Origin: a virus
Length of the DNA stretch: 64,000 nucleotides
Strand: one strand, 5' to 3'
Virus record (IMG/VR): IMGVR_UViG_3300046170_000524
Shown here: positions 1 through 64,000 of the stretch, piece by piece
How the letters are laid out: each line of letters opens with the position of its first letter
How positions within the stretch are numbered: position 1 is the first letter of the stretch
Position numbers and translations under genes: made by a program
The notes under the pieces: generated by a model
What the model was told of the DNA's origin: nothing
The model's input: only the letters and a program-made list of their open reading frames with translations
The model's database searches: none

Positions 1-1
1 T

Positions 2-373
2 CCCACAGAGGACATATTTTTCTTGCTTCAAAAAACAAATATTTTTATAAAAAAAAGAATGATGGGAAGAATGGGTTTTATATGGACTTACATGATAACC
101 TCTCCTTCTTTAAGGGATTTATACAAAGTGACCCCCATGCCATGGGCTAAAGGTTATAGTTGGCTACAAGAGCTTGAGGGTAGAGGTATACCAAATATAG
201 GTCAGTACATGTATAAACAAATAAATTCAAGCAGATCGCAAGCAGGTTTTCAAAGCAAAAATAGATCAAGCGGAGGATCATTAAAAATTCCTTATGTAAA
301 AAAAATGCTATTAGATTTTGAAAATAAGTTGAATGCAATCGAAGCTTCTAGAGTATCAGCTAAAAACTTTTAA
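2..373 (+). CDS. 5'-truncated putative virion morphogenesis (neck/tail-region) protein
   Basis: Frame is open from position 2; lies directly upstream of tail genes. Function inferred from position only. Confidence 0.4.
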   Translation, partial: PTEDIFFLLQKTNIFIKKRMMGRMGFIWTYMITSPSLRDLYKVTPMPWAKGYSWLQELEGRGIPNIGQYMYKQINSSRSQAGFQSKNRSSGGSLKIPYVKKMLLDFENKLNAIEASRVSAKNF

Positions 374-375
374 AA

Positions 376-1224
376 ATGAAACCCCAGTTCCAGCACGAAT
401 TAACTACAAGCTTTATGCTTTGGGCCGATAATTTTATAACAAACACGGCAGAAGCTTACCAGAATTATACATCTCCACTATATCCAATGGATGCAGATGA
501 CCAATTAGGGGAGGATTTTGTGACATATAGTAGCCCTCATAAGCAATGGGTTTTCGATGAAAGCGTAGAGGGAGCGCAAATACCAAGCGGAATTTACAAT
601 AACGGAGAATTTATAAAAAGAGGGGATAGCGGCTTAATATTAGATTTTGATGATGGACGAGTAATATTAGATTCTTCTTTTGGGGCAAACAATATGACAT
701 TAAGCGGACAATATTCTGTAAAAGAATTTAATTTCTACATAACCAATCAAACAGAAGAGCAGTTAATAATAGACAGTAAATTTGACTCAAACGGAAGATT
801 TAAGCAAGAATTATCTGGCATCGCTCCACATAAACAAGTGATACCTGCGATCTTTGTTAATCCAGAATTAGTTCAAAATGAAGCATTTGCATTTGGAGGA
901 GAAGACAAAACAACAACAAATATAAGATGTGTAGTTTTCGCAGAAAACACTTTTCAGCTAGATGGAGCTCTATCTGTTTTCACAGATTCAAAAAACGAAG
1001 TATTCTCTAAGCTTGATTTTTCAGATTATCCATTAAATGAATTCGGAGATGTAACAGGATTTAATTATAAAACTGTAGCGACAGAAAAAAAATCAAGACT
1101 CTTTCACATAGAAGACGTCAGGGCATCTAAGCTAAGCGATCGCGTAAGTAAAAACATAGATCAATCATTATTTATTGGTTTTTTGGATTTTGAAGTTACT
1201 AATTTAAGATTTCCTAGACAATAA
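376..1224 (+). CDS. putative tail completion/terminator-type structural protein
   Basis: 282 aa, immediately upstream of the tail tube-like gene; positional inference. Confidence 0.4.
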   Translation: MKPQFQHELTTSFMLWADNFITNTAEAYQNYTSPLYPMDADDQLGEDFVTYSSPHKQWVFDESVEGAQIPSGIYNNGEFIKRGDSGLILDFDDGRVILDSSFGANNMTLSGQYSVKEFNFYITNQTEEQLIIDSKFDSNGRFKQELSGIAPHKQVIPAIFVNPELVQNEAFAFGGEDKTTTNIRCVVFAENTFQLDGALSVFTDSKNEVFSKLDFSDYPLNEFGDVTGFNYKTVATEKKSRLFHIEDVRASKLSDRVSKNIDQSLFIGFLDFEVTNLRFPRQ

Positions 1225-1287
1225 AGTTCCCTTTATAACATAAAAAATGTAATTTTAAACAGAAATTTAACCTTATATCAAAATATC

Positions 1288-2562
1288 ATGGCAAATAGAG
1301 CAAGAGTAATTTATCAAAGCGAGGCGTTGTATGCCGGAACAGTTGATGCAACAGGCCATCACTTTACCGCTTCAACAGATAATTGGGCAAGTAAAACAGG
1401 TTACGCAACCCAAGCAGAAGCGGATGCAATAAACGGACAAGTTAGAACAGGTATAATGCAACTTCGCAGAGTTCAAAGTGCAAATTATAGTTTCACAGTA
1501 AATAGAGAAGACGTAAATCAATTCGGTCAACTAGCGAGAATAGATTCAGTTTCACTTGAGCCGCCAACAGTAACTTTAGATTTTTCGTACTACCTAACGA
1601 ATGGAATTAATGAAAGAATCCTAGGGTTTAACGTAGATGGTCAAACTTCAGCTTTGGCTTCAGATATATTACTAGGTAAAACAGAAAATGCAGAAAACCC
1701 AGGAGGAAAAAACTTTTTTATATTAACCACTCCGGAAGCCTCAGATGCAGTAGGCAATCAAGATAGTGATACAGAGAAAAATGTTATAGCCCTAGGAAAT
1801 GGTTTTGTATCTAATTATTCAATTGAAGCTTCAGTAGGAGGAATGCCAACGGCGAACGTAACTATTGACGGGTTTAATTTAAGAAGTTACGCTTCAACAA
1901 AAGACCTAGAATTACCAGCTATAAATACTACATACGGTATACCCGTAACAGGCATGGAATTTTCACTTCCACCAGCCATTAGTGGAGTACATGATGTAGA
2001 TTCAGAAATTGACTTCGGCAAAGAAGGTGTTTCTTGCTTAAGGCCTGGAGACATACATATGGCATTAGGTAATGCGGGAAGAGCTGGATTATTTGAACCT
2101 CTACCTTTTTCCGACCCAGAAAAAGATTATGATGCAGGAAGCGCACACATTCAGAGCTTTAGTATTGATGTTCCTGTTTCAAGAAGCACAATCAATAGAC
2201 TCGGAAATCCATATGGATATAGTAAAGTTGTAGACTTTCCATTAAACATTTCGGTTTCAGTAAGTGCAATTCTTTCAGATTTAAAAGAAGGTAATGTTAC
2301 AGATATGCTTTTTGATGATGAACAACACGATCTGCAATTCGTACTCAGGGAACCTAATCAATTTGGAACAGGAGATACTGCAATGATCTATACAATTAAA
2401 AATGCAAGATTAGAAGGTGAATCATTCAGTTCTTCAATTGGAGACAACAAGACGGTAGACCTAACCTTTAGTGCTCAAGTCGGAGGACCACAAGACACAG
2501 GTAACGGTTTATTTATATCCGGCTCCAGAAATGCAACTGGAATACATGAATATTTTGCTTGA
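1288..2562 (+). CDS. putative major tail (tube) protein
   Basis: 424 aa, G/S/T/A-rich beta-type sequence (RVQSANYSF, SIEASVGGMPTANVT, TVDLTFSAQVGG); followed by a strong terminator; has a paralog at 2613-4973. Confidence 0.6.
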   Translation: MANRARVIYQSEALYAGTVDATGHHFTASTDNWASKTGYATQAEADAINGQVRTGIMQLRRVQSANYSFTVNREDVNQFGQLARIDSVSLEPPTVTLDFSYYLTNGINERILGFNVDGQTSALASDILLGKTENAENPGGKNFFILTTPEASDAVGNQDSDTEKNVIALGNGFVSNYSIEASVGGMPTANVTIDGFNLRSYASTKDLELPAINTTYGIPVTGMEFSLPPAISGVHDVDSEIDFGKEGVSCLRPGDIHMALGNAGRAGLFEPLPFSDPEKDYDAGSAHIQSFSIDVPVSRSTINRLGNPYGYSKVVDFPLNISVSVSAILSDLKEGNVTDMLFDDEQHDLQFVLREPNQFGTGDTAMIYTIKNARLEGESFSSSIGDNKTVDLTFSAQVGGPQDTGNGLFISGSRNATGIHEYFA

Positions 2563-2584
2563 TTTTTGATATAATTAAGTAACT

Positions 2585-2614
2585 AAAAAACCCCCGTTTT
2601 ACGGGGGTTTTTTT
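2585..2614. terminator. bidirectional intrinsic terminator
   Basis: AAAAAA-CCCCCG-TTTTA-CGGGGG-TTTTTTT between convergent genes. Confidence 0.9.
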
Positions 2615-4973
2615 ATTTAGTTAAAGCTATCTTTTTAACACCTAACTCAGTCACCATATAACAGAAGCTTGACTCAATAATTTTAAATCCCACTTCAGAA
2701 TAAACGGGGGTTAAAGAACTATCAATAAGAGGCACTTTTGCCCATTCAAATTCATCAATGCATATGTATAAAAATTCTCCATTAGTAGATAATTCCTCAG
2801 CAAGAAATTCCCCTGAAACGCTTCGATAAACTATAGAGTATCTAGTTTTGTAATTACCAAAATACAAATAATCATTTTGAAAATATATAAAACCTTCAAC
2901 AGGAACCTCAACTCTTTGCGTTGACGAGCCAATAGTATTAAATACTCTTAAATCGAACTTATAAAGATTTTGAGTAATCTCAATCTCCTCTTTAATTTTA
3001 ATGCCTGTATCCTCGTGAATTAAAAATAGCTCGGCATCATCTAACAAAAACTCATACTCTACGGGGTAATCATAAAATGGATCAGTTAACTCTAGAGATT
3101 GAGCTTCTGATAATTTTGTAATAAAATCTACAGGAATAACCTGCAATTCATTTGCCCATATTGGAGCGGTATCAATAACATTAACAATTTCTATTCTCAG
3201 TCTTTTTTCTGAAACACCAGCTTCGTTAGACGCTAATACAGTTATTTGATAAATATTCTTACTTTCGTAATCTGGTGGAGTTCTAAAATAAAGATTCAGT
3301 CCTTCATTCAAAATAAATTCAAATCTTTGATCTCCCTGTAGAGAATAATAAACTTTACTATCTCCTTCGTCTATATTTTTATCGAACTCTATCTTAGAAG
3401 TGTCGTTTTCTAAATAAAGTATAACCTCAGCAGGTTTTTCCCATGAAGGAGGTATTTCTGGTATAAATCTAGGATAAATTTTAAATCCGTCTCTTTCACT
3501 AATATCGAAAGACATAGAAGAGCTGACCATTACCTCCGACCCTATAGTATGAGTATAAGTTTGAGCCTTTAACTGTACCCTATTAAATTCAAAAGTTATA
3601 TTATTTGCTATTTTAAATAATGCTATATTTGATATATTTTTTTTATCTATAGCTATAAGAGGAAACCTCCTCCAACCAAGAATCGTTTTAATATATACAA
3701 AATGTTTAGTGATTACTTTTTGACCGATATTATAGCCGCTAAAAGAAACGCTTGTTTCAGCTAAAGCTATTTTCCCTTTAGATTCAGAATCTATAGAAAC
3801 ATAATAAAAATCGCAATTTTGACTAATTTTTTCTTGAGGGGCATTAAAAGGGCCTGACCCCTGATAAGGTAAATATCCGCTTTCAACAACTACTTTTTTA
3901 TATCTCCAAATATTACCTCCTATATTTATGTAATAGTTATTTCCATCACAGAAAAAATCTCCAGCATCTCCACGCGTTGACTTAGGTTTAATCGGTTGAT
4001 TTACTATGATTTCATATGTATCACTTTCAGTCAAAAAAGTTTCTGTTGCGTCTTTATTTAGCTCCCTTAGTACCATATCTATAGACATATTTCCAATAAT
4101 TGGAAGCTTAAGTTTTTTATTAAAGGCATAATTGCTTCCCATTCCGTAAATATCTTGTCTAGGAATTGGAATATCTATATCTAGATTTTGAATTGCGGCG
4201 TGCACTGAATCCAATACATTACCACCCCGATCCCCACTTAACTTAATTATTGAAGAAGTTATATCTCCCGCTGCGGTAGCGGAAACTTCCCGAGAAGTAT
4301 GCGGGTCAAACGCAGTGTCGGACTCGTGATAAAAATTATCTATAGCAAAAGAGCTTAAAGATACCTCTTCCTGACTCTTCGAGTTGTCTGGGCCTAACTT
4401 TATTGATGGTAGTTTTGGTTTTGATTCAGTGGAATACAGATCAAAACTCATATTCAATCCGCTATAAGATAATTCCGCAGTGGCAAGTTTACCTACAGAC
4501 AAGTTATACTTATAACTCACTAAAAAAGCATTACCAATCCCTATTACATTAAAATTTTCAAAATCAGCTTCGCTAGGCAAAAGGTTCAAATCCTCATGCT
4601 CATTTTTATTCGAAGTGACAACAATAATATTAATATCGTCGGTATTACTTTTGCTTATAAAATCTTTTAACACGCTATACTCTTGACTTAAGTGAAACCC
4701 AGCAGATTTCTCATTAATAGCTCCTGCAAATAAGTAAGATATCGCGCAATTTACCTCTGGACCTCTAATTACTGGACTTTGATAATTTCTAGTGATAAGC
4801 CTATCGCTACCTATAGCTTTAATATCCGATGAAACATGAGCGAAACTGTAATTCATACCCTGAACACGTATTAAGTTTCTGTAAATAGAACCTTCTTCCT
4901 TAAAACCTGGAGAGTTGGTTAGCAAAATCCCCAACCTCTCATAGGTTAACCTATCAATTACTCCTTGTGCCAT
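2613..4973 (-). CDS. tail-tube paralog with insertion and C-terminal cadherin-like domains
   Basis: N-terminal half aligns by eye with 1288-2562 (RVQGMNYSF; NVIGIGNAFLVSY; IQNLDIDIPIPRQDI); PDYESKNIYQITVLASN...IVNVIDTAP is cadherin-like. Confidence 0.6.
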   Translation of the reverse strand: MAQGVIDRLTYERLGILLTNSPGFKEEGSIYRNLIRVQGMNYSFAHVSSDIKAIGSDRLITRNYQSPVIRGPEVNCAISYLFAGAINEKSAGFHLSQEYSVLKDFISKSNTDDINIIVVTSNKNEHEDLNLLPSEADFENFNVIGIGNAFLVSYKYNLSVGKLATAELSYSGLNMSFDLYSTESKPKLPSIKLGPDNSKSQEEVSLSSFAIDNFYHESDTAFDPHTSREVSATAAGDITSSIIKLSGDRGGNVLDSVHAAIQNLDIDIPIPRQDIYGMGSNYAFNKKLKLPIIGNMSIDMVLRELNKDATETFLTESDTYEIIVNQPIKPKSTRGDAGDFFCDGNNYYINIGGNIWRYKKVVVESGYLPYQGSGPFNAPQEKISQNCDFYYVSIDSESKGKIALAETSVSFSGYNIGQKVITKHFVYIKTILGWRRFPLIAIDKKNISNIALFKIANNITFEFNRVQLKAQTYTHTIGSEVMVSSSMSFDISERDGFKIYPRFIPEIPPSWEKPAEVILYLENDTSKIEFDKNIDEGDSKVYYSLQGDQRFEFILNEGLNLYFRTPPDYESKNIYQITVLASNEAGVSEKRLRIEIVNVIDTAPIWANELQVIPVDFITKLSEAQSLELTDPFYDYPVEYEFLLDDAELFLIHEDTGIKIKEEIEITQNLYKFDLRVFNTIGSSTQRVEVPVEGFIYFQNDYLYFGNYKTRYSIVYRSVSGEFLAEELSTNGEFLYICIDEFEWAKVPLIDSSLTPVYSEVGFKIIESSFCYMVTELGVKKIALTK

Positions 4974-4978
4974 TAAAG

Positions 4979-5012
4979 TTATTACACAATTTCTTCTATT
5001 TTAGTGTAATAA
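4979..5012. promoter_or_regulatory. back-to-back GTGTAATAA motifs (candidate late promoters)
   Basis: TTATTACAC 4979-4987 and GTGTAATAA 5004-5012 form an inverted pair between divergent structural genes. Confidence 0.6.
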
Positions 5013-5024
5013 AGCTTACTTGTT

Positions 5025-6077
5025 ATGCCAAATCAAAGAATATCAGAACTAAATGAAAAACTTAAATTAAATTCTAATTGTTTGGGGTATATAAAGTTCA
5101 GGGATGCTACCGATGCGGTTAGTACTGATAACAATAAATTACTCTTAATAGCTAAAGAGAGAAGTTACAACAAAAAAACTTCTTTTGCTAATCTTAAAAA
5201 ATCTATATTAGATTCATCTTTACAAAATAATTTAGATCAAAATATAAATGGGAAGAAAATATTTGTAAACAAATGTTCTTTTAGAGAGGTTGCAGATAAA
5301 CAAGTTGAAAACTTATACAAAGACAGCTATATAAATCAGTCAAATACAAACAGTGATCCTTATGCTAAATTTCAAGAAAAACAAATACTTCTCTCCGCGA
5401 GCAATAAAGTAAACTTTTCAAAGTCAGTTTCATTTTCTGAAAAAAACGGACTTAGTATAGGAAAATTACAAAACTTAGGGTCATTAAATACATCCGGCAA
5501 AACCTATATACCAAATATATACATAAAAGAAAATGGAGTTTATAAAAAAGTTGAAAACCAAGAAAATCAAGATAATAATATTTATTTTAACCAAAAATTA
5601 CAGGCCGAAAAAAATATACACAAAATATATCTACCAAAAACTTTTAAATATAAACCAGTTATATCTGTAAACTTATTAAACAATAATCAAGAAAATTTCA
5701 TAGCTTATACTATATTTAATGTAACTGAATTAAGTTTTTATATCAAATTCGATCAAGCATTAAATTCAAACAACTACAGCGTAGACATCTCCGCCTTCAG
5801 TCCGTCTACATTAGATAATTCAAACACAAACCCTTTAAATGATTCAAAAAAAATACAAAGATTCCATACATTATTAAATCAAGATAACACAACTCATACA
5901 ATAAACTTTCCATTTAGCTATAATTCTACCCCAGTAATTCATGTTTCAATTGAAAATGAAGAAATTCCGCCTGTTTATTCAGTCAGCAACATAACAAATA
6001 ATTCATTTGAAATAAAATTCCAAAATAGCACGGGAACAGATTTCATAATTCATACTTTATCGCAAGAAATAAATTAA
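5025..6077 (+). CDS. tail fibre-associated protein with tandem H-type-lectin-like C-terminal repeats
   Basis: N-terminal RISEL and DQNINGKKIF motifs typical of fibre proteins; two repeats (IYLPKTFKYKPVISV; INFPFSYNSTPVIHV). Confidence 0.5.
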   Translation: MPNQRISELNEKLKLNSNCLGYIKFRDATDAVSTDNNKLLLIAKERSYNKKTSFANLKKSILDSSLQNNLDQNINGKKIFVNKCSFREVADKQVENLYKDSYINQSNTNSDPYAKFQEKQILLSASNKVNFSKSVSFSEKNGLSIGKLQNLGSLNTSGKTYIPNIYIKENGVYKKVENQENQDNNIYFNQKLQAEKNIHKIYLPKTFKYKPVISVNLLNNNQENFIAYTIFNVTELSFYIKFDQALNSNNYSVDISAFSPSTLDNSNTNPLNDSKKIQRFHTLLNQDNTTHTINFPFSYNSTPVIHVSIENEEIPPVYSVSNITNNSFEIKFQNSTGTDFIIHTLSQEIN

Positions 6078-6079
6078 AA

Positions 6080-7111
6080 ATGGCAACAAATAATAGAATA
6101 TCAAGTTTCGAAGATCAAGAATCGCTTTCATCTTTTGACAATTCTTTCATTCAATCTGACTTCAATTCATCAATAGGTAATGACGACGACGATGTATTAT
6201 TTCTAATAACCACATCTGGAATAGGGAATGAAAAAATTAGTTTTAAAAATTTAAAAAAATCAATACTAGATACATCCGTATTACTAAGTGGAGATCAAAA
6301 TATTAGAGGGCAAAAAACTTTTCTTCAAGAATGCCTATTTATTGGAGGAGTAGATATAGCTTCGCATAGCGTAGAGGATTACATATATCATTCGGGAGAT
6401 CCATCTACCTATATACAATTTGATTCTGGCGAAATAAATCTATCTGCAGCTAATGCTATCACAATAGATAGCAGCGGTAGTTTCATGTCAATAAGCAACT
6501 CAGGTGCGGTTTCTATAAATTCTCATGAAAAATCGGGAGCTTTAAATGTTAGTGGAGACGCCTTTCTAGATGAAGTTTTCATCTTAAATTCAAATGAGCA
6601 ATTTCAAAAATTAACTTCAAGCGTAGAAGATTCTGTTAATTTTACAATAAACTTAAATCAAGGAGATTCTATTCATACCATCGACCTACCTAAAACTTTT
6701 GAAGAGCCCCCATCGATTTTCCTAACCCTAGAAGAAACAGATGTTAATAAGTCAATATCTCAATTTCAATATTCATTAAATAATATTAAAGAATCTAGTT
6801 TCGAAATTTCATTTCTTTCACCGCTGGCCAGCGACTCGATTAACATGCATGTATTAGCTAAACCAAAAGGAGTTTCTTCGAGCCCTCAAACAAAAACTAT
6901 ATCTTTTACAAAAGATTTAAATTCAGGAGAGTCTTCTTTTCAAGTTGACTTTCCTGAGATATTTAACGATAAGCCGATAATATCTACATCTCTAGAAGCT
7001 TCATTTCAGCAATCTTATATACTGCAAAATACAACAATAGGAAACTTTCAGATATTGTTTGAATCTGGATTACAGCAAGACGCAAAGCTACATATTCACG
7101 CAACAAGATAA
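6080..7111 (+). CDS. tail fibre-associated protein, paralog of 5025-6077
   Basis: RISSF and DQNIRGQKTF motifs; repeats IDLPKTFEEPPSIFL and VDFPEIFNDKPIIST. Confidence 0.5.
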   Translation: MATNNRISSFEDQESLSSFDNSFIQSDFNSSIGNDDDDVLFLITTSGIGNEKISFKNLKKSILDTSVLLSGDQNIRGQKTFLQECLFIGGVDIASHSVEDYIYHSGDPSTYIQFDSGEINLSAANAITIDSSGSFMSISNSGAVSINSHEKSGALNVSGDAFLDEVFILNSNEQFQKLTSSVEDSVNFTINLNQGDSIHTIDLPKTFEEPPSIFLTLEETDVNKSISQFQYSLNNIKESSFEISFLSPLASDSINMHVLAKPKGVSSSPQTKTISFTKDLNSGESSFQVDFPEIFNDKPIISTSLEASFQQSYILQNTTIGNFQILFESGLQQDAKLHIHATR

Positions 7112-7114
7112 AGC

Positions 7115-7143
7115 TTGACATTTAATTTCATACCTGCTATAAT
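7115..7143 (+). promoter_or_regulatory. sigma70-type promoter, leaderless
   Basis: TTGACA-17 nt-TATAAT; ATG 6 nt later at 7150. Confidence 0.9.
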
Positions 7144-7149
7144 TCAGGC

Positions 7150-7689
7150 ATGAATAATTTATTGTATAGAACTAAATGTTATTTAGTAGGCCACATGCAA
7201 TACGTTAGTGGCAGAAACTGGAGAGAGCATGTAACAGAAAAGTTAGGCCCACTGGGAATAACTTGCTTTGATCCTTATAAAAAACCATTCATTAAAGACG
7301 TAGAAGAAGATGAAGCCTCTCGCCAAGAAATGGAAACTTGGATGAAGACTAAGCAATACGATAGAGTTACAGATCGAATGAAAACGGTTCGAGCGTATGA
7401 TCTAAATTTAGTTGATCGAAGCGATTTTATAATAGCCCACCTTGTTCCTGAAGTCGCAAGCTGGGGTAGCGCAGAGGAGATCGTAACTGCAGTTAGAGAG
7501 AAAAAACCTGTTTTTGTTAGCATGGAAGGTGGAAAATCAAAAACCCCACTTTGGATGCTTGGAATGTTTCCTCATAAATATATTTATAACACAGTAGATG
7601 AAATAATTGACATGCTATTTGCAATAGATTGCGGCAACAAACCTATAGATTCAGACAGATGGAGATTACTTCAAAAAAAATTTAGATGA
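7150..7689 (+). CDS. nucleoside 2-deoxyribosyltransferase-like / nucleotide hydrolase
   Basis: YLVGHM...WRE...CFDP, DLNLVDRSDFIIA, SWGSAEE motifs of the NDT fold. Confidence 0.75.
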   Translation: MNNLLYRTKCYLVGHMQYVSGRNWREHVTEKLGPLGITCFDPYKKPFIKDVEEDEASRQEMETWMKTKQYDRVTDRMKTVRAYDLNLVDRSDFIIAHLVPEVASWGSAEEIVTAVREKKPVFVSMEGGKSKTPLWMLGMFPHKYIYNTVDEIIDMLFAIDCGNKPIDSDRWRLLQKKFR

Positions 7690-7808
7690 TACACATATTA
7701 GCTACGGCATATTTTGAATTCTTTCCTGGGGACTGGCTTTTTTTTGGAGCCTTAGGCACAGTTATTTGGTTTATAAAATCAAAAAATGATGATAACTTTT
7801 ATGGATAA
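7686..7808 (+). CDS. 40-aa membrane protein (not in ORF track)
   Basis: MIHILATAYFEFFPGDWLFFGALGTVIWFIKSKNDDNFYG; overlaps both neighbours at stop/start junctions. Confidence 0.55.
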   Translation: MIHILATAYFEFFPGDWLFFGALGTVIWFIKSKNDDNFYG

Positions 7809-8775
7809 GCAATATAAATATTCAGACATCGTGCTGACTCCTGAGTATAGTGAATGCACCAGTAGGTCAGAGTGTGACACAAGCGTGAAATTTTGTGGAT
7901 TTAATTTCAAGCTTCCAATTATTCCTGCAAATATGCAATCTGTTATCAACATGAGTCTAGCAAAATGGATGAGTCAAAATGATTATTTTTATATTATGCA
8001 CCGATTTCATAATGATCTCGCAGATAATGTAGCTATTGCAAATGCCGAGAACTGGAAGATAATATCCTTTAGCGTAGGAGTTCAAGACTCAGATCAAGAT
8101 AAAATACATAAAATAAAAAAGCGCGGAAACGTCATTGACTTTCTAACAATAGATATCGCGCACGGTCATTCAAAAAAAATGATTGATATGATTAAATTTA
8201 TCAAAAAAGAGTTGCCGAGCACAAAAATTATAGCGGGTAACGTAGCGACTCGACAAGCTGTGATTGACTTAGCTAATGCAGGAGCAGACGTAGTAAAAGT
8301 TGGAATCGGCCAAGGCTCTCCTTGTACTACAAAAGATAAAACCGGGTTTACACTACCTATGTTTAGTTGTACAAAATCTTGTAGTTCAGTATATATTGGC
8401 GAAGATGAAGATAATTTAAACAAAGTTCCAATTATTGCAGACGGAGGAGTTACATGTAACGGAGATATCACAAAGGCTATTGTTGCTGGCGCGGACATGG
8501 TTATGGCAGGAGGTTTATTTGCGAGCTGCGTGGATAGTCCTGCCACCGTGATAGAAATTAATGGAGAGTTCCACAAAGCTTATTTTGGTTCAGCAAGCTA
8601 TGAAAATAAAAAACATCGCAACCACATCGAAGGCAAACTCAATAAAATAAAAAACAACGGAATGACATATGACCAAAAATTGCAAGAAATAAAACAAGAC
8701 TTACAAAGCTCAATCTCTTATGCAGGTGGTCGAGATGTGAGCGTTTTACAAAAAACTAAATATTTATATCAATAG
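7801..8775 (+). CDS. guaC: GMP reductase
   Basis: IDIAHGHS, KVGIGQGSPCTT, IIADGG, AGADMVMAGGLF, YFGSAS; size fits GuaC, no CBS domains. Start 7801 preferred. Confidence 0.9.
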   Translation: MDKQYKYSDIVLTPEYSECTSRSECDTSVKFCGFNFKLPIIPANMQSVINMSLAKWMSQNDYFYIMHRFHNDLADNVAIANAENWKIISFSVGVQDSDQDKIHKIKKRGNVIDFLTIDIAHGHSKKMIDMIKFIKKELPSTKIIAGNVATRQAVIDLANAGADVVKVGIGQGSPCTTKDKTGFTLPMFSCTKSCSSVYIGEDEDNLNKVPIIADGGVTCNGDITKAIVAGADMVMAGGLFASCVDSPATVIEINGEFHKAYFGSASYENKKHRNHIEGKLNKIKNNGMTYDQKLQEIKQDLQSSISYAGGRDVSVLQKTKYLYQ

Positions 8776-8778
8776 CAC

Positions 8779-8807
8779 TTGACATTTATATTTTTTTATA
8801 CTATAAT
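8779..8807 (+). promoter_or_regulatory. sigma70-type promoter, leaderless
   Basis: TTGACA-17-TATAAT; ATG at 8815. Confidence 0.85.
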
Positions 8808-8814
8808 CAGTACC

Positions 8815-8988
8815 ATGAACAAATCAATAGCAAAAGAAATAAGAAAAATCATTAACCATGATACAAAACTTTCTGACGCAACCCAAAAGCGAGTATATTC
8901 TCGTGCAAAAAAACAATACACAAAACTCAGTAAAGGAGCAAAACCTTTATTTTTAGAAGAACTTAAAAATTTATATAAACAAAATTAA
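8815..8988 (+). CDS. small basic hypothetical protein
   Basis: Start moved to the ATG just after the promoter. Confidence 0.6.
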   Translation: MNKSIAKEIRKIINHDTKLSDATQKRVYSRAKKQYTKLSKGAKPLFLEELKNLYKQN

Positions 8989-8990
8989 TT

Positions 8991-9314
8991 ATGGAAAATC
9001 AAGCACAAGATAAGCAACAATCAGAGTGGCGCAACCGTGAGCTAGGAGCTCTTTGGGTGCGCAGTGGAAAGAATCAAAAATATCTTTCAGGAACAATCAA
9101 TGTCGAAACTATGCCAGGAGTTACAGAGCCTGTAAAAGTAGTTGTATTCACCAATAAAGGTCGAGATAAAAATGAAAGAGCGCCAGATTATGTAATTTAT
9201 AGATCCGAAGAGGCATCTCAAGATAAAACTAATGTCGAGCAAGTCGCAAAGCAAGCGGCGGAAGAAGTAAAGTCGACTCAAAGCAATGAAGATATCCCTG
9301 AAGAATTATTTTAA
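8991..9314 (+). CDS. DUF736-like protein (possible ssDNA-binding)
   Basis: LGALW...KYLSG...VVFTN...APDYVIY pattern with acidic C-tail (EDIPEELF). Confidence 0.5.
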   Translation: MENQAQDKQQSEWRNRELGALWVRSGKNQKYLSGTINVETMPGVTEPVKVVVFTNKGRDKNERAPDYVIYRSEEASQDKTNVEQVAKQAAEEVKSTQSNEDIPEELF

Positions 9315-9316
9315 TT

Positions 9317-9502
9317 ATGGAAAAACAATTTTGGCATAGTAAAAAATTCTGGGCAGCGGTAGTTGCTGCGGGTGTACCTATTGTAAATCATTTCTTTAAT
9401 CTAGGTTTAACGCAAGAAATTGTAATGCAAATCGTAAGTCCGGTCGTAGCATATATCTTAGGTCAAGGTCTTGCAGATTTAGGTAAAAATAAAAACAATT
9501 GA
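9317..9502 (+). CDS. small holin-like membrane protein
   Basis: SKKFWAAVVAA...YILGQGLAD, two hydrophobic helices, basic C-terminus. Confidence 0.5.
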   Translation: MEKQFWHSKKFWAAVVAAGVPIVNHFFNLGLTQEIVMQIVSPVVAYILGQGLADLGKNKNN

Positions 9503-9512
9503 TCTTTGAAAA
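9500..9512 (+). promoter_or_regulatory. boxA-like antitermination element
   Basis: TGATCTTTGAAAA directly upstream of tmRNA; resembles rRNA-leader boxA. Confidence 0.5.
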
Positions 9513-9516
9513 TTAT

Positions 9517-9884
9517 GGGCGTATACTGGATTCGATTTAAATTGAATTTGTATACTGCAAGTAGGAGTGTGTCTGGCTCCTAAATAAGACACAAATCATT
9601 ACATGGCAAAAATCTTAGTCGTGTTGAAAGCTTCGCTCCAAAAAGCGAAGTTTTCGCTTTGGCAGCGTAACACCTGTCACCTCGCAACTTTTGACGCAGA
9701 TAGAAAGATTGCGGGGTCATCAATCTGCAAAAACAGATAAAAGTTTTCTTGTATCACAAACTGAAAATAATTGAAACAAAAAGTTGGATGTTAATATCAT
9801 AACTTTAAAAAAAATTAACTAAACTTGTAGATGTATATCTCTGAAAATTTAAAGACGCGGGTTCAACTCCCGCTACGTCCACCA
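9517..9884 (+). ncRNA. ssrA: tmRNA
   Basis: Acceptor GGGCGTA/TACGTCC with G3:U, discriminator A plus CCA, T-arm GCGGG-TTCAACT-CCCGC; tag ORF 9605-9670 GKNLSRVESFAPKSEVFALAA*. Confidence 0.95.
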
Positions 9885-9914
9885 TTTCCACAAAATCATT
9901 AATCAAAACAAAAC

Positions 9915-10151
9915 ATGAATGACGAAGAAAATGTCAATCAACTTATTTTCAAAAAAATATTAAATAATAAAAATAAACCCGAACACCTTACTGAAAAAGA
10001 GTGGGATGCTATACTTAAAAAAATAGCTCACGCAATCAACAAATCATCAAAAAAAACAAAGCCAGTTTCTTTAGGTAGGAGAAAAGTTCTTGCAAAAGAA
10101 ATTAAAGAAGGCTTTGATCTACTTAGAGTGTACTATAATTACCTAGATTAA
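9915..10151 (+). CDS. hypothetical protein
   Basis: ORF tiles the region. Confidence 0.55.
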   Translation: MNDEENVNQLIFKKILNNKNKPEHLTEKEWDAILKKIAHAINKSSKKTKPVSLGRRKVLAKEIKEGFDLLRVYYNYLD

Positions 10152-10165
10152 TAAAATAAAATTCA

Positions 10166-10336
10166 ATGAACGAAGAAGAAGAAGAAGAAGAGAATGAGAT
10201 TATGTTCGAGCCCGATGACGCGCTTATTTTAGCTTTAAATGAAATTCATGACTTAAAGCAGCTAGTTGAAACGCAAGATTCCGCAATTGAAGAATTAAAG
10301 AGTCAGTTAAGTCTCCTTGCTAAGAAAATTAAGTAA
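10166..10336 (+). CDS. acidic coiled-coil hypothetical protein (not in ORF track)
   Basis: MNEEEEEENEIMFEPDD...LLAKKIK, 56 aa. Confidence 0.55.
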   Translation: MNEEEEEEENEIMFEPDDALILALNEIHDLKQLVETQDSAIEELKSQLSLLAKKIK

Positions 10337-10344
10337 ATTAACGC

Positions 10345-10373
10345 TTGACTTATAGCTACATATATGAGATAAT
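10345..10373 (+). promoter_or_regulatory. sigma70-type promoter (extended -10)
   Basis: TTGACT-17-GATAAT with TG; ATG at 10382. Confidence 0.75.
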
Positions 10374-10381
10374 ACTCGTAT

Positions 10382-10654
10382 ATGAAAAAAATCTCATTAA
10401 ACAAAGATGGTACTCCGCGCAAACGCCGTAACTCAGGCAAAAAAAGCGGTTCAGCTATTGTGTCCTTGTCAGTTAACGAGATCTTAGAGCTCGCATCACA
10501 AGAAGTTTCCTCTATTCCTGTTAGTGAAGATTGGGTTAAAGGTAGGCTTTACGCAAATTATCTTGCAAACAAAAAAGTTTCTAATGATTTCTCAGAACTT
10601 CAGTCAGTGGAAGACAAAATCGAATACGCTATAACATCTTTTGATAATGAATAA
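10382..10654 (+). CDS. hypothetical protein
   Basis: Follows promoter; overlaps ruvB start. Confidence 0.6.
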   Translation: MKKISLNKDGTPRKRRNSGKKSGSAIVSLSVNEILELASQEVSSIPVSEDWVKGRLYANYLANKKVSNDFSELQSVEDKIEYAITSFDNE

Positions 10655-11573
10655 TTATTTTTCACACTTAATCGGTCAAGAAAACGTTAAGAAAAAACTT
10701 AACTTTTACTTAAAAGCTTATCATGCCACCAGCGTATGCCCTTTCCTAAATTTAGTTGGAGCAAAAGGATTAGGTAAAACTCTTTTCGCAAAAGAATTCG
10801 CTAAAAACTTGAACAATAAAGATGGAGGTAAGAGACCTTTTTTAGAGTTAAATTGTTCAACAATTAAAAGCAATACTCAATTTTTCGAACAAATCTTTAT
10901 TCCAATCATCATGAATAATGAGATCACTATTTTATTTGATGAAGCGCATGCGTTACCTAAAGACTTGACAATGGCTTTCTTGACTATCTTTAACACAGAA
11001 AAGACAAACAAAAAAGAATTTACTTTTGAAGATCAGACTTTTGAATTTGATTTCACAAAGCAAACATTTATTTTTGCAACAACCGAAAGCGATAAATTAT
11101 TTCCGCCCTTAAAAGACAGGTTAACAACAGTTGACTTTGAAGCCTATAATGCTAATGACTTAGGAGAAATTATTAAATTAAATTGCGATGGAATTAATTT
11201 CTCTGAAGAAGCGATGGATAAGCTTTCATTAACTGTCAGAGGAAACGCTCGCAATGCAGTTATGCGCTCAAAAGAAATTGTGCTCTACTGTGAGAGCGAA
11301 AATCAAAACACTTTTGAATCAAAAGATTATGAAGCCCTTACAGATTTACTTGGCATACTCCCTCATGGAATTACTTGTACAGAAAAACAAATTCTACAAA
11401 TTCTTGAAGAAAGAGGTAGTTGCAAGTTGCAAACCTTATCCGCAATTACGGGCTTAAGCCCAACATCTCTAAGAAGAGACCATGAAATATATCTTCTGCG
11501 CAAAAACTTTATGCAAATTGATGGAGAAAGAAAGATAACTAATTCAGGCAAAAATTTAATTAAATCAATATAA
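10647..11573 (+). CDS. ruvB: RuvB-like Holliday junction branch-migration ATPase
   Basis: GQENVKKKL, Walker A GAKGLGKT, Walker B LFDEAH, ATTE, PLKDR, RGNAR, C-terminal winged helix (E.YLLR..F..I.GERKIT..G). Confidence 0.85.
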   Translation: MNNYFSHLIGQENVKKKLNFYLKAYHATSVCPFLNLVGAKGLGKTLFAKEFAKNLNNKDGGKRPFLELNCSTIKSNTQFFEQIFIPIIMNNEITILFDEAHALPKDLTMAFLTIFNTEKTNKKEFTFEDQTFEFDFTKQTFIFATTESDKLFPPLKDRLTTVDFEAYNANDLGEIIKLNCDGINFSEEAMDKLSLTVRGNARNAVMRSKEIVLYCESENQNTFESKDYEALTDLLGILPHGITCTEKQILQILEERGSCKLQTLSAITGLSPTSLRRDHEIYLLRKNFMQIDGERKITNSGKNLIKSI

Positions 11574-11576
11574 TAT

Positions 11577-11771
11577 ATGACAACAGAAACAAAAAGTAAA
11601 GTATATGTAGTAACTAGAAATTCAAGAAGAATTGAAGAAAGAAATTACTCTTCAAAAGAAGATGCGGAGGCTAGAGCTCAAAAATTAGTTAATGTGTTAA
11701 AAACATGGAGAGACCCCGATCTAAAAAAAGTCAAAGTGGTGCATACAGATAAACCTCAAAAAATCAGATAG
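11577..11771 (+). CDS. hypothetical protein
   Basis: ORF in operon. Confidence 0.55.
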   Translation: MTTETKSKVYVVTRNSRRIEERNYSSKEDAEARAQKLVNVLKTWRDPDLKKVKVVHTDKPQKIR

Positions 11772-12277
11772 TGCTAGAAGATAAGCCAAAGTTTAAAAAT
11801 TTATTTGAAGAACTAGCTTTCAATCGGGGTTATACCCCTAGAAAAAGAAATAGTTCTGACAAAAACTGCAAAAATGTATCTCACATCTTGACAGGAAAAG
11901 GGTCAGAAGGAAAACCCATCAAAATTAAAGTTGATGTCAAAAAAATTAAAAATAAAAAACAAGACCAAAATTGGCTTTGGATTGAATTCAAAAATGCTAG
12001 TGGTAGGAACGGATGGATTCATGGAGATGCACACTTTATCGTTTTTGAGCGCAAAGAAGATTTTATTTTTGTTAACCGCAAAGAACTCTCGTCTTGGATA
12101 AGCTCTTCTAATAAAATTAGATACGATTTGCCATTTGTAACATTAGCGAAAAAAGCAAAGTACAGAATATACAAAAGAGCTGGAGAAAAAGACGAGATAA
12201 CTCAGATTAAAGTTGATGACATAAAAGATTTAAAGTCATTCCAGATATGGAAAAAGCCCGATGGCAAATCAACCTGA
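11771..12277 (+). CDS. conserved phage protein, possible PD-(D/E)XK nuclease
   Basis: KVDVKKIK...WLWIEFKN...GWIHG pattern. Confidence 0.45.
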   Translation: MLEDKPKFKNLFEELAFNRGYTPRKRNSSDKNCKNVSHILTGKGSEGKPIKIKVDVKKIKNKKQDQNWLWIEFKNASGRNGWIHGDAHFIVFERKEDFIFVNRKELSSWISSSNKIRYDLPFVTLAKKAKYRIYKRAGEKDEITQIKVDDIKDLKSFQIWKKPDGKST

Positions 12278-12689
12278 ACTAGATAAAACTTATATAAAAA
12301 TGGCGAGACAGTGGAGCTCTTTATCTAAAGCTAAGAGGCTCCAAGTTGGATGTTTAATTGTTAAAGACGGATCAATTATATCCGATGGATATAATGGCAC
12401 ACCAAAAGGTTTCAATAACCAATGTGAAGATATAGACTATTTTAATCAACTTGTAACTCGCAAGGAAGTTTTGCATGCAGAAAGTAATGCAATTACCAAA
12501 TTAGCAAAGTCTACACAATCTAGTTCTGGAGCAACAATGTATGTCACAACCTCACCTTGCATTGAATGCGCCAAGCTTATTATTCAATCAGACATCATTA
12601 GAGTTGTATATTCAGATTTTTATCGCAGTAATGCAGGTATAAATCTTCTAAAAAAAGCGGGAATAAAAGTAGAACAGCTACAAATTTAA
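12261..12689 (+). CDS. dCMP deaminase
   Basis: GYNGTPKG, HAESNAI, SPCIECAK zinc-binding motifs. Confidence 0.92.
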   Translation: MANQPELDKTYIKMARQWSSLSKAKRLQVGCLIVKDGSIISDGYNGTPKGFNNQCEDIDYFNQLVTRKEVLHAESNAITKLAKSTQSSSGATMYVTTSPCIECAKLIIQSDIIRVVYSDFYRSNAGINLLKKAGIKVEQLQI

Positions 12690-12702
12690 ATTATCATCTT
12701 AA

Positions 12703-13266
12703 ATGATAGAAGGTATCTCAATTATAATAATTTTGTTTTTGTGTTATTTTGTATATAAATACAAACCGCAAGACGACTCCGAACTAGATGATCTAAGAAA
12801 TGAAAATGAATTTTTAAAATTAAAATTAAATGAATTCAACACAGAATCAAAAGGCAGAGAAGATAGTTTAACAAAAATTATTAATGAATTACAGTCATCT
12901 ATTCCAAAAGATAGAGAGGATTTTGAGAAGAGGAACAACATTCAGTCGCAGCAGATAAAAGAACTTCAGGAGAAGCTCGATAGCGAGACTGAGGCTCGTA
13001 AGAAAGTTCTTTCGCAGAAGAAGAGTGGGGAGGTCAGGCTTGGGCATATAGCGGAGACCCTAGCTCCCTTCTTGGATCAATTTGAATTTGATCCAGAGAG
13101 ATGTTCTTTTATGGGTAAACCGATTGACTATATATCATTCGGAGATGATGAGATAACTTTTATAGAAGTAAAAAGCGGTAACGCACAATTAAATCAAAGA
13201 CAAAGACAAATTAAACAATTAGTAAAACAAAAAGCAATATCATGGAAAGAAGTAAGGATAAAATGA
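12703..13266 (+). CDS. endonuclease related to archaeal Holliday junction resolvase, with N-terminal TM helix and coiled coil
   Basis: GHIAETLAPF...FMGKPIDYISF...FIEVKSG..QL...Q.QIK. Confidence 0.75.
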   Translation: MIEGISIIIILFLCYFVYKYKPQDDSELDDLRNENEFLKLKLNEFNTESKGREDSLTKIINELQSSIPKDREDFEKRNNIQSQQIKELQEKLDSETEARKKVLSQKKSGEVRLGHIAETLAPFLDQFEFDPERCSFMGKPIDYISFGDDEITFIEVKSGNAQLNQRQRQIKQLVKQKAISWKEVRIK

Positions 13267-14039
13267 GTTTTAATTTATTAAGATTTCTCAAAGAACTTAA
13301 GGGTAAAAAAATTATCTACACGCCAAATCCAGGGAATGCGGGAGATAGCTTAATTGCTTCGAGCACTTTAGATATATTCAAAAAGATTAATTTAGACTTC
13401 GAAATCCAAAACCCTAAAAACAAATTTAACAAAAAAACAATTATCTATGGAGGAGGAGGGAATCTAATAGATAAATATGATAATTTAAGAAATTTTTTAT
13501 GGAAAAATCTTAAAGATAATCGAATAATTGTTTTGCCCCACACATTTAGTCACTGCGACAAATTATTAAATCGCATAGGTAGTAATGTAACATTAATCGC
13601 AAGAGAAAGAGTTTCATTCGATTACATCAAAACGCATATGCTATACCCCGAGAACGCTTTACTTTCAGATGACATGGCATTCCACCTTGATAATTTAGAC
13701 TTCTACATAAATGAACCTAATGCAGGCATATGCAATGCCTTTAGGCTAGATAAGGAAAAGACAAGTGTTGATATACCTGACAACAATAAGGATGTATCAG
13801 CGGATTTTATTTTTAAACAGAATACTTTAAATGAAAGTCATATAAAAATTTCTGCAGATAATTTACTTCGCTATCTATCTAAATTCGAGGAGATTAATAC
13901 AAATCGACTACATGTAGGTATAGCTGGCTCACTTCTAGGAAGAAAAGTTAATCTCTTCCCTAATTCATATTATAAAAACGAAGCGGTCTTCTCTTTCTCA
14001 ATTAAAAATAAGTATAAAAATACATCATTTATGAATTAA
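13263..14039 (+). CDS. polysaccharide pyruvyl transferase family protein
   Basis: NPGNAGDSLI, YGGGGNL, LPHT, ARERVSF, DDMAF, TNRLHVGIAGSLLG. Confidence 0.8.
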   Translation: MSFNLLRFLKELKGKKIIYTPNPGNAGDSLIASSTLDIFKKINLDFEIQNPKNKFNKKTIIYGGGGNLIDKYDNLRNFLWKNLKDNRIIVLPHTFSHCDKLLNRIGSNVTLIARERVSFDYIKTHMLYPENALLSDDMAFHLDNLDFYINEPNAGICNAFRLDKEKTSVDIPDNNKDVSADFIFKQNTLNESHIKISADNLLRYLSKFEEINTNRLHVGIAGSLLGRKVNLFPNSYYKNEAVFSFSIKNKYKNTSFMN

Positions 14040-14043
14040 TGCA

Positions 14044-14463
14044 ATGAAACTCAAAATCAAAAAATTAAACGAACGCGCAGAAATTCCTTTTTATGCGAAG
14101 GATGGAGATGCAGGAATGGATTTAGTTGCAACTACTCTTGTTCGAACAAGTAAGTTTTTCGAATACGGAACAGATTTAGCGATGGAGATTCCTAAAGGTT
14201 ATGTTGGTTTGCTCTTCCCAAGATCAAGTATTTCAAAAACAGATCATTTTTTGCGCAACTCTGTTGGAGTTATAGACTCTGGATATCGCGGAGAAATTAA
14301 ACTGCGTATGAGCATTCCTGCTTTAGGTGAAACTGAATATTTAATAGGAGACAAAGTTGGTCAATTAATTCTAATGAAACTTCCTTGGGTTGAAATAGAA
14401 GAAGTTGAAGAGCTTTCTAATACTGATCGTGGAGAAGGTGGATTCGGAAGTACAGGAACTTAA
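14044..14463 (+). CDS. dut: trimeric dUTPase
   Basis: AGMDL, PRSSI, GVIDSGYRGEI, RGEGGFGSTG. Confidence 0.95.
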   Translation: MKLKIKKLNERAEIPFYAKDGDAGMDLVATTLVRTSKFFEYGTDLAMEIPKGYVGLLFPRSSISKTDHFLRNSVGVIDSGYRGEIKLRMSIPALGETEYLIGDKVGQLILMKLPWVEIEEVEELSNTDRGEGGFGSTGT

Positions 14464-14472
14464 AATTAAGCC

Positions 14473-14501
14473 TTGACATAAAACCGAATATATGAGATAA
14501 T
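14473..14501 (+). promoter_or_regulatory. sigma70-type promoter, leaderless
   Basis: TTGACA-17-GATAAT; ATG at 14508. Confidence 0.8.
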
Positions 14502-14507
14502 ACTAGC

Positions 14508-14756
14508 ATGTTCAATATTAAATCAAAGTTAAAAAACAAAGTTATGAAAAATCAAGATCAACGTTATTTCGTAGTATATAAAAATGCAGAAGATGAGGTC
14601 AAGACTTATGAAATTGGCCGCCCTCAATTAACAGAATCCTTTGGAAACAAAGAAGAAGAGAGAAACAATATTGGATTCAAAGCTTACTGCTTTGGTCGTC
14701 AAGAAGTTCGTTCATTTCGTCATGATAGAATCGTTTCCCTTGCTCGCGCATCGTGA
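14508..14756 (+). CDS. small WYL-like domain protein
   Basis: VVYKN...AYCFGRQEVRSFRHDRI matches the WYL C-terminal R.FR.DRI pattern. Confidence 0.6.
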   Translation: MFNIKSKLKNKVMKNQDQRYFVVYKNAEDEVKTYEIGRPQLTESFGNKEEERNNIGFKAYCFGRQEVRSFRHDRIVSLARAS

Positions 14757-14959
14757 GAGGGGCAATGGTAGACTATTCTCTTAACAAGTTTTGTCCATTA
14801 TTGATCATAGGGTTTTTGCTTTTTTATAACTTCGGTTATTTAAAGTTTGAACCTTATATCATTTTGGGCTTGATTTGTTTTATAGAGAAATTTAATTTTA
14901 ATGTAGGATACTCAGTAGCTTACTGCGAATGCCATGGAATAAACTTAAGAGGTGAATAA
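14753..14959 (+). CDS. small membrane protein
   Basis: Hydrophobic; tiles the operon. Confidence 0.45.
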   Translation: MRGAMVDYSLNKFCPLLIIGFLLFYNFGYLKFEPYIILGLICFIEKFNFNVGYSVAYCECHGINLRGE

Positions 14960-15125
14960 AGAAGAGAGAGATAAACTTTATTTTGAGGTATATACGCTAT
15001 GGTATCACGAAAAAGATAAGTCAAAAAAACAAACCTTTAGAAAAGTTCTAGATTTAATTGAGTTCACACAAAAAGCAAGAACGCAGTTAAAAGCAGTAGA
15101 AACCTTATTTCAAGAAATAGTTTGA
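14952..15125 (+). CDS. hypothetical protein (not in ORF track)
   Basis: GTG start, 57 aa, overlaps both neighbours. Confidence 0.5.
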   Translation: MNKEERDKLYFEVYTLWYHEKDKSKKQTFRKVLDLIEFTQKARTQLKAVETLFQEIV

Positions 15126-15295
15126 AATTATCAGATCAAGATAAATTCTTTTTTTTAAAATGCGCAGAGGAGCTAGCTGAGCTTTCTGTCGAATTATTAC
15201 AGGCAGTCAATAAACCCAGAAAAAACAATCATAAAAAAATTCTACTTGAGATACAAGATGTAGAAAAGTATTTTAAAGAAATTAAAAACCTATGA
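15122..15295 (+). CDS. tiny MazG-like helical protein (not in ORF track)
   Basis: KCAEELAEL...EIQDV resembles the EExxE/ExxD motif of MazG-like NTP pyrophosphatases. Confidence 0.4.
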   Translation: MKLSDQDKFFFLKCAEELAELSVELLQAVNKPRKNNHKKILLEIQDVEKYFKEIKNL

Positions 15296-15951
15296 AAATA
15301 ATTTTTTGTCTACCCGGAAGAGAATTCACTAATAACTTTTTAGTTAGTTGGACAGATTTAATCACAGAGCTCCCAAATCACGGCATACAATGGGGCCTCT
15401 CTCAAAAGTATAGCGTAAATAGATACTTTGTCTGCAATTCGTGTTTAGGTGGGGATAGCTTGGAAGGTAAAAATCAAAAACCATTTCAAGGAAAGTTGGA
15501 CTATGACTATATAATGTGGATAGACAGCGATCAAGTTTTTCGTCCAGATAATTTTTTTAATTTGTTAAGAAGAGCTCAAGACACGAAAGTCGATATTTTA
15601 TCAGGCTTATATTTTATGCAGGGCGGAACTTATTTTGCTACAGTAGAAAACTGGGATTTAGACTTTTTTAAGAAAAATGGGCACTTTCAATTTTTAACGC
15701 CAAAAGATATCGAAGGTCGCAAAAATATATTTCCAGTTTCATATACAGGATTTGGATGGCTTCTAGTCAAAAAAGGAGTTTTTGAATCTTTAGACTATCC
15801 TTGGGTGCAACCAACCTGGCTTGAAATCGGAGATGTAAAAGAAATGACTACAACTGATTGCGCTTTTATGCATCGTGCAGCAGATAAAGGTTTCAAAACA
15901 TACATTGATCCAACTATTATTGTTGGCCACGAAAAAATGATGATACTGTAA
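15292..15951 (+). CDS. GT-A fold glycosyltransferase (GT2-like)
   Basis: YDYIMWIDSDQVF, DILSGLY, YTGFGWLLVKK.VFE, PTIIVGHEK. Confidence 0.75.
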   Translation: MKIIFCLPGREFTNNFLVSWTDLITELPNHGIQWGLSQKYSVNRYFVCNSCLGGDSLEGKNQKPFQGKLDYDYIMWIDSDQVFRPDNFFNLLRRAQDTKVDILSGLYFMQGGTYFATVENWDLDFFKKNGHFQFLTPKDIEGRKNIFPVSYTGFGWLLVKKGVFESLDYPWVQPTWLEIGDVKEMTTTDCAFMHRAADKGFKTYIDPTIIVGHEKMMIL

Positions 15952-15993
15952 TACCAAACACCCTAAGAATAATTTTTTTAACAAAAACGATTG

Positions 15994-16902
15994 CTACTTA
16001 AATATTTTTTTAGACAACCAAGCTAGAATTGAAGTGACGGCCATTCCTATTATTCTAAAAATAGATTTATTTTTCTTAGGCTCTATTTTTTTATTCGGGT
16101 CTACGGGTAAGGAATCAGATTTAGTTTTTAAATAGATTGGGCCTAGAGCATTAATTAGTATTTTTTCATACAAAGAGCTTTCCAAGTAAAAAAAACCTCT
16201 TTTACCAAACCATTTACCCCAACTGTTTTGAAACTCCCAATATAAATCGCCGTCAATTATTTTCCAGCCGGTCATAGCTATAGCGTGACCTCCAATCGGT
16301 TTAGATTTTAAGTATTTTTCTGAGTTAACAATTCCATTTGATGGGGTGTAGTATAAAGCTTCGTGCACATTAATAGATGTCCATAAAGATTCTTGAAGTA
16401 AAGCCTTTTTAATTAAATTATGATTACTTTTCAAAACAACATGATAAGACTCAATTTTATACTTAGAAGCATTCTGCTGTGCCCCCTCTATCATCTGAGT
16501 GTCTTCGTTATCTCTGTATGGCCAATATTCTTCTTCGCAGCAACCCTCGACAACCAAGCCCCTACATGCGCCTTTTATTGTTGTTCCTGAGTAATCTTCT
16601 CCGGGAAACGGGTCATTTTCCTTACCTTTTTTATATATCCACATAGCGCTTGGCTCTTTACCTTTAAATTCTGGAGTATCTCCATAAACCACCCTACCGC
16701 TGTGACCAACGCAAGACCCTATCTTACCTTGATTCTTAACTGATGGGGTTAAGTTTTTTCTGCTAAACTCTTTATTAGAGACTGATTGATTGCCGACAAG
16801 CATATCTTCGCTAAACAACCAATCCCTTTCGTCTACAGGAGTTTCGGGGACATTTAAGACTTTATTTTTGTATAAATTTTTTTTAATTATTTTTCCAATC
16901 AT
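15994..16902 (-). CDS. papain-like cysteine peptidase (C1)
   Basis: NQGKIGSCVG (catalytic Q/C), GGHAIAMTGW (H), QNSWG (N). Start 16902 fits the GTGTA motif spacing. Confidence 0.88.
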   Translation of the reverse strand: MIGKIIKKNLYKNKVLNVPETPVDERDWLFSEDMLVGNQSVSNKEFSRKNLTPSVKNQGKIGSCVGHSGRVVYGDTPEFKGKEPSAMWIYKKGKENDPFPGEDYSGTTIKGACRGLVVEGCCEEEYWPYRDNEDTQMIEGAQQNASKYKIESYHVVLKSNHNLIKKALLQESLWTSINVHEALYYTPSNGIVNSEKYLKSKPIGGHAIAMTGWKIIDGDLYWEFQNSWGKWFGKRGFFYLESSLYEKILINALGPIYLKTKSDSLPVDPNKKIEPKKNKSIFRIIGMAVTSILAWLSKKIFK

Positions 16903-16907
16903 ATAAG

Positions 16908-16932
16908 TTGTTACACATCTATAGTGTATATA
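16908..16932. promoter_or_regulatory. back-to-back GTGTA motifs (candidate late promoters)
   Basis: GTGTAACAA on minus (first G 16916, ATG 16902) and GTGTATATA on plus (16924, ATG 16939). Confidence 0.6.
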
Positions 16933-16938
16933 TATTAT

Positions 16939-17169
16939 ATGCGTTTTTTGTTTTGCTTTCTTTTTACTATAGGCTGCTCTCATAAAAAAGAGCCTATGCC
17001 GAGAGACACACTATTTTTAGATAAAAATAGAGATTGGTATCATTTATACGAGCAAGAGCTAAAAACTGCAATATATAATAAAGATGATGCAGCATTTTAC
17101 TTCTTTTGGCCAGAATACCTTAAAGAGATAGAAAAAAGAAAGCTTAATAGTGTAAGTCAAAAACAATGA
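16939..17169 (+). CDS. small predicted lipoprotein
   Basis: MRFLFCFLFTIG-C lipobox-like signal; paralog at 33677. Confidence 0.55.
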   Translation: MRFLFCFLFTIGCSHKKEPMPRDTLFLDKNRDWYHLYEQELKTAIYNKDDAAFYFFWPEYLKEIEKRKLNSVSQKQ

Positions 17170-18725
17170 ATTTTAAAATATTTTTTATTTGTCACGAAGA
17201 ATCTAATTCGTATAAAGATGCGTTTAATTTATTTGATTTGCTACCAGATGAGATTAAAAATTCTTTAGAAGAAGTAGAACTAATTGACACTCTTAATGTA
17301 GTTGATTTAACTCATAATTCATTGCAGAATATTACCCCAATAAGCAAAGAACAATCTATTTCTTTTTCAACAAATCCTCAACTTATTGGATTATGTCAAA
17401 CCCACATAAATATATGGCGCAAAGTCGCAGAGCAAGAGCTTGATTTTTGCTTTGTTATTGAAGATAATGTCAATTTTTCCGACTTCTTAACGCTTTTACT
17501 TTCCAATCCAGATATTCCAGAAAAATTAGATTTTGTAAATTTCACTTCAACAGATTTCTTATCCTCCGCTTGCTATTACATTTCAAATCGAGGTGCAAAA
17601 AAACTCATATCAATTCATGAAGACCCAAAATTACTTAATTTGGACATTTTTTACGAAAATAATTTTACTAAAAATTCAATTAAATGTGAGCATCTTAAAT
17701 TTATAGAATATTGTACTCTTGAAAAAGTAGGCTTCCATTATAGAATAAATTTCATCAACAAAGATCTGATAAGATATCACCCAAAAAATTATAAAAAAAT
17801 AGAAGATAATTTTGAATTTTGGAAAAAAGACTTAAGCATTACCTCTTGCATCTGTACTTATGGCAATTATGAATCCTGCAGAGAAACTCTTTTATCATTA
17901 ATACAACAAACTATATCAGATGATAAAAATAAAATTTTTATTATAGATAATTTTCCCATAAATCAAATCGATGGTGAGAGATTAGAGCATTTTAAAAAGT
18001 TAAAGTCTCTTTGCGATTTATATGATCACTGCGAGTATATTCACACCCCAACATCTGGGTTGTCCGAGTCTCGTAATATAGCTATAGATAAATGCACAAC
18101 TGACTTAATTTTTTACATAGACGATGATGCGATAGCAAATTTTGACTTACTTGAGAATTTTAAATCTAAATTTTTAAAATTCCAGAATCTTGCGGTTTGT
18201 GGTGGAAAAGTTGTCCCCAAGTGGATCAGCGAAAGACCTGACTGGCTAAACGATAATTTACTTAAGTTTTTATCAATACAAAATTCCGATTCAAAAAATG
18301 TCATTCTTACGGAAGAATCTGAGGAATATATAGTCGGAACAAATATGTGCTTTCGCACCTCTATTCTCAAAAAATCTGGAGGGTTTAATGTCGCATTAGG
18401 AAGGCGAGGTCAAATTTTAATGAGCGGAGAAGAAGATGAATTATTTTCTAGACTAAAACAAAATTATACATGTGTTTACAGCTCAGATTGCTTGGTTTAC
18501 CATAAAATATTTCCAGCAAGACTTGAAGAACATTGGTTTATAAAACGATGTGCTTGGCAATTAATTTCTAACAAATTTATCTTAGGACAAAAACACTCCT
18601 ACCCAGAAGAGTTAGAGATTTTTCTCAACCAAAACAAAGATAAACTATTTGCAAAAAATCTAGATTCTAAAAGTTTTTCAGATAAATTAAGCTATATTCA
18701 ATTACTGTTAGAATATCTTTTATAA
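17166..18725 (+). CDS. two-domain glycosyltransferase (GT25-like plus GT2)
   Basis: GLCQTHINIW...VIEDN (GT25); CICTYG, IIDNF, GLSESRN, FYIDDD, VGTNMCFR, GEEDEL (GT2). Confidence 0.85.
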   Translation: MNFKIFFICHEESNSYKDAFNLFDLLPDEIKNSLEEVELIDTLNVVDLTHNSLQNITPISKEQSISFSTNPQLIGLCQTHINIWRKVAEQELDFCFVIEDNVNFSDFLTLLLSNPDIPEKLDFVNFTSTDFLSSACYYISNRGAKKLISIHEDPKLLNLDIFYENNFTKNSIKCEHLKFIEYCTLEKVGFHYRINFINKDLIRYHPKNYKKIEDNFEFWKKDLSITSCICTYGNYESCRETLLSLIQQTISDDKNKIFIIDNFPINQIDGERLEHFKKLKSLCDLYDHCEYIHTPTSGLSESRNIAIDKCTTDLIFYIDDDAIANFDLLENFKSKFLKFQNLAVCGGKVVPKWISERPDWLNDNLLKFLSIQNSDSKNVILTEESEEYIVGTNMCFRTSILKKSGGFNVALGRRGQILMSGEEDELFSRLKQNYTCVYSSDCLVYHKIFPARLEEHWFIKRCAWQLISNKFILGQKHSYPEELEIFLNQNKDKLFAKNLDSKSFSDKLSYIQLLLEYLL

Positions 18726-19721
18726 ATGAAAAAAATTTTAAGTTTTTCCAGCAGTATAAAAAAAGACTCGATCATTTGTCTTTGTCCAATGCGCAATGAA
18801 GAGCATATTTTACATAGCTTCCTAGACCACTATTATTCGCACGGAGTCTCTCATTTTGTTTTTTTTGACAATTTATCTGATGATAATACAATTAATATAC
18901 TAAAAGATTTAAGCTCAAAATATAATATTGAAGCTTATATATGCGAAGAATCTTTTATTGCTTCCAAATGGGGTAGCAATTGGGCTAATGATTTTATGCA
19001 AAAATATTGCATTGATAATTGGTGCATCACTATTGATGCTGATGAATTTTTTATGCCAAAAAATAACCAAAAGATAATAGATTTAATCAGCAATCTTGAA
19101 GCACGTAAATTAAATTCTGCGAGATCAATACTCGTAGATATGTATCCAAAAAACTTAAATTCTGTACATAACCAAACTATAGAAAGTTCTTGTTTTTTTG
19201 ATCGGTTTAATGAAATATATTACAAAGATGGCTACAGCGATTTTGGTCAAAAATATGTCATGGGAGGACTTAGAAAAAGAGTTTATGATTCGTTTAATAT
19301 GATCAGTAAATGCAGTTTATTCAAAAACGAATTTTATTTATCTCACCATGTTAGCGGGGGATGGCACTGGATCAAACCTTTATCTGAATTTTACAACTTC
19401 TATCTTAATAATATAGCCATAGCACCAGTTTCATCAACATCATATTTTGATAAAAAATCTTACCTTGAAGCCGTTAAAAAAAGCTTAGAGACCGTTAGAG
19501 ATACAGAAGCATTTTGCGCTCTTTTGCATTATAAATTTTTAAGAAAAGATATCTACGCATTTTTCCAAGAAAGAGTTGAAAGAAATCAAGATTGGAATGA
19601 TAGCGAAGAATATAAAAATTATATTTCTCAAAAAGAAACATCATTTTTTCATGAGAGATACAGCGTAGATTCTTCTGATAATATCAATTTAGTATATAGC
19701 GAATTAATTGATAAATTATGA
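18726..19721 (+). CDS. GT2-like glycosyltransferase
   Basis: MRNEEHIL..FLDHY...GV.HF.FFDNLSDD, WCITIDADEF, LLHYKF. Confidence 0.8.
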   Translation: MKKILSFSSSIKKDSIICLCPMRNEEHILHSFLDHYYSHGVSHFVFFDNLSDDNTINILKDLSSKYNIEAYICEESFIASKWGSNWANDFMQKYCIDNWCITIDADEFFMPKNNQKIIDLISNLEARKLNSARSILVDMYPKNLNSVHNQTIESSCFFDRFNEIYYKDGYSDFGQKYVMGGLRKRVYDSFNMISKCSLFKNEFYLSHHVSGGWHWIKPLSEFYNFYLNNIAIAPVSSTSYFDKKSYLEAVKKSLETVRDTEAFCALLHYKFLRKDIYAFFQERVERNQDWNDSEEYKNYISQKETSFFHERYSVDSSDNINLVYSELIDKL

Positions 19722-20440
19722 AAGCATACATGATAACATACATGAAATCCAAAGAGAGGGTTGAAAACTTTAAGCTGGCCAAGACTTTGTCTGATGGTAA
19801 TTTAAATTTATTTGAAGCGGTAGACGGACTTGAAAACTATGAATCTTTATGTGAATTTGATCGCAAGCATCATTTTCACACAGATTTTTACAAAGATAAA
19901 TGGAAAAACATGCCTGGAAAATTAGGTTGCAATTTATCTTATTCAGTTTTATTTAGCAAAATACTCAAAGAAGATCTCAAAGAAAATTGGTTTTTAATAT
20001 TAGAAGACGATGCTGGAGTAAAAAAAGGCTTTATCGAAGAAGCTGAATTAATTGCCGAAAAAGCCGATTCAATAGGCACTCATTTTGTACGGCTTCATGT
20101 GGGAGAAGGAAAAGGGTTTTGGCCAGAAGACACAGGTTATTGGAATTTTTCGAAATCGCAACAGTTTAATGAAGCTTTTTTAGTAGGTCACAATTTTTAT
20201 AAAATGATTCCGCAGTGGTACACTACCGCCCAATTAATTAACAAGGAGGGGATTAGAAGATTGCTTGAAGTTCGCCCTTGGAATGAAAACATTGATTTGC
20301 TATTAAATAGCTTTTCGCATCTTATTTTCGCAACGGCATACCCCTCTGAAAGTTTTTTCTCAAAAGGAAGTTGTGGAGTCGAAGATGATCAAAGCGAAAT
20401 GGGAAGTGTAATCTATGAAAACCAAACTTTTTTATCATGA
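19718..20440 (+). CDS. glycosyltransferase family 25
   Basis: FEAVDG, GKLGCNLS, LILEDD, TTAQLIN.EG..RLL. Confidence 0.8.
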   Translation: MKAYMITYMKSKERVENFKLAKTLSDGNLNLFEAVDGLENYESLCEFDRKHHFHTDFYKDKWKNMPGKLGCNLSYSVLFSKILKEDLKENWFLILEDDAGVKKGFIEEAELIAEKADSIGTHFVRLHVGEGKGFWPEDTGYWNFSKSQQFNEAFLVGHNFYKMIPQWYTTAQLINKEGIRRLLEVRPWNENIDLLLNSFSHLIFATAYPSESFFSKGSCGVEDDQSEMGSVIYENQTFLS

Positions 20441-21153
20441 TAATATCACACTCAAAAAAATTTATTTTTATACATATTCCAAAATGCGCAGGCACATCAA
20501 TTAGAAAAAAAATAGAAAACCATTTCCATAAAAACGGAATGCTCGAAATGGAAGATTTAATTTCTTTTAAAGTGGGATATGACGAGCTACCTATATCAGG
20601 CACTTCGGCAAACTGGGAAATAATACATGATTATACAGAAGATCAGTTAAGGCTGTATGAAGAATTTCATCAACATAGCACCTTTTCTTTAGTAGAGTCT
20701 GTTTTTAATAGGGAAAAAATTAACTTAGACGAGTATTTTAAGTTTGCATTTTGCAGAAACCCTTGGGACAGAAAAGTATCTCAATATTTTTTTGGTAGAC
20801 AGCAAGCGGAAAAAGGACACGAATGGGCAGTGTCGAACAAAAATCTTCAAAAACCATTTAAACATTTTGCTTCGAGAGCTGAAAACTGGGGAAAATTTAG
20901 AGATGGGCAGCATCAGTGGGTTTTAAATAAAGAAGGTAAATTAGGCTTAGACTTTATCGGCAAATCAGAAAATCTTCAGCAAGATTTTAATTATGTTTGC
21001 GAAAAAATAGGCTTGCCTCAGATGGAGTTGCCGCATTCTAATAAATCTAAACACAAACATTACACAGAGTACTATGACGAGGAAGCTAAAAATTCGTTCG
21101 CCAAAAACTACTCAAAAGACATTGAATTTTTTAATTACAAATTTGGAGAATGA
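20437..21153 (+). CDS. sulfotransferase (Sulfotransfer_2-like)
   Basis: 5'-PSB FIHIPKCAGTS; 3'-PB FCRNPWDRKVSQY; FIGKSENLQQDF. Confidence 0.88.
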   Translation: MIISHSKKFIFIHIPKCAGTSIRKKIENHFHKNGMLEMEDLISFKVGYDELPISGTSANWEIIHDYTEDQLRLYEEFHQHSTFSLVESVFNREKINLDEYFKFAFCRNPWDRKVSQYFFGRQQAEKGHEWAVSNKNLQKPFKHFASRAENWGKFRDGQHQWVLNKEGKLGLDFIGKSENLQQDFNYVCEKIGLPQMELPHSNKSKHKHYTEYYDEEAKNSFAKNYSKDIEFFNYKFGE

Positions 21154-21154
21154 A

Positions 21155-22138
21155 ATGTCATACATCGATCAAGCTGTTAAATTTCGGATGGGAAAGTGGC
21201 ATTTTCAAAAATATCCATCTAATTTAGAGCTTGACTGGGAAGATTATTCTTTATTTAGCCCCGACGACCAAAGATTTTTGTATTGGATAGAGAAATGTAA
21301 ATTTTTTGAAATCAAAAAAAACCCCGGTTTAATTTTAGATTCGAGAGATCACTTGAATGAAAAAAATCTAGAGTTAAGGATTAATCGATTACAGAAAAAT
21401 CATCATCTCAACCTTAAAAAATATCCATACGTATCTCACAATCGCCCTGCTGACAAAGATTATTCTATACTATGGTCTCTGAGCCAAACGCACGAAAGAA
21501 TAGTATCGAAATGGCAAGATCACTATAATTTTGAAGATAAAAAAGACGAAATCGTATGGAGGGGAGTCGCATCAGGGTTAGACCGCCAACTTAATCGCGT
21601 TGGTAAATTTTCTGATTTTAATAAAAGCATTAAAGAAGTTCAAAGGTTCATTTTTGTCAACAAATTTTCAAAAAAATATAATATAAAATTCGTTGACTTC
21701 CCCTTGAAATTTAAAAATAAATTTACTAAAGATAGATTGCAGGATTTTGATTTATTTCTTAAAAATAATCCTCACGCATTGGGCGAACAATTATCGTGGG
21801 CTCAAGATATTTGCTCTTATAAATACATACTAAACCTAGAAGGCTATGATTGGCCCTCTAGCTTATGCAAATCCTTACGGTCTAACAGTGTAACTATTGC
21901 AACGACCCCTAAGTGGCATAATATTTTACATTTTAAGCTTGAACCATGGGAGCACTATATTCCAATCAAAGATGATGGGTCGGACCTAGAGAATAAACTC
22001 GCATGGTGTAAATCCAATAACAAAGAATGTAAGAAAATCTCTGACAGGGCAAGTCTTTATATGTCTCAGTTTACCGAGGTCTCTGAAACTGAAATACAAA
22101 AAAAAATATTCAAAAAACTTCATGAAAACAGAATATAG
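21155..22138 (+). CDS. GT90 / CAP10-like glycosyltransferase
   Basis: IVWRG, YKYILNLEG, L.SNSV, LEPWEHYIPIK.D.SDL..K..WC. Confidence 0.8.
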   Translation: MSYIDQAVKFRMGKWHFQKYPSNLELDWEDYSLFSPDDQRFLYWIEKCKFFEIKKNPGLILDSRDHLNEKNLELRINRLQKNHHLNLKKYPYVSHNRPADKDYSILWSLSQTHERIVSKWQDHYNFEDKKDEIVWRGVASGLDRQLNRVGKFSDFNKSIKEVQRFIFVNKFSKKYNIKFVDFPLKFKNKFTKDRLQDFDLFLKNNPHALGEQLSWAQDICSYKYILNLEGYDWPSSLCKSLRSNSVTIATTPKWHNILHFKLEPWEHYIPIKDDGSDLENKLAWCKSNNKECKKISDRASLYMSQFTEVSETEIQKKIFKKLHENRI

Positions 22139-22754
22139 TCCTAATAAATTTCTTTTTATACATCTTCCAAAATGCGGAGGAATGTCGATGGAGCAGATCT
22201 GCAGAGATAATGGAATACTAATTGACCCAAGAAACGCAGACACTAAATATTTAAATGAAAAGTTTAATACTGATGTATATTGTAGCTTTGAGGACCAAAA
22301 AAAATTAAGTTTTTCTTTTTCTTTCGCAAGAAATCCATACGACAGGGTGGTTTCAGCCTGGAAATGCCCATGGGTTAGCGGAAAAAAAATATCTCAAAAT
22401 AATTTTAAAAATGAATTTCATGATTTTCGTGATTTCGTTTTTAATTTTTTACCTAATGAACACGACTTTTCTTTTTTTAGATGGTCTCATGTTATGCCTT
22501 TCACAGACCCAAGGTTCGCAATTTTTGACGATAAACAAGAACTTCAATTAAGTTTCTTGGGAAAACTGGAGACATATCAAGAAGATTTTGATTTCGTGTG
22601 TGATTCTATTAATATAAAAAAACAAAACTTACCTCATAAAAATAAAACTAATCATAAAAAATATACTGAATATTATGATGACGAAACTCGTCAAATCGTT
22701 GCGGAAAAATACGCAAAAGACATTGAGTATTTTGGGTACAAATTTGCGGAATAA
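22122..22754 (+). CDS. sulfotransferase (Sulfotransfer_2-like), paralog of 20437-21153
   Basis: FIHLPKCGGMS, FARNPYDRVVSAW; C-terminus KKYTEYYD...KDIEYFGYKF shared with paralog. Confidence 0.88.
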   Translation: MKTEYSPNKFLFIHLPKCGGMSMEQICRDNGILIDPRNADTKYLNEKFNTDVYCSFEDQKKLSFSFSFARNPYDRVVSAWKCPWVSGKKISQNNFKNEFHDFRDFVFNFLPNEHDFSFFRWSHVMPFTDPRFAIFDDKQELQLSFLGKLETYQEDFDFVCDSINIKKQNLPHKNKTNHKKYTEYYDDETRQIVAEKYAKDIEYFGYKFAE

Positions 22755-22763
22755 TTATTGAGC

Positions 22764-23567
22764 TTATTCTGGTCTTTTGCCTAAAGGTTTTCCATCTTGA
22801 CCAATTTGACCATCCCTGATCTTGGTGGCAGACACTTCTTGTAATTCTTTACTTAGCTCTAGTTGTTCGATATTATAACCAACACCTCTTCCATAAAATA
22901 CATCCATAATATTAGGCAGTTCAACAACCTTAATTTTGTTTCCGAATTCGATACAAGCAGAATGTATTTCTTTTTTGACTTTTTCAAAATCATAGGGATT
23001 ACTATCATCAATTCCTCCAACATCTCTTAATGCAATACAGCATTGCCCTGTTCTTTTAATTGCTTCCGCAACAAGGCTTTTGTGCCCAATATGAAATGGC
23101 TGATATCTACCTATGAGCAATGCAGTTGGAGCTTGGTTATCCCACGCTTCAGTTTCATTTAATTTACCAACAACTTTACTAACCCACTCTTCTGGAGTTC
23201 CATCTATTAATCTCAGGTCATAGTTCAAAGGCTTTTCAAACATCTTGTTTGTATCTTCATATCTACCTTCTTGAATTCTATCTACCCATATTGTAAAATC
23301 TGCATTAAATGCCTTCCTAGTTTCTTGGGTTGGACACACAAAATCCGCAATCACATAATTACCTCCCATTTTTGCCCAGTCACACAACTTGCTCATTCTT
23401 TTTGCATGAGAAAGCCGATCCTCTTCCGAGAAACCCAGTTCCGAATAGATGTCCTGCCTTACAGCATCTGCATTAAACCAAGCGGCGTTTAACTTGGCAA
23501 CGAGCTTTTCAGCTAGTGTCGTCTTTCCTGATCCAGGAAGTCCCATTATAAGAATTTTTCTTTTCAT
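22764..23567 (-). CDS. cysC: adenylyl-sulfate (APS) kinase fused to a HIGH-motif nucleotidyltransferase
   Basis: MGLPGSGKTT, NADAVR, GFSEEDR, ADFVCP, YEDT...FEKP; C-terminal GRYQPFHIGH...SATKIR. Confidence 0.8.
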   Translation of the reverse strand: MKRKILIMGLPGSGKTTLAEKLVAKLNAAWFNADAVRQDIYSELGFSEEDRLSHAKRMSKLCDWAKMGGNYVIADFVCPTQETRKAFNADFTIWVDRIQEGRYEDTNKMFEKPLNYDLRLIDGTPEEWVSKVVGKLNETEAWDNQAPTALLIGRYQPFHIGHKSLVAEAIKRTGQCCIALRDVGGIDDSNPYDFEKVKKEIHSACIEFGNKIKVVELPNIMDVFYGRGVGYNIEQLELSKELQEVSATKIRDGQIGQDGKPLGKRPE

Positions 23568-23590
23568 ATTTTTTTAGTACACAATTTCGA

Positions 23591-23950
23591 TTAAGTTAAA
23601 TAAGTTAATTTTAATTTTTCACATATCGCTATTTTTTCAGCCTTAGACAATAAACGATATTGATTTTGCGCATATTCATTTATCCTCATTTCTCTTTTTT
23701 CGGGAGATCCATTCACCCAATCTAAAACTAAAGAATGATTAATATTATCAATTAAATAATTTATTATTTCTTTTTCTAGTAATTGGCTATAAATTTCAAT
23801 TCTTTCTTTTGTAGACATACCTTCGTATTTCATTTTTGCCTCTAACATACATCCTGTCCTCTTCAAAATTTCTGACGGAACTTGTGAAGCCACAACGCAT
23901 TCTTGATACAAATAATCAAGCACCATTTGACGCTCTTTTCTTTTTAGCAT
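23591..23950 (-). CDS. hypothetical protein
   Basis: GTGTATATA motif 14 nt upstream of the ATG. Confidence 0.6.
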   Translation of the reverse strand: MLKRKERQMVLDYLYQECVVASQVPSEILKRTGCMLEAKMKYEGMSTKERIEIYSQLLEKEIINYLIDNINHSLVLDWVNGSPEKREMRINEYAQNQYRLLSKAEKIAICEKLKLTYLT

Positions 23951-24002
23951 ACATATATATACACCCCGAAAACCGCTATTTATGCAGGTTTGATAAATTT
24001 TC

Positions 24003-24031
24003 TTGACATACTATTCCGTAAATGATATGAT
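24003..24031 (+). promoter_or_regulatory. sigma70-type promoter, leaderless
   Basis: TTGACA-17-TATGAT; ATG at 24038. Confidence 0.8.
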
Positions 24032-24037
24032 AAAATC

Positions 24038-24298
24038 ATGTTTGACGATGGTATAGCAAATGAATTTGAAGAAGCTCATCAAAAAGGATTGAATCGCGGA
24101 TTTGATCTTGGATGGAGTTATAAAGGTCAATTTGATCGTTCAATTATTCGTGGACACTTGGAGAAATTAGAGAAACAACATAAGAAACTTTCTAATCCAG
24201 AAGCTAAATTAAGAATCTTATCGCAAAAAGATGTTCTGCGCCAAGCTTTAAGGGAAATGGAGAATCATCCCTGTAATAAAGAAAGAAGGTATAAATGA
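24038..24298 (+). CDS. hypothetical protein
   Basis: Follows promoter. Confidence 0.6.
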   Translation: MFDDGIANEFEEAHQKGLNRGFDLGWSYKGQFDRSIIRGHLEKLEKQHKKLSNPEAKLRILSQKDVLRQALREMENHPCNKERRYK

Positions 24299-24477
24299 AC
24301 AATTATAAGCTAGATATTTCAAAAGAAGAATGGATAGAAGCTTATACCCAAGAATGGATTTTGGAATGGTGCGCAAAGAATCATCCTGAGATTTTTGAGA
24401 AAGCAAAGCAGAGCTTATCTGAAATTTATGACGAAAAAGAGTGTATACTAGATAAACCTAGTATTGCTCATGAATGA
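24295..24477 (+). CDS. hypothetical protein
   Basis: Overlapping operon ORF. Confidence 0.55.
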   Translation: MNNYKLDISKEEWIEAYTQEWILEWCAKNHPEIFEKAKQSLSEIYDEKECILDKPSIAHE

Positions 24478-24667
24478 AAAACAACTTCAATTTGAAATAA
24501 TAAAACGCGACAGACAAATTCAAGATTTGTATGTATTAATAGACACGCTTCAAACAAACCTTCGATCAGCTTCTAATTTATTAGACAAAGAAAACAAAGA
24601 TAAAATAGTTAATGTACAAAGTTATAAATGGTGCATGAATTGGAAAGCTGGAGACGAAAAGTTATAA
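24470..24667 (+). CDS. hypothetical coiled-coil protein
   Basis: Overlapping operon ORF. Confidence 0.55.
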   Translation: MNEKQLQFEIIKRDRQIQDLYVLIDTLQTNLRSASNLLDKENKDKIVNVQSYKWCMNWKAGDEKL

Positions 24668-24678
24668 TCCTTTAACAA

Positions 24679-24771
24679 GGAGAGATGGCTGAGCTGGTTT
24701 AAGGCGGTGGTTTGCTAAACCATTGAAGGGATATTACCCTTCCGCAGGTTCGAATCCTGTTCTCTCCGCCA
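24679..24771 (+). tRNA. tRNA-Ser(GCT)
   Basis: Acceptor GGAGAGA/TCTCTCC, discriminator G plus CCA, anticodon loop TT-GCT-AA, long variable arm, T-loop TTCGAAT. Confidence 0.95.
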
Positions 24772-24866
24772 TTTTATCTTGACTTTATAAACATAATGTG
24801 TTAGTATTCATTCATGGATAAAGAATCAGATCTATCTTATGTTAAAGAATTCAACCCGACATCCCT

Positions 24867-25364
24867 ATGAGTGCAAAAAAAAAATTTAAAAAAGTAGCTA
24901 AGTTTCGTAAATTGCGTAAAAATATTTGCAACAGCTTCAAAAAGGAATTGATCAGCATAAAAAACGATGGAGACAAAAGTTTATTAATGCATCGACTGAA
25001 ACAAATGTCAGACCATGTAATCTGCAAACTTAAACCTGAAACCATCAGAAAAAACAGAAGAAAGTTTCATTTATTAATGTATTCAGATCAAAAATGTTTC
25101 TATACTAGAAAGATTCGTTCACTTCCAACTCGGGCGCTCAAAAAACAAAATTGCTTTGTATGTGAAGAAAAATCAACAGAGATACATCATATAATTCAGA
25201 TTCAAAACGGAGGTCCACCTGCAGAAGTTAATAATCTTATACCAATTTGCTCTTCTTGCCATCAAAAAATTCATCCTTGGATGTCTAAAAGTTTACCGCG
25301 AATAGATGGATTAAAACATGCGTCAGAGATAATTCCAGAAGAAATATCTAACTTATTGAATTGA
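24867..25364 (+). CDS. HNH endonuclease
   Basis: CFVC...EIHHII...GG...NNLIPICSSCHQKIH. Confidence 0.85.
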   Translation: MSAKKKFKKVAKFRKLRKNICNSFKKELISIKNDGDKSLLMHRLKQMSDHVICKLKPETIRKNRRKFHLLMYSDQKCFYTRKIRSLPTRALKKQNCFVCEEKSTEIHHIIQIQNGGPPAEVNNLIPICSSCHQKIHPWMSKSLPRIDGLKHASEIIPEEISNLLN

Positions 25365-25395
25365 CAATATTTTAAAAATTTATTAAACTTTAATT

Positions 25396-25701
25396 ATGAC
25401 TAAAGAAAAAGATCCATTTCACGACGAAGAGATTGACTCGGCTTGCCCAATTACAAATAAACAAGTAATTGATGATTGCCATATTAAAATTGAGTTTGGA
25501 TATGGTAGTGATTTAGATATGACGACTTATAGTTTTTCTCCTGTTCACGACGAAGTCGGCAAGAAAGTTTTAGATTACATACAATTACTCATGCCAAAAG
25601 GACACTCCATAGATGAATTCGGCAATAATATGATGGATGAAGATTTTGATTGGGGTGAATGGTCGGAAGAAGACAAACGCAACCACGGATTAATAGATTG
25701 A
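25396..25701 (+). CDS. acidic hypothetical protein
   Basis: Preceded by TTGACA(25361)-17-TAAACT, ATG 6 nt later. Confidence 0.6.
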   Translation: MTKEKDPFHDEEIDSACPITNKQVIDDCHIKIEFGYGSDLDMTTYSFSPVHDEVGKKVLDYIQLLMPKGHSIDEFGNNMMDEDFDWGEWSEEDKRNHGLID

Positions 25702-25874
25702 GACCTTGGAGAAATGTAAACGCTTTAGGCAAAGTATGCATTATATTTTGCGTAATTAATATGTTTTTAGCTATAAAATTAGCATTAATACCAAGTTATT
25801 TATGTTTATTTCAATTTTTTTTCGCAGCCACTTGCGGATTAGGAACTTATTCAAACAAATGTCAAAAAGAGTAG
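25698..25874 (+). CDS. small membrane protein
   Basis: Two hydrophobic segments; TTG start overlapping the previous stop. Confidence 0.45.
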   Translation: MRPWRNVNALGKVCIIFCVINMFLAIKLALIPSYLCLFQFFFAATCGLGTYSNKCQKE

Positions 25875-26398
25875 AAAAAAGACACAATGGAAATACTTTA
25901 TTTCGAGGGCATAGTATGCTCAACGGCTTAATAAAAGATTTACTTGCATACTTTCAATCTGCCTCTTGGACAGATGAAGATGAATCAACTAAGTTAAAAA
26001 TATTTTCAAATATAATTAAACCCAATAAATGTTGGTATTGTGGAGTTAAGGATCAAAGAGATATGGATCACTTTATGCCAACGAATGGAAGATTATTTGA
26101 CCCCCCTATGTTTGGTTTAGAGCATCAAGGAAACATCATTCCTTCTTGCAAGTCTTGCAACGCAAACAAAAGCAATAAGCATCCTATCGCTTGGCTTAAA
26201 CGGGGCATCGTAACTAAAGGTAAGGAATTTACATTCCCTAAAAAAAGAGTCGCGGCGTTTGAATTATTTTTCGATACATTTGAAAATAAACTCGTTGCAG
26301 ATAAAGATCTAACAGATATAATAGTTAATCAAGCAATACCGAAATGTGAGGCACAAACAAGAGAATTAGCTAATTTTGAAGAATGGATTCAACTATAA
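25859..26398 (+). CDS. HNH endonuclease
   Basis: CWYCG...DMDHFMP...GNIIPSCKSCNANKSNK. Confidence 0.85.
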   Translation: MSKRVEKRHNGNTLFRGHSMLNGLIKDLLAYFQSASWTDEDESTKLKIFSNIIKPNKCWYCGVKDQRDMDHFMPTNGRLFDPPMFGLEHQGNIIPSCKSCNANKSNKHPIAWLKRGIVTKGKEFTFPKKRVAAFELFFDTFENKLVADKDLTDIIVNQAIPKCEAQTRELANFEEWIQL

Positions 26399-26413
26399 AG
26401 TGTATTTTAAATC

Positions 26414-26710
26414 ATGTGGAATTATAGAATAATTAAAGATAAAGATACTTATGGTCTTTATGAGGTCATGTATAATGATAATGGAGAAATTTTCGCACAT
26501 ACCGAAGAGCCTGAAATCGTTGGTGAAGACCCTAAAGATTTACTCGACACTTTGGAATTAATGATTTCTGATGTAAATAAACACATTATTGATGGCAAAG
26601 AAATACTTGAAATAGATAAAATAAAATTCGCTAAACCATGCGAAGATTATGACAAAGGCGAAGAAGTAACATTTGAAGAATTAGAAAATATATTAAAGGA
26701 TTTAGAATAA
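26414..26710 (+). CDS. conserved phage hypothetical protein
   Basis: MWNYRII...LYEV.Y...G.I; GTGTA motif 14 nt upstream (26400). Confidence 0.6.
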   Translation: MWNYRIIKDKDTYGLYEVMYNDNGEIFAHTEEPEIVGEDPKDLLDTLELMISDVNKHIIDGKEILEIDKIKFAKPCEDYDKGEEVTFEELENILKDLE

Positions 26711-26712
26711 TT

Positions 26713-27243
26713 ATGGCAGGAATACGCACAGATAAAGAAAAATTAAATCGCACACTAGAAATTCTAGCGAATATTTTACGTGAAGAGAATATAAATGATT
26801 GGTTTATATTTTTTGGGACATTGCTTGGAATTATTCGAGAAGATAGCTGCATAGAGGGTGATGACGATTTAGATATCATGATTAATTGCGATTATCAACA
26901 ATTAAGGAATGTATTCGAGAAAAGGGGTTTCGTCTTCATGCAGGGTAAGTATGGGATTAAAAACCCTGATAAGATATTAAAAAGTGAACCAACGCAAGAA
27001 TTTGGATCAATTGATTTTTATATGTGCAATGTCAATGAATTGGGTGACTTCCATACGCCTTGGCATGGAGTAATCGCAACCAATTCTTATATTGATATTA
27101 ATCAGAAATCACTCGAAAAGCTTGCTTGGAACAACACTGCTTTAAACATTCCCAATAATTATAAAGAAAAGCTTACTAATATGTATGGTGATTGGAAAAC
27201 CCCACAATCAAAAAGTTGCAAAATGCATATAGGGAAAGTATAA
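26713..27243 (+). CDS. LicD-family nucleotidyltransferase
   Basis: FIFFGTLLGIIRE..CIEGDDDLDI. Confidence 0.75.
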   Translation: MAGIRTDKEKLNRTLEILANILREENINDWFIFFGTLLGIIREDSCIEGDDDLDIMINCDYQQLRNVFEKRGFVFMQGKYGIKNPDKILKSEPTQEFGSIDFYMCNVNELGDFHTPWHGVIATNSYIDINQKSLEKLAWNNTALNIPNNYKEKLTNMYGDWKTPQSKSCKMHIGKV

Positions 27244-27244
27244 A

Positions 27245-27871
27245 ATGGACAAACAATACTGGGACACATTTTACAAAAACTACGCAAATAGAGATGACAT
27301 TTCAGAATGTAGTACATTTGCAAGTTTTTGCTGTGATAATTTTTTAAACAAAGAACCAAAAACAATCACAGATCTTGGCTGCGGTAACGCTAGAGACGCT
27401 AAACATTTTGCGAGAAATCATTTAGTATATGGCATAGATCAAAGTATCGACGATCAAGTTATAAATAGAAACAGATTGCCATCATTAAAGTTAATAGAAC
27501 AAGATTTTGTTCGCGATGAATATAATTTTAGTGAAAAAGTAGATGTTTTTTATTCTAGATTTACAATTCATTCAATAACAGAGGAAGACCAGAAAGAATT
27601 ATTGCCTAAAGTTTATAATTATTTGAACTCAGGGGGATTGTTCTGCATTGAAGTTCGCACCACCAAAGATACAAAATTTGGAGTTGGCAAGCATATATGT
27701 GACACAACATATTTTAATGATGGGCACACTCGTAGATTCGTAGATTCACAAAAGTTTTTAAATACAGTTCTATCTCTTGGATTTAAATTGCTTTATTTCA
27801 ACGAGCAAGATAATTTGTCTATTTACAAAGACGACAACCCTGTATTAATGAGAATAATTTTAGAGAAATAA
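27245..27871 (+). CDS. class I SAM-dependent methyltransferase
   Basis: ITDLGCGNARDA, YGIDQS, FYSRFTIHSI, LNSGGLFCIE. Confidence 0.88.
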   Translation: MDKQYWDTFYKNYANRDDISECSTFASFCCDNFLNKEPKTITDLGCGNARDAKHFARNHLVYGIDQSIDDQVINRNRLPSLKLIEQDFVRDEYNFSEKVDVFYSRFTIHSITEEDQKELLPKVYNYLNSGGLFCIEVRTTKDTKFGVGKHICDTTYFNDGHTRRFVDSQKFLNTVLSLGFKLLYFNEQDNLSIYKDDNPVLMRIILEK

Positions 27872-27873
27872 TA

Positions 27874-28722
27874 ATGCACATTATATTAGGCAAAAACGGA
27901 TACATAGCAGAAGCCATCATAAAAGAATTAAAATCACGCGATTTACCTCATGTCGCTTGGAGTAGAAGTGATGTTGATTATACAAATCTTGCAGAACTCA
28001 AATATAATCTTTATATTTTAGGAGACGATTTACATATAATTAATTGCGCAGGATATATTGGCAAACCAAATGTTGATGCTTGTGAATTAGCAAAAGCTGA
28101 TTGCATAGAAGGTAATGTTTTGCTTCCTGCGATGTTGGCTCAATTGTGTCACGAAAGCAAATATAATTTTACGCAAATATCTTCGGGCTGCATCTATGGT
28201 GGATATGAAAAAGATTTCACCGAACAAGATGCTCCTAATTTTGATTTCCAAAATGGTAGTTTTTATAGCGGAACTAAAGCTCTTGCAGAGAAAGTTGTAT
28301 TGCAAAATAATGCAAATAGCTATATCTTTAGATTGCGTATTCCATTTGATGAATATGCATCTCCAAGAAACTACTTGACTAAATTACTATCTTACGATAC
28401 TTTATTAGATGCGAAAAATTCTCTATCTCATAGAGCTGATTTTGCCAAATATACAATGGATTTAATACAGCAAAAAGTACCACATGGAATTTATAATATC
28501 ACAAATAAAGGTAGCGTTACCACAAAAGATGTGGTTGAACTAATTAAAAAATATAATTTATCAGATAAAGATTTTAAATTTTTTGATAATTTAGAATCTT
28601 TCAGCAAAGAGACTATTGCCCCAAGATCAAACTGCGTCCTTGACACAACTAAAATCGAACAATATATTAAAATAAGAACGGCAACAGAAGCATTAGAAGA
28701 AGCAATTCAAAAATACACTTGA
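27874..28722 (+). CDS. RmlD-like NAD(P)-dependent nucleotide-sugar reductase
   Basis: ILGKNGYIA, INCAGYIGKPNVDACE, ISSGCIY, YSGTKA (YxxxK), FRLRIPF. Confidence 0.8.
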   Translation: MHIILGKNGYIAEAIIKELKSRDLPHVAWSRSDVDYTNLAELKYNLYILGDDLHIINCAGYIGKPNVDACELAKADCIEGNVLLPAMLAQLCHESKYNFTQISSGCIYGGYEKDFTEQDAPNFDFQNGSFYSGTKALAEKVVLQNNANSYIFRLRIPFDEYASPRNYLTKLLSYDTLLDAKNSLSHRADFAKYTMDLIQQKVPHGIYNITNKGSVTTKDVVELIKKYNLSDKDFKFFDNLESFSKETIAPRSNCVLDTTKIEQYIKIRTATEALEEAIQKYT

Positions 28723-28753
28723 CAATTAAATTATATTTTGCTATACTATTCAT

Positions 28754-28876
28754 ATGGAAATAATAATAGCATCACTTATGAGTTGTTTTTTAAATAAAAC
28801 AGTAATTTACTTTAAACCCATTCAACCCGCAGATGAAATAGTTGAAGTTCAAATAGTAAATTCAGAAACAAACTAA
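28754..28876 (+). CDS. 40-aa hypothetical protein (not in ORF track)
   Basis: TTGACA(28719)-17-TATACT then ATG 6 nt later. Confidence 0.5.
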   Translation: MEIIIASLMSCFLNKTVIYFKPIQPADEIVEVQIVNSETN

Positions 28877-29060
28877 AGTAATAAATAACAACGCGAAATC
28901 TACGACAATATCTCTCTCTAAGAAAAACAAAAATAGAGAAATTATTATATATAGACTTTTTTCAAGCTCGGCATCCATTATTTGCTAGGATAAAATATAA
29001 CAAACATAGCAGAAATCAAAGAAAACCAAAGCAAAATCTGCCAAGCCTCCATTATAAAGT

Positions 29061-29294
29061 TCATTTATTTAATTTTTCGAAAATTTTGATAATATCAGAT
29101 CTTCTATCCTCAAGAAGCTTTGAAGACTGATTCCAACGCTCAGAATCCCGTGCTTCATTTTTAGCGAGAGATATTTCTAGATTTCTAACTTTTTCCGATA
29201 ATTTTTCGACTCGTGCATTTTCTTTTTTTAGAAAAAAGGCTACAACAGATACCATTGTGCCTAAAGCAATCAATATTATTTTTTCAACTTCCAT
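29061..29294 (-). CDS. membrane-anchored coiled-coil protein (holin/chaperone-like)
   Basis: N-terminal TM helix plus coiled coil; GTGTATATA 14 nt upstream; two further small hydrophobic ORFs follow (29064-28978, 28978-28862). Confidence 0.55.
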   Translation of the reverse strand: MEVEKIILIALGTMVSVVAFFLKKENARVEKLSEKVRNLEISLAKNEARDSERWNQSSKLLEDRRSDIIKIFEKLNK

Positions 29295-29355
29295 ATTTAT
29301 ATATACACCCAAAAACACCTTGACATTCAGTGTCTAAACTGATATACTATTCAAT

Positions 29356-30405
29356 ATGACAACAATACTAGGACTTACTTGTATAAGCGAAGAGCTAAAA
29401 GATAAAGACAAAAAGAAATATTCATTTCGCACAATGACCCGCAAGCGTTTCAATGATTTGTGTACCTCAGAAGGTAGAGATGAAGCTATTTTTCAATTAT
29501 CTGAGAGAATTTTGCACAATGTTAGTGTTACTCAATATATTATCAATCATTGTCATTCCTCAAATATTAGGCATTATCGTCTTAGCAGTAATTTATGTCC
29601 CTTGGTTACTGATGAAACATTGGAAATTGATTTCGAAACGCTTCCCGACATCAAAGCAATCAAGCAAGAATTTCGACATATAGGTATTCTCGCAAAAACA
29701 TTGGGTATCAGCATGGGTTCGCACCCCGATCAATTTTGCGTATTAGCTTCACTCAATCAAGATGCAGTTCGCAGAACAATAATCGAACTAAATTTTCAAG
29801 CGAAAATCTTTGACATGATTGGATTACCGCGAGATCATACTGCTCCCATGAATATTCATGTGAATGCAAGCCCAACACCTATTGTAGGAGTTGAGATGAT
29901 GATCGCATCCGAGCAGATACATAAACTTAAAATCAAACAGCTCGCAGAACGCTTCTACGAGAATTTGCAAAAATGCGATGAAGGGGTACGAAATCGTCTT
30001 ACTATCGAGAACGAGGACAAAGGATTTTTTAATGTAGATACTTGTTTGCAGTTCAGCGAATATTTACTTGAGAAATATCAATACAATTTGCCTGTAGTTC
30101 ACGACAATCTTCACGATAATTGCAATCCGTCAGAGGAGAAAAATATTACCAGAAATGCGGAGCGATGTGCTTACACATGGGTAAACCAAGGAGAAGGAGA
30201 TAACAATTTTATTTCACCTGTATTTCATTGGTCTTTCGGTAAACCCGAAAAACCAAGGGCTCATGCAGATTATGCACCGCCACATAATTCTTATCCGCCT
30301 GTAGTAGCTATCGATCCAAACTATCCCGCAAAGTTTGAAATCGAGCTAAAATTGAAAGATAAAGCAATTCGTTTGCTTAAACAACAAGTCGAAGTATCTA
30401 TTTAA
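29356..30405 (+). CDS. uvsE: UV damage endonuclease (UvdE/UvsE)
   Basis: LGLTCIS, YRLSSNL.P, SHPDQF..LAS, MNIH, RLTIENED, D.LHD, HWS, HADY, EIELKLKDKAI. Confidence 0.9.
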   Translation: MTTILGLTCISEELKDKDKKKYSFRTMTRKRFNDLCTSEGRDEAIFQLSERILHNVSVTQYIINHCHSSNIRHYRLSSNLCPLVTDETLEIDFETLPDIKAIKQEFRHIGILAKTLGISMGSHPDQFCVLASLNQDAVRRTIIELNFQAKIFDMIGLPRDHTAPMNIHVNASPTPIVGVEMMIASEQIHKLKIKQLAERFYENLQKCDEGVRNRLTIENEDKGFFNVDTCLQFSEYLLEKYQYNLPVVHDNLHDNCNPSEEKNITRNAERCAYTWVNQGEGDNNFISPVFHWSFGKPEKPRAHADYAPPHNSYPPVVAIDPNYPAKFEIELKLKDKAIRLLKQQVEVSI

Positions 30406-31003
30406 TTTTATTGCTTTTCAACAAGTTTTCCTTTGCCCAGAGAGGCTGCAAATTTGTGTAGTGATTGGCTTGCCAAGGATCATCAGAATTATTAATATAC
30501 CAATCAAGAGGCGTGATGTGATCGATATGCCATCCATCAAAACCATGATTATCCCAAGTCATACCTTCTTGCCATTGCGATTCTATATGTTCTTTAAATT
30601 GCTCAAGAGAGCAACCAAGGAAATCTAATGATTTGATATTTTTTTCTTGCTTCGTTGCGTCAGCCACTCTTAAGGTATATCTTCTAATGATGCATTTTAA
30701 TTTATACAAATGATTATTTTTATAATTTTGCTTATGCCAAGAATTTACTCTTTTAATTATCTTATCTTTATTTTTTAAATAATGCCTTTTTTTGTTTTCT
30801 TGTAATGCTTGCTGATTTTTCTTAGCGTATTCTTTTTGATATTCAGCAATTTTAACTTTATTTTTTTGTGCGTATCGTTTTTGTTGCTTGCCAGTGCAAG
30901 ATTTGCAAATAGGTCTTAATCTATCTTTTTTTGTTCGATCTTTATTGAAATCGATCAAAGATTTTTCTTCTTGACATTTCGTGCATTTTTTGATATTATC
31001 CAC
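30398..31003 (-). CDS. free-standing HNH / endonuclease VII-like homing endonuclease
   Basis: CTKC...CKSC zinc motif; WHIDHITPL...NHYTNLQPLWAKENLLKSNK. Confidence 0.8.
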   Translation of the reverse strand: MDNIKKCTKCQEEKSLIDFNKDRTKKDRLRPICKSCTGKQQKRYAQKNKVKIAEYQKEYAKKNQQALQENKKRHYLKNKDKIIKRVNSWHKQNYKNNHLYKLKCIIRRYTLRVADATKQEKNIKSLDFLGCSLEQFKEHIESQWQEGMTWDNHGFDGWHIDHITPLDWYINNSDDPWQANHYTNLQPLWAKENLLKSNKIK

Positions 31004-31023
31004 TGTAATATATTACACTTTTT

Positions 31024-31635
31024 ATGGCTATTTGTTATTTAATTAAGCAACTTAATTCAAGAAAAAAAACTTATTATAAAATAGGAGTATCGAGCAGTAA
31101 AAATCAAACAGAAAGATTGAGGCATTTACAAACAGGAAATCCGCATAAATTAGTTATAATTAAGACCCACAAATTACAAACCAAACATCTTGCGGAAAAA
31201 CTAGAGCAATATATTTTGAGAGGATTGGACTCCTCAAATATAAAACGCTGTCAAGGAGAATGGGTTTTTGGGGATTCAAAAAAAATAGAATTAACTTTTA
31301 ATAATTGTTTTAAAAAATTCTCCCTCTTAAAAGAAGAAGATATTAAAAACACGAAAAGATGGAGTTTTGGAAGGGGAGGATTAAACCCCTCTATTGCTGC
31401 ACAAAAATCCATAAAAGTAAGACAAAGCAAGGCAAAATCTTGGCGAAAAGATATTAACCTTATGGAGAATATCAAAATAGCCATACAACAACTGAAAAAA
31501 CCTACGCTCCGAAAAATTGCTGAAATTTTAAATAATAAAGGTCTTGTGACGATCCGAGGCAAGCAATGGAACAAAGCTCAACTTTCAGTTCAATTGAAAG
31601 TAATGGGATTTCAGAAGTGGCAAGATTTAGTCTAA
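31024..31635 (+). CDS. GIY-YIG (T5orf172-like) nuclease with C-terminal HTH
   Basis: CYLIK...YKIGVS...ERLRHLQTGNP...E...GEW; TLRKIAEILNNKGL.T.RGKQW. Confidence 0.75.
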   Translation: MAICYLIKQLNSRKKTYYKIGVSSSKNQTERLRHLQTGNPHKLVIIKTHKLQTKHLAEKLEQYILRGLDSSNIKRCQGEWVFGDSKKIELTFNNCFKKFSLLKEEDIKNTKRWSFGRGGLNPSIAAQKSIKVRQSKAKSWRKDINLMENIKIAIQQLKKPTLRKIAEILNNKGLVTIRGKQWNKAQLSVQLKVMGFQKWQDLV

Positions 31636-32462
31636 CTCAAATCATGCAATGCAATATCAAAATCAGCATTAACTGCACCATTGTTTCCGTCTGAATCTAC
31701 AATATTAAATATTATATCTGTTTTTGGTTGTAGCTTAGTTGGAAAGTCAAGGCTTCTTTGCGTATCGTGATCTGTTCCAAAAGATACAATTTCGCGTACT
31801 CGAAACACTTTACCAAATTCGCGTGTCCTTATTTGAGCAGTAAAATTTATACTACTTGAACTTGGTTTTTGAGCGGATAAACTATATTTGGTTAAATAAC
31901 CAATTTTATCAGCAGGAATTGTATATACGCACATGAGCGTTTGATTATTGCCATCAAGAATTTTAACATAATCAATTGAACCCCCAACTTCATTGATTGT
32001 TATGTTTCCCGCGAAATCGACATTTCCATCGTTATACGCTCGAAATATGCGTGTCCAAGTCCCTATATTAACAGGAGTTGAACCTGTGAGTGTGCTCGTC
32101 CAAGTTTTTTCTAAGAAATTTTCATCTAAACCTTGAATAACCACATCTTGAGTATCTGACCCATCGGATGACACAATTTCCATAATCTCTCCACTATCAC
32201 TTGGAAAAATATATTCATTTGATCCATCCCAAATTGTTTCGGGGCTACTGACTGATAACCCACTATTTTTGATACTTGGATTGCTACCAAATTTATGAAC
32301 AAAATCGCTTGCTTGAGCAGTTATTCCTCCCGCATAGGAACCGCCACTTGTCATTGGAACCCATCTTGATATAGTTTGATCCCAAACATAATTAAATGGT
32401 ATAGTAAAATTCCTGTGAGGGACTACATCCCCTAAGTCATCAAATTTTGGTTGGTCTACCAT
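31632..32462 (-). CDS. putative virion structural protein
   Basis: S/T/G-rich beta-type protein; GTGTAAATA 14 nt upstream supports start 32462. Confidence 0.5.
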   Translation of the reverse strand: MVDQPKFDDLGDVVPHRNFTIPFNYVWDQTISRWVPMTSGGSYAGGITAQASDFVHKFGSNPSIKNSGLSVSSPETIWDGSNEYIFPSDSGEIMEIVSSDGSDTQDVVIQGLDENFLEKTWTSTLTGSTPVNIGTWTRIFRAYNDGNVDFAGNITINEVGGSIDYVKILDGNNQTLMCVYTIPADKIGYLTKYSLSAQKPSSSSINFTAQIRTREFGKVFRVREIVSFGTDHDTQRSLDFPTKLQPKTDIIFNIVDSDGNNGAVNADFDIALHDLS

Positions 32463-32592
32463 AAACATATTTACACTTAATTATTGACAGAGCTATTTTT
32501 ATTTGCTATACTATATCAATGATTAATTATATAATAAATTTTTTAATAATATTAGCTATAATAGCATTTAGTTGTTTATTAATGATAGAATT

Positions 32593-32721
32593 ATGACAAA
32601 GAAAATTTCAAATAATCAAAACGGCAAAGGTTCTGCACCTCGCAATAATACCTCAAAAGATTTTAGAGATAATTATTCTAAAATAAATTGGAAAAAGCTT
32701 GACAACAAAAAGAAAAAATAG
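32593..32721 (+). CDS. 42-aa basic phage protein (not in ORF track)
   Basis: NGKGSAPR...F.DNY.KINW pattern typical of small phage proteins; downstream of promoter at 32484-32512. Confidence 0.55.
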   Translation: MTKKISNNQNGKGSAPRNNTSKDFRDNYSKINWKKLDNKKKK

Positions 32722-32733
32722 TATCATGTTTAC

Positions 32734-32919
32734 ATGAAATATGTAGGTTCACCTCTTAATGTTTGGACACGAAAGCAAGTTCGTGAGGGCTTGAATTCCG
32801 CCCGATCCTTGTCGAAACAACTTCAACTACCTTGTCTGATCAACCAAAAAAGACTAGAAAGTAGTTCGACTACTGCTATATCGGAGTTAGTCATGGATAC
32901 TCTCCATGCAAATATTTAA
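32734..32919 (+). CDS. hypothetical protein
   Basis: TTGACA(32699)-17-TATCAT, ATG 6 nt later. Confidence 0.55.
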   Translation: MKYVGSPLNVWTRKQVREGLNSARSLSKQLQLPCLINQKRLESSSTTAISELVMDTLHANI

Positions 32920-32927
32920 AATAAACT

Positions 32928-33188
32928 ATGAAAATAAAATTAGGATTACGAGGAAGCTCTGACGCAGTAAATCATATTTTAATTAAATTAGATGACCTCA
33001 CTTTAATGACCACTGAAAACTTATTTCTTGCAGGAGAAGAAAGCAGAAATAAAACAGGAAAAAATATTGTTGAATTATTTAATTGTTTATCACAAGAACA
33101 CGAAATATCAATCAAAGAAAACATAGCAAATGAAGCCGAGCGAGAGCTAGGGTTAAAAAACGGAGAATTTCAAAAATGGGCGAAATAA
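32928..33188 (+). CDS. hypothetical protein
   Basis: ORF in operon. Confidence 0.55.
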   Translation: MKIKLGLRGSSDAVNHILIKLDDLTLMTTENLFLAGEESRNKTGKNIVELFNCLSQEHEISIKENIANEAERELGLKNGEFQKWAK

Positions 33189-33195
33189 AAGAATT

Positions 33196-33558
33196 ATGGA
33201 AATATTAAAAATACTGCAACTTTTAATTGGCGTGTCTATCTTATATGTTTGGTTAATCAGATCCCATCGACCTTCTAAATTTAGAGTTGGCAATGCTCTG
33301 AACTTAAGAGAAGAGGTTGCCGAAGCTGGCTTGCCGAACTACATTTATGATTTTTCGAGAATTGTAAAGCCTATTTTTGCTTTTTTCTTAATTTTGGGTA
33401 TACTATGGAATCCAATTACATTGCCCTGCATGGCATTTACTACTATATTTATGATCGGGGCAGTATTTATGCACTTTCAAGCAAAAGATAGTTTATTTAA
33501 AATGATTCCTGCCTTGACATTGTTATGTTTTTGCTCTATAATTCTTTTTAATAGTTAA
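33196..33558 (+). CDS. DoxX-like membrane protein
   Basis: Four hydrophobic helices; L.EE....GLP...and MIGAVFMHF.AKD...K..PA. Confidence 0.65.
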   Translation: MEILKILQLLIGVSILYVWLIRSHRPSKFRVGNALNLREEVAEAGLPNYIYDFSRIVKPIFAFFLILGILWNPITLPCMAFTTIFMIGAVFMHFQAKDSLFKMIPALTLLCFCSIILFNS

Positions 33559-33676
33559 ATAATATGGATCAAATAACAGAACTATGGAACTTGCCTTGGG
33601 GCGATGGTTTATTATTAACTTTTATGTTAATGGCACTTTACACTTACAAGGTTTGGATAGACAACAAATTTAAAAA

Positions 33677-33994
33677 ATGAAAAAGATTAGCTTATTACTG
33701 ATTTTAGTATTGACAGGATGCAATCATTCTGCTATACTCAAACCTGAAGATACAAAAGTATCTCGCTCCGCAGATATGCAAGAAGAAATAGATTATATTC
33801 TTGCGTTAGACGAAGCATACAAAACAGAAGAAAAAATGTATTTAGAAGAAATAAGAAAAGCTCAAATAAATGACGATGAAATTGCATTTCAGTTTTTTAT
33901 TAGAGAATATGCTAAAGTAAAAAGATTAGATCTACCTGATTGGATAAAGAAAGAACCTAATTATGTACAAGGGGGAGTAAATATAAAATATTAA
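33677..33994 (+). CDS. predicted lipoprotein, paralog of 16939-17169
   Basis: MKKISLLLILVLTG-C lipobox; shared E..A..N.D..AF.FF..EY.K segment. Confidence 0.6.
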   Translation: MKKISLLLILVLTGCNHSAILKPEDTKVSRSADMQEEIDYILALDEAYKTEEKMYLEEIRKAQINDDEIAFQFFIREYAKVKRLDLPDWIKKEPNYVQGGVNIKY

Positions 33995-34168
33995 AATGAT
34001 CGAAGATAATACAAAAATAAATAATTATATATTAATAAACACAGAGCTAAAACCTTCTTATGCTAGAATTAGTTCTGCAAAACTTTCTGAATATGAAGTC
34101 AGCGTAAAAAACAGAGCATTTAGAATGAATCAAGCAAACAAAAAATATATTTTAGAAAAGGATTGGAA

Positions 34169-34501
34169 ATGAAAATATCAATTACAACAGATAATAAAGT
34201 ATTTAGCGTTGAAGATGAACTCGGATTCGATTGCTCAACTATTCATGATGCGGTAGAAATGTTCAAAGGCTTACTCGTTTGTGCAGGATTTCATCCTAGC
34301 AATGTAGACGATGCGTTCAATACGGAATATACATGGTTTACCAAAGATGAAAGAAACGATAATATGCAAGGTCATTTAAATGGTTCAAATAAATTAGTAA
34401 ACGATTGGTATAGAGAATGCGAAGAAGAAACCGATGAACTTGTTAAACAAAGAGTAGAGAAATTTCAAGATGATTTATATAAACAATCATTAAAAGATTA
34501 A
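34169..34501 (+). CDS. hypothetical protein
   Basis: ORF in operon. Confidence 0.55.
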   Translation: MKISITTDNKVFSVEDELGFDCSTIHDAVEMFKGLLVCAGFHPSNVDDAFNTEYTWFTKDERNDNMQGHLNGSNKLVNDWYRECEEETDELVKQRVEKFQDDLYKQSLKD

Positions 34502-34504
34502 TAT

Positions 34505-34786
34505 ATGGAAATAGAACTAAAAGAAACAGATAATGGAGAATTATTTTTTCGCATACCCGAAGAAACCTTAAATAGGCTAGGGTGGAAAGAAGGAGATGAT
34601 TTAAAATTCGAAGAGAGAAAAGGTGCAGTTTTAATTCGCAAAGTAAAATATGAAAGCGTTGAGCTAGAGTTTGATGATGAAGAACTTTTAAAATATATGA
34701 AATTCGCACACGAATCAGGAATCACATTCAATCAACTCTGTGAAGACGCAATCAAAGCAAAATTAGATGAAATTGATTCTGAGTAA
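34505..34786 (+). CDS. AbrB/MazE/SpoVT-family DNA-binding protein
   Basis: ELFFRIPEETLNRLGWKEGDDLKFEERKGAVLIRKV. Confidence 0.75.
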   Translation: MEIELKETDNGELFFRIPEETLNRLGWKEGDDLKFEERKGAVLIRKVKYESVELEFDDEELLKYMKFAHESGITFNQLCEDAIKAKLDEIDSE

Positions 34787-34938
34787 AATATTATTTTATT
34801 TCGGCGATTTAATTAGTAAATTTTTATACTTTAATTGTTTTACTTTTCTATACCCCCTATATAGCAAAATAATGATTTTAAGTTCAGACCTTGATAAAGA
34901 TGGAAAAACATGGAAGGTAGTTAATAAAAGAAAATTAC

Positions 34939-35178
34939 ATGAGTAGTTATTTCCCTCAAGACAAAGAACCTGAAATTCCTCCAGATACTTGCCCGTATAT
35001 TAATTTCATACAAGATGTTTTAGATCAAATAAAAGACAAGCATAAAACAAAAATAATAGAACAGCAAATACAACTAATAAATGACACACTTGAATACATT
35101 AGAGACTCAAATCTATCTTTAAGAGAGTGCGGAAAATATTGGAAAAGAAAATTTGAAAATAAAGGAAAAAGAAAATGA
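34939..35178 (+). CDS. hypothetical protein
   Basis: ORF in operon. Confidence 0.5.
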   Translation: MSSYFPQDKEPEIPPDTCPYINFIQDVLDQIKDKHKTKIIEQQIQLINDTLEYIRDSNLSLRECGKYWKRKFENKGKRK

Positions 35179-35375
35179 ATGAGCAGATGACAGAAGAAAT
35201 TAATTATCGTAAAGGTTATGATAAGGGTTGGTCGGACGCACAAGAATATCTTGCCAAAAAATTTGAAAAAATATTAAGTAAAAATTCACATCAATCTTAT
35301 GACAAGGGTTATGAAGATGGTGCAAATCAAAAAGATAATAAACCTTGCGTGTGTGGATTTTGGAATAAAAAATAA
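35175..35375 (+). CDS. hypothetical protein with GYDKG repeats
   Basis: KGYDKGW and YDKGYEDG. Confidence 0.5.
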   Translation: MNEQMTEEINYRKGYDKGWSDAQEYLAKKFEKILSKNSHQSYDKGYEDGANQKDNKPCVCGFWNKK

Positions 35376-35376
35376 A

Positions 35377-35664
35377 ATGAAACCAATACATAATACTAAA
35401 AATTGCAATTACAGAAGGTTCTTGCACAAAAAATTAAAACACGGCAAAATAAGCGGTAAGTTTTATAAGTTTCTTTATAGAAATTATCCCTATCGTTTGA
35501 CTGCTAGAAATGTAGAATTTATTGTCAGAGAAGTTCTTGATGGTAAAGTCGCAGAAGATAAAGCGATTGCTTGGTTGCAAAAAGATGACAATGAACTTAG
35601 AAGACAAAGAGAAATGGCAAAATCAAATTGGGAGTGCAGAAAAAAAACTCAATTTAATTCTTGA
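35377..35664 (+). CDS. basic hypothetical protein
   Basis: ATG directly after the previous stop. Confidence 0.5.
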   Translation: MKPIHNTKNCNYRRFLHKKLKHGKISGKFYKFLYRNYPYRLTARNVEFIVREVLDGKVAEDKAIAWLQKDDNELRRQREMAKSNWECRKKTQFNS

Positions 35665-35695
35665 CATGCAACAGCTAATATGCTATCATTGATCT

Positions 35696-35968
35696 ATGCC
35701 TTATATAGCAAAATCAGAAAAAGATAAAGTAGATAAAGGTTTATTAGCCTTACATCTATCAGAACTTACTAACGCAGGAGCATTAAATTATGCGATTCAT
35801 CAAGTAATTGCACAATATATTTCGCAAAATAAAGAAAGCTACCAAACATATAATGATATTGTTGGAGTATTGGATTGTGCAAAAATGGAATTGTATCGCA
35901 GACTAATATCAGACTACGAAGAAAAAAAAATGACTCAAAATAAAGATGTACCTCCATACGATAAATGA
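35696..35968 (+). CDS. conserved phage protein
   Basis: MPYI...GALNYAI...YNDIVGVLDCAKMELYRR; promoter TTGACA(35661)-17-TATCAT. Confidence 0.65.
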   Translation: MPYIAKSEKDKVDKGLLALHLSELTNAGALNYAIHQVIAQYISQNKESYQTYNDIVGVLDCAKMELYRRLISDYEEKKMTQNKDVPPYDK

Positions 35969-36085
35969 AAGAAAAATTAAATGCAGTTAAGGATTTATTT
36001 GGGCTGGTAGGAGTATGTTTTTTGTTGACAATTTTCCAAATATGGTTCATACTAACAGGTAGAGAATAAATTTAAATATAAATAA

Positions 36086-36304
36086 ATGAACGAATACTTA
36101 TACAATATGTTAAAAAGTTCCGCTGAAGCGGATGTAGCAAAAGCAAAGTTGAGCCTCGACCTACTCGGAAATCACGCAGTAGGAATTGGAGATCACTCAA
36201 CAGAAGATTACTACAAGAATGCAGAAGAAGCTCTCTCGCTTCTAGCTGATGCACAAGATAGATTAGATAATCTCACAAAATTTTATGGAGAGTTAGATGA
36301 TTAG
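36086..36304 (+). CDS. hypothetical protein
   Basis: GIGDHST motif; helical hairpin. Confidence 0.55.
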   Translation: MNEYLYNMLKSSAEADVAKAKLSLDLLGNHAVGIGDHSTEDYYKNAEEALSLLADAQDRLDNLTKFYGELDD

Positions 36305-36479
36305 CCCTCTATCTATGCAAGAAGGAGTGATTTTTGGCGGTCTTAAAGATTTTGACTTGACAAATATTGCAAAACTGCTATTATGGAAGTCTAACGCAAA
36401 AGAGTTTACTCTAAAAGTCACGAAGGATATTGATGATTATCACATAAACATTGAAATAAAAGAAATTAAGCATGAATAA
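36297..36479 (+). CDS. hypothetical protein
   Basis: Overlapping operon ORF. Confidence 0.45.
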   Translation: MISPLSMQEGVIFGGLKDFDLTNIAKLLLWKSNAKEFTLKVTKDIDDYHINIEIKEIKHE

Positions 36480-36708
36480 ATTAGAAGAAGCAATGGGCAG
36501 AATGAATCATATCGAGCAAGATATAGAAGCAATGATATATGCAATCGGAGATTCTACTCGTAGATTTACAGAAGATGAGTTATTAAATATGTTGATTGGA
36601 ATGAATCAATTGCATAAAACTCGCTATGAAATGATGTGGCAAGAATACGAAGTTAATAAAAAGAAATACAATTCGCAATACGAAGAAGCAATAGCACAAT
36701 CTATATAA
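36472..36708 (+). CDS. hypothetical protein
   Basis: Overlapping operon ORF. Confidence 0.55.
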   Translation: MNKLEEAMGRMNHIEQDIEAMIYAIGDSTRRFTEDELLNMLIGMNQLHKTRYEMMWQEYEVNKKKYNSQYEEAIAQSI

Positions 36709-36709
36709 T

Positions 36710-37036
36710 ATGAATTTGCAAATAGACAAAGAAGTTGAATTACTTATTGTTGATAAAGCCTTATCGCACATAAAAAAAGTTGAGGTTAATCCTGATTTTG
36801 AAACTGATGGAGATAATTTTGACTATTGGAATAGCGTTCCGTTAAATAATGGAAGGTTTATTGACTATAATATTCACGAAGCAAACTTTGGAGAAGATTC
36901 TGATGATTATGAGTGGTTCTGTTCTGCATACGATGTTGACGAACCAAATGAAGAAAACGAATATCATCAAATAAATACCGATGTAACAAAACTTTTACTC
37001 AAATACAAAGACGGAGAAATAAAATATTATGATTGA
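36710..37036 (+). CDS. highly acidic hypothetical protein
   Basis: 27 of 108 residues are D/E by hand count. Confidence 0.6.
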   Translation: MNLQIDKEVELLIVDKALSHIKKVEVNPDFETDGDNFDYWNSVPLNNGRFIDYNIHEANFGEDSDDYEWFCSAYDVDEPNEENEYHQINTDVTKLLLKYKDGEIKYYD

Positions 37037-37102
37037 TTTTATTACATTATTAGTTATGATTATGTTTTTAATTTTTGCAGTAGATATTCTTACTAGCAGA
37101 AG

Positions 37103-37402
37103 ATGAAAAAAGTAAGATTTAATTTATTAGAGATAAAAGACTTTTTTACAAATAAAGGTATTGAATTACGACATACTAAAAAACAAATAAGGAAAAGAGT
37201 ATCTTATAAATTTTGGCGACCAATTGTTCAGCAAGTGAGTTCAAATATAAATACATCCGAGCGAAATAATGTCTTACAAAAAATATGGAGAGAAATGGAT
37301 GATAGGCATTGTTTTCATACTATGACTCAATCTATTTATGATTTAGAATCTCTTGCTTTATGTACAGAAGATTATGACAATGGATGTTGGAGAGAAGAGT
37401 AG
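37103..37402 (+). CDS. hypothetical protein
   Basis: ORF in operon. Confidence 0.5.
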   Translation: MKKVRFNLLEIKDFFTNKGIELRHTKKQIRKRVSYKFWRPIVQQVSSNINTSERNNVLQKIWREMDDRHCFHTMTQSIYDLESLALCTEDYDNGCWREE

Positions 37403-37610
37403 AAGATATGTATCATTTCATATGTTTGAAACATTTAAACCTAATTTTCAAAATAATATAATGGTTCAAGGTCTTTGGCATGAAGTTGCAGGTCAAATAA
37501 GATATGAAGCACTTATGGCAGAAGAAGACGATGGAACTCAATTAAGTTATCTTTTTCCTGAATTTGATCCTGAATCTGATGAATTTGACGATTATCCTAT
37601 TGACAAATAA
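37353..37610 (+). CDS. acidic hypothetical protein (start uncertain)
   Basis: Acidic C-terminus. Confidence 0.45.
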   Translation: MLYVQKIMTMDVGEKSRRYVSFHMFETFKPNFQNNIMVQGLWHEVAGQIRYEALMAEEDDGTQLSYLFPEFDPESDEFDDYPIDK

Positions 37611-37635
37611 ATAAATACATGATATACTAAATACT

Positions 37636-37803
37636 ATGAACGAAATAATAATGCAAACTTTGGAGTCTTTTCAAGACTCTCAGATTAATTTACAAAGCGA
37701 ATCTGCTCGCAAAATATTAGCAAATAAGTTAGAAGAAAATTTATTTAAACATATAAATGAACTTGTTGAAGAAGCGGTAAGCGTTATAACTAATTTAGAT
37801 TAA
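37636..37803 (+). CDS. hypothetical protein (not in ORF track)
   Basis: TTGACA(37600)-17-TATACT, ATG 7 nt later; 55 aa. Confidence 0.6.
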   Translation: MNEIIMQTLESFQDSQINLQSESARKILANKLEENLFKHINELVEEAVSVITNLD

Positions 37804-38066
37804 TGAATAAATATAATGTCAATGATAAAATCAGTGTGACGATGCAAGCAATTAATTTAATTTACTCTCAAATAGAAAAATTAGACCCTTCCATCGAACA
37901 ATTAGACGAAATAAATAAACGACATGAATTATTAATTGACCAAGAATTATTTTGGAGCAAACAAGATAATCCGAAAAGATTTTTATATGACTTACAAGAA
38001 TTCGGTCATTGGTTATATGAATATTTAGACCTTAAAAAATACGAAAACCTAGATATAGATTTATGA
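37803..38066 (+). CDS. hypothetical protein
   Basis: TAATG coupling. Confidence 0.55.
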   Translation: MNKYNVNDKISVTMQAINLIYSQIEKLDPSIEQLDEINKRHELLIDQELFWSKQDNPKRFLYDLQEFGHWLYEYLDLKKYENLDIDL

Positions 38067-38248
38067 ATATGAAAGATACAAATAATTGGCAAATAGTTTC
38101 CGCAAGCGAAGTAGAAGAATTTTTTTACCAAGATACGGACGAAGTAGTAAATGAAGGAGATGCGGTTGGAATCGAAATAGACAACGGAGATTCAGTAGAT
38201 TTAGTTTTATTTGGGAATCTTTATTGGAGCGATCAGAATTTATACTAA
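38063..38248 (+). CDS. acidic hypothetical protein
   Basis: ATGA overlap. Confidence 0.5.
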   Translation: MNMKDTNNWQIVSASEVEEFFYQDTDEVVNEGDAVGIEIDNGDSVDLVLFGNLYWSDQNLY

Positions 38249-38266
38249 TTATGTGTAAATATTTAT

Positions 38267-38653
38267 ATGGTTATACCTACATTCAGAGATTTATTAAAAG
38301 GAAAATCATATAAAACTATCTTTAATCAGATATATAAAACTTATCTTAAAAAAGAAAAAGATCACAAGGTAATAGAACTTTCCCTTGATATACATAATTT
38401 AATAAAAAAAATAAGACAATCTCAAGAAAAAAATAGTATAACTAAATCATTCATCCTTACTGAACTAGAAGATGGCGAATATGATGCAAATTTTATTGAA
38501 GAAAAAAGCGATGAGATATTGCCATTAGAAAATCTAAAAGTGGAAGATATAATAAATTTAGAAGTATTAGCTCCACCAAAGTTAAATGAAATAGAAATAC
38601 TAGGGCATATTATTTGGCATTATTATGGCAGAACAAAAGGAAAGATTATATGA
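38267..38653 (+). CDS. hypothetical protein
   Basis: GTGTAAATA 14 nt upstream (38253). Confidence 0.55.
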   Translation: MVIPTFRDLLKGKSYKTIFNQIYKTYLKKEKDHKVIELSLDIHNLIKKIRQSQEKNSITKSFILTELEDGEYDANFIEEKSDEILPLENLKVEDIINLEVLAPPKLNEIEILGHIIWHYYGRTKGKII

Positions 38654-38861
38654 GTTTCGCATAGAATATATTAGCGGAAATTCAGTAGGACACAATTACC
38701 ATTATTATATGGCTCATAATGCAGAAGAAGCATTAGAATATCAACACGAAATGATGGATGCCAAACATTGGAATATTAAATTAGTAAAACTAGAAAGAAA
38801 ATGTCCATTCTCAAATAAATGGATTGACGAAAGTGATATACTAAATAATGAACATGGATGA
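38625..38861 (+). CDS. hypothetical protein
   Basis: ORF in operon. Confidence 0.5.
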   Translation: MAEQKERLYEFRIEYISGNSVGHNYHYYMAHNAEEALEYQHEMMDAKHWNIKLVKLERKCPFSNKWIDESDILNNEHG

Positions 38862-39087
38862 ATCAATAGTTGAACACATTTATTATGAGCGAGGCAAAAA
38901 CGACTCAAAAAATAATTGCTACAAAAAAAGATTTGCAGCTATGGCAAGATGGGTACGACAAAGGATTTGCTGATGCTCACGAAAAATTTGCAAAACTATT
39001 CGATAAAAAACTTTCGGAAATCCTTGAAGATAAAGACTTTACATAAAAAGCTTGACAAGTAGTTTTCGATTCTGCAATACTTTAAGA

Positions 39088-39501
39088 ATGAGCGGAGAAG
39101 CACATTCAGTATTTTTTAGAAGAACAAATAAAACACAAGAGGATAATTGGGAACTTTGTGAAATTTTTGAGAGGTGGATAATGAATTCACCTGTTAAGAA
39201 GCACATGAAGTTTTATCCCGACCATCTAGGTCAAGTTGAGCTTTACGAAAAAGGTGGAGAAAATGTACCTAAATGGATGGAAAAAAAATTGCGATTCGAT
39301 GGAACTTTCGAGTTGATGATTTCAGCCTACGAATCTTGGTATGAAGATGCAGACATATACGAATCTTTTGATCGAGCAGATAGTTTTGTTTCTTTAGCTA
39401 AAAAATTCGCAGAGCAATACAACCTAGAGTATTATTATGGGGGAATTTACGAATTGGTAGATGAACTTCAAAAAAAAGGCTTGACAACATCCGAAAATTA
39501 A
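39088..39501 (+). CDS. hypothetical protein
   Basis: Start moved to the ATG 6 nt after TTGACA(39052)-18-AATACT. Confidence 0.6.
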   Translation: MSGEAHSVFFRRTNKTQEDNWELCEIFERWIMNSPVKKHMKFYPDHLGQVELYEKGGENVPKWMEKKLRFDGTFELMISAYESWYEDADIYESFDRADSFVSLAKKFAEQYNLEYYYGGIYELVDELQKKGLTTSEN

Positions 39502-39515
39502 TTTAGTTTAATAGC

Positions 39516-39740
39516 ATGACAGATTTTATTGCAGACATGAACGCTTCGATTGCGAAGCATGAAAAAGAGTTAGCATCACAACCTCGCAAGGGTATGATGG
39601 TTTATTTAGATAAAAGCACTCCAATTTTAGTTCAATACGCTAGTGCGGAGAGTTTTAATCAAGCAAAATCAATGACCTCAAGGAAGGGTCAATCAAGTTG
39701 CTTGCGGAATGTTTTAGATGGCAACGGAAGATTGCAGTAA
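39516..39740 (+). CDS. hypothetical protein
   Basis: TTGACA(39481)-17-TAGTTT, ATG 6 nt later. Confidence 0.6.
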   Translation: MTDFIADMNASIAKHEKELASQPRKGMMVYLDKSTPILVQYASAESFNQAKSMTSRKGQSSCLRNVLDGNGRLQ

Positions 39741-39810
39741 CTTTTTTCTTGACAACCTTTTTAACCTATATTATAATAGAGTCTTGTTTAACAGAAAACC
39801 TAATTGAAAA

Positions 39811-42103
39811 ATGATAATTGAAAAAACACAAAAAACTATTGTTCAGTCACACGATTTTGATTCAGTAAATTGTACGATTGATGCAGAAGATATGCGTTAT
39901 GTTGCCTCGCTCTTGCGAAACAACTACTCTAACACTCGCCTTGCGGTTATTCGTGAGATTAGTGCTAACGCACTAGATGCGAATACAGAAGCAAATTCTA
40001 AGCGTAAGATTGAAATTGTATTGCCAAGCAACATGAATCCAACTTTTTCGGTTCGTGATTTTGGCGGTGGATTAAGCCAAGAAGATGTTTTTGGTTTGTA
40101 TTCTAAGTATGGCAAATCAACCAAAAGAGAATCGAACAATTATATTGGTGCATTTGGTATCGGTAAAGTTCGCTCCTCTTTCTTATGGAGATAACTTCAC
40201 TTGCGTATCCTATCATGGTGGAAAGAAAACATCATACAATATTTTTGTAGATGAACATGATGATACCAAGATTGTAAAATTACATGAAGAGAAATCTTCT
40301 GAACCAACAGGACTATCTATCGAAGTTGCAGTTGCAGAGTCAGATATTTCTGCTTTCAGAGAAGATACTGCAAAGTTCTTCAGATTCTTTTCGGATGAAG
40401 AGATGCCAAAGTTTCTTGGTGTTGAAGATAATTTTATCAATAAGAAAGAATTCGCATTGTCAAGCAAAAACAATGAATGGTTTTTTCCTTCAAGATGATC
40501 GCTACGATTACATTATGGTTATGGTTCTTCTCATATCATAATGGGTAGAGTTGCGTATCCTCTTGATCCGCAATCTATTCTAGTTGAGAATTTTCATCAA
40601 AGACGATTCAGAGAAAGTTAGATATTATTCGCAACTTACTTAAACAAAGTAATTTTTATCTGCGATTACCTTTAGGTGCAGTAAAATTGCATCATAGTCG
40701 TGAAGCATTAGAATACAATAAGTCAACGCAAAAAACTCTTGTGGAAGCATTAGTTAAAACTTGCGAAGAAGTACAAGCAATCGCAAAAGAAAAATTAGCT
40801 AATTCCGAAGACTTATGGGAAGCAATGAGAAACTATGCTAGAATTGTAAATTCAATGCCTCATCAAATGCGTTCTATTTTCGAGAATTCTTTCACATGGA
40901 ATGGGTTGCAAATTAATTCATCTTCTTTTTACAGAGGTCATCAAGACCATGAGGATTGCATTATTACGCAAACAGATCGAGAATCAGACAAAGATGCGAG
41001 AGATGGATTTAGGGTTCGTTCGCAGAAAACAAGTCGTGTTCATTGTCAAGATAATTCTTTATTTCTCATTCAAGATATTGAGTCTTCTCATGGCAACAAC
41101 TTGACGAGCAAGAACTCTATTCGCAGAAGATTCTGAACTAGAAACTATATTCTTTATCTATCCAAAAACTAATGCAATTAAACAAAGAATTTTGTATGAT
41201 GATTGGTGTTTTGACATGATAGACGAAAAGCATATTAGATATACTTCTCAAGTAGAAAAGCAAAAGCCATTGCGTAGTGGAGTACGCAAAAGTAATGGTA
41301 GTCGTGCAGACATTCAGCTATTTGAAATGAGAGATAAGGATTACATATATCGTAATGCAGACTATTGGAAAAGTGTTGATGAAGATATTTCTAAACTACA
41401 AGGCAAGAAAAAATCTGATGGATTAGTTGATGGAAAATTTATTTATGTTCCTATCAAAAATTACAAGATTGACATTGAAGGAGATGCTATTGATCTTGAT
41501 ATAATGCAGAAAAGAATGTTGTTCATTAGACAACACGCAGAAGAGAATTCGCAAGAAAAATCTTTTCGATTATTCGGTGTTCGCAGTGGAGATGTATCTA
41601 AATTAGATTCTGATTCTTGGGTTAGTATCACAGATTTTTATGTGCAATTCGCAAAGAATTACCTCAAGCAAAACCTCAAGCAAGCGAAGAAAGCGTACAA
41701 AGTAAGACTTGTAAATGATGATGGAAAGAAGCATGAGATAGCGAACCTTCAATATGATATTGGCAAGATTTTTAATAGTGCGTCTCTTCGCTTAACAGAG
41801 CATTTTGACAACAACCATATACTATGTCATGTACATGATGATATAAAGTCAATCGTGCATAATAACGCTAGTAGCGTGTGCGTGAAGTTGGTTAATTATC
41901 TATCAAGCAATCACAAAGATTGGCTACAATTCAATCTTGATAGTGGCTTTACTGCAAAGCAATTCTATAAAGATATTAATTCAATTAAAACAAAATATCC
42001 AATGCTAAAGTATGCTTGCAAAAGTGTAAATACCTATGGATCAAACGACAAGGAGACAAATGAAGATATTATCAACTATATTAAAGATTGTGACAGAATT
42101 TAA
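39811..42103 (+). pseudogene. rIIA: rIIA-like protein (GHKL ATPase N-domain) broken by six apparent 1-nt indels; pseudogene or assembly error
   Basis: AVIREISANALDA, VRDFGGGL, YGKSTK, GAFGIGK..F.PLSY; reading continues through shifts near 40166, 40484, 40510, 40593, 40637, 41104; repaired length about 762 aa; adjacent to rIIB. Confidence 0.8.
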
Positions 42104-42141
42104 CTTGACAACTATTCAATTATAAACTATAATTATTTACT

Positions 42142-43227
42142 ATGAAGAAAGTACCATATACATTAAGCGAAAATTCACTAACGATCTTTTGGGATGGCAA
42201 GCCATATACGCTTCGCAAAGATCATCCTAATTTCACTCTTGCTCGTAAAGCAATTTATGATGCTAGATACGAAGACCTTGGAGATTTAATTGACATTAAG
42301 AAGTCGGTAGAGAATTTTGTCGAAGGAGACATTGAAGTGCGTGACGAAGTAGTTTACTACAAAGGTCATAGACTACATGGTGTTGTTGTCGATAAACTTA
42401 TCGAAATGCTTCGTAACGGCATGAAGGATTCTGCTCCGCTTGTAAATTTCATTAAGCGATTGCAAGCTAATCCAAGTGCTAATTCTGTTAATGAACTCTA
42501 TACATTCTTGAGCTACAAATCATTGCCAAGTGATGAAGATGGTATGGTTTTAGGTTACAAGGGTGTTCAAGGTGACTATTGGTCACAAACAGGTAATGCG
42601 GATACTCTTGTATTACAAGGCAAGACTAATGGTAATCATCAAATCTTCAACGGAGTCGGAGAGACTATCGAAGTCGCTCGTAGATGTGTTGACGATAACA
42701 AGGACAATCATTGTTCTTTTGGTCTTCATGTTGGTTCATACGATTATGCTAATAATTGGGCAGGGCAAGATGGTAAATTACTTGTCGTTAAATTTGATCC
42801 ATGTGATGCGGTATCAGTTCCAACTGATTGTGACTTTCAGAAGTTGCGTGTTTCAAAGTACGAGGTAGTGGCAGACATTACCGATACTAGAGTAGAGCTA
42901 AATAGACCTGTCTACGAGGCTAATAAGCCTATCTATGGAAGCGTAGAAGATTCTGATTCAGATGAAGATGAGGGTTGTAGTGGAGATTGTGGTAGTTGCG
43001 ATTGTTATGATGAAGATGAAATGTCTTCAGATGCTTTAGCTATAAGAAATTATATAGAGAATAAACATGAGGATGGTGATTATCCAAGTCTAAAACAGAT
43101 TCAAAGCAGAATGAAAGGTTCTGAATTAACTTGTGGGGAAATACTTGACATTGTTACTGATCTAGGGTACTATGTTTGTGAAGAATTTGGTAGACCAAGA
43201 TCAATGTGGAGAGTAGAACCAATTTAA
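42142..43227 (+). CDS. rIIB: rIIB-like protein
   Basis: NPSANSVNELYTFL, GYKGV, VDDNKDNHCSFGLHVGS, KLRVSKYEV; own promoter TTGACA(42105)-17-TATAAT. Confidence 0.85.
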   Translation: MKKVPYTLSENSLTIFWDGKPYTLRKDHPNFTLARKAIYDARYEDLGDLIDIKKSVENFVEGDIEVRDEVVYYKGHRLHGVVVDKLIEMLRNGMKDSAPLVNFIKRLQANPSANSVNELYTFLSYKSLPSDEDGMVLGYKGVQGDYWSQTGNADTLVLQGKTNGNHQIFNGVGETIEVARRCVDDNKDNHCSFGLHVGSYDYANNWAGQDGKLLVVKFDPCDAVSVPTDCDFQKLRVSKYEVVADITDTRVELNRPVYEANKPIYGSVEDSDSDEDEGCSGDCGSCDCYDEDEMSSDALAIRNYIENKHEDGDYPSLKQIQSRMKGSELTCGEILDIVTDLGYYVCEEFGRPRSMWRVEPI

Positions 43228-43244
43228 TTAAAAGAAAAATTATT

Positions 43245-43496
43245 ATGAATAACACTACAACAAATACAAAGTTGCTTGATGTAATATCTCAAGCGAATGA
43301 AGCTCAAGTCGATTCAGTATGGGCAATCTTGAAATACAAAGAGATTGGTATTTACCGCAAGATTGCTTGTATGTGCGAAGTTCTCGGACTTGATCTTCAA
43401 GAAATTCTGAATGATTTACCACAAGATGAAGAAGGCAGAATCTTGGATTATAAGACTCGTCACATGATCCATGATACTCTTATTGGAGTCTCGTAA
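43245..43496 (+). CDS. hypothetical protein
   Basis: ORF in operon. Confidence 0.55.
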   Translation: MNNTTTNTKLLDVISQANEAQVDSVWAILKYKEIGIYRKIACMCEVLGLDLQEILNDLPQDEEGRILDYKTRHMIHDTLIGVS

Positions 43497-43903
43497 TGAG
43501 TTTCACCAAGGCAAAGGCATTAAGCCTTTACTTGGGACTTAATAGAAATACTGAAGAATTCAGAAAGCAAATAATCGTTCAAGGGTTCAACGAGATAGAT
43601 CAAGGTAGTTATAAGTCAATTTACTCAAAAAATAAGTTGGGTTATGTTATCAAGATCGCTCGTTCCCTTAACGATGAATTTGCAAAGTTGCCAAGTAAAC
43701 TAAAAAATTTTTACATTAAACCATATTATATTGACGAAAGAATTGTGATACAACAAAGAGCAGATACAGAAAATTCAGAAGAAGCAAGAAACGATATAGC
43801 TGACTTAATTGGACAAGATTCTTGTTGCGATTACGATATTTGGGAAGGAAATTGTGGGTATCTAAATGGAGAACCTGTTATTTTCGATTTTGCCGAGATA
43901 TAA
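43496..43903 (+). CDS. minimal protein-kinase-like fold protein
   Basis: IDQGSYKSIY (Gly loop), YVIKIA, DIWEGNCG (catalytic loop-like), VIFDF. Confidence 0.5.
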   Translation: MSFTKAKALSLYLGLNRNTEEFRKQIIVQGFNEIDQGSYKSIYSKNKLGYVIKIARSLNDEFAKLPSKLKNFYIKPYYIDERIVIQQRADTENSEEARNDIADLIGQDSCCDYDIWEGNCGYLNGEPVIFDFAEI

Positions 43904-43979
43904 AACATTGATAAACAAAGACTTAAATTAAAAGAAAAAAACTCTTGACATTCCTTGCGAATCTGTCATACTTATAATC

Positions 43980-44741
43980 ATGAATATTGCACAAGATACA
44001 TTGAAAGATAAAGCTCTCGATTTAGTCGAGTCCATCACTCCTGTTAAAAACCTTCTTGAAACCGCTAAAGCAGAACGAGAAGAGAATCCCCACAAAGATG
44101 TAGATCAATTCTTTGCCAATCTTAGATTTGGTTCAGTCAAAAGTGAGACTGATTATTGGACTAACCTTATTCCTCAAGACGATTCAGAAATGTTTGCTCG
44201 TTGGGTATTTGCAATTATGAGCGTTCATACTACTTGGGAGAGCAATGTGCGAGGTTACGAAGTTGCCATGAGTGATCTTTCTTGGACTATATCCAAAGAC
44301 AAGCTCAAGCAAATGATTGTTAAAGCTAAAGTAGGTTTGTATGAGCGTAGAGAGCGTGGATTATGGGAGTTAGCAACCAAGTTTCGTGAAGACCCAAACC
44401 AATTCAAGAAACAAGACGATGAGACTTGGCAAGAATGTCGCAATCGTTTAATCGGAAAAATTTATGGGTTAGGTAACGCAAAGACAACTTATGCTCTTGC
44501 ACTTAGCTACCCAACTGAATCACAACTTTGTTGCTTAGATGTTCATTTGTTGCGTTTCATGGGGCATGATCTATCTAATGGTCATGCAAGTAGCCTCAAG
44601 GTCTACGAGAAGATGGAGAACGAGTGGCTTGCTCGTTGCAACAAGTATGGCATTTCACCTAATGTCGCAAGAGAGATGTATTGGAACAAGGTTCAAGGCA
44701 GAAGAAATTCTCGCTATTGGAGTTACTGCTTAGAAAGATAA
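43980..44741 (+). CDS. HhH-superfamily DNA glycosylase-like protein
   Basis: KIYGLGNAKTTYAL...CCLDVHLLR (HhH plus catalytic Asp). Confidence 0.7.
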   Translation: MNIAQDTLKDKALDLVESITPVKNLLETAKAEREENPHKDVDQFFANLRFGSVKSETDYWTNLIPQDDSEMFARWVFAIMSVHTTWESNVRGYEVAMSDLSWTISKDKLKQMIVKAKVGLYERRERGLWELATKFREDPNQFKKQDDETWQECRNRLIGKIYGLGNAKTTYALALSYPTESQLCCLDVHLLRFMGHDLSNGHASSLKVYEKMENEWLARCNKYGISPNVAREMYWNKVQGRRNSRYWSYCLER

Positions 44742-44744
44742 TTT

Positions 44745-44927
44745 ATGAAAGTTACAAAGTACGAAGTAAACGCATTACAAAAAGTTTTAGATTGTATGCA
44801 CCACTATATGCTTATTGGTCACATAGAAGATGAACATTCAAAAGCGGAATGGAATTCAATTAGGCGAGCGGTTCGCAGAATGGAAGTTTTACATGAAAAA
44901 ATGAAGGATAGTTTTTTAAATGAATAA
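44745..44927 (+). CDS. hypothetical protein
   Basis: ORF in operon. Confidence 0.5.
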   Translation: MKVTKYEVNALQKVLDCMHHYMLIGHIEDEHSKAEWNSIRRAVRRMEVLHEKMKDSFLNE

Positions 44928-45126
44928 GTCATACGAAATCGAAATAGGATTAACATCCGAAGATATTGAAAACATTTTAAAGGATGAAATGTCAACGCTA
45001 CATTTTTTACCAACAGAAGAAACTGAATATGATGAAAGAATTAGTGTTCACATCAGAAAAGTAGATGACGATGCAACATTATCAGAGTGCATGAATTTGG
45101 TTGTTGACAAGCTCAAACAAGTTTAG
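44920..45126 (+). CDS. acidic hypothetical protein
   Basis: ORF in operon. Confidence 0.5.
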   Translation: MNKSYEIEIGLTSEDIENILKDEMSTLHFLPTEETEYDERISVHIRKVDDDATLSECMNLVVDKLKQV

Positions 45127-45138
45127 TAAGATATTAGA

Positions 45139-45429
45139 ATGACAAAAGAATTGACAGAACAAGATTATTTTTTAGATCAAGTTGCAGAACTTAATGAAGA
45201 TGCGATTGTGTTAGAACCTCAATCGACTTTCAATCGAGCAATCATTGGGTTTGATACAAACGGAGTGCTTATTTATTCGGCAAACAAGATCATTGATGCT
45301 CTTAGCAAAGTCGATGGAATGACTACTGAAGAAGCAATAGAGTTTTTCGAGTATAACACACTTGGAACATTTAGTGGAATGGATAACCCAAACAAACCTA
45401 TATTCGCATACGATGAGTTTATTTTCTAA
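45139..45429 (+). CDS. conserved phage hypothetical protein
   Basis: F..AIIG...VLIYS..KII..L...GMT.EEAIEFFEYN..G; promoter TTGACA(45104)-17-TAAGAT. Confidence 0.65.
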   Translation: MTKELTEQDYFLDQVAELNEDAIVLEPQSTFNRAIIGFDTNGVLIYSANKIIDALSKVDGMTTEEAIEFFEYNTLGTFSGMDNPNKPIFAYDEFIF

Positions 45430-45629
45430 AATTTTTAATATTTTTAAACCAAAGCCAAAGTTGAGCAAAACTCAATTAAATAAAATTATTGATCAATCTA
45501 TTTCGAAAAACGAAAGGTTGTTTGAAAATCTTGGCGATGATATGGATTACGATGGTATGGGTAACTATGGTAGATTTCCACCAATAGAAAGTGACGATCA
45601 CCCAACATACGAAGAGGTTATAAAAGAAT

Positions 45630-45827
45630 ATGAATCACAAAATTCTAAGTAAAGTGCAAGAAGAAAAAGATAAAATTAACGACTTCAAGAAACAGATTAA
45701 AGACTTAGAAATGGAATTGGAATTTCTTTATGTGAGAGAGCCAAATGAGGTAAGATATATTTCTGATCTTGAAAAGAAAGTAGATCAATTATACGAACAA
45801 TTAGATGCAATTATAGATAATGAGTAA
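45630..45827 (+). CDS. coiled-coil hypothetical protein
   Basis: ORF in operon. Confidence 0.5.
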   Translation: MNHKILSKVQEEKDKINDFKKQIKDLEMELEFLYVREPNEVRYISDLEKKVDQLYEQLDAIIDNE

Positions 45828-46030
45828 AGAAGAAATAGATGTAGATGATATGCGGTATGAACTTGCAGAACAAGAAGCAATGAATATGAATGTTGCTGAT
45901 ATAGTTAATTTACTTATCGAAGGATACGAAGGATTAGACAACATAGCAGATATAGACATAATCGAAGAATATAATAAAGTATTTAAAGATAAGTCTTGAC
46001 AAGATAATCAATCTAGTTCATGCTTAATTT

Positions 46031-46228
46031 ATGGAGAAAACATACAGAAAGATGCTATACGAAGAGTTGCAAGAATTAGTATACAACGAAAATTTTAAAC
46101 TAGATTATGCAAATGATATTCTTATATTGTTTGATGATGAAATCGAAGATGGTGATAGCGAAGCAACTGCATACAACAAAGCAATGCAAGATATAGACAA
46201 TATAAAAAACGGATGTTGGAATTTATGA
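46031..46228 (+). CDS. acidic hypothetical protein
   Basis: TTGACA(45996)-17-CATGCT, ATG 6 nt later. Confidence 0.6.
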   Translation: MEKTYRKMLYEELQELVYNENFKLDYANDILILFDDEIEDGDSEATAYNKAMQDIDNIKNGCWNL

Positions 46229-46440
46229 AAATTACGAATAAATGGGAAGAAACTTTTGAAGTAAATGTTGGTGATTGGGTAGGATTCAAATGCGACATTG
46301 AACAATGCGGAAGAGTAAAAGAGATTCAAAGAAGAGGAGCATTGATAGTTGAAAACAAAAATGGATTCGATGGAGACTATATTGGTGGAGATACCGAAGC
46401 ATTGATTGGATTCGATGAAGTATGGAAAGAAAATTATTAA
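46225..46440 (+). CDS. small SH3-like beta protein
   Basis: VNVGDWVGFK...GRVKEI. Confidence 0.5.
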   Translation: MKITNKWEETFEVNVGDWVGFKCDIEQCGRVKEIQRRGALIVENKNGFDGDYIGGDTEALIGFDEVWKENY

Positions 46441-46452
46441 ACAAAATTAATT

Positions 46453-46662
46453 ATGAAGTTAACAAAATATCAAAAAGCTAGAATGTTGGAATATGGTTGG
46501 GATGTTGTCGAAAACGAAGTTGATGGCGAGATTCAGAATTGTTCTTGGATCAGTCTTGATGCAGAGGATGGAATCATCTATAATGATGCGATCAAACTTT
46601 TTGGCTTGACAGGAGACAAAGAAGAGATTAAGCTATTGGTTGTAGGCACAATAGAAGAATGA
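46453..46662 (+). CDS. hypothetical protein
   Basis: ORF in operon. Confidence 0.5.
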   Translation: MKLTKYQKARMLEYGWDVVENEVDGEIQNCSWISLDAEDGIIYNDAIKLFGLTGDKEEIKLLVVGTIEE

Positions 46663-46791
46663 ACTTAGAAGACAACATAGATATTATTTTTAACGAAGCA
46701 GAAAGTAATGCGTTGGGAGAAAACAATTACGATTTGCTTGAAATTATTGAATCAACAAAAGTAGAACTATTAAACTTAATTGCACAAAAAA

Positions 46792-47400
46792 ATGAATTAT
46801 TTTAATCACAAAAGAGTAAATTGGAAAACATGGAGTCCACAAGACATTGTATTTAAAAGCAATCAACTGATGAAAAAAGTTGCACCAAGCGAAAATGTTT
46901 TATCTTGGAGTAGCAAAGCAGATCGTGACAGAAAGATGTGCGAACGAACCAATGGCAAGTCAATTACATCAAAAAATTGGCAAGGTCAAAGCATAACTTA
47001 TCATGGTGGAGAGAACTACAAAGGTGTTATGGTTCAAATGAAAGATGCCAAGAGTGATTTTCCATCATTCAATATTGACTTTATTGACCAAACAGAAAGA
47101 TTAGATAGTGTAGGTAATCGCAAAAGTGGACTTGATGTTCATGTTTACCTTAATTCATTTCATAACCCTTGGCAATGGGATAAATGTCCTACAACAGGTA
47201 ATTGGGTCAAAACAAACACAGGTCATACCTCTCCATTACGAGAAGGTTATCGTATGTGCTATGGTGGACAAGGAGACGCAAATGCTATGGACTTTGATGA
47301 ATTTCACGAAATGATTTGTATTACAGAAGCATTGCGAGATTTTCTTATTGAAGTTATAATTCCAACTAAAAATGGAGAAGTCCTAGACCTAGTTGCATGA
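46792..47400 (+). CDS. hypothetical protein
   Basis: 202 aa, no motif recognised. Confidence 0.6.
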   Translation: MNYFNHKRVNWKTWSPQDIVFKSNQLMKKVAPSENVLSWSSKADRDRKMCERTNGKSITSKNWQGQSITYHGGENYKGVMVQMKDAKSDFPSFNIDFIDQTERLDSVGNRKSGLDVHVYLNSFHNPWQWDKCPTTGNWVKTNTGHTSPLREGYRMCYGGQGDANAMDFDEFHEMICITEALRDFLIEVIIPTKNGEVLDLVA

Positions 47401-47586
47401 GAATTTTCGTTAGTTCAACTATTCTTGTTGCATCAAGTAGTCAAACAGATATTGAATTTGCGAAACGCAATAATTTAAAAGAAGTAAAAAAATGATAGAA
47501 TTACCTGATATATTTTATGTAATCAATATATTCACAGGGTGCATTTTAGTCTTGCTATTTCTTTTGATTATGACTAACATAGACTA

Positions 47587-47910
47587 ATGAGTTACTCAAT
47601 TATAGAAGGTTGCATAAGGCAAAGTTTAGATTTACCAATAGAAGAAGACATGAGAGACGAGATTTTAGTTGAAGAAAAAATTTTAAAGAATAGAAAGAAC
47701 CCATTGTTTGTAGTAACATCTATTCATGCGGAAGCAATCAATAACATGACTCGCAAGAAGAGTCTTGACGAAGTTGATCTTCAATGCCTTAAAGACTTAG
47801 GTTTTGCGGTTGCTTATAATAAGCTTGACGAGAATGGAGATAAATGCTATATTAAACATAACGCAAGAACATTTAAAGAATACATGGACAAAAAGAAAGT
47901 TGAAGTTTAA
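47587..47910 (+). CDS. hypothetical protein
   Basis: ORF in operon. Confidence 0.55.
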   Translation: MSYSIIEGCIRQSLDLPIEEDMRDEILVEEKILKNRKNPLFVVTSIHAEAINNMTRKKSLDEVDLQCLKDLGFAVAYNKLDENGDKCYIKHNARTFKEYMDKKKVEV

Positions 47911-48248
47911 GTATCACATCACACATACAATACAAGACAAAGAAGAAATCATAGGATTCCATTCAAAGAGGAACATGATTGACTACTTAAATAAAAACAA
48001 AAATTATTTAAATACATTAAATCATGTTTATTTGAATTTCAAAACTATCAAACTACCATTAACACAATCAAGTTGGAGAATATCAAAATGCAAGAAATAA
48101 TAAAAAAAATCTACGAGCGTATGGAATTTTGTGCAAACGCACACACAAATTGCCAAGCTACTGAACATCAATACATATTAGAAATTAGTTTATTGAATGA
48201 AGTTTTAGATCAAATTGAAACTTTCGATTGGGATTATTATAATCAAGA

Positions 48249-48773
48249 ATGATAATAGATATTACAAGTCGAGAAGACATTGAAGAGCTAGGTAAAAAAT
48301 TATTTAAATTTTACCGACATTTAGACTTCTCAAAACCTGATGGGAGAAATGGAGAGGTTGATGAAAATATACCTAAAGATTCTTCTTATGAGGAATGTAA
48401 GAAAATAGCAGGTAATGTAGTTTCTGATGGTCTTCAAAAATGGGTAGATCGTTGCGAATTAGCTTTACTTGGTGGAGCGAAAATTTTTGGATTAAAGATT
48501 AACGGAAAGATTGTGGGTGGAATTTGCATTATCTTTGTAGAGTCAATGCTTGATGGAGTTCTTGAGTGTTCGGAATTGTTTTGGTATGTTGATGATGAAT
48601 ACAGAGGCAAAGGAATCTCATTGTTACTTCATGCCGAAAAATATGCAAAGCAAAATGGAGCAAAAAGGATGATAATGATGTATTTAATTAACTCTATGCC
48701 TGATAAACTTGAAAAGTTATATACAAGAATGGGATTTAGAGAATTAGAAAGGTCTTACATTAAAGAATTGTGA
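48249..48773 (+). CDS. GNAT-family N-acetyltransferase
   Basis: ELFWYVDDEYRGKGISLL..AEKYAK..GAKR...LEKLYTRMGF. Confidence 0.85.
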   Translation: MIIDITSREDIEELGKKLFKFYRHLDFSKPDGRNGEVDENIPKDSSYEECKKIAGNVVSDGLQKWVDRCELALLGGAKIFGLKINGKIVGGICIIFVESMLDGVLECSELFWYVDDEYRGKGISLLLHAEKYAKQNGAKRMIMMYLINSMPDKLEKLYTRMGFRELERSYIKEL

Positions 48774-49330
48774 TTTACTTCTTAGACAACTTTTTATCGC
48801 AAGAATTATTAGATGAGTTTTTGCAAGACAATTCCGAATTCTTTGAGTTTCCAACAGGAGATGAAAGTTTTTGGGTAAGATTAGCTTCGGATAAATTCAA
48901 TCAATATGTTATATCAGAAATTGAAAGAATAGAAAATAAAAAAGTAAAAAATATTCTTTCGTTTTTTAGAGAAGCCAAAGAAGGTCAGGATAATGATTGG
49001 AGAATTCATAATGACTCCATCATTCTCAATGAACAACCTGATAGAGCAATTGTTCTGTTTATGGAGTCAGAAGAATCTGAAGAATTAAATGGAACTGCAT
49101 TTTGGGAACATAAAAAATATGGAGATGTTTATACAAAAGATGGATTTGAGAATTTTGATGAGATATTAAAAACAGAATCAGAAAAAAGAGAAGCGTGGAC
49201 ATTAAAATCAGTAATAGGTTATAAGCAAAATAGATTATTATCATATCCTTGCAGATATTTTCATAGCAAATACCCAAAAGAATTCAAAGAACCAAGAAGA
49301 GTATTTGTAATGTTTTACAAAGTTAATTAA
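48770..49330 (+). CDS. 2OG-Fe(II) oxygenase
   Basis: RIHND (HxD), AIVLFM, GTAFW, NRLLSYP..YFHS, RRVFVMFY. Confidence 0.8.
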   Translation: MIYFLDNFLSQELLDEFLQDNSEFFEFPTGDESFWVRLASDKFNQYVISEIERIENKKVKNILSFFREAKEGQDNDWRIHNDSIILNEQPDRAIVLFMESEESEELNGTAFWEHKKYGDVYTKDGFENFDEILKTESEKREAWTLKSVIGYKQNRLLSYPCRYFHSKYPKEFKEPRRVFVMFYKVN

Positions 49331-49350
49331 AATAAAAAATAAATATTATT

Positions 49351-49533
49351 ATGGCAAAAAAAGCAACAACAAAATCGAATACCCCAAAAGAGCAAAGTGC
49401 AAAACTATATCAAATCTCGAAAAAAGTCTCGCACACAGGTGGATTACCTCTTGTTGAGTCTTTAACAAATAAAGGAATAATGGTAACACAAAAAGTTAGA
49501 GATGCACAAGAACGCAGAAGACAATCGCAGTAA
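49351..49533 (+). CDS. basic hypothetical protein
   Basis: ORF in operon. Confidence 0.45.
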   Translation: MAKKATTKSNTPKEQSAKLYQISKKVSHTGGLPLVESLTNKGIMVTQKVRDAQERRRQSQ

Positions 49534-49705
49534 TTTATTTTTGCAACTAACAGAGCGTTGGCAAGATGGTCAATATGCTCAAGTAGCTGAATACATTAGG
49601 CATGACATTGTTTTTTCAGATCGAGCTAATTTAATAGATTTTTGCGTATATTTATCTAATTATCTCGGCATGAAAGAATTGCGAGTATTACAAAAGTTAA
49701 TTTAA
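49502..49705 (+). CDS. hypothetical protein
   Basis: ORF in operon. Confidence 0.45.
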   Translation: MHKNAEDNRSNLFLQLTERWQDGQYAQVAEYIRHDIVFSDRANLIDFCVYLSNYLGMKELRVLQKLI

Positions 49706-49745
49706 ATGCTTGACAAGCAAAGCGAAAATTCCGTAAGATATTAGC

Positions 49746-50936
49746 ATGACAAAGAAATTGCAGACACTATACAAAATCGACACTAAAGGTAAATTGCGTG
49801 AATGGACTATGCACATTGATGGTGCTTCATTCTATGCAGTCAAAGGTCTTGTAGAAGGCAAGAAGACAACTGATAAGCCAACAACTACAATTGCCAAGAA
49901 TGTAGGGCGAGCAAACGCAACTACTCCACAAGAGCAAGCATTGTTGGAAGCTCAAGCTAAATTTCAAAAGAAATTAGATAGTGGATATGCTCTCAATGAG
50001 ATAGATGCACAGAAAAAAAAGTTCTACGAGCCTATGCTCGCACACAATTACAAAGATCGTCAAGATGAATTAGTGGGCAAGTATCCTGTTTTTTCCCAAC
50101 CAAAACTTGATGGTATTCGTTGTATTGTTCGTAAAGAAGGTGATACGCTCATAGGAAGGACTCGCAAGGGTAAGGAGATAGAGTGCATCCCTCACATTCT
50201 AAAAAGCTTAAATGGGTTCTTTCTCGCCTATCCAAATGCTATTCTTGATGGCGAGCTATACAATCACGATCTGCGAGATAACTTTAACAAGATTACATCA
50301 CTTGTTCGCAAGCAAAAACCAATCAAGTCAGATAAGATGACTGATAAAGCATTTGACAAGAAAGTCGCAGAATACAAAGAAAGATTATCTGAAGCGGAAA
50401 ATACAATACAATATCATGTATATGATGCACCAAGAATAAATGATACAATAAATGAAAAACAATCATTTGACTTTAGAATAGATGAATTAAAAGAACATCT
50501 AACACAAAACAAACAGATTATATTAGTCGAAACACTAGAAGTTTATTCAAAAGGAAATTTAAATAGTTTGTATGGTCAGTATCTTGAACAAGGATACGAA
50601 GGTCAGATGGTTAGAAAGTCATTATCAAGTTACGAAAACAAGCGTAGCACATCATTATTAAAAAGAAAAGAATTTGTAGATGCAGAATATAAAGTTGTGG
50701 ATATTGATGTAGGCAATGGTAATCGTAGCGGAACTGCAAAACATCTTGTATGTTATTGCGACAAGACCAAGCGTACATTCAATAGTAACATCAAAGGTTC
50801 ATTTGATTACCTCAAAGAAATCTATGATAATCGTAAAGAATATATTGGTCAGTTAGCAACCATTAAATACTTTCAGCTTACTCCTGATGGTATTCCTCGT
50901 TTTCCTTATGCAATCGCTTTTCGCAATTACGAATAA
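49746..50936 (+). CDS. lig: ATP-dependent DNA ligase
   Basis: SQPKLDGIRC (KxDG), LDGELY, YHVYD, YEGQMVR, KRSTSLLKRKEF, PRFP. Confidence 0.95.
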   Translation: MTKKLQTLYKIDTKGKLREWTMHIDGASFYAVKGLVEGKKTTDKPTTTIAKNVGRANATTPQEQALLEAQAKFQKKLDSGYALNEIDAQKKKFYEPMLAHNYKDRQDELVGKYPVFSQPKLDGIRCIVRKEGDTLIGRTRKGKEIECIPHILKSLNGFFLAYPNAILDGELYNHDLRDNFNKITSLVRKQKPIKSDKMTDKAFDKKVAEYKERLSEAENTIQYHVYDAPRINDTINEKQSFDFRIDELKEHLTQNKQIILVETLEVYSKGNLNSLYGQYLEQGYEGQMVRKSLSSYENKRSTSLLKRKEFVDAEYKVVDIDVGNGNRSGTAKHLVCYCDKTKRTFNSNIKGSFDYLKEIYDNRKEYIGQLATIKYFQLTPDGIPRFPYAIAFRNYE

Positions 50937-51543
50937 AACATAAGTAAACACATATTACTACTTATACAATATACATATATACATAATACATTACATATTA
51001 TACAATAAATACTATTGCTAAATATATTAAATTTAAAATAATATTAAAAAATATTGAATTATATAAGGGAATGATGGTGGAGGGAAGTGGGTCAAAGTGG
51101 GTCATTAGGGAGTACGCGACTTAAATATATAATTTTATTTGTATAATTAATTCTTGTAAACAAAAAGAAAAAGCCTAAACCAAAAAGAAAAAAACACTTA
51201 ATAATATAATATAATTTGTATAGTAAAAGTAAAAACAATAAAAAATAAAATAATGAAAATTTTAATTCAAATAATATTAAATACAAGGCGACAATTACAA
51301 AAAATATTTTATCAAATAAAACGCATATTAAGGTTAATTATACAAAATAAATCATCAAATAAAGCCGAGTTAGAAAAAGTCGGTCGAAATTCTCACGGAT
51401 TTCCAACTATTTTGAAATAATTCTAATCTAAGTCATTTATTTACAATAATTTACAATATAATTACATTTATTCTTGACAATTCTCAATTCTTGTATTATT
51501 GTATATAGTATAAATTATAATAAATAACAACCAAAAATTAAAT
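50937..51543. other. 600-bp AT-rich non-coding region with G-tract tandem repeat (candidate replication origin)
   Basis: No credible ORF; AAGTGGGTCA twice (51085-51104) within five GGG tracts (51067-51110); promoter TTGACA at 51474. Confidence 0.45.
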
Positions 51544-51744
51544 ATGGAAGATCAATTGCAAAAGATAAGTGGCGAAATATGTAATATATTCGCTAATAAG
51601 CTGACCTCACTAACAGAAAAACAAGCAGAGCATTTAAATTTATGCAATAATAGTATGAATTTTTATATACAATTAAAAGATAATGACAAAGCACTATGGA
51701 ATGCCCGCGAAACACTCAAATATTTAAAGGAGATAACCAAATAA
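51544..51744 (+). CDS. hypothetical protein
   Basis: Downstream of promoter at 51474. Confidence 0.5.
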   Translation: MEDQLQKISGEICNIFANKLTSLTEKQAEHLNLCNNSMNFYIQLKDNDKALWNARETLKYLKEITK

Positions 51745-51965
51745 TGGATGATTTAGATCCAAAATCCCAAGAGGTATTGCAGTTAAGCTACGAAATTGTG
51801 CAGTTAATCGAACAAAATGTTGACTCATTTAACGATGAAGAAACAGAAGAAGTAATAACCTCACATGAAACAATATCATTCTTTCTTGAGCAAGATAATG
51901 TTGAAAGAGCATTAGTTGAAGCACAGAATCTAAAAAAATATTTAATTAAATTAACACAAAAATAA
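51744..51965 (+). CDS. acidic hypothetical protein
   Basis: TAATG coupling. Confidence 0.55.
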   Translation: MDDLDPKSQEVLQLSYEIVQLIEQNVDSFNDEETEEVITSHETISFFLEQDNVERALVEAQNLKKYLIKLTQK

Positions 51966-51970
51966 TAATT

Positions 51971-52162
51971 ATGCATATAAGAAGAGAAATAGATAATTTG
52001 CTCGATGAAATGAGCGAAATAATAGTAAAAAATAAAAAATCAAATAAAGATAAAAGTCAATTACAAGAAATAAAAGATAAAATAAGCCGCAAAACCAACA
52101 ATGGTAAGTACGCAAAAGGAATGTGGACTGACTCACCTGAATTTAATTATATAAAAATATGA
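51971..52162 (+). CDS. hypothetical protein
   Basis: ORF in operon. Confidence 0.45.
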   Translation: MHIRREIDNLLDEMSEIIVKNKKSNKDKSQLQEIKDKISRKTNNGKYAKGMWTDSPEFNYIKI

Positions 52163-52356
52163 AGCAAATAAACTATCGAAAGCACGGCATCGGCAAGAAA
52201 AAGTTAGGCAAAGGTCTCCGAGGGTATAAGGGCGGAACAGGTATTCCAACAGGGGCATTTGGCGGAAAATCAAAATTTCTCAAAAAAAAGCTTGACTCTG
52301 AGTCGTAGTATGTCATAATAGAGTACATCAACCATTAATTGCGAAAGGAAAAAACT

Positions 52357-52578
52357 ATGAGTATTGCAAAAAACGCTAGAGCATCACAAGTCATGAGTGA
52401 CATTAAGAACGGCAAACACACACCTGTTAATCAACAAGGGAAGTTTGCGAATTACGGATCAGTTGCTGAAGATAGTATCTATTATTCTACTATGTTAGCA
52501 CAGAAAGCAGACGCAGAACGCTTGGCGAGAATCGAGCGTAGTAAAGCGAGACTAGGCAGAAGATCATTTTTTGCATGA
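52357..52578 (+). CDS. basic hypothetical protein
   Basis: Promoter TTGACT(52292)-16-CATAAT; leadered, with AAAGGA SD-like site. Confidence 0.6.
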   Translation: MSIAKNARASQVMSDIKNGKHTPVNQQGKFANYGSVAEDSIYYSTMLAQKADAERLARIERSKARLGRRSFFA

Positions 52579-52667
52579 TAAAAGATGCAATAATAAATAA
52601 TACTATACTTAATACAATAAATTATTAAATACAATAGTAATTTGCATGATAAAACAAGCTAAATAAT

Positions 52668-52910
52668 ATGATTGAATCACTATCTCCTAATGTATCAATG
52701 TTTGCGACAGAGCAAGAGCTTCGTAATGAGTTAACTGCAAAAGAATATGTTTATGTTAAACTCGCGAAGTTAGATGAGCATATTACTGATCTTCTTCACA
52801 TGACCGAAAAAACTAATGGAGAACTTAGTATGACTGCATCAAGCAAATACAATTACATCAAATCAATACAAGAAGACTTATTAAGAGTAAACAGAAATAA
52901 TTGCACATGA
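52668..52910 (+). CDS. hypothetical protein
   Basis: ORF. Confidence 0.5.
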   Translation: MIESLSPNVSMFATEQELRNELTAKEYVYVKLAKLDEHITDLLHMTEKTNGELSMTASSKYNYIKSIQEDLLRVNRNNCT

Positions 52911-53076
52911 AAATTAATATTTTTCAACAACCGCACGAATGGACTAACGAAGAGATCGAACACCTCTACGATACAAATTGGAACATCACATTAGAACAAT
53001 TATCTCTACTAACAAATAAAACAATAGAAGAATTAAAAAATTTATTATTACCTGATTAAAAAAATAAAAAAAACTC

Positions 53077-53105
53077 TTGACAAATAATCAAATATAGAGT
53101 ATAAT
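53077..53105 (+). promoter_or_regulatory. sigma70-type promoter for a non-coding transcript
   Basis: TTGACA-17-TATAAT with no start codon or credible ORF before the terminator at 53406. Confidence 0.85.
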
Positions 53106-53175
53106 AAGGGCATAACAAATTGAGAAACAAACTCAAATAAATCAAATAATCGATCTTTAACATTTTTTAGAATTT

Positions 53176-53385
53176 GGAAGTTCTCGACGGAGACTTCCTG
53201 TGGGTGACTGAATAAGCTCGTCGTGAGCGAGCTAAGGTACGCGATTCTCTGTGGTGGAGTGCTGATGGGCAAATGTCTGAAGCAGGACAATCACCAATGT
53301 CTAATCGTTGTAGGAAGTAGGTAAACACGAAACTGCTGTTCACGCCGAAAACTTGAGGGTATACAGGAATCCCTCCCCACTTCAA
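53176..53385 (+). ncRNA. unassigned multi-stem structured RNA
   Basis: GC-rich island between promoter plus boxA-like site and terminator; several nested helices (see findings). Confidence 0.7.
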
Positions 53386-53405
53386 TTTCTTAATCATATC
53401 CCTCC

Positions 53406-53445
53406 AACCCTATCCAAGTAACCCTACTTGGGTAGGGTTTTTTTT
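53406..53445 (+). terminator. intrinsic terminator
   Basis: AACCCTATCCAAGTA-ACCC-TACTTGGGTAGGGTT then T-run; 15-bp stem with one G-U. Confidence 0.9.
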
Positions 53446-53484
53446 GGGGTTGACAAAGCGATCGATATCATTCATACTAGTATC

Positions 53485-53739
53485 ATGAAGACAATTAAAG
53501 ACATTCTTGCTAACTACGGGTACATTAACCAAGCTCAACTCGCAGAGATTAACGAGCACTTTCCTCACATGAGGGTAGTAATTAAATGGGGCGGATTGCC
53601 TCGCGATCGGGTACCTGCTCATCAAGCGGTGAAACTCATTAACCATATTGAATCAAAAAACATCGACTACTGCAGAGAAGTATTTCTTTGTGGTAAAGAT
53701 TGCGATAATCTTCGCAAAGCATTTCACATTGCACAATAA
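53485..53739 (+). CDS. hypothetical protein
   Basis: TTGACA(53450)-17-CATACT, ATG 6 nt later. Confidence 0.6.
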   Translation: MKTIKDILANYGYINQAQLAEINEHFPHMRVVIKWGGLPRDRVPAHQAVKLINHIESKNIDYCREVFLCGKDCDNLRKAFHIAQ

Positions 53740-53757
53740 CCATAAACAAAAATTATT

Positions 53758-54336
53758 ATGATTAATCCAGCAGAAGTAACAAACTACAATAGAACACAAT
53801 ACGAATTAGAAGAATTTATTTTATTTTGTATTAATGTCGCAGGTAAAAAGTCTGCAATAGAAGCTCCTAAATTAGAAGTATTTATTGAAAGAGCAAAAAA
53901 CATTACAGAAGAAAGTACTCCATTTAATTGTATTAAAAAATTAATTAAGTTGGGTAGATTGAATGAGATTATGCATTGGGCTAAACTTAGTCCTTACGCC
54001 CAGAGATACAACTCCTATGTCGCTGTAGCTAAGATCAAAGACCTTCAGACCGTTACGCTTAATCGTTTACTTCAGATTCCGGGTATTGGTCTTAAAACCG
54101 CAAGGTTTTTCTTGTCGCATTCCAGAGAAGATTTCGACGAACCTATGTTGGACACACATATTCTACGGTTTCTTCGCGACCAAGGATACAGTGACGCCCC
54201 GAAAAGCACGCCAACTAATGAGAACACTTACTATTATTTCGCGAACATCTTCAAAAACATTGCTCGACAATTAGGTAAATCAGTTACTGATCTTGATCTT
54301 GAAATCTGGAAACAGTATTCTGGCACAGCTGCTTAA
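53758..54336 (+). CDS. HhH-GPD DNA glycosylase (Ogg-like)
   Basis: LQIPGIGLKTARFFL...MLDTHILRFL. Confidence 0.75.
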   Translation: MINPAEVTNYNRTQYELEEFILFCINVAGKKSAIEAPKLEVFIERAKNITEESTPFNCIKKLIKLGRLNEIMHWAKLSPYAQRYNSYVAVAKIKDLQTVTLNRLLQIPGIGLKTARFFLSHSREDFDEPMLDTHILRFLRDQGYSDAPKSTPTNENTYYYFANIFKNIARQLGKSVTDLDLEIWKQYSGTAA

Positions 54337-54540
54337 TGGAGTTAACAATACTACTAACCATTTCGTTTGTAATAGGCATGTTCAGAGGATATTTCGATGG
54401 GCGCGATGATTGATCCAAATATGAAAGACAAATACCCAAATACTAAATAATGAAAATTGCAATAGTAAATAAGACAAATAATAAACTAAATAATAAAAAA
54501 TTTGTGAAATTAGAATAAAAAGAATAAGTAATTAAAAAAA

Positions 54541-54609
54541 TTATTTTGTGCAGTCAGGCCCCCCCTTGAGAGGATAAGTCACAAACTTAGTTGAATATTA
54601 GCCTTGACT
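54541..54609 (+). repeat. GGGCCC module copy 1 (degenerate)
   Basis: GGCCCCCCC 54557-65, TAGTTGAA 54588-95, 7 nt, CTTGACT. Confidence 0.7.
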
Positions 54610-54637
54610 TTGTGCAAAAAAATGTCATACTAAAGCT

Positions 54638-55036
54638 ATGATTAAGACAAAGCCTCACGACAAAAAGTATGAGATTAATTTTAATCAACCTGTCTACGCT
54701 TACAAAAACCTTCACAAAGATTGTTGGAGTATTCGTCAAGATGGATTGGTTAAGGCTCACACAAAAGAACTTTCCATGCACAGTTGCGTGTTTAAAGTCA
54801 GTAAGCATGGAAGAGCAAGAGTGCTAAAAGAAAAACGCAAAAATGTTCATGCAGGTATTGAAGGTTACATTGAACCTTGGTTTGTTGGTAAATGGATTGA
54901 CTCGCATCCAACAGCAAGACCCGTTACTTACAATCCTTACAAGTACGAGAATTTTGTTGACAAGGACACAGAACAAATGGTAGACTATGCTATTGCCGTA
55001 AGACTAGAACCCAAACAAGTATTAGCAGTATTATGA
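54638..55036 (+). CDS. conserved phage hypothetical protein
   Basis: YKNLHKDCWSIR...FKVS..GRARVL.EKRKNVHAG; leaderless start. Confidence 0.65.
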   Translation: MIKTKPHDKKYEINFNQPVYAYKNLHKDCWSIRQDGLVKAHTKELSMHSCVFKVSKHGRARVLKEKRKNVHAGIEGYIEPWFVGKWIDSHPTARPVTYNPYKYENFVDKDTEQMVDYAIAVRLEPKQVLAVL

Positions 55037-55266
55037 CACAAGCAAAAATTAGAGAAGAAATTCTAAGCATAGTTCGAGGAGAACTTGCATGGGCAGATCC
55101 AATGTCCAAAGTATGCTTAGATCAGCACGAATTGCATCCAAAAAAGTTTCCGATTGGCTCAACTTTTCAATCAGCCGAAGAAGTCTTAGACGACATAATT
55201 CATGGCTTGACATCTTTACGAGATGAGATTAGAATAGAATCTTCATTTCAATCCGCACAACTCTAA
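55033..55266 (+). CDS. hypothetical protein
   Basis: ATGA overlap. Confidence 0.55.
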   Translation: MTQAKIREEILSIVRGELAWADPMSKVCLDQHELHPKKFPIGSTFQSAEEVLDDIIHGLTSLRDEIRIESSFQSAQL

Positions 55267-55279
55267 CAAAAGGTAAATT

Positions 55280-55687
55280 ATGGGATTAGATCAAGAAGCA
55301 TACTCACGAGGCAAAGACGAAGAAAGTTCTTTCTCTCATTATTGGCGAAAGCATAATCGTCTCCAAGGATGGATGGAAAACCTTTGGGAAGAAAAAGGTA
55401 GACCAAATTCTCGCACAGAAAATGATCCAATGGGAGACTTTAATTGTGTTGAGCTAGAATTAACAAGAGAAGACATTGATTTGCTAGAGGAAGCAGTAAA
55501 TGATTTTGCATTACCTGAAACACAAGGATTTTTCTTTGGAGATGATTCTTACTTCTACAAAGATGACAATGGAGAATCTCTTCCTGAGAACGATTACTAC
55601 CACAAAGAGCAAGATTTGCAATTCATCGAAGATGCAAAAAAAGCTCTTGACAAAGGTGAGAAAGTTTACTATTCTAGTTGGTATTGA
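55280..55687 (+). CDS. conserved phage hypothetical protein
   Basis: MGLDQ...YWRKHN.LQGWM...FNCV...GFFFG...YYSSWY. Confidence 0.7.
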   Translation: MGLDQEAYSRGKDEESSFSHYWRKHNRLQGWMENLWEEKGRPNSRTENDPMGDFNCVELELTREDIDLLEEAVNDFALPETQGFFFGDDSYFYKDDNGESLPENDYYHKEQDLQFIEDAKKALDKGEKVYYSSWY

Positions 55688-55689
55688 TT

Positions 55690-55890
55690 ATGGAAGAACT
55701 ACAAAACACAATTAACGATCTGCAAGCTAGACTAGCAATAGTTGGCGGAGGCAGGATCATTATTACTAGCGACCATGTTTCGATTCGTCTCGGAAGGGAA
55801 CATGAATACTTTGAGGTTCAAGAACAAAGTTCTTTTGACTCGCCAAACGAAGTCGATGTGGAAATGCACAAACAAATGTACAATTACTAA
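55690..55890 (+). CDS. hypothetical protein
   Basis: ORF in operon. Confidence 0.5.
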   Translation: MEELQNTINDLQARLAIVGGGRIIITSDHVSIRLGREHEYFEVQEQSSFDSPNEVDVEMHKQMYNY

Positions 55891-55891
55891 A

Positions 55892-56107
55892 ATGGAAAAC
55901 GAAAATTACATTAATGCGGTTTGCGAAGGCGAGCCATTAGAAACGCCATCCTACAATCAGGATTCAGAAACTTGGAGTTTATGGTTTGAGGAATCAGAAA
56001 CCCCTTACCATCCATATTTTCAAAAGGATTTAATCGAGGTTCATTTTGAATCTCAAGCGGAAGCAGAGAGTGCTTACAACCATTATTCACAAATTAACCA
56101 AGGTTAA
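55892..56107 (+). CDS. acidic hypothetical protein
   Basis: ORF in operon. Confidence 0.5.
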   Translation: MENENYINAVCEGEPLETPSYNQDSETWSLWFEESETPYHPYFQKDLIEVHFESQAEAESAYNHYSQINQG

Positions 56108-56269
56108 TCATGTCGAATTCAGCTCAATCATTGCAGAAGAAAGTTCGTGAAATAGGTTTTAATTTAGCTATGATCGAAAAGCGTGGGCTTCGGGGCAAGG
56201 ATCATCTTGCTCGCAGGCTTGCACACAATCTCTTGCTTAATCAGCTTTACGAGTTAGAGAAAAAGGTTT

Positions 56270-56316
56270 AGTAGGTTTGGGTTCGGTGGGTTAATCCTGC
56301 CGAACCCTTCTACTTT
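56270..56316 (+). terminator. hairpin, probable terminator
   Basis: AGTAG..GGGTTCGG-TGGG-TTAAT-CCTG-CCGAACCC..CTACT then TTT. Confidence 0.6.
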
Positions 56317-56397
56317 ATTGCACAATTTTACTCAGGCCCCCCGCAAAAGAATAAGTCAATTATTTAGTAGAATGTTTTTTGCATTTGGGGGTTGACA
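56314..56397 (+). repeat. GGGCCC module copy 2 (degenerate)
   Basis: TTATTGCACAATT, GGCCCCCC 56335-42, TAGTAGAA 56365-72, TTGACA 56392. Confidence 0.65.
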
Positions 56398-56562
56398 ATA
56401 CCGGATTTTCTGTCATACTAGTAAACATAAAGGCGATAATCACAAACAAAAAAAATTAGTCGAAACAAAAAAAACTTAATTGAAGAAAAAAAAGCTTGAC
56501 AGATTAGACCAAATTTAGTACAATTAACTCATCAAAGACAATAACTCACAAAGCTAAAAATT

Positions 56563-57315
56563 ATGACAAAAGAAATTAATCTCTCCGTATGTGCAACCAA
56601 AGAATCTTCCTTTAAGGATGTTGAGAATGTAGTGACCCCTCAAGCCACTGACTCTTGGCGACCAATTGGTCACGCTGACCTTGTTAATCGAGTGCAAAAA
56701 CAAATGAAAGGTAATGGTTGGGAAATCGTTAAAACTTACCACTCTCTTCACCGCTTCGGTCAACGCTACTTCGGACTTTTTCATGTTAAGAATACAGGAG
56801 TTGACAACGATGAGCGTGGCACAATCGTTGGGCTTCGTAATTCTCACGACAAATGCTTTCCTGCAGGACTTTGCATGGGCAATGCTCCATTTGTTTGCTC
56901 AAACTTGATTTTTACCAATGAAGTTGTGCTTGCTCGTAGGCATACCAAGAACATCTTGAATGATCTTTCACAAGTAATCGCTCGCACTCTCGGCAAGATG
57001 ACTGAGACATGGGCAAGCGATGAGCAACGCATCAAAGCCTACAAAGAGCATGAACTCGGCAATGAGCAAGCTCATGATCTTGTCATCCGTGCTTACCAAA
57101 ACGGAGCTATTCCAAAAGCAAAGATTGCCGATGTTGTTGAGCAATGGCACAAGCCTGAACATGATGACTTTTCACCTCGCACCATGCACTCATTGTACAA
57201 TGGATTCACTCACATTCTAAAGGGTGGAATTACCGCCTTGCCAAATCGTTCACTTGCATTGCATGGTGTTCTTGACTCGGAAGTCGGTTTGACTTCTCAA
57301 GTTGCAGTTTCTTAA
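56563..57315 (+). CDS. DUF932 (DUF945-like) family protein
   Basis: WRPIGH..LV, RYFG, VGLRNSHDK.FPAGL..G..PFVCSNL.F. Confidence 0.75.
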   Translation: MTKEINLSVCATKESSFKDVENVVTPQATDSWRPIGHADLVNRVQKQMKGNGWEIVKTYHSLHRFGQRYFGLFHVKNTGVDNDERGTIVGLRNSHDKCFPAGLCMGNAPFVCSNLIFTNEVVLARRHTKNILNDLSQVIARTLGKMTETWASDEQRIKAYKEHELGNEQAHDLVIRAYQNGAIPKAKIADVVEQWHKPEHDDFSPRTMHSLYNGFTHILKGGITALPNRSLALHGVLDSEVGLTSQVAVS

Positions 57316-57359
57316 TCATAACCTAACCTAATCTAAAAATCATTAAAACTAATAATACT

Positions 57360-57590
57360 ATGAAAAAACAGCCAAAACTACAAAATGTCGTTGATTCTCT
57401 CAAAGGTCGTTTCACTTCTCTTCTTGTCAAGAGAGGCGAGCAAAGAAGGGTGTATTCCGCCAAAATCACAGGAGTGACTTCTCGTCATGTGATGTTCAAG
57501 GATACCAACGGAGGCAATCGTCGAGTCAATCGTCGTCATGTGCTTCGAGCCACTTGTGCTGACAAAACTTTTAAGAGGTCGGTGAGTTAG
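57360..57590 (+). CDS. small basic hypothetical protein
   Basis: ORF ending before terminator. Confidence 0.55.
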   Translation: MKKQPKLQNVVDSLKGRFTSLLVKRGEQRRVYSAKITGVTSRHVMFKDTNGGNRRVNRRHVLRATCADKTFKRSVS

Positions 57591-57616
57591 TGATTCGCTC
57601 GTAAAGAGCAAAGATT

Positions 57617-57646
57617 AAGCCTCCCGAAAGGGAGGCTTTTTCTTTT
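57617..57646 (+). terminator. intrinsic terminator
   Basis: AAGCCTCCC-GAAA-GGGAGGCTT then TTTCTTTT. Confidence 0.92.
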
Positions 57647-57648
57647 AT

Positions 57649-57722
57649 AAAGTTAACCTATTCAATCCGGGCCCCCCGGCAGTAGAATCGTGCAAAAACT
57701 TAGTTGAATTTTGGACTTGACT
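57649..57722 (+). repeat. GGGCCC module copy 3 (74 bp)
   Basis: AAAGTT...CGGGCCCCCC...GTGCAA-5-TAGTTGAA-7-CTTGACT. Confidence 0.85.
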
Positions 57723-57750
57723 TTAGGCAAGAATTTTTCATAATGAAACC

Positions 57751-58461
57751 ATGATTAAGACAAAAGCACCATTCACAGACCTTTACTCTTCATTTAAAAA
57801 AATTGCCGAACTTGGTTATGTTCAGAGTATGAGACCAGGATCAACAGGAGTTGGATATACTCTTGAAACATTATTGGGCATTAAAGAGAATAGCGATTCT
57901 TCACCTGATCTTGGGACGCACGAGTTAAAGACGACAAGAAAAAAGAGTAAAACTTTGCAGACTTTATTTACTTATGCAACAACAAAAAATTGGAAATTAT
58001 CCAAACGAGAAGTTGTTTATCGTTATGGAACTATCTCAAGAAAAGGAGATACTTTTAACGCTTACAATAGCATAGGAAAAGAACCTAATAAAAATGGTTT
58101 TTACTATGAAACAACAGAAGACTATTTAGTCGTTAAAAATAGGGATGTAGAAATTCTAAGGTGGACATGGGAAGAATTAGGGCATAAGTTTGAAAACAAA
58201 TTTCCTGCTTGCATTAAAGTCTTTGCGAATTCTAAACTAGTAAACAGAAACGAATACTTTCATTTTAATGAAGTCCATCATTACAAAAATGCAGACAAAT
58301 CAAAGTTCAGGAATATGTTCGTGCTCGACAAAATTTCAATTGATTTAAGATTAAAGGTTAGTTCGAGAGATCTTGTAAGAGTTATCGACAAAGGTACAGC
58401 TTTTAGGATTAAAGAGCAAAACATGGAAGATTTATTTGAAAAAGAAGTTATTTTTTCTTGA
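57751..58461 (+). CDS. MvaI/BcnI-family restriction-type endonuclease
   Basis: GSTGVGYTLETLLGIKEN...PDL...ELKT.R...TLFT; D.GTAFRI. Confidence 0.8.
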   Translation: MIKTKAPFTDLYSSFKKIAELGYVQSMRPGSTGVGYTLETLLGIKENSDSSPDLGTHELKTTRKKSKTLQTLFTYATTKNWKLSKREVVYRYGTISRKGDTFNAYNSIGKEPNKNGFYYETTEDYLVVKNRDVEILRWTWEELGHKFENKFPACIKVFANSKLVNRNEYFHFNEVHHYKNADKSKFRNMFVLDKISIDLRLKVSSRDLVRVIDKGTAFRIKEQNMEDLFEKEVIFS

Positions 58462-58491
58462 CTTTCACTACCCATCTGTCATAATGAAACC

Positions 58492-59232
58492 ATGATTAAG
58501 ACAACAATTCTCACTCAAGGAAACGCAAAGATAGTCAAAGGCGAGGAGCTTGGCTATGTAACAAAAGGCATTCATTTCGCTCCTGCTAGTCTCTCAGGTA
58601 ATGAAGTTTGCCAATGGCGAAGCAAAGGTTGCACAGCATCTTGCCTTAACACAGCAGGTCGTGGACAAATGAATTCAATTCAGGCATCAAGAGTAGCAAA
58701 GACAAAACTATTTTTTGACAAGAAAAAAGAATTCATGTACAAGTTGTGCAAAGAAATTGCTTCTTCAATCAAGACTTCAACCAAGAAAGGAATGAAATCA
58801 GTTTTCCGCCTCAATCTAACTAGCGACATTGCTTGGGAAGATGTTTACATGAAAGACCCAGATTACAACATCTTTGAATACTTCTGTGGAGAACAATTCT
58901 ACGATTACACAAAGTCATTCAAGAGAATGTGTGCTTTTCTTGGTAAACCTTTTACTAAAGATGAACAAAAATTTCCATCTAATTACCATCTAACTTTTTC
59001 TCGCTCAGAAAACAATGACAAGAAATGTGAAATGGTTCTTGCTATGGGTGGTAATGTTGCCGTTGTGTTTCGCAACCAACTTCCGCAAACTTGGAAAGGT
59101 TACAAAGTTGTCAATGGTGACGAAAACGATTTGCGTTTTCTCGACAAGCAAGGTGTTGTTGTTGGCTTAATCGAGAAAGGTTTAGCAAAGAAAGATGAAA
59201 CAGGATTTGTACAGGAAGGAGTAAACTCATGA
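58492..59232 (+). CDS. Gp88-like phage protein
   Basis: C..CTASCLN..GRG, RLNLTSDI.WE, FYDYTK, NYHLTFSRSE, GD.NDLRFLD. Confidence 0.65.
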   Translation: MIKTTILTQGNAKIVKGEELGYVTKGIHFAPASLSGNEVCQWRSKGCTASCLNTAGRGQMNSIQASRVAKTKLFFDKKKEFMYKLCKEIASSIKTSTKKGMKSVFRLNLTSDIAWEDVYMKDPDYNIFEYFCGEQFYDYTKSFKRMCAFLGKPFTKDEQKFPSNYHLTFSRSENNDKKCEMVLAMGGNVAVVFRNQLPQTWKGYKVVNGDENDLRFLDKQGVVVGLIEKGLAKKDETGFVQEGVNS

Positions 59233-59396
59233 GTGATACTTATTACGATTCAGCCGAAGAAATTAAACTCTCACAAAGCGAAGCATTTAATGTGCTTGCT
59301 CAACATGGTTGCCAAGAGCTTGATGAATTTTTTCAAGACATGGGCGACAAAGAAGAGTATGATGCACAAAAAGTGTTGGAATGGTTAGGCTACTAA

Positions 59397-59470
59397 AAAG
59401 TTAACCAATCCTGCCGCGGGGGGGCTGCGATAGAATAGTGCAAAAACTTAGTAGAATATTAGTCTTGACT
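59397..59470 (+). repeat. GGGCCC module copy 4 (74 bp, core reads GGGGGGGC)
   Basis: AAAGTTAACC...G7...GTGCAA-AAACT-TAGTAGAA-7-CTTGACT; same length as copy 3. Confidence 0.8.
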
Positions 59471-59498
59471 TCGCTAGAGGTTCTGTCATAATGATACT

Positions 59499-59601
59499 TA
59501 CCGACACGATTTAACCAAGCTGCAAATTGGTGGTAATGAAGAGAAGCATGATTGCAGTCACCGCTCCACTCTTGAGGGTTCAATTCCCTCCGTGTTCGGT
59601 A
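59499..59601 (+). ncRNA. tRNA-like small RNA
   Basis: Begins at the predicted TSS of promoter 59465-59492; closing stem TACCGACACG/CGTGT(T)CGGTA; T-arm GAGGG-TTCAATT-CCCTC; no ORF, no CCA. Confidence 0.65.
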
Positions 59602-59645
59602 TGATTTTTTCTTGACTTTCACCATCAATCTGTCACAATTAAACT

Positions 59646-59759
59646 ATGATTAAGATTAGAAAAACCATTCTCTTCACCAAGTCTAGACCTCACAAGCTTA
59701 AGACTAAAGTGATTCATCGTAAACTCAAACACAAGGAGATTTTAAAAAATGTTCATTAA
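59646..59759 (+). CDS. 37-aa very basic protein (not in ORF track)
   Basis: MIKIRKTILFTKSRPHKLKTKVIHRKLKHKEILKNVH; promoter TTGACT(59612)-16-CACAAT. Confidence 0.55.
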   Translation: MIKIRKTILFTKSRPHKLKTKVIHRKLKHKEILKNVH

Positions 59760-59985
59760 AGAAAATTCTGAAGAAATTCCTAACTCAAAAGAGGCTATGA
59801 GTCTTTGCATGGCATACCTCTGGGAAAATGTCATTGAACCAAGTAGCAAGGAAGGCGTCATTAGTCTAAAAAATTATGACATGATTAAAGAGATTGGTCA
59901 TGCTTTAACCATCATTGGAGAAAAAGCTCATGCCTACGAGAAAATGATTGACAACAACGAGCAATTTCCTTACAATCCTAATTAA
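59749..59985 (+). CDS. hypothetical protein
   Basis: ORF in operon. Confidence 0.55.
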   Translation: MFIKENSEEIPNSKEAMSLCMAYLWENVIEPSSKEGVISLKNYDMIKEIGHALTIIGEKAHAYEKMIDNNEQFPYNPN

Positions 59986-60176
59986 TGAAACACTTGCTAA
60001 CTAAATCAAATGACGGATGCTTCATTATTGTAAGCTCAGAAGAAAAGACAGACAAAAATGATCTGTTCATCTCTGAAGACACATTCAAAAAGAACATTAA
60101 CACTAAAACATTCGTAAAACACTCAACGCTAACCCATAATTCACAACCAATCTACATTTACCATGAAGACCTTTGA
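59985..60176 (+). CDS. hypothetical protein
   Basis: TAATG coupling. Confidence 0.5.
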   Translation: MKHLLTKSNDGCFIIVSSEEKTDKNDLFISEDTFKKNINTKTFVKHSTLTHNSQPIYIYHEDL

Positions 60177-60525
60177 TGACTTAAAATTCGCACCTCACCC
60201 TCACGCAAAAGATTTGGGAGTGACGGCAAGTTTAACCCTTGACAATGGCTATGCTTTCAGCGTTGTTGCTAATACTGATGGTGGTGATCTGTTTTACGGC
60301 AATCACCCAAACACTTTTGAGGTTGCAGTCTTCAATCAACGAGGTGACTTTGTTCCACTCTCTGTTTCGGACGATGTGCTTGGTTGGCAAGCTCCACACC
60401 AAGTGACTTCGCTGATGCATCAATTTGAGATTGACGGAATCAAGCACGAAAAATTACTTCACGATCTTCGGAATGACTTCAACGAAAAAGTAGTAAAAAA
60501 ACACAAAGAAAGGGCAGGATTATGA
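60163..60525 (+). CDS. conserved phage hypothetical protein
   Basis: MKTFDDLKF.PH...LDNGY.FSVV...FEVAV. Confidence 0.65.
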   Translation: MKTFDDLKFAPHPHAKDLGVTASLTLDNGYAFSVVANTDGGDLFYGNHPNTFEVAVFNQRGDFVPLSVSDDVLGWQAPHQVTSLMHQFEIDGIKHEKLLHDLRNDFNEKVVKKHKERAGL

Positions 60526-60716
60526 ATAGTTACCAAATACTAAAGAACGGCGAGCCAATGGGCATTCAAGGAACTTTTGACTACATTGTCAACGCAATAC
60601 GAAACCTTGAATCAAATCTTGATCGAGCAACTGAACATTCACCTTTTACTGTTGCACTCGTAAATACTCAAGCTAAAATAACAAAAAATTTAGTGGAAAC
60701 AACAAATACTAAATAA
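60522..60716 (+). CDS. hypothetical protein
   Basis: Last plus-strand gene before the strand switch. Confidence 0.5.
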   Translation: MNSYQILKNGEPMGIQGTFDYIVNAIRNLESNLDRATEHSPFTVALVNTQAKITKNLVETTNTK

Positions 60717-60780
60717 TAAATAACAAATACTAAATAAAAGAATAGGTCAATCATATAAAAATTATATTATAAAAGTATTT

Positions 60781-60832
60781 AATTAACCGATTCTATCAGG
60801 GCCCCCCTGCAGTGGGATAAGATAACTTTTTA
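60781..60832. repeat. GGGCCC module copy 5, promoter-less, at the convergence point
   Basis: TTAACCGATTCTATCAGGGCCCCCCTGCAG...ATAACTTTTTA between convergent genes. Confidence 0.7.
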
Positions 60833-60837
60833 AGAGG

Positions 60838-61023
60838 TTACTCCCATTGGGAGTGAAATCCCCAATCAATGTCGGGCTGGTCTTCAAATTGTATGAGTGA
60901 GATCTGGTCTTCCAGCTCGCCAATTTCATTGCGTATTGCAATTCTTTGAGAGTCGGTCAAGATGCACTCTTTAAGAACTTTGTGAAGTTCGAGGATTTCT
61001 TTTTGCATTTCGTTTTTGGTCAT
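60838..61023 (-). CDS. hypothetical protein
   Basis: TTGCAA-17-TAAATT, ATG 6 nt later. Confidence 0.6.
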   Translation of the reverse strand: MTKNEMQKEILELHKVLKECILTDSQRIAIRNEIGELEDQISLIQFEDQPDIDWGFHSQWE

Positions 61024-61063
61024 AAAAGTAATTTAGCAAAGTAAAAAAGTAATTGCAAGCTTT

Positions 61064-61291
61064 TTATTCATCCATTAACCACTCGTCAAGTGCGTAAATG
61101 TCAAGCTCTTCATCTTTAAAGCTCGCTCCGTCAGGAGTAGCAAACATTCCTGCATTTTCAAGGCAACTTGCAAGATCCTTAAAGCTCACAAATCTACGAG
61201 AGAGCTTGTAAAGGAATTCGTCATTATCTAACCAAAGAGCGACATTCCAAGTTGCCCAATTTTTCCATCCGTTGTATGTTGTATCTGTCAT
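61064..61291 (-). CDS. conserved phage hypothetical protein
   Basis: YNGWKNWATWNVALWLDNDE; TTGACT-17-TACATT, ATG 6 nt later. Confidence 0.7.
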   Translation of the reverse strand: MTDTTYNGWKNWATWNVALWLDNDEFLYKLSRRFVSFKDLASCLENAGMFATPDGASFKDEELDIYALDEWLMDE

Positions 61292-61320
61292 GATAGTAAT
61301 GTAGTCAAATTTTTCGCAAA

Positions 61321-61394
61321 AGTCAAGAAAAACTTTCAACTATTTTATTGCACAATTCGCTCGCAGGGGGGCCCGAGCCGGATAGTGCAACTTT
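61321..61394 (-). repeat. GGGCCC module copy 6 (74 bp)
   Basis: 61321-61377 matches 63490-63546 with one mismatch in 57 nt. Confidence 0.9.
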
Positions 61395-61434
61395 TTAACG
61401 CTAAAGGTCAGGTCACTAAAAGTGACCTATTGAC

Positions 61435-61506
61435 CTAAAGCATGAACCAAAGAAAGAATAATGGAGAGAGGATTATGCAACCTAGTTCTAGTAAAAGTAA
61501 TTCCAT
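61435..61506 (-). CDS. 23-aa hydrophobic peptide
   Basis: MELLLLELGCIILSPLFFLWFML; followed by hairpin 61405-61436. Confidence 0.45.
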   Translation of the reverse strand: MELLLLELGCIILSPLFFLWFML

Positions 61507-61507
61507 T

Positions 61508-61582
61508 TTAGAAAACTGAATCGGTTATTCCACGAAAAATGCCAATGACGAACGCTATTGAGAGAAGTAGTGCTAATTCCAT
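61508..61582 (-). CDS. 24-aa hydrophobic peptide
   Basis: MELALLLSIAFVIGIFRGITDSVF; TTGACT(61617)-17-TACAAT, ATG 6 nt later. Confidence 0.55.
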   Translation of the reverse strand: MELALLLSIAFVIGIFRGITDSVF

Positions 61583-61619
61583 AATTTAATTGTAGCAAAA
61601 AAAGGCTTGTTAGTCAAGC

Positions 61620-61913
61620 CTATTCTCCGAAGATTTCACGCATTGACGGACTCACGGATTTCATGTCGTGAAGATTTTCGTCATTGTCAAAGTCATCATC
61701 TTCTTCGGCTTTGTCATCAAAAGAAGCAAGCTCTTGAACTTCATCTTGAACATCTTCTTTTTTTGCGTTAAGTAAGCCATATTCGAGAACGAGATCTTCA
61801 GCAAGCTTTTCGACCTTTAATTCTTCAATGAAGTTTTGAAGTACAGGACTTACTTCGGCATTATTATTTTCCGCAATTCTACGGATGTTTTCTAGTCTTT
61901 GTGATTCTGTCAT
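61620..61913 (-). CDS. highly acidic hypothetical protein
   Basis: 28 of 97 residues D/E; promoter TTGCAA-17-TAATCT. Confidence 0.6.
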   Translation of the reverse strand: MTESQRLENIRRIAENNNAEVSPVLQNFIEELKVEKLAEDLVLEYGLLNAKKEDVQDEVQELASFDDKAEEDDDFDNDENLHDMKSVSPSMREIFGE

Positions 61914-61923
61914 AGTAATTAGA

Positions 61924-62109
61924 TTAAACGAATTTTTCAGGTTTTGCAAGCAAAAACTTCATGAAAGTTTCTTGTGCTTTTTGATTGTCTTGAATCTCGT
62001 CAAGCTCAATTTGGGCATTGATGACCATTTGCATGGATTCAATGTTGCCAAGATCGGCAAGAGGTGTTTGGATTCGAATGATTTCTTTGAGTTCTTTTAT
62101 TTTGTCCAT
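61924..62109 (-). CDS. hypothetical protein
   Basis: TTGCAA-17-TAGATT, ATG 6 nt later. Confidence 0.6.
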   Translation of the reverse strand: MDKIKELKEIIRIQTPLADLGNIESMQMVINAQIELDEIQDNQKAQETFMKFLLAKPEKFV

Positions 62110-62156
62110 GGTAGTAATCTAGTTGATTTTTTAATTTATTGCAAGCTAAAAACGAT

Positions 62157-62360
62157 TTATTTTTGAATTTCTTTAAACATTTTTTGAAGAGCTTCAACCT
62201 TTTCAATGAGTCCTTGCGTTGTCATTTCTTCAGTCAAAGTCCTTGCGGATTCTTTTTTTTCTGTGTTCATGTAATGCAAAAACTCAATAGACCCTTTGAT
62301 TTGAGCGAGCTTAATTCCGAAGTCGAGTTCTTGGAGGAGTGTTTCTTTTGTCTTAATCAT
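62157..62360 (-). CDS. hypothetical protein (MIKT start)
   Basis: Leaderless promoter downstream of module copy 7. Confidence 0.6.
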   Translation of the reverse strand: MIKTKETLLQELDFGIKLAQIKGSIEFLHYMNTEKKESARTLTEEMTTQGLIEKVEALQKMFKEIQK

Positions 62361-62389
62361 AAGTAAAAACTACCACAGAAACCGGCAAA

Positions 62390-62462
62390 ACACAAGCCTA
62401 AAATTCAACTATTTTATTGCACAATCCGCTCGCGGGGGGCCCGAGTTGGATCGGGCAACTTT
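62390..62462 (-). repeat. GGGCCC module copy 7 (73 bp)
   Basis: TTCAACTATTTTATTGCACAATCCGCTCGCGGGGGGCCCGAGTTGGATCGGGCAACTTT on the plus strand. Confidence 0.9.
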
Positions 62463-63080
62463 TTAGACGATTTGGGTTAGTCTATTTATTTTTGCTGTGA
62501 GAGTGATTTGCCTTGCCTCATTCTGCCATTTTTGTGAACTATTACTGAACCTTTTATTTCTAGATAGATTCATCACAGAAAAAGCTCCTTCGTGCAGTCT
62601 ATTCACTACCTTGCACAATTCTCTTGTTTCTTTGATTGGATTTGATTTGTCTTTGACAAAGTCAGAGGTTTGAAGCCAAACATTTTTCATTTTCAAGATT
62701 TCAACATTTGTTCTAATTCTGTAAAATTTTACATCAACTAAATTCTCAGGCGTTCCATCCCAAAAGCCGACAACCAAAACCAAACCTTTTTTAATTGTTT
62801 TTAATTTTCTTGCAATGTCTCCGAGTTGAATTTCTTTGCTTTTTATATTGTAGTATTTTACTTCCCAATCTCCGATCAATTTTTTAGGAACTCCGCCTTG
62901 GCGAACAATTTCTTCAGGAAAGTCAACTTCTGCGTTGTGCTGTTCATGAGTAGGAAAGCCAAAGTAATCAGAGATGAAGCGTTCAAACGCTTTGCCGTGC
63001 TTTCCTCTTTGTTTGTTGTGTACGCTGATATTACGAACATATTGTTTGATTTTTGGGAATGATTTTTGTGCAAGTTTCAT
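62463..63080 (-). CDS. putative PD-(D/E)XK restriction-like endonuclease
   Basis: HGKAFE..I, VD...DWEVKYY, IQLGDIARK. Confidence 0.55.
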   Translation of the reverse strand: MKLAQKSFPKIKQYVRNISVHNKQRGKHGKAFERFISDYFGFPTHEQHNAEVDFPEEIVRQGGVPKKLIGDWEVKYYNIKSKEIQLGDIARKLKTIKKGLVLVVGFWDGTPENLVDVKFYRIRTNVEILKMKNVWLQTSDFVKDKSNPIKETRELCKVVNRLHEGAFSVMNLSRNKRFSNSSQKWQNEARQITLTAKINRLTQIV

Positions 63081-63132
63081 AATTTTATTTTTTAAGCAAT
63101 TAGATTTGAGTTTATATAAATTTTTTTTTCTG

Positions 63133-63333
63133 TCAAGCGTTTCTTTCTACTGATTTCCAACCATAAGCTAAAACTTTGTCATTATAGCGAGCTTGTGGAA
63201 GCATAGCCTTGAGGTCAGAAATTTTTGCATTGATCCAATCAATTTCGCTTTGATCCATTTTACCTTGCCACATTGCAAGTTGGTTTTTTTCTATTGCGAT
63301 TTCGTTTTTTATTTGTTCTGTTGTCTTAATCAT
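63133..63333 (-). CDS. hypothetical protein (MIKT start)
   Basis: TTGACT-17-TAGATT, ATG 6 nt later. Confidence 0.6.
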   Translation of the reverse strand: MIKTTEQIKNEIAIEKNQLAMWQGKMDQSEIDWINAKISDLKAMLPQARYNDKVLAYGWKSVERNA

Positions 63334-63489
63334 ATTTACAATCTATTATATATTTTAGCAAAAGTCAAACTTTATTTTACTTTTTTTTGAGTTTTTTTAA
63401 GTTTGAAGGCGAGGAGGATTTTTTCTCTTTCTGTGAGTGGTTGTCTATCTTTTTGATTCATACCTAAACATCGCACAGAAACCCCGAAA

Positions 63490-63563
63490 AGTCAAGAAAA
63501 ACTTTCAACTATTTTATTGCACAATTTGCTCGCAGGGGGGCCCGAGTTGGATCGGGCAACTTT
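63490..63563 (-). repeat. GGGCCC module copy 8 (74 bp)
   Basis: Near-identical to copies 6 and 7. Confidence 0.9.
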
Positions 63564-63571
63564 TTAGTTGG

Positions 63572-63880
63572 TTAAAACACAAGAAGATCTGGCTCAGCAG
63601 TATTAGAAGCGAACCAGTCGGATGGGTTAATTTCTTGACCATTTAGCACAGGCTCGAATTTGTACTGATAGACGCCCGCGTTAGCTATGCCGTTGACGCG
63701 TTCGCGTGTGGTGGGTGTATTCCATCCCGCAAGCGACCACCTAACAAGCCCGTCAGGATCGCGTTTGACAATTGCGTTACCATGTAGCCAAACGGTTTTG
63801 CCGTCTGTCTCGGTGTTGCCGACTTTTAAAGATGTGCCTTGCTCGAAGGCTGCTTTTATTTGTGCTGTTACTTTTCGCAT
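63572..63880 (-). CDS. conserved phage hypothetical protein
   Basis: MRKVT.QI..AF..G...VGNT..DG..V.LHGNAI...WSLAGWNTPTTRER.NG. Confidence 0.65.
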   Translation of the reverse strand: MRKVTAQIKAAFEQGTSLKVGNTETDGKTVWLHGNAIVKRDPDGLVRWSLAGWNTPTTRERVNGIANAGVYQYKFEPVLNGQEINPSDWFASNTAEPDLLVF

Positions 63881-64000
63881 AATTATTTTGTTTGGTTTTG
63901 TCTTTGTTTGTGAAGGATTGCTTGCAATTGTTTTCTTGCTTCTTGTATTGCGTGCAACGCATCCAAGACGGCTTCGCCTTGCGTGAATGTTTTCATTTCT

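Follow-up and report, generated by a model that had tools for sequence, protein, structure and literature searches.

What is the function of the pentanucleotide GTGTA that recurs ahead of the genes of this uncultured marine phage? In the window (the whole 64-kb stretch of DNA analysed here) a dozen gene units have GTGTA ahead of their start codons, mostly by 14–15 nt, and the original prediction was that these are single-element late promoters that lack a -35 box and give rise to near-leaderless mRNAs. Apart from the temporal class, this is the best-supported reading, on the grounds of the positions at unit heads, the geometry, the conservation in relatives, and a sigma gene found there. From these we infer promoter function, the reading of the element by this sigma, and the positions of the transcription start sites; most likely, GTGTA serves as a one-piece promoter for a sigma factor that relatives of the phage encode.

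Eleven sites had been listed, and on re-examination every coordinate and distance is correct, as are the two divergent back-to-back pairs (4987/5004 and 16916/16924); spacings are counted from the first G to the start codon. In the first pair the minus-strand copy (GTGTAATAA, 4983–4987) is 14 nt from the ATG at 4973 and heads the gene at 2613–4973, encoding a 786-residue protein whose N-terminal 320 residues are paralogous to the tube-like protein of 1288–2562. The plus-strand copy (GTGTAATAA, 5004–5008) is 21 nt from the ATG at 5025, belongs to a longer-leader class, and heads 5025–6077, which encodes an H-type lectin domain, and 6080–7111. Relatives L003 and L004 keep the motif at the same spacing at the 4987 site, and at the ortholog of the 5004 site the spacing is 20 nt. 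In the second pair, the minus-strand copy (GTGTAACAA, 16912–16916) is 14 nt from the ATG at 16902 and heads a papain-family peptidase gene (15994–16902), and the plus-strand copy (GTGTATATA, 16924–16928), 15 nt from the ATG at 16939, heads a 76-aa ORF (16939–17169) followed by a run of plus-strand genes (17166–22754). An additional plus-strand copy that had not been listed (GTGTAAGTC, 17150–17154) is 16 nt from the ATG at 17166 (519 aa); its location within the small ORF just upstream makes it a weaker candidate.

Further to the right, a minus-strand copy (GTGTACTAA, 23578–23582) 15 nt from the ATG at 23567 heads 22764–23567, whose product is an APS-kinase/cytidylyltransferase-like fusion, and another (GTGTATATA, 23960–23964) 14 nt from the ATG at 23950 heads 23591–23950 (119 aa), with the same motif and spacing at 18209 of L001. 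On the plus strand, the copy at 26400–26404 (GTGTATTTT) lies two bases past the stop codon of the upstream gene, is 14 nt from the ATG at 26414, and heads four genes (26414–28722). The minus-strand copy at 29304–29308 (GTGTATATA) is 14 nt from the ATG at 29294 (77 aa) and diverges from a plus-strand sigma70-type promoter at 29320; its orthologs in L002 (at 1336) and G006 (at 107030) have equal spacing. Also on the minus strand, the copy at 31014–31018 (GTGTAATAT) heads 30398–31003 and is 15 nt from a GTG at 31003, although this start codon is uncertain, and a GTG start is poor for a leaderless mRNA; the 201-residue product appears HNH-like by eye and has no Pfam matches. The minus-strand copy at 32472–32476 (GTGTAAATA), 14 nt from the ATG at 32462, heads 31632–32462 (phrog_8198) and has orthologs at 9990 in L001 (14 nt), 3559 in L002 (21 nt), and 117589 in G006 (15 nt). 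The last (GTGTAAATA, 38253–38257, plus strand) is 14 nt from the ATG at 38267 (128 aa), within an otherwise sigma70-driven plus-strand block, and the L001 ortholog (at 4016, minus strand) has the same spacing.

GTGTA is rarer in the window than expected (39 copies vs 64 ± 8), and nine of these have an ATG-led ORF exactly 14–15 nt downstream, a proportion unmatched by any other 5-mer; a tenth copy has a GTG start at 15 nt, and two further starts are at 16 and 21 nt. When ATG-initiated ORFs of at least 60 residues are considered, the offset histogram has seven copies at 14 nt, two at 15 nt, and none or one at each remaining offset. For the window together with G006, a 125.7-kb relative that is 93% complete, 24 of 148 copies are at 14–15 nt (P = 3e-27, a 28-fold excess over the baseline of 0.0058), and none of the 15 single-mismatch variants rises above background. 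Chance is excluded as the source of the pattern. Alignment of 42 sites shows that GTGTA is invariant, including the first G; the nine or so bases after it are A/T-rich and poor in G, with no fixed letters, and nothing else is conserved from -40 to -1. As had been reported, a matching TTGACA is absent, with none at the -35 distance at any GTGTA site, and there is no -35 consensus either.

The distribution of the motif among genes separates it from a second promoter class. All seven minus-strand genes in the leftmost 33 kb are headed by GTGTA, in agreement with the earlier statement that it precedes almost every isolated antisense gene in this interval, and it is absent ahead of the genes internal to these operons. 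There are in addition about 27 consensus sigma70-type promoters (TTGAC-N16-18-TAnnnT) between 7115 and 63368 heading predicted leaderless early units, for example those with starts at 7115, 14473, 24003, 29320, 42105, 49710, 57717, and 58458. The -10 boxes of these end 6–8 nt upstream of the start codon, which is always ATG, many have TGn ahead of the -10 box, and between 14 and 34 kb 11–12 of the 12 sigma70 matches are on the plus strand. No gene in the window is headed by both, and GTGTA is positioned where the sigma70-type promoters of the phage have their -10 box.

A comparison of 62 distinct upstream contexts of an orthologous 144-aa gene is informative in this regard. Of the 47 contexts where the gene has no abutting same-strand ORF, 46 contain GTGTA, compared with only one of the 15 where it directly follows another ORF; the motif marks only the heads of units. 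These data bear on the idea, named as the fallback in the original prediction, that GTGTA is not a promoter but acts in the RNA, as part of a short 5′ leader, to recruit ribosomes or stabilise the mRNA, as could be suggested by the fixed spacing to the start codon with no Shine-Dalgarno sequence present. This is highly improbable, as operon-internal genes are translated without GTGTA, the same orthologous gene loses it once operon-internal, GTGTA is the only candidate promoter of the isolated antisense genes, and some sites are at 20–21 nt. GTGTA is also not complementary to the CCUCC anti-Shine-Dalgarno, although the host's own sequence may differ.

GTGTA is kept in L001 (about 75% nucleotide identity), L003 and L004, and L005–7 (32% amino acid identity), and in G006 20 of 109 copies are at 14–17 nt. 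Among 80 loci that carry the sigma gene described below, 324 of 868 copies are at 14–17 nt, compared to two of 868 in a reverse-complement control, although counts across orthologous loci are non-independent events. We also examined structural genes, for which enrichment had been proposed as a check, and GTGTA is kept upstream of a portal-like gene, just past the stop codon of the terminase gene, in 46 of 48 distinct contexts. GTGTA is conserved throughout a large phage clade. The strand bias also speaks to whether GTGTA is a half-site for a repressor or activator acting over these promoters and not the recognition element of the polymerase. The two inverted pairs (TTACAC...GTGTAA, 4983–5008 and 16912–16928) do resemble a dimer operator, but most sites are single and strand-specific, as the reverse-complement control illustrates, and there is no second conserved element within 40 nt upstream that could be the true promoter, making such a role very unlikely.

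The designation of these promoters as late was too narrow. In G006, GTGTA also heads a unit ending in a DnaB-like helicase gene and a ClpC-like ATPase gene adjoining the DNA polymerase gene, and with these sites non-early (middle and late) is a better fit.

A search for a gp55-like or ECF sigma had been suggested, and it is an ECF-like sigma that was found, in relatives of the phage. This is a 231-residue protein composed of sigma2 and sigma4 only, within the range of about 200–250 residues typical of ECF sigmas, with a four-cysteine insert between the two domains. It matches Sigma70_r2 (PF04542) above the cut-off at 25–27 bits, and its best sequence and fold matches are sigmaH, sigmaE, sigmaW, and CnrH. 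The AlphaFold model has a pLDDT of 91.6, and the Foldseek matches listed for it are almost all sigma factors (sigmaH, sigmaE, sigma28, and sigmaA) aligned over 206–269 columns, apart from one region-2-only NMR entry; the E-values are weak (4e-3 or greater) and the TM-scores are about 0.3, the low scores being attributable to the domain arrangement. The model includes a sigma4-like domain, yet GTGTA sites have no -35 consensus.

The sigma gene lies outside the window, and its presence in the window's own genome is probable from synteny. It is found in G005, G006, G007, and G009, and on the 184-kb contig closest to the window, where locus L076 overlaps window positions 62115–63999 and has the sigma gene ~7 kb further on. 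In five relatives it is 6–10 kb beyond the end of the window, five more metagenome loci share the synteny of L076, and it is present in every relative contig reaching the syntenic position; relatives of this sigma are encoded on more than 460 metagenome stretches. The operon contains two genes, with a zinc-ribbon protein gene, a candidate partner only, upstream of the sigma gene, and TTGATA-N17-TATAAT located 8 nt before the ATG.

It is also conceivable that the host primary sigma reads GTGTA as a -35-independent promoter of the extended -10 type, with -35 recognition disabled by a small phage protein as in Thermus phage P23-45 (gp39) or T4 (AsiA), and with the phage sigma serving another purpose. 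GTGTA does include a TG beside a TA with A/T-rich bases at the -10 position, TGn is common among the phage's sigma70-type promoters, and the P23-45 late promoter belongs to the extended -10 class and comes into use once -10/-35 promoters have been blocked by gp39 (PMC4124052). A sigma70 extended -10 has TG, a spacer base, and TAnnnT with conserved A-11 and T-7. Here the TG abuts the TA without a spacer base, so that the TG and the hexamer cannot both be in register with TGnTATAAT, and T-7 is at background (13 T in 42 sites). The invariance of the first G and the lack of enrichment of one-mismatch variants are unlike degenerate sigma70 boxes, and with a dedicated sigma gene in every relative contig reaching the syntenic position, we consider recognition by the host sigma unlikely.

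We therefore favor GTGTA as a one-piece, -35-less promoter of the non-early gene class, and its recognition by the phage sigma is probable. Under this model, host RNA polymerase with its primary sigma would first read the phage's TTGACA-N17-TATAAT promoters, one of which would drive the operon for the zinc-ribbon protein and the 231-residue sigma, which would then redirect the core enzyme to GTGTA. Because GTGTA sits at the -10 place for a start at the ATG, transcription is predicted to begin 0–2 nt upstream of the start codon, and ~7 nt upstream in the 20–21-nt class. The locking of GTGTA 14–15 nt from the start codon implies, from geometry, leaderless or near-leaderless mRNAs, whose translation would not involve a Shine-Dalgarno sequence. 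Metatranscriptome contigs of this phage are 150–500 nt fragments without visible ends, one of which crosses the 23582 site.

More broadly, there is perhaps an even chance that a large, abundant, uncultured marine phage clade runs its whole expression programme on leaderless messages, with each promoter class at a fixed distance from the start codon (early genes having TTGACA-N17-TATAAT-N6-ATG and all others GTGTA-N9-ATG) and the switch made by a new branch of phage sigmas that have a zinc-ribbon partner and an insert that binds zinc. In that case GTGTA alone would suffice for reading temporal regulons and true start codons from hundreds of uncultured phage genomes. For a widespread marine group with no cultured member, in which profile annotation misses most proteins, structural ones included, this is a simple sequence-only rule that marks the heads of transcription units, separates early from non-early genes, fixes true start codons (the peptidase gene starting from 16902, not 16983), and points to a testable sigma-promoter pair. 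It adds a case of promoter position selected relative to the start codon, and bears on the use of leaderless translation by phages and on the host's translation apparatus.

Among known systems, the bacterial ECF (group 4) sigmas resemble the candidate in being two-domain proteins of about 230 residues, but a cysteine-rich insert separating sigma2 from sigma4 is not standard among ECF sigmas, and ECF sigmas read bipartite promoters that have a strong -35 box, whereas there is no -35 consensus at GTGTA sites. ECF -10 boxes often have a GT(A/C) core, such as CGTATA for Bacillus subtilis sigmaW. The T4 late promoters (TATAAATA; gp55, gp33, and the sliding clamp), to which the original prediction made an analogy, are similarly one-piece, -35-less elements at -10, and serve late genes once the host sigma has given way to a phage sigma, as proposed here. 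The gp55-type consensus TATAAATA does not occur at these sites, where GTGTA is followed by A/T-rich bases with no fixed sequence. T4 gp55 is a truncated sigma, whereas the modeled candidate reader has both sigma2-like and sigma4-like domains; GTGTA heads non-structural genes as well. The extended -10 late promoter of P23-45, read by host sigmaA with gp39 and gp76, is likewise -35-independent and used late in infection (PMC4124052), but GTGTA is out of register with TGnTATAAT and lacks a conserved T-7, and relatives have a sigma gene.

Closer than T4, and the nearest described to GTGTA, are the promoters of coliphage phiEco32 and Salmonella phage 7-11 (gp36). The cofactor gp79 of phiEco32 displaces the host sigma and stabilises that of the phage. 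With a sigma family profile (A1), gp36 homology is not detectable (hhalign probability 1%, E = 0.05), and the precedent is thus an analogy only. In the middle and late promoters of phiEco32, the phage sigma gp36 recognises AATGTA, which is centred at -11.5 (PMC12276001; PMC4331800). As here, this is a single short element with a TGTA core (AATGTA or tAATGTAtA) in the -10 region with no -35 consensus (PMC12276001; PMC4331800), and a phage sigma-family protein expressed from host-type promoters reads it for non-early genes, as is predicted for GTGTA. The systems differ in sequence, GTGTA having an invariant first G, in the four-cysteine insert and zinc-ribbon partner gene of the candidate sigma, and in the locking of the present element 14–15 nt from the start codon.

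The five-base word GTGTA, a candidate one-piece promoter whose first G lies 14–15 nt before gene starts, is correctly placed at all eleven sites of the original prediction, in both coordinates and distances, and a further site is present at 17150, 16 nt before a start at 17166. Only 39 copies occur in the window, compared with 64 ± 8 in shuffled sequences, a modest avoidance (observed/expected 0.61–0.67, rank ~85 of 1024) that we do not use as an argument. Nine copies are followed at offset 14 or 15 by the ATG of an ORF of 60 aa or longer, any other offset from -30 to +59 having none or one, and no other 5-mer comes near 9/39 at this position. When the window is pooled with G006, a 125.7-kb relative that is 93% complete, 24 of 148 copies are at 14–15 nt, 28-fold above the baseline for all 5-mers (0.58%; binomial P=3e-27), whereas the 15 variants with a single mismatch show no enrichment in these two sequences. 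In an alignment of 42 sites the five bases never vary and the stretch of about nine that comes next is nearly devoid of G, with no other conserved position between -40 and -1. The observation is thus real and highly non-random.

A second class, of host-type sigma70 promoters, is represented by ~27 matches to TTGAC-N16-18-TAnnnT between 7115 and 63368 (e.g. 7115, 14473, 24003, 29320, 42105, 49710, 57717, and 58458), in which the -10 hexamer ends 6–8 nt (mostly 6) before an ATG. The start codon behind these matches is ATG every time and never GTG or TTG, and no Shine-Dalgarno sequence was seen upstream of the listed starts. From established promoter geometry, transcription would begin at the A of the ATG and yield leaderless mRNAs, and the class is predicted to express early genes in this form. 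GTGTA is placed relative to the ATG as the -10 boxes of this class are, and no gene has both at its head. Within 1–33 kb, each of the seven minus-strand genes has GTGTA 14–15 nt before its start; sigma70-type matches scoring 11 or 12 of 12 between 14 and 34 kb are on the plus strand only. Genes internal to operons with GTGTA heads (6080, 18726, 19718, 26713, 27245, and 27874) lack the word. Back-to-back placement with another promoter is frequent, including two GTGTA-GTGTA pairs and the GTGTA sites at 23964, 29308, and 32476, which diverge from a sigma70-type promoter. At 30971–31024 a plus-strand sigma70-type promoter (-10 ending at 30999, ATG at 31024) overlaps a minus-strand GTGTA (31018–31014), and expression of the two units could be mutually exclusive. 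A scan for intrinsic terminators between 14 and 34 kb gave 10 sites where 9.4 were expected, which is no signal.

The window comes from a large uncultured marine phage of low GC content (~32%). Its protein-coding genes include those for a clamp-loader-like ATPase, an rIIB-like protein, and an ATP-dependent DNA ligase, and it also contains tRNA-Ser, a full-length tmRNA (9517–9884, plus strand; Rfam RF00023, 121.8 bits, model positions 1–374; ARAGORN made no call), and a manA RNA motif (53176–53385, plus strand; RF01745, 86 bits) with its own TTGACA-N17-TATAAT promoter at 53077. A megablast search of window positions 1–20000 against the phage collection matched nothing, cultured phages included. 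The 424-aa protein encoded at 1288–2562 (plus strand) resembles phage tail-tube clusters (Atlas 0.94–0.97, as a lead only) and is paralogous to the first 320 residues of a divergently encoded 786-aa protein (2613–4973, minus strand; 26% identity, E=2e-17), for which the related-locus search returned no relatives. An MvaI/BcnI-family restriction-endonuclease-like gene (57751–58461; Pfam 146 bits) and a GP88-family gene (58492–59232) are side by side, with similar promoters and an identical start tag (...CATAATgaaaccATGatt). The 5-mers that contain ACGT are far below expectation in both the window and G006 (observed/expected 0.08–0.30), and GGACC/GGTCC is avoided in the window (0.19); this shortage looks like restriction-site avoidance. 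An RNA-library contig from sequencing run X18 joins 24785 to 25395 through 27 other letters and omits a 165-aa ORF (24867–25364) that is HNH-like by eye; this ORF appears to be absent from some strains and may be a mobile insertion.

The GTGTA sites are conserved among relatives. A locus from a 184-kb IMG/VR contig (L001), syntenic with the window from 21 to 42.7 kb at ~65–89% nucleotide identity per segment (mostly 70–77%), keeps GTGTA-N9-ATG before orthologs of the 23950, 32462, and 38267 genes. The pair at 4987 and 5004 is kept in two other loci (L003 and L004), plus another site ~2 kb ahead of the tube-like gene, and in three more (L005–L007), despite only 32% identity in the tube-like protein, neighbouring genes are preceded by GTGTAATAATAAACATG and GTGTAATAATATCTATG. 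G006 contains 109 GTGTA copies, 20 of which are 14–17 nt before ATG-led ORFs; GTGTA-headed here are a portal-sized gene immediately following that for the large terminase, a gene for a ClpC-like ATPase that adjoins the DNA polymerase gene, a unit that runs into a DnaB-like helicase gene, and several genes for unannotatable proteins. Across 80 loci (1.25 Mb) bearing the ECF-like sigma described below, 324 of 868 copies are 14–17 nt before an ATG-led ORF, as against 2 of 868 for the reverse complement, although because the loci are orthologous this shows retention and not independent origin. Upstream of the portal-like gene, just after the terminase stop codon, GTGTA is kept in 46 of 48 distinct contexts, while the 10–12 bases that follow it vary.

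A fixed distance from the start codon might reflect either a promoter or a translation-initiation signal, and a natural experiment goes most of the way to settling which. A 144-aa gene close to that for the sigma is found in 62 distinct upstream contexts: GTGTA is present at 14–16 nt in 46 of the 47 that have no abutting same-strand ORF, but in just 1 of the 15 in which the gene directly follows another ORF. The word therefore tracks the first position in a unit rather than the gene or its start codon. Contigs from metatranscriptome and metagenome runs X18–X20 are 150–640 nt long, of low depth, and carry neither strand nor information on transcript starts or ends. Taken together, the position of GTGTA, its exclusivity, its conservation, and the natural experiment make a promoter role well supported, if short of proven.

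Designation of these promoters as late was too narrow, since in G006 they also head the ClpC-like ATPase gene and the DnaB-like helicase unit, and "non-early" should replace it. PHROGs and Pfam return nothing for most of the GTGTA-headed proteins that look structural, and a late or structural label therefore relies on paralogy, the tube-like clusters of the Atlas, and a 24-bit match to phrog_290, all of them weak leads.

GTGTA is a misfit as a sigma70 extended -10 box, since its TG and TA are contiguous, with no spacer base, and T at -7 is no commoner than background. A candidate reader, an ECF-like sigma, is encoded by relatives; a metagenome scan with it retrieved syntenic relatives but not the window's own contig. 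This 231-aa protein matches Pfam Sigma70_r2 above the cut-off, and four cysteines between its two domains never vary; the 60-row alignment is too heterogeneous for pattern scanning. AlphaFold models the protein with confidence (pLDDT 91.6), and the Foldseek matches listed are nearly all sigma factors (ECF sigmaH, sigmaE, and sigmaL, then sigma28, sigmaA, and sigmaS), nearly all aligned over their full length, with the weak E-values and low TM-scores expected of two mobile domains. The family comprises 347 clusters at 50% identity and is encoded on at least 463 metagenome stretches, and tblastn of the sigma against cultured phages matched nothing; the terminase has at most 27% identity to any cultured phage. 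A zinc-ribbon gene (CxxC...CxxC) invariably precedes and overlaps the sigma gene (L076 9625–10723; G006 60642–61749, minus strand; L008 1039–2066, minus strand), and the zinc-ribbon product is a possible co-factor or anti-sigma.

Four relative genome contigs (G005, G006, G007, and G009) carry the sigma gene, and the two without a match end before the syntenic position. The 184-kb contig of L001 also has it: its locus L076 is colinear with window 62115–63999, and the sigma operon follows ~6.6–7.7 kb further on. Five metagenome loci have the same synteny, with the sigma gene 6–10 kb from a homolog of window 63572–63880. The operon has host-type promoters, TTGATA-N17-TATAAT 8 nt before the ATG in L076 and TTGATA-N16-TATAAT 11 nt before it in G006, which would fit a cascade in which host-type promoters drive the phage sigma and the sigma in turn acts at GTGTA. 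The same word accompanies sigmas that share only 36% identity. The case that a phage sigma reads GTGTA is circumstantial; the sigma gene itself was read in relatives.

The closest known counterpart is phiEco32, whose own sigma gp36, aided by gp79, recognises middle and late promoters in which AATGTA has its centre at -11.5 (PMC12276001); the related phage 7-11 uses TGATGT(TATA) (PMC4331800). Placing the phiEco32 TGTA register (-12 to -9) on GTGTA-N9-ATG puts the transcription start one base before the ATG, and the analogy is therefore close in both sequence and position. The sigma family profile, however, has no detectable homology to gp36, the defining protein, so that the system is not of the phiEco32 type. 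The T4 late promoters (TATAAATA, read by gp55), to which the word was originally likened, are more distant analogues, as is the extended -10/gp39 system of P23-45. A literature search gave no description of either the GTGTA word or a class of leaderless promoters served by a phage sigma, and we regard the GTGTA system as a variant on a strategy known from other phages, here in a clade that is abundant and uncultured.

Follow-up and report, generated by a model that had tools for sequence, protein, structure and literature searches.

manA was described as a probable cis-regulatory element and a riboswitch candidate (Weinberg et al. 2010; PMC2864571). Its sources were marine metagenomes, T4-like cyanophages and two gamma-proteobacteria, in which it was placed upstream of a mixed set of genes (PMC2864571). 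In the Rfam database the type of the family is Cis-reg, and no report of a manA ligand was found in the literature searched. The choice of sensible experiments depends on whether manA works in cis or as a free RNA.

The RNAs GOLLD and ROOL are associated with phages or prophages and are often found beside tRNA genes. They resemble manA in behavior: as structured RNAs whose function is unknown, they assemble in vitro into closed homo-oligomers made of RNA alone (PMC12286853), which for manA has been seen in members of the family other than the one described here. A preprint of July 2026 presented cryo-EM structures, obtained in vitro, of five manA RNAs, and the assemblies comprised octamers, decamers and a 60-subunit icosahedral cage, all of them pentamer-based and joined by kissing loops (10.64898/2026.07.01.735769). 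The kissing contacts were L5–L7′ plus L8–L9′, or plus L3–L8′ and a GNRA–receptor contact (10.64898/2026.07.01.735769). The same work contrasts these sub-200-nt RNAs with the known multimers of several-hundred-nucleotide transcripts, and still terms manA putatively cis-regulatory (10.64898/2026.07.01.735769).

The locus studied herein lies in a stretch of 64,000 nucleotides from the IMG/VR virus record IMGVR_UViG_3300046170_000524, hereafter the window (Table 1). The RNA class itself is known, and what the locus adds is a well-conserved and apparently free-standing manA gene with an rRNA-like leader.

Table 1. Features of the manA locus and of the gene that follows it, in positions of the window
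Feature	Position	Strand	Basis or remark
A-rich tract resembling an UP element, directly before the −35 box	53056–53076	+	Sequence reading
Sigma-70 promoter, TTGACA-17 nt-TATAAT	53077–53105	+	12/12 match
Leader hairpin UUGAG-AAACAAA-CUCAA, in boxB-like position upstream of boxA	53120–53136	+	Sequence
boxA-like site GATCTTTAACA	53152–53162	+	Single match in the window
manA RNA core (RF01745)	53176–53385	+	210 nt, covariance-model match
P1	53176–98	+	Fits the Rfam manA consensus
P2, long-range closing helix GUGGG/CCCAC	53200–04 with 53376–80	+	Fits the manA consensus
P3, GNRA-capped hairpin	53216–32	+	Fits the manA consensus
P4, GCGAUU/AAUCGU	53241–46 with 53303–08	+	Fits the manA consensus
L5 loop, GUGGUG	53251–56	+	manA core element
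L7 loop, UCACCA	53291–96	+	manA core element
P9, GAGGG/CCCUC	53355–75	+	Fits the manA consensus
G-free, single-stranded 3′ tail with UCUUAAUCAU (53388–53397)	53386–53405	+	Sequence
Intrinsic terminator: 15-bp stem, 4-nt loop, T8	53406–53447	+	Fold of −22.9 kcal/mol
Promoter of the next gene, TTGACA-17-CATACT	53450–53478	+	10/12 match
Next gene, 84 aa, apparently leaderless	53485–53739	+	No family match

Identification of the RNA

The Rfam scan assigned the core of the locus to manA with 86.1 bits (E = 1.5e-20; gathering score, 55.2), and the match spans the model over its full length (positions 1–192 of 192). In a scan of 4227 Rfam families, nothing besides manA was found around the locus, also at E ≤ 1. 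Two related loci, L230 and L234, score 87.6 and 82.3 bits. The window RNA is a member of the known manA family and its class is not new, contrary to the original prediction, which had considered a possible new class or kinship with GOLLD and ROOL. That prediction had also held that a match in Rfam would take away the novelty and at the same time confirm the RNA. The comparison with GOLLD and ROOL is an analogy of behavior, not one of membership: there is no homology of sequence or structure, and the manA core of the window is, with its 210 nt, much shorter.

The core has 50% G+C, versus ~33% for the genome in the window, and the predicted whole transcript folds better than 100 of 100 shuffled sequences (z = −3.25). 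It contains the conserved GUGACUGAAUAA at 53204–53215 and UAAGGU at 53233–53238, columns that are invariant among 55 sequences of the family. Also shared with the family are P1, the closing helix, P3, the P4 junction with its GUGGUG and ACCA loops, the GGGUAUACAGGAAUCCC hairpin and the origin from a phage. The window copy is unlike the family in its ~64-nt rrn-like leader, its own terminator, a next gene that is separately promoted, and a P8 reduced to a tetraloop hairpin, with a weak L8–L9. By comparative criteria the RNA is real, in its membership of the family, its pairing, the sequence signals that bound the unit, and the conservation of all of these. The original prediction was right in expecting a structured RNA that is encoded by the phage, does not code for protein, and has a promoter, a boxA-like leader and a terminator of its own.

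Conserved fold and loop contacts

The MAFFT alignment (A3) misaligned the window clade around P4–P5, and the clade was therefore analyzed apart, in an alignment made separately (A4). Across six sequences from the clade and an outgroup, paired cells reached 91.5%, versus 41–52% in slid controls, and changes on both sides were seen in 12 pairs, located in P1, P2, P3, P4 and P9. P2 is CUCCG/CGGAG in the outgroup (L215 and L220), with three of its pairs changed on both sides, and an exact 5-nt complement of P2 was located directly after a hairpin in 176 of 232 manA cores.

Most of the helices read earlier from the window alone correspond to the manA consensus, namely P1, the GNRA-capped hairpin, GCGAUU/AAUCGU, GAGGG/CCCUC and the closing helix; the last had been given as GTGG/CCAC and is GUGG(G)/(C)CCAC in the consensus. 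The complementarity of UGGUG and CACCA, which had been listed among the helices, matches as well, and corresponds to the L5–L7 loop–loop contact. Two others lack support: GTGA/TCAC (53204–07 with 53340–43) clashes with the manA consensus, and in L072 and L234 the pairing AGTAG/CTGCT is broken, whereas a GAAC-UGNU-GUUC hairpin can be formed there. This hairpin is what the clade has in place of the two-tier P8 that is found in the family, whose ACUGUAG loop is complementary to the L9 loop, and in the window the P8 region aligns poorly to the manA model. P8 is a peripheral element, the manA score being above the threshold without the two-tier form. The P6 helix holds a C/D-box-like kink-turn candidate, CUGAUGG...UCUGAAG, the first part of which is CUAAUGG in L230.

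Among 55 family sequences, both loop–loop contacts covary, L8–L9 as CUGUA/UACAG, AUGUA/UACAU and CUUUA/UGAAG, and L5–L7 as UGGU/ACCA and UAGU/ACUA, and their complementarity is well above shuffled and slid controls. Covariation of this kind cannot separate intramolecular from intermolecular contacts; in the cryo-EM work both were assigned as intermolecular (10.64898/2026.07.01.735769). The window RNA retains L5–L7 as UGGUG/CACCA, while L8–L9 would amount at best to 3–4 bp in the clade, because P8 ends in a UGNU tetraloop.

Promoter and leader

The promoter, the leader hairpin, the boxA-like site, the GC-rich island and the 15-bp terminator all lie where the original prediction had placed them. 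In a consensus scan of 4 kb (51.5–55.5 kb), the promoter was the best match, and from its spacing transcription is predicted to start near 53112. The A-rich tract upstream of the −35 box, found in relatives too, would be suited to the role of an UP element. We compared the locus with its clade, that is, 17 IMG/VR loci from at least 14 lineages on contigs of 39–214 kb, retrieved with a pattern derived from P9. A promoter of the form CTTGACAAATAA...TATAAT is common to the clade lineages whose compared sequence extends that far.

In the leaders of rRNA operons, a hairpin (boxB) precedes boxA, and NusB and NusE bind there. The window locus has the same order, a hairpin and then a boxA-like GAUCUUUAACA, here between a strong promoter with an A-rich tract before it and a structured RNA that is long and not translated; unlike those leaders, it belongs to a small-RNA gene of a phage and not to an rRNA operon. 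The boxA-like site is placed 16 nt after the hairpin, and 10 of its 11 bases match what we take to be the rrn boxA core, GCUCUUUAACA, a consensus that may not be that of the host. The site was present in 14 of 14 lineages, as GATCTTTAACA, GATCTTTTACA or GTTCTTTAATA, and the hairpin in 13 of 14, with variable loops and, in L245, a compensatory stem (UUAAG/CUUAA). In the collected loci, boxA-like sites were located upstream of five manA cores, against 0.3 expected. Also invariant across the clade lineages is the UUUGGA at the start of P1, and in some of them an extra hairpin of 60–110 nt is inserted upstream of the core.

A helix closing leader and tail, formed by AUUGAGAAA with UUUCUUAAU (−6.8 kcal/mol), was also considered and rejected as a feature of the clade. 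Of the lineages compared, the window and L245 were the only two in which this duplex surpassed those formed with shuffled tails (0.005 each); in 12 others it did not.

Terminator, next gene and conservation of the unit

The terminator hairpin (53406–53439) was the only terminator-like site in the 4 kb scanned (51.5–55.5 kb), and it is separated from the closing helix, which ends at 53380, by a 25-nt G-free linker. The next ORF starts 104 nt after that helix and behind its own promoter, which is conserved in L230 and ends 6 nt before the ATG. No Shine-Dalgarno sequence precedes this gene, and its leaderless layout is shared by six other early genes of the window. No match to its 84-aa product was found in Pfam and PHROG. 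Nevertheless, we regard it as a real gene, because 27 of its 52 nucleotide differences from L230 are at third codon positions; 67 of 85 translated positions (84 residues and the stop) are identical.

By segment, identity to L230 was 93% in the promoter, 91% in the leader, 94% in the core, 90% in the tail, 62% in the terminator and 80% in the neighboring protein gene, and the flanks of the L230 locus are ~80–83% identical to the window. We argue from this comparison that selection acts on the RNA unit rather than on its neighborhood. The stem of the terminator is kept in L230 through compensatory changes. Similarly, 16 of the 17 clade loci have the core, a G-free pyrimidine-rich tail and then a hairpin with a T run of unrelated sequence; for the remaining one, L247, no terminator was seen in the stretch read. 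After the terminator, most clade members have a new promoter and a leaderless ATG. The sequence signals thus argue that the locus would be a closed transcription unit and not the leader of the next gene. The position in the 5′ UTR of a protein gene, on which the Cis-reg label of the family is based, is not found at the window locus and is a feature of context. With its clade, the window locus is a clean natural example of manA forming a closed transcription unit.

The tail (53386–53405) is 100% identical in the four closest relatives, and the 12-mer TTTCTTAATCAT is kept in the window and in L072, L226, L230, L243, L245, L246 and L253, whose terminators differ. Other clade lineages have different pyrimidine-rich tails. 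Traits of the tail throughout the clade are the absence of G, an AUUU(U)C start, and the terminator with a C-rich 5′ arm that follows, which would fit an insulating trailer unable to compete with the C-rich 3′ strands of the core. The tail may also be a site of endonucleolytic trimming. In the clade, selection keeps the terminator although its sequence drifts.

manA loci across the family

Two scans of IMG/VR for the conserved manA core yielded 231 loci. Many loci with the conserved core score below the Rfam threshold, and the superfamily is therefore broader than the curated model. The loci with a definable 3′ end formed 79 non-redundant clusters, and their surroundings were of several kinds. 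A promoter matching 11–12 of 12 positions, with the −10 box ending ~5 nt before P1, was present in 37 clusters, and 43 have an ORF of at least 50 aa whose start is no more than 60 nt from the 3′ end, which is the cyanophage type, resembling a 5′ UTR. Eleven clusters are flush against tRNA or tmRNA genes on the same strand; counting all cores, 59 of 232 adjoin such genes. For example, L219 has the order tRNA–manA–tRNA, and in L217 manA is placed 10 nt after the tmRNA. A terminator within 120 nt was present in 11 of the 79 clusters, versus 1–2 of 79 in antisense and upstream controls.

Because about half of the clusters have a promoter abutting P1 and an ORF within 60 nt, the reading of manA as a 5′ UTR is well founded for other parts of the family, and we argue that the cyanophage layout would keep action in cis alive for those members. 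However, since manA occurs as a 5′ end, as a filler among tRNA genes or as a closed unit, it would be read more simply as a product of its own than as the sensor of a neighbor. The closed units, and the copies between tRNA and tmRNA genes, therefore favor a free and probably abundant RNA product.

Alternative explanations

At the window locus, the cis-regulatory reading would take the form of a switch or attenuator, in which the manA fold responds to a ligand or to its own state of folding and determines whether the terminator forms, and with it the read-through into the gene at 53485 and the early genes behind it. The Rfam type, the earlier rating of the family as probable riboswitches (Weinberg et al. 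2010; PMC2864571) and the 43 clusters with a close downstream ORF speak for it, and as in terminator-type riboswitches a complex conserved fold is followed by an intrinsic terminator. Unlike in those, the fold and the terminator do not overlap, the G-free linker lying between them. A competing pairing can be drawn in the nascent fold, between CUUGAGGGU (53351–59) and ACCCU..CAAG of the 5′ arm of the terminator, at the cost of P9, but it is worth about −10.6 kcal/mol, versus −22.9 for the terminator, and it was seen in the window and L230 and not found in the sequence of L234. The 5′ arms of the clade terminators are all C-rich, which would let them pair with G-rich strands in P9 or P2, but insulation of the C-rich 3′ strands of the core explains this richness equally well. 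Nor does manA have a reported ligand or a coherent set of controlled genes: its downstream partners are heterogeneous across the family, with tRNA genes among them. The gene at 53485, with a conserved promoter of its own and a start that is leaderless, does not depend on read-through, and since it has no Shine-Dalgarno sequence, a read-through transcript would be poorly translated. We therefore consider attenuation unlikely at this locus.

A role for the tail as an antisense regulator was considered as well. Here UCUUAAUCAU would pair with AUGAUUAAGA, the 5′ end and start codon of leaderless early mRNAs, blocking their translation or triggering decay. UCUUAAUCAU is the perfect complement of ATGATTAAGA, with which six leaderless genes begin; this 10-mer occurs eight times in the window, against 0.59 expected, and six of these are starts of promoter-abutted, apparently leaderless genes. 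The duplex between the tail and this start tag is worth −10.6 kcal/mol, the 12-mer in the tail is identical in the window and seven relatives although their terminators differ, and the layout of a folded body, an unpaired seed and a terminator recalls bacterial sRNAs. On the other hand, tail and tag do not covary, as L248, L249 and L250, with other tails, still carry the tag, and loci that have the tail contained six tags in 37.5 kb, those that lack it four in 72 kb. In L230, the homolog of the gene at 54638 starts with ATGATTAGGG while the tail is unchanged, and the tail of L234 matches its own leaderless starts over 6 nt only. A second, orphan antisense copy (57310–57319) overlaps the stop codon of a gene; moreover, the pairing is short and AU-rich, and the link was found post hoc. 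The antisense role of the tail against leaderless early mRNAs thus found little support when tested, and seems very unlikely. It could coexist with a free-standing RNA. Combining both, an RNA-only trap, in which the multimer displays tails UUUCUUAAUCAU that pair with the AUGAUUAAGA 5′ ends of leaderless early mRNAs and so shuts off early translation, would be highly improbable.

Coding capacity does not account for the locus either. A small protein of 76 aa could be encoded on the minus strand (53397–53167), in an ORF that is open in the window, L072, L226 and L230, starts with ATGATTAAGA as the early genes do, and has GGAGG 3 nt upstream of its ATG. In L230, however, a 2-nt indel shifts the frame after residue 33, and the remainder of the product is unrelated, which rules the ORF out as a conserved protein. 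No promoter was found upstream of it on that strand, few stop codons are expected in an island of 50% G+C within an AT-rich genome, and the plus-strand manA model already accounts for the sequence; such a protein is hardly to be credited. The 33-aa ORF of the plus strand (53223–53324) contains the same indel and was rejected. With the indel of L230 inside both ORFs, the earlier judgment that the plus strand has no credible ORF stands, and no conserved protein was found on either strand.

Proposed function

The explanation that we prefer, and hold to be probable, is a free-standing RNA gene of the manA family in a large, AT-rich, uncultured phage, with a trans-acting product that is most likely a closed homo-oligomer. 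For the window member we infer transcription between the predicted start and end, use of Nus factors, processing and oligomerization, in the following order. The host RNA polymerase would start near 53112 at the consensus sigma-70 promoter and transcribe the ~64-nt leader, with its hairpin and boxA-like site in the order of rRNA-operon leaders. By analogy with these, the boxA-like leader would probably recruit Nus antitermination factors, which would protect the untranslated transcript from Rho and aid its folding. Transcription of the 210-nt core would follow, and a stop at the strong intrinsic terminator would leave a primary transcript of about 335 nt. Possible trimming sites are the AU-rich motifs on either side of the core, 5′ UUUGGA and 3′ AUUU(U)C. 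The product would act as an RNA in its own right, not as a leader controlling the next gene, and its functional form would most likely be a homo-oligomer closed by loop–loop contacts, as with the other manA RNAs in vitro.

The carrier phage

The gene content marks the window as phage DNA, since it encodes a DNA ligase, GP88-like and L5 gp82-like proteins, glycosyltransferases, UvdE, lectin-type tail proteins and a tmRNA. Among 50,697 phage records, BLASTn found nothing that matched the core, and the 4-kb neighborhood was matched over 51 nt only, so that no close relative in culture emerged. The phage does not belong to the T4-like cyanophages. The nearest relatives of its ligase are from phages of Alphaproteobacteria (36–43% identity), a likeness that points loosely to this group of phages.

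Breadth of the manA superfamily and leader variation among relatives

The manA superfamily is wider than the curated Rfam model (RF01745). Among the manA-carrying phage loci from IMG/VR (designated by L-numbers), the core GUGACUGAAUAA...UAAGGU was found in RNAs scoring below the Rfam manA threshold in many contigs (L001, L050, L122, L124, L127, L134, L138, L146, L147, and L228), some of these RNAs being at least 300 nt long and some lacking P1, the first manA helix. A boxA leader and a terminator are present as well in L134 and L233.

The leader, composed of a hairpin followed by the boxA-like site, varies among relatives. In L249, L250, and L252, the hairpin loop is complementary to the stretch immediately 5' of boxA, and the pairing is distinct in each lineage (GGGC/GCCC, GGAU/AUCC, and GAGGC/GCCUC). 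Judged from these sequences, it looks like a covarying pseudoknot, a candidate structure that is absent from the window. Variable, hairpin-forming insertions of 60–110 nt separate boxA from P1 in L072 (1632–1697), L243, L244, L245, L248, and L250, while the window and its close relative L230 have none; this section of the leader thus tolerates large insertions.

Within the core, helix P6 (GCUGAUGG...UCUGAAGC) resembles a C/D-box kink-turn. This likeness is probably not meaningful, because L230 has CUAAUGG at the same site.

Neighboring RNA genes

The window encodes a one-piece, full-length tmRNA, for which ARAGORN gave no call, and a sole tRNA. In other phage loci (L217, L225, and L086), a tmRNA directly adjoins manA. 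Just 3' of cyanophage manA lies a recurrent element of ~40 nt, AGACCTAAGATGCAACT...GGGCAGATGGTCT (L014, L016, L017, L023, L027, L044, and L048), which in L017 is placed between manA and a tRNA. No Rfam match at the gathering score was obtained for this element in L016, L017, and L044.

Selected features of the window
Feature	Position	Strand	Remarks
tmRNA	9517–9884	+	RF00023, 121.8 bits
tRNA-Ser (GCU)	24679–24771	+	
P6	53260–53284		
Six tagged genes	54604–63333	both	
DUF932 gene	56563–57315		
Second orphan antisense copy of tag	57310–57319	+	TCTTAATCAT

Tagged genes and the second antisense copy

Six genes of the window start with the identical tag ATGATTAAGA, a 10-mer of which eight copies were observed versus 0.59 expected. 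At all six, the promoter TTGACT-N16/17-CATAMT is located 6 nt ahead of the tag, so these genes are apparently leaderless. The tag is also found in several related phages (L230, L246, L248, and L253).

At the DUF932 stop codon, and overlapping it, lies the second orphan antisense copy, which has the 13-mer TTTCTTAATCATA in common with the manA tail. The short minus-strand ORF that it would open is disrupted in L226; the copy itself is conserved in L230, L072, and L226.

Follow-up and report, generated by a model that had tools for sequence, protein, structure and literature searches.

An uncultured marine phage carries, ahead of its predicted early genes, a repeat of about 75 bases in which a bacterial-type promoter is combined with a conserved block upstream of it and a GC-rich hairpin. 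What does this unit do, and why does it recur? An earlier note on this DNA proposed a combined regulator-binding site and recombination or cassette-boundary element. We suggest that the unit is probably a composite early-gene control cassette, a leaderless variant of the promoter-early stem-loop (PeSL) with fixed geometry, which is shuffled by homologous recombination. In the following, the window is the whole stretch of DNA that was analysed, 64,000 nucleotides in length.

Copies of the repeat in the window

Eight copies are located between 54.5 and 63.6 kb, all of them where the earlier note had placed them. Four face the plus direction, three face the minus direction, and one promoter-less copy lies where the two gene blocks converge. 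When the other 54 kb of the window were scanned with a profile of the unit, no significant match was obtained. Measured from AAAGTT to TTGACT, copies 3, 4, 6 and 8 are exactly 74 bp, as had been claimed, but copies 1 and 2 are degenerate with weak arms. Three motifs of the unit are more frequent in the window than expected: GGGCCCCC (5 observed, 0.06 expected), RATNGTGCAA (10 observed, 1.6 expected) and TAGTWGAA-N8-TTGAC (7 observed, 0.24 expected).

Copy 1 (54533..54611, plus strand) has a GGCCCCCCC core between degenerate arms, followed by TAGTTGAA-N8-TTGACT, a -10 box at 54626-54631 and an ATG at 54638. The left arm of copy 2 (56309..56397, plus strand), TTGCACAATT, mirrors the right-arm box perfectly. 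This copy has approximately 10 additional bases ahead of its TTGACA, and its -10 box is not followed by an ATG; the gene starting at 56563 is served by a second promoter (56496-56524, plus strand). Copy 3 (57649..57722, plus strand) is followed by a -10 box at 57739-57744 and a predicted leaderless ATG at 57751. Canonical intrinsic terminators are located on the plus strand directly ahead of copy 2 (56279..56317) and copy 3 (57617..57647). Copy 4 (59397..59470, plus strand) has a G-rich core (G7C), and its promoter is followed by a tRNA-like RNA and no ATG.

On the minus strand, copy 6 (61321..61394) contains the dyad TTGCAC-N31-GTGCAA with the inner CTCG/CGAG described in the earlier note, and its ATG is at 61291. 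Copy 7 (62390..62462, 73 bp) has TTGTGT as -35 box and a predicted leaderless ATG at 62360. The ATG of copy 8 (63490..63563), at 63460, starts an ORF of 29 codons. Over 80 nt, copies 6 and 8 share 94% identity, with a single mismatch from CTCGGG to the -35 box.

Copy 5 (60781..60832, minus strand) consists of the hairpin or dyad only and lacks a promoter. As the earlier note stated, it lies where the gene blocks converge: the last plus-strand gene ends at 60716 and the last minus-strand gene at 60838. It aligns better in the minus sense, as do copies 6-8, and read on the plus strand its hairpin is followed by AACTTTTTA. The same position is also occupied in relatives, in one of which the hairpin-only copy is replaced by an unrelated GC hairpin.

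Two further repeats on the plus strand consist of promoter sequence. The first (58450..58501) reads TTGACT-N16-CATAAT-N6-ATGATTAAGA and has no hairpin; the stop codon of a nuclease gene lies inside its -35 box. The second (59604..59655) is the core promoter alone.

Conservation and geometry of the unit

We aligned 55 distinct copies from many contigs. The left arm, TAAAAAGTTGNCCGATCC, is found in a subset of copies only, and the core is a run of G followed by a run of C. The block from -67 to -27, made up of ATYGTGCAA, AAAATAGTTGAAAGTTTTTC and TTGACT, is as conserved as the -35 box, at approximately 1.5-2 bits per position; the core reaches 0.7-1.4 bits, and the information content of the left arm is low. 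Within the block, ATYGTGCAA (-66 to -57) is almost invariant (1.6-2.0 bits) and is kept in copies without core and left arm, and the A/T-rich, UP-like AAAATAGTTGAAAGTTTTTC (-55 to -36) carries 1.2-2 bits. The inverted arms, TTGNCCGATCC and GGATYGTGCAA, lengthen the stem-loop in many copies and are preceded by an A5 tract. In the alignment this tract of four to five A is invariant or almost so, and runs of A beside the dyad are found on the sense strand only. The spacing between the arms is held to 20-22 bp. The earlier note had pointed to fixed spacing with variable filler; this holds to within one or two bp and not more strictly, since even genomes that are almost identical have G and C runs of different lengths.

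Every promoter-bearing copy has a sigma70-type pair of boxes, TTGACT-N16/17-CATAAT, CATACT or TAYSTT. The hexamers found by alignment were also recovered by a separate promoter scan. In the 55 copies, the distance from the first T of TTGACT to the ATG is 35 nt. The ATG thus stands 7 nt past the -10 hexamer, which leaves no space for a leader or a Shine-Dalgarno sequence, and the mRNA is therefore predicted to be leaderless with its 5' end at the ATG. The predicted mRNAs often begin with ATGATTAAGA.

Gain, loss and exchange of cassettes

The unit was found in approximately 25 related metagenomic phage contigs, each with several copies. In a complete relative of 184 kb it is confined to one region of approximately 10 kb with the same mirrored layout, in the order plus-facing copies, hairpin-only copy, minus-facing copies. 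The genes of the repeat region mostly have no family matches. The window also contains RIIB-like and ligase genes.

The proposal that the unit marks cassette boundaries is borne out by the comparison of relatives. The gene content between copies is not invariant; even at 97-98% identity, relatives are distinguished by whole cassettes, and the breakpoints fall in the repeats. Compared with a 97% identical contig, the window contains two additional segments, each bounded by direct promoter repeats. The first is a cassette of 741 bp (57764..58504, plus strand) carrying an MvaI/BcnI-family nuclease gene (57751-58461, plus strand) and one promoter repeat, 58450..58501, at its right end. The second, of approximately 146 bp (59472..59610, plus strand), carries the tRNA-like RNA, has -35 repeats at its ends and ends on the right in the repeat at 59604..59655. 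In a third relative, the nuclease gene is joined straight to a promoter that is located 1,154 bp further on in the window. On the minus strand, 62463..63080 holds a divergent allele (approximately 75% nucleotide and 67% amino acid identity) between flanks that are 98-100% identical; the boundaries of this swap are the T-run end of copy 7 and the ATG of the gene itself, with 100% identity as far as the module edge and again from the ATG on. All ends of these four events (741 bp, 146 bp, 1,154 bp and the allele swap) lie in repeats.

In two other, more distant contigs, cassettes have been duplicated, relocated and lost. The module copies are mosaic as well: in one relative, the promoter half of copy 4 equals that of copy 3. 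Since the same 50-140 bases recur approximately every 1 kb, we suggest that genes are shuffled by homologous recombination between the repeats.

Folding of the hairpin

A core of G2-7/C3-8 is present in 40 of the 55 distinct copies. The 62 nt upstream of the conserved block fold with a mean of -16.8 kcal/mol in copies with a core, against -9 to -10 in copies without. Two internal promoters are entirely without a hairpin. The weakest module hairpins in the window are those of copies 2 and 3, the two with separate canonical terminators ahead of them, and for copies 3 and 5 the fold is no stronger than that of shuffled sequences. No base-pair covariation was found in the 11-pair outer dyad (73.6% paired, 73.9% in shuffles), and pairing between the flanks of the core did not exceed that of shuffled flanks. 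Pairing thus stays within what composition predicts, and selection of the structure as RNA is at most putative. Read in the promoter sense, the stem runs into UAAAAUAGUUG with no U-run, so for the upstream gene the hairpin does not qualify as a canonical terminator.

Alternative explanations

The unit could also be a switch for the early regulon. Either both arms (TTGNCCGATCC and GGATYGTGCAA, with centres approximately 31 bp apart) or the right-arm box alone would be bound by a phage or host protein that turns the whole regulon on or off, with the GC core as a mere spacer. This is compatible with the cassette reading, and we consider it possible, if somewhat unlikely. It would fit the persistence of the almost invariant ATYGTGCAA where core and left arm are missing, the enrichment of the box in the window and the narrow range of arm spacing. 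The conserved ATYGTGCAA and arms that are kept as sequence, without compensatory changes, are consistent with recognition of the block by a protein. However, gene conversion between repeats could also give identity among copies, about half of the copies lack the left half-site, and differences in G and C run length between 97% identical genomes shift the phase of the half-sites. A scan of ten small early proteins detected no DNA-binding domain; the AbrB-like and WYL-like proteins named in the earlier note are further candidates.

With similar doubt, we consider whether the left arm and core serve as a Rho-independent terminator, acting only against the direction of the promoter, as a hairpin followed by ACUUUUUAG. 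Read-through from the opposing array would be stopped and read-through in the same direction would pass, which would account for the mirrored copies around the strand switch. In 26 of 29 distinct copies with a left arm, the anti-promoter stem (mean -14.3 kcal/mol) ends 0-3 nt before ACUUUUUAG, and the near-invariant A tract on the sense strand agrees with this. A scan flagged copies 7 and 8 as terminator-like on the plus strand, where GCCCGAGTTGGATCGGGC is followed by AACTTTTTAG, and copy 5 turns its terminator-like face to the plus-strand block. On the other hand, the U-run has only 4-5 bases and begins 1-3 nt past a stem whose base is often A-U-rich, and copies in relatives with other left flanks have no T-run. 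Folding energy shows no strand bias (-15.35 for the sense and -15.44 for the antisense strand; 17 copies against 19). Nor does this reading explain why every unit would need a terminator facing backwards.

A role in RNA processing seems rather improbable to us. Here the intergenic hairpin, in the sense orientation, would be the site at which read-through transcripts are cut or protected, giving stable single-gene messages. RNase III sites between the early genes of phage T7 would be the model for this. The element begins a few bases from the upstream stop codon in copies 4, 5, 7 and 8, and the sense fold of copy 7 is strong (-20.7 kcal/mol, z -3.2). Five lineages lack the core at the outermost promoter of the array, upstream of which no gene runs in the same direction, but these promoters are orthologous and count as one event. 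Several copies fold weakly, and the lack of covariation also speaks against this explanation.

The earlier note inferred site-specific recombination from a core that it regarded as inverted in copy 4. In three close relatives the orthologous cores are G4C5, G6C3 and G7C1 at constant total length, which indicates that the G/C boundary slides and that the core of copy 4 was not flipped. In an integron-like system, a dedicated recombinase or invertase would cross over at the GC core and so excise, insert or flip cassettes. Such a system would suit mobile cassettes bounded by units that occur in both orientations, and the PeSL authors speculated on a recombination protein binding GGGG...CCCC (PMC2839356). 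We nevertheless regard it as very improbable: the observed breakpoints lie in the repeat of -35 box, -10 box and start tag, at the ATG or at the outer T-run and not in the core, and no cassette is found in the opposite orientation between the relatives compared. The complete 184-kb relative gave no match to Phage_integrase (PF00589) or Resolvase (PF00239), with control matches in 14 and 12 genomes, respectively. An attC-like or invertase site is not supported: that relative gave no match to a cognate recombinase, and the breakpoints do not fall at one defined position in the core.

Comparison with known systems

Bacterial UP elements and far-upstream activator sites belong to strong promoters of the rrnB P1 type. 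The phage unit resembles them in its A/T-rich block at -38 to -58, conserved together with the -35 box, and in a further conserved site just upstream. Unlike them, it departs from the E. coli UP consensus and is conserved as strongly as the -35 hexamer. Intrinsic terminators share the GC-rich hairpin and T-run, but only when the unit is read against the promoter direction; its T-run is short, none points toward the upstream gene, and half of the family has none.

The earlier comparison with PeSLs is apt. These elements are known from the T4-type phages RB49/phi1, PST/T4 and nt-1/KVP40 (Arbiol et al. 2010, PMC2839356; Comeau et al. 2014, PMC4122927). In brief, each PeSL has a sigma70 promoter with an AT-rich region upstream, together with a stem-loop of the form GN-loop-CN; PeSLs lie between small genes in hyperplastic regions, with recombination breakpoints in the promoter, and both terminator activity and mini-circles have been demonstrated for them (PMC2839356; PMC4122927). 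The phage unit shares the AT-rich region upstream, the near-consensus sigma70 promoter and the G-run/C-run stem-loop. Its copies occupy short gaps within a single plastic region, among small genes without a known function. Between close relatives whole genes are inserted, deleted or replaced there, and the breakpoints fall inside the repeats, some of them between the -10 box and the ATG.

There are also differences. The stem-loop of PeSLs occurs in five variable places, whereas here it is held at one, approximately -95 to -57. The phage unit adds two conserved inverted arms with the A5 tract and the almost invariant far-upstream box ATYGTGCAA. It has no Shine-Dalgarno sequence, its start codon being the predicted transcription start, and its copies are laid out as two arrays that converge on a promoter-less copy. 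In the clade of this phage, the complete 184-kb relative gave no match to the T4 capsid and portal families (Pfam Gp23 and Portal_T4) in a search without a positive control.

A proposed composite early-gene control cassette

In the cassette reading, the 74-bp module is the upstream two-thirds of a cassette with four parts. First comes a GC-rich stem-loop, a G-run followed by a C-run and often lengthened by the inverted arms. Next comes the upstream promoter block (-67 to -36), with the far-upstream box ATYGTGCAA and AAAATAGTTGAAAGTTTTTC, and then a housekeeping-sigma promoter, TTGACT followed after 16-17 nt by CATAAT or TAYSTT. The last part is a start codon seven bases past the -10 box, which is predicted to give a leaderless mRNA. 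By analogy, the cassette promoters may be early and strong, and the stem-loop may insulate the units from each other or terminate transcription between them.

Our best reading is that the repeat unit is not a new kind of element and is a variant of the PeSL cassettes of T4-type phages. The small, presumably early genes are arranged in two convergent arrays, divided by the promoter-less stem-loop copy. General homologous recombination between the copies would then allow whole genes to be deleted, inserted, duplicated or swapped while expression is left undisturbed.

Module copies in the window

The eight-copy module described in the earlier note was borne out at 54.5-63.6 kb, with copies 1-4 (at 54533, 56309, 57649 and 59397) on the plus strand and copies 6-8 (at 61321, 62390 and 63490) on the minus strand; the count stands with the qualification that copies 1 and 2 are degenerate. 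Copy 5 (60781), which fits better in minus sense, has no promoter and sits where two convergent gene blocks meet. The length from AAAGTT to TTGACT is exactly 74 bp in copies 3, 4, 6 and 8 and 73 bp in copy 7, and copies 6 and 8 are 94% identical over 80 nt. The motif words of the module are found far more often than by chance: GGGCCCCC five times (expected 0.06), RATNGTGCAA ten times (expected 1.6) and TAGTWGAA-N8-TTGAC seven times (expected 0.24). A profile built from the copies gave no significant match in the remaining 54 kb of the window. Another repeated promoter type, CTTGACA-N17-GATAAT/TATAAT followed after about 6 nt by CAT/ATG, is found outside the early region on the plus strand (7105, 10335, 14463 and 53067) and lies tight against the following start.

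The core of copy 4, earlier read as inverted, has not been flipped, as its orthologues in three close relatives are G4C5, G6C3 and G7C1 with constant length. Five of the eight cores (copies 1, 2, 4, 7 and 8) differ in G/C-run length or boundary from L002 and L010, related metagenomic phage contigs; the genomes are 97-98% identical, and the module parts outside the cores are almost unchanged. These differences between close genomes come either from slippage in the homopolymers or template switching, or else from misassembly of the runs.

In the stretch 56392-56562 (plus strand), the copy 2 promoter is not followed by an ATG, and the next approximately 100 nt are A-rich and non-coding. A second promoter at 56496-56524 (plus strand), with a leader of about 32 nt, precedes a DUF932 gene at 56563. 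The copy 8 promoter opens just a 29-codon ORF (63371-63460, minus strand) starting with MNQKDRQPLTEREKILLAF, which is kept in a near relative and whose first residues resemble longer genes of other contigs.

Anatomy of the module

We aligned 55 distinct promoter-bearing copies, anchored on the -35 box. Positions -67 to -27 hold about 1.5-2 bits each, with the consensus G-ATYGTGCAA, W, AAAATAGTTGAAAGTTTTTC and TTGACT-TTT. The G-run/C-run core, at -85 to -72, holds 0.7-1.4 bits; on the 3' side it ends in a fixed CCCGC, and on the 5' side its edge varies. Overall conservation of the left arm is weak, as no more than a subset of copies carries it. The -10 box is of the type (TGT)CATAAT/CATACT or TGTG-N-TAYSTT. 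The start codon has its A 35 nt downstream of the first T of TTGACT and seven bases downstream of the -10 hexamer, so that a leaderless message is predicted. Many genes open with a shared start tag, ATGATTAAGA.

Copies lacking both the core and the left arm still keep the -67 to -36 block, and we therefore regard the module as a stem-loop/dyad part joined to an extended upstream promoter part. Each part is also found alone, the former as copy 5 and as hairpin-only copies in relatives, the latter at 58450 and 59604 of the window. A second promoter within the arms, using TTGACC or TTGCAC as -35 box, was rejected, as there is no properly spaced -10 box on either strand.

Distribution in related phages

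The 10-kb region gave zero nucleotide matches to GenBank phages. Pattern scans of IMG/VR and metagenome contigs found the module in approximately 25 contigs of aquatic samples, mostly in several copies each. A loose version of the dyad pattern matched metagenome contigs mostly by chance, with real copies at only about ten among the loci listed. In a 184-kb relative whose record is rated complete, module copies are found only at approximately 103.7-114 kb, where plus-facing copies are followed by a hairpin-only copy, minus-facing copies and a divergently transcribed gene. As this relative shares the layout, the mirrored arrays around a promoter-less copy are a conserved property of the clade and not an accident of the window.

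Cassette differences between relatives

The best-supported part of the idea in the earlier note is that the module behaves as a cassette boundary, and the evidence is whole-cassette differences from a 97-98% identical contig. This contig lacks 741 bp that hold the gene at 57751-58461 (plus strand) and one promoter repeat, the junction lying within the common -10/start-tag stretch. The product of this gene is an MvaI/BcnI-family restriction-type nuclease (PF15515, Pfam E 1.7e-42). Also missing from the contig are approximately 146 bp that lie between two -35 repeats and that, in the window, contain a tRNA-like RNA. The gene at 62463-63080 (minus strand) is present as a different allele, about 75% identical across the ORF (67% for the protein). 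The two sequences are 100% identical along copy 7 as far as its T-run, and 100% again from the ATG on. In a third relative the nuclease gene is followed immediately by the promoter found 1,154 bp farther along in the window, and two contigs of a second lineage have a duplicated cassette, a cassette in another slot and several unique cassettes. The module copies are themselves mosaics of each other.

The earlier note had also proposed site-specific recombination, which is not supported. The breakpoints are scattered along the shared homology and not in the GC core, no cassette was found in opposite orientation among the relatives compared, and the 184-kb relative gave no integrase or resolvase match in a search in which the controls were detected. 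Spread breakpoints and the lack of a recombinase match are as given by homologous recombination between short repeats, not by a site-specific system. We suggest that the module is a composite early-promoter cassette and that homologous exchange of cassettes is guided by its repeats; this is the most likely mechanism and, in our judgement, probably the correct one. The earlier interpretation is thus partly supported, with support for the cassette boundary and none for site-specific recombination.

Genes and RNA in the cassettes

CCWGG is depleted in the window, with 11 sites against 32 +/- 6 expected. CCSGG, which we take to be the BcnI site, is not clearly depleted (7 against 12.6 expected), and two CCSGG sites fall within the copy 3 core, a short way upstream of the nuclease gene. 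We rejected the idea that nuclease and core form a homing pair, as these two sites are also found in the relative without the gene and other copies in the window have none.

The copy 4 promoter leads to an RNA-like fold of 107 nt (59498-59604, plus strand) with no ATG. A long stem closes this fold (-33.3 kcal/mol, z -2.6), which also includes a T-arm-like hairpin. ARAGORN found no tRNA in the region, and the fold was recognised by neither ARAGORN nor Rfam. Besides the window, one metagenome relative (L049) has it; L002 and L006, another related contig, lack it. The early gene at 62463-63080 encodes a protein of 205 aa that gave no family match and has a D...EVK motif resembling a PD-(D/E)XK nuclease site; the flanks of the divergent allele in a relative are 98-100% identical to those in the window.

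The stem-loop and its possible roles

Evidence for selection of the stem-loop as a structure is weak. Over 33 distinct copies, the arms of the outer dyad, TTGNCCGATCC/GGATYGTGCAA, pair at 73.6% compared to 73.9% in shuffles, with no excess of compensatory changes. The flanks of the G/C runs pair no better than shuffled ones (up to the 30th of 37 copies, all z near 0). Mean fold energy does not differ between strands (sense -15.35, antisense -15.44 kcal/mol), and wobble versus mismatch counts, made by eye, give a strand signal that goes both ways. Copy 7 folds with z -3.2 in sense and -1.7 in antisense; copies 3 and 5 fold the same as shuffles. Rfam gave no family for the module and two matches only, at chance level. 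Other hairpins considered as replacing the core in core-less copies had no statistical support (z about 0).

The potential structure over 62 nt is -16.8 kcal/mol with the core and -9 to -10 kcal/mol without it. Separate canonical terminators precede copies 2 and 3, the two weakest module hairpins of the window. In one relative (L151, IMGVR_UViG_3300048549_001807, 1560-1620) an unrelated strong GC hairpin, GGGAGAGGG...CCCTCTCCC, is found at the array convergence point, in place of the hairpin-only copy that other lineages have at this position. The structure added by the core, the terminators ahead of the weakest hairpins and the unrelated hairpin at the convergence point, each with few independent events, fit an insulating or terminating role.

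In relatives, many copies have a second stem-loop type upstream of the GC core (contigs L004 5310-5370, 6425-6470 and 7039-7080; L005 5780-5841; L017, L020, L021, L106 and L117). Its stem is TAAG.../...CTTA, with extensions, such as CTCCTAAG/TTAGGAG and GTAAG/CTTAC, that look compensatory by eye, and its loop is conserved, about YTGAYAGTCAAYGR. In the window this type is not above chance.

On the promoter-sense strand, A-runs are found on both sides of the dyad, so that a canonical terminator can be read only in the direction opposite to the promoter. Such a terminator, predicted from sequence, could shield each array from read-through of the opposing array and would account for the mirroring. 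In this orientation the stem ends 0-3 nt before ACTTTTTAG in 26 of 29 distinct left-arm copies, and copies 7 and 8 are picked up on the plus strand by a terminator scan. The U-run, however, has few bases and is missing from other flank types, and we treat this terminator as a rival to the main reading. We consider it rather unlikely that the dyad-plus-core half is an active device, either a one-way terminator or a regulator operator, and not a passive stem-loop like those of PeSLs (promoter-early stem-loops, repeated cassettes of T4-type phages). If it were a one-way terminator, co-directional transcription would pass and that of the opposing array would stop, so that the convergent arrays would be mutually insulated at every cassette. 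If it were an operator, a putative regulator would govern the whole leaderless early regulon, along with the shared start tag. Dyad and core may act as terminator, one-way terminator, processing site or operator.

Comparison with PeSLs

To our knowledge, PeSLs are known solely from T4-type phages of enterobacteria and vibrios. The composite early-promoter cassette of the window shares with them a G-run/C-run stem-loop, an AT-rich upstream block, a host-type promoter and gene shuffling at the repeats. PeSLs are repeated between small genes in hyperplastic regions, their stem-loop is a terminator in a lacZ test, and neighbouring copies recombine by crossing over between the -10 box and the ATG, which produces indels and mini-circles (PMC2839356; PMC4122927).

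The window family agrees with PeSLs on all features tested but two. Unlike PeSLs, it has no Shine-Dalgarno sequence and is predicted to be leaderless. As to the carrier, the 184-kb relative gave zero matches to T4 capsid or portal families, in a search that had no positive control. Beyond PeSLs, the family has its stem-loop at a fixed position, carries inverted arms together with an A5 tract and a far-upstream box that hardly varies, and is laid out as two mirrored arrays.

The PeSL design extends to an uncultured marine phage clade with no T4 capsid or portal detectable by that uncontrolled search. The module family offers defined sequences for probing far-upstream box binding, one-direction hairpin termination and cassette exchange guided by short repeats. 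The stricter geometry, predicted leaderless messages and mirrored arrays suggest that the PeSL design is either old or convergent, and that it is a general means for large phages to keep fast-changing early genes expressible.
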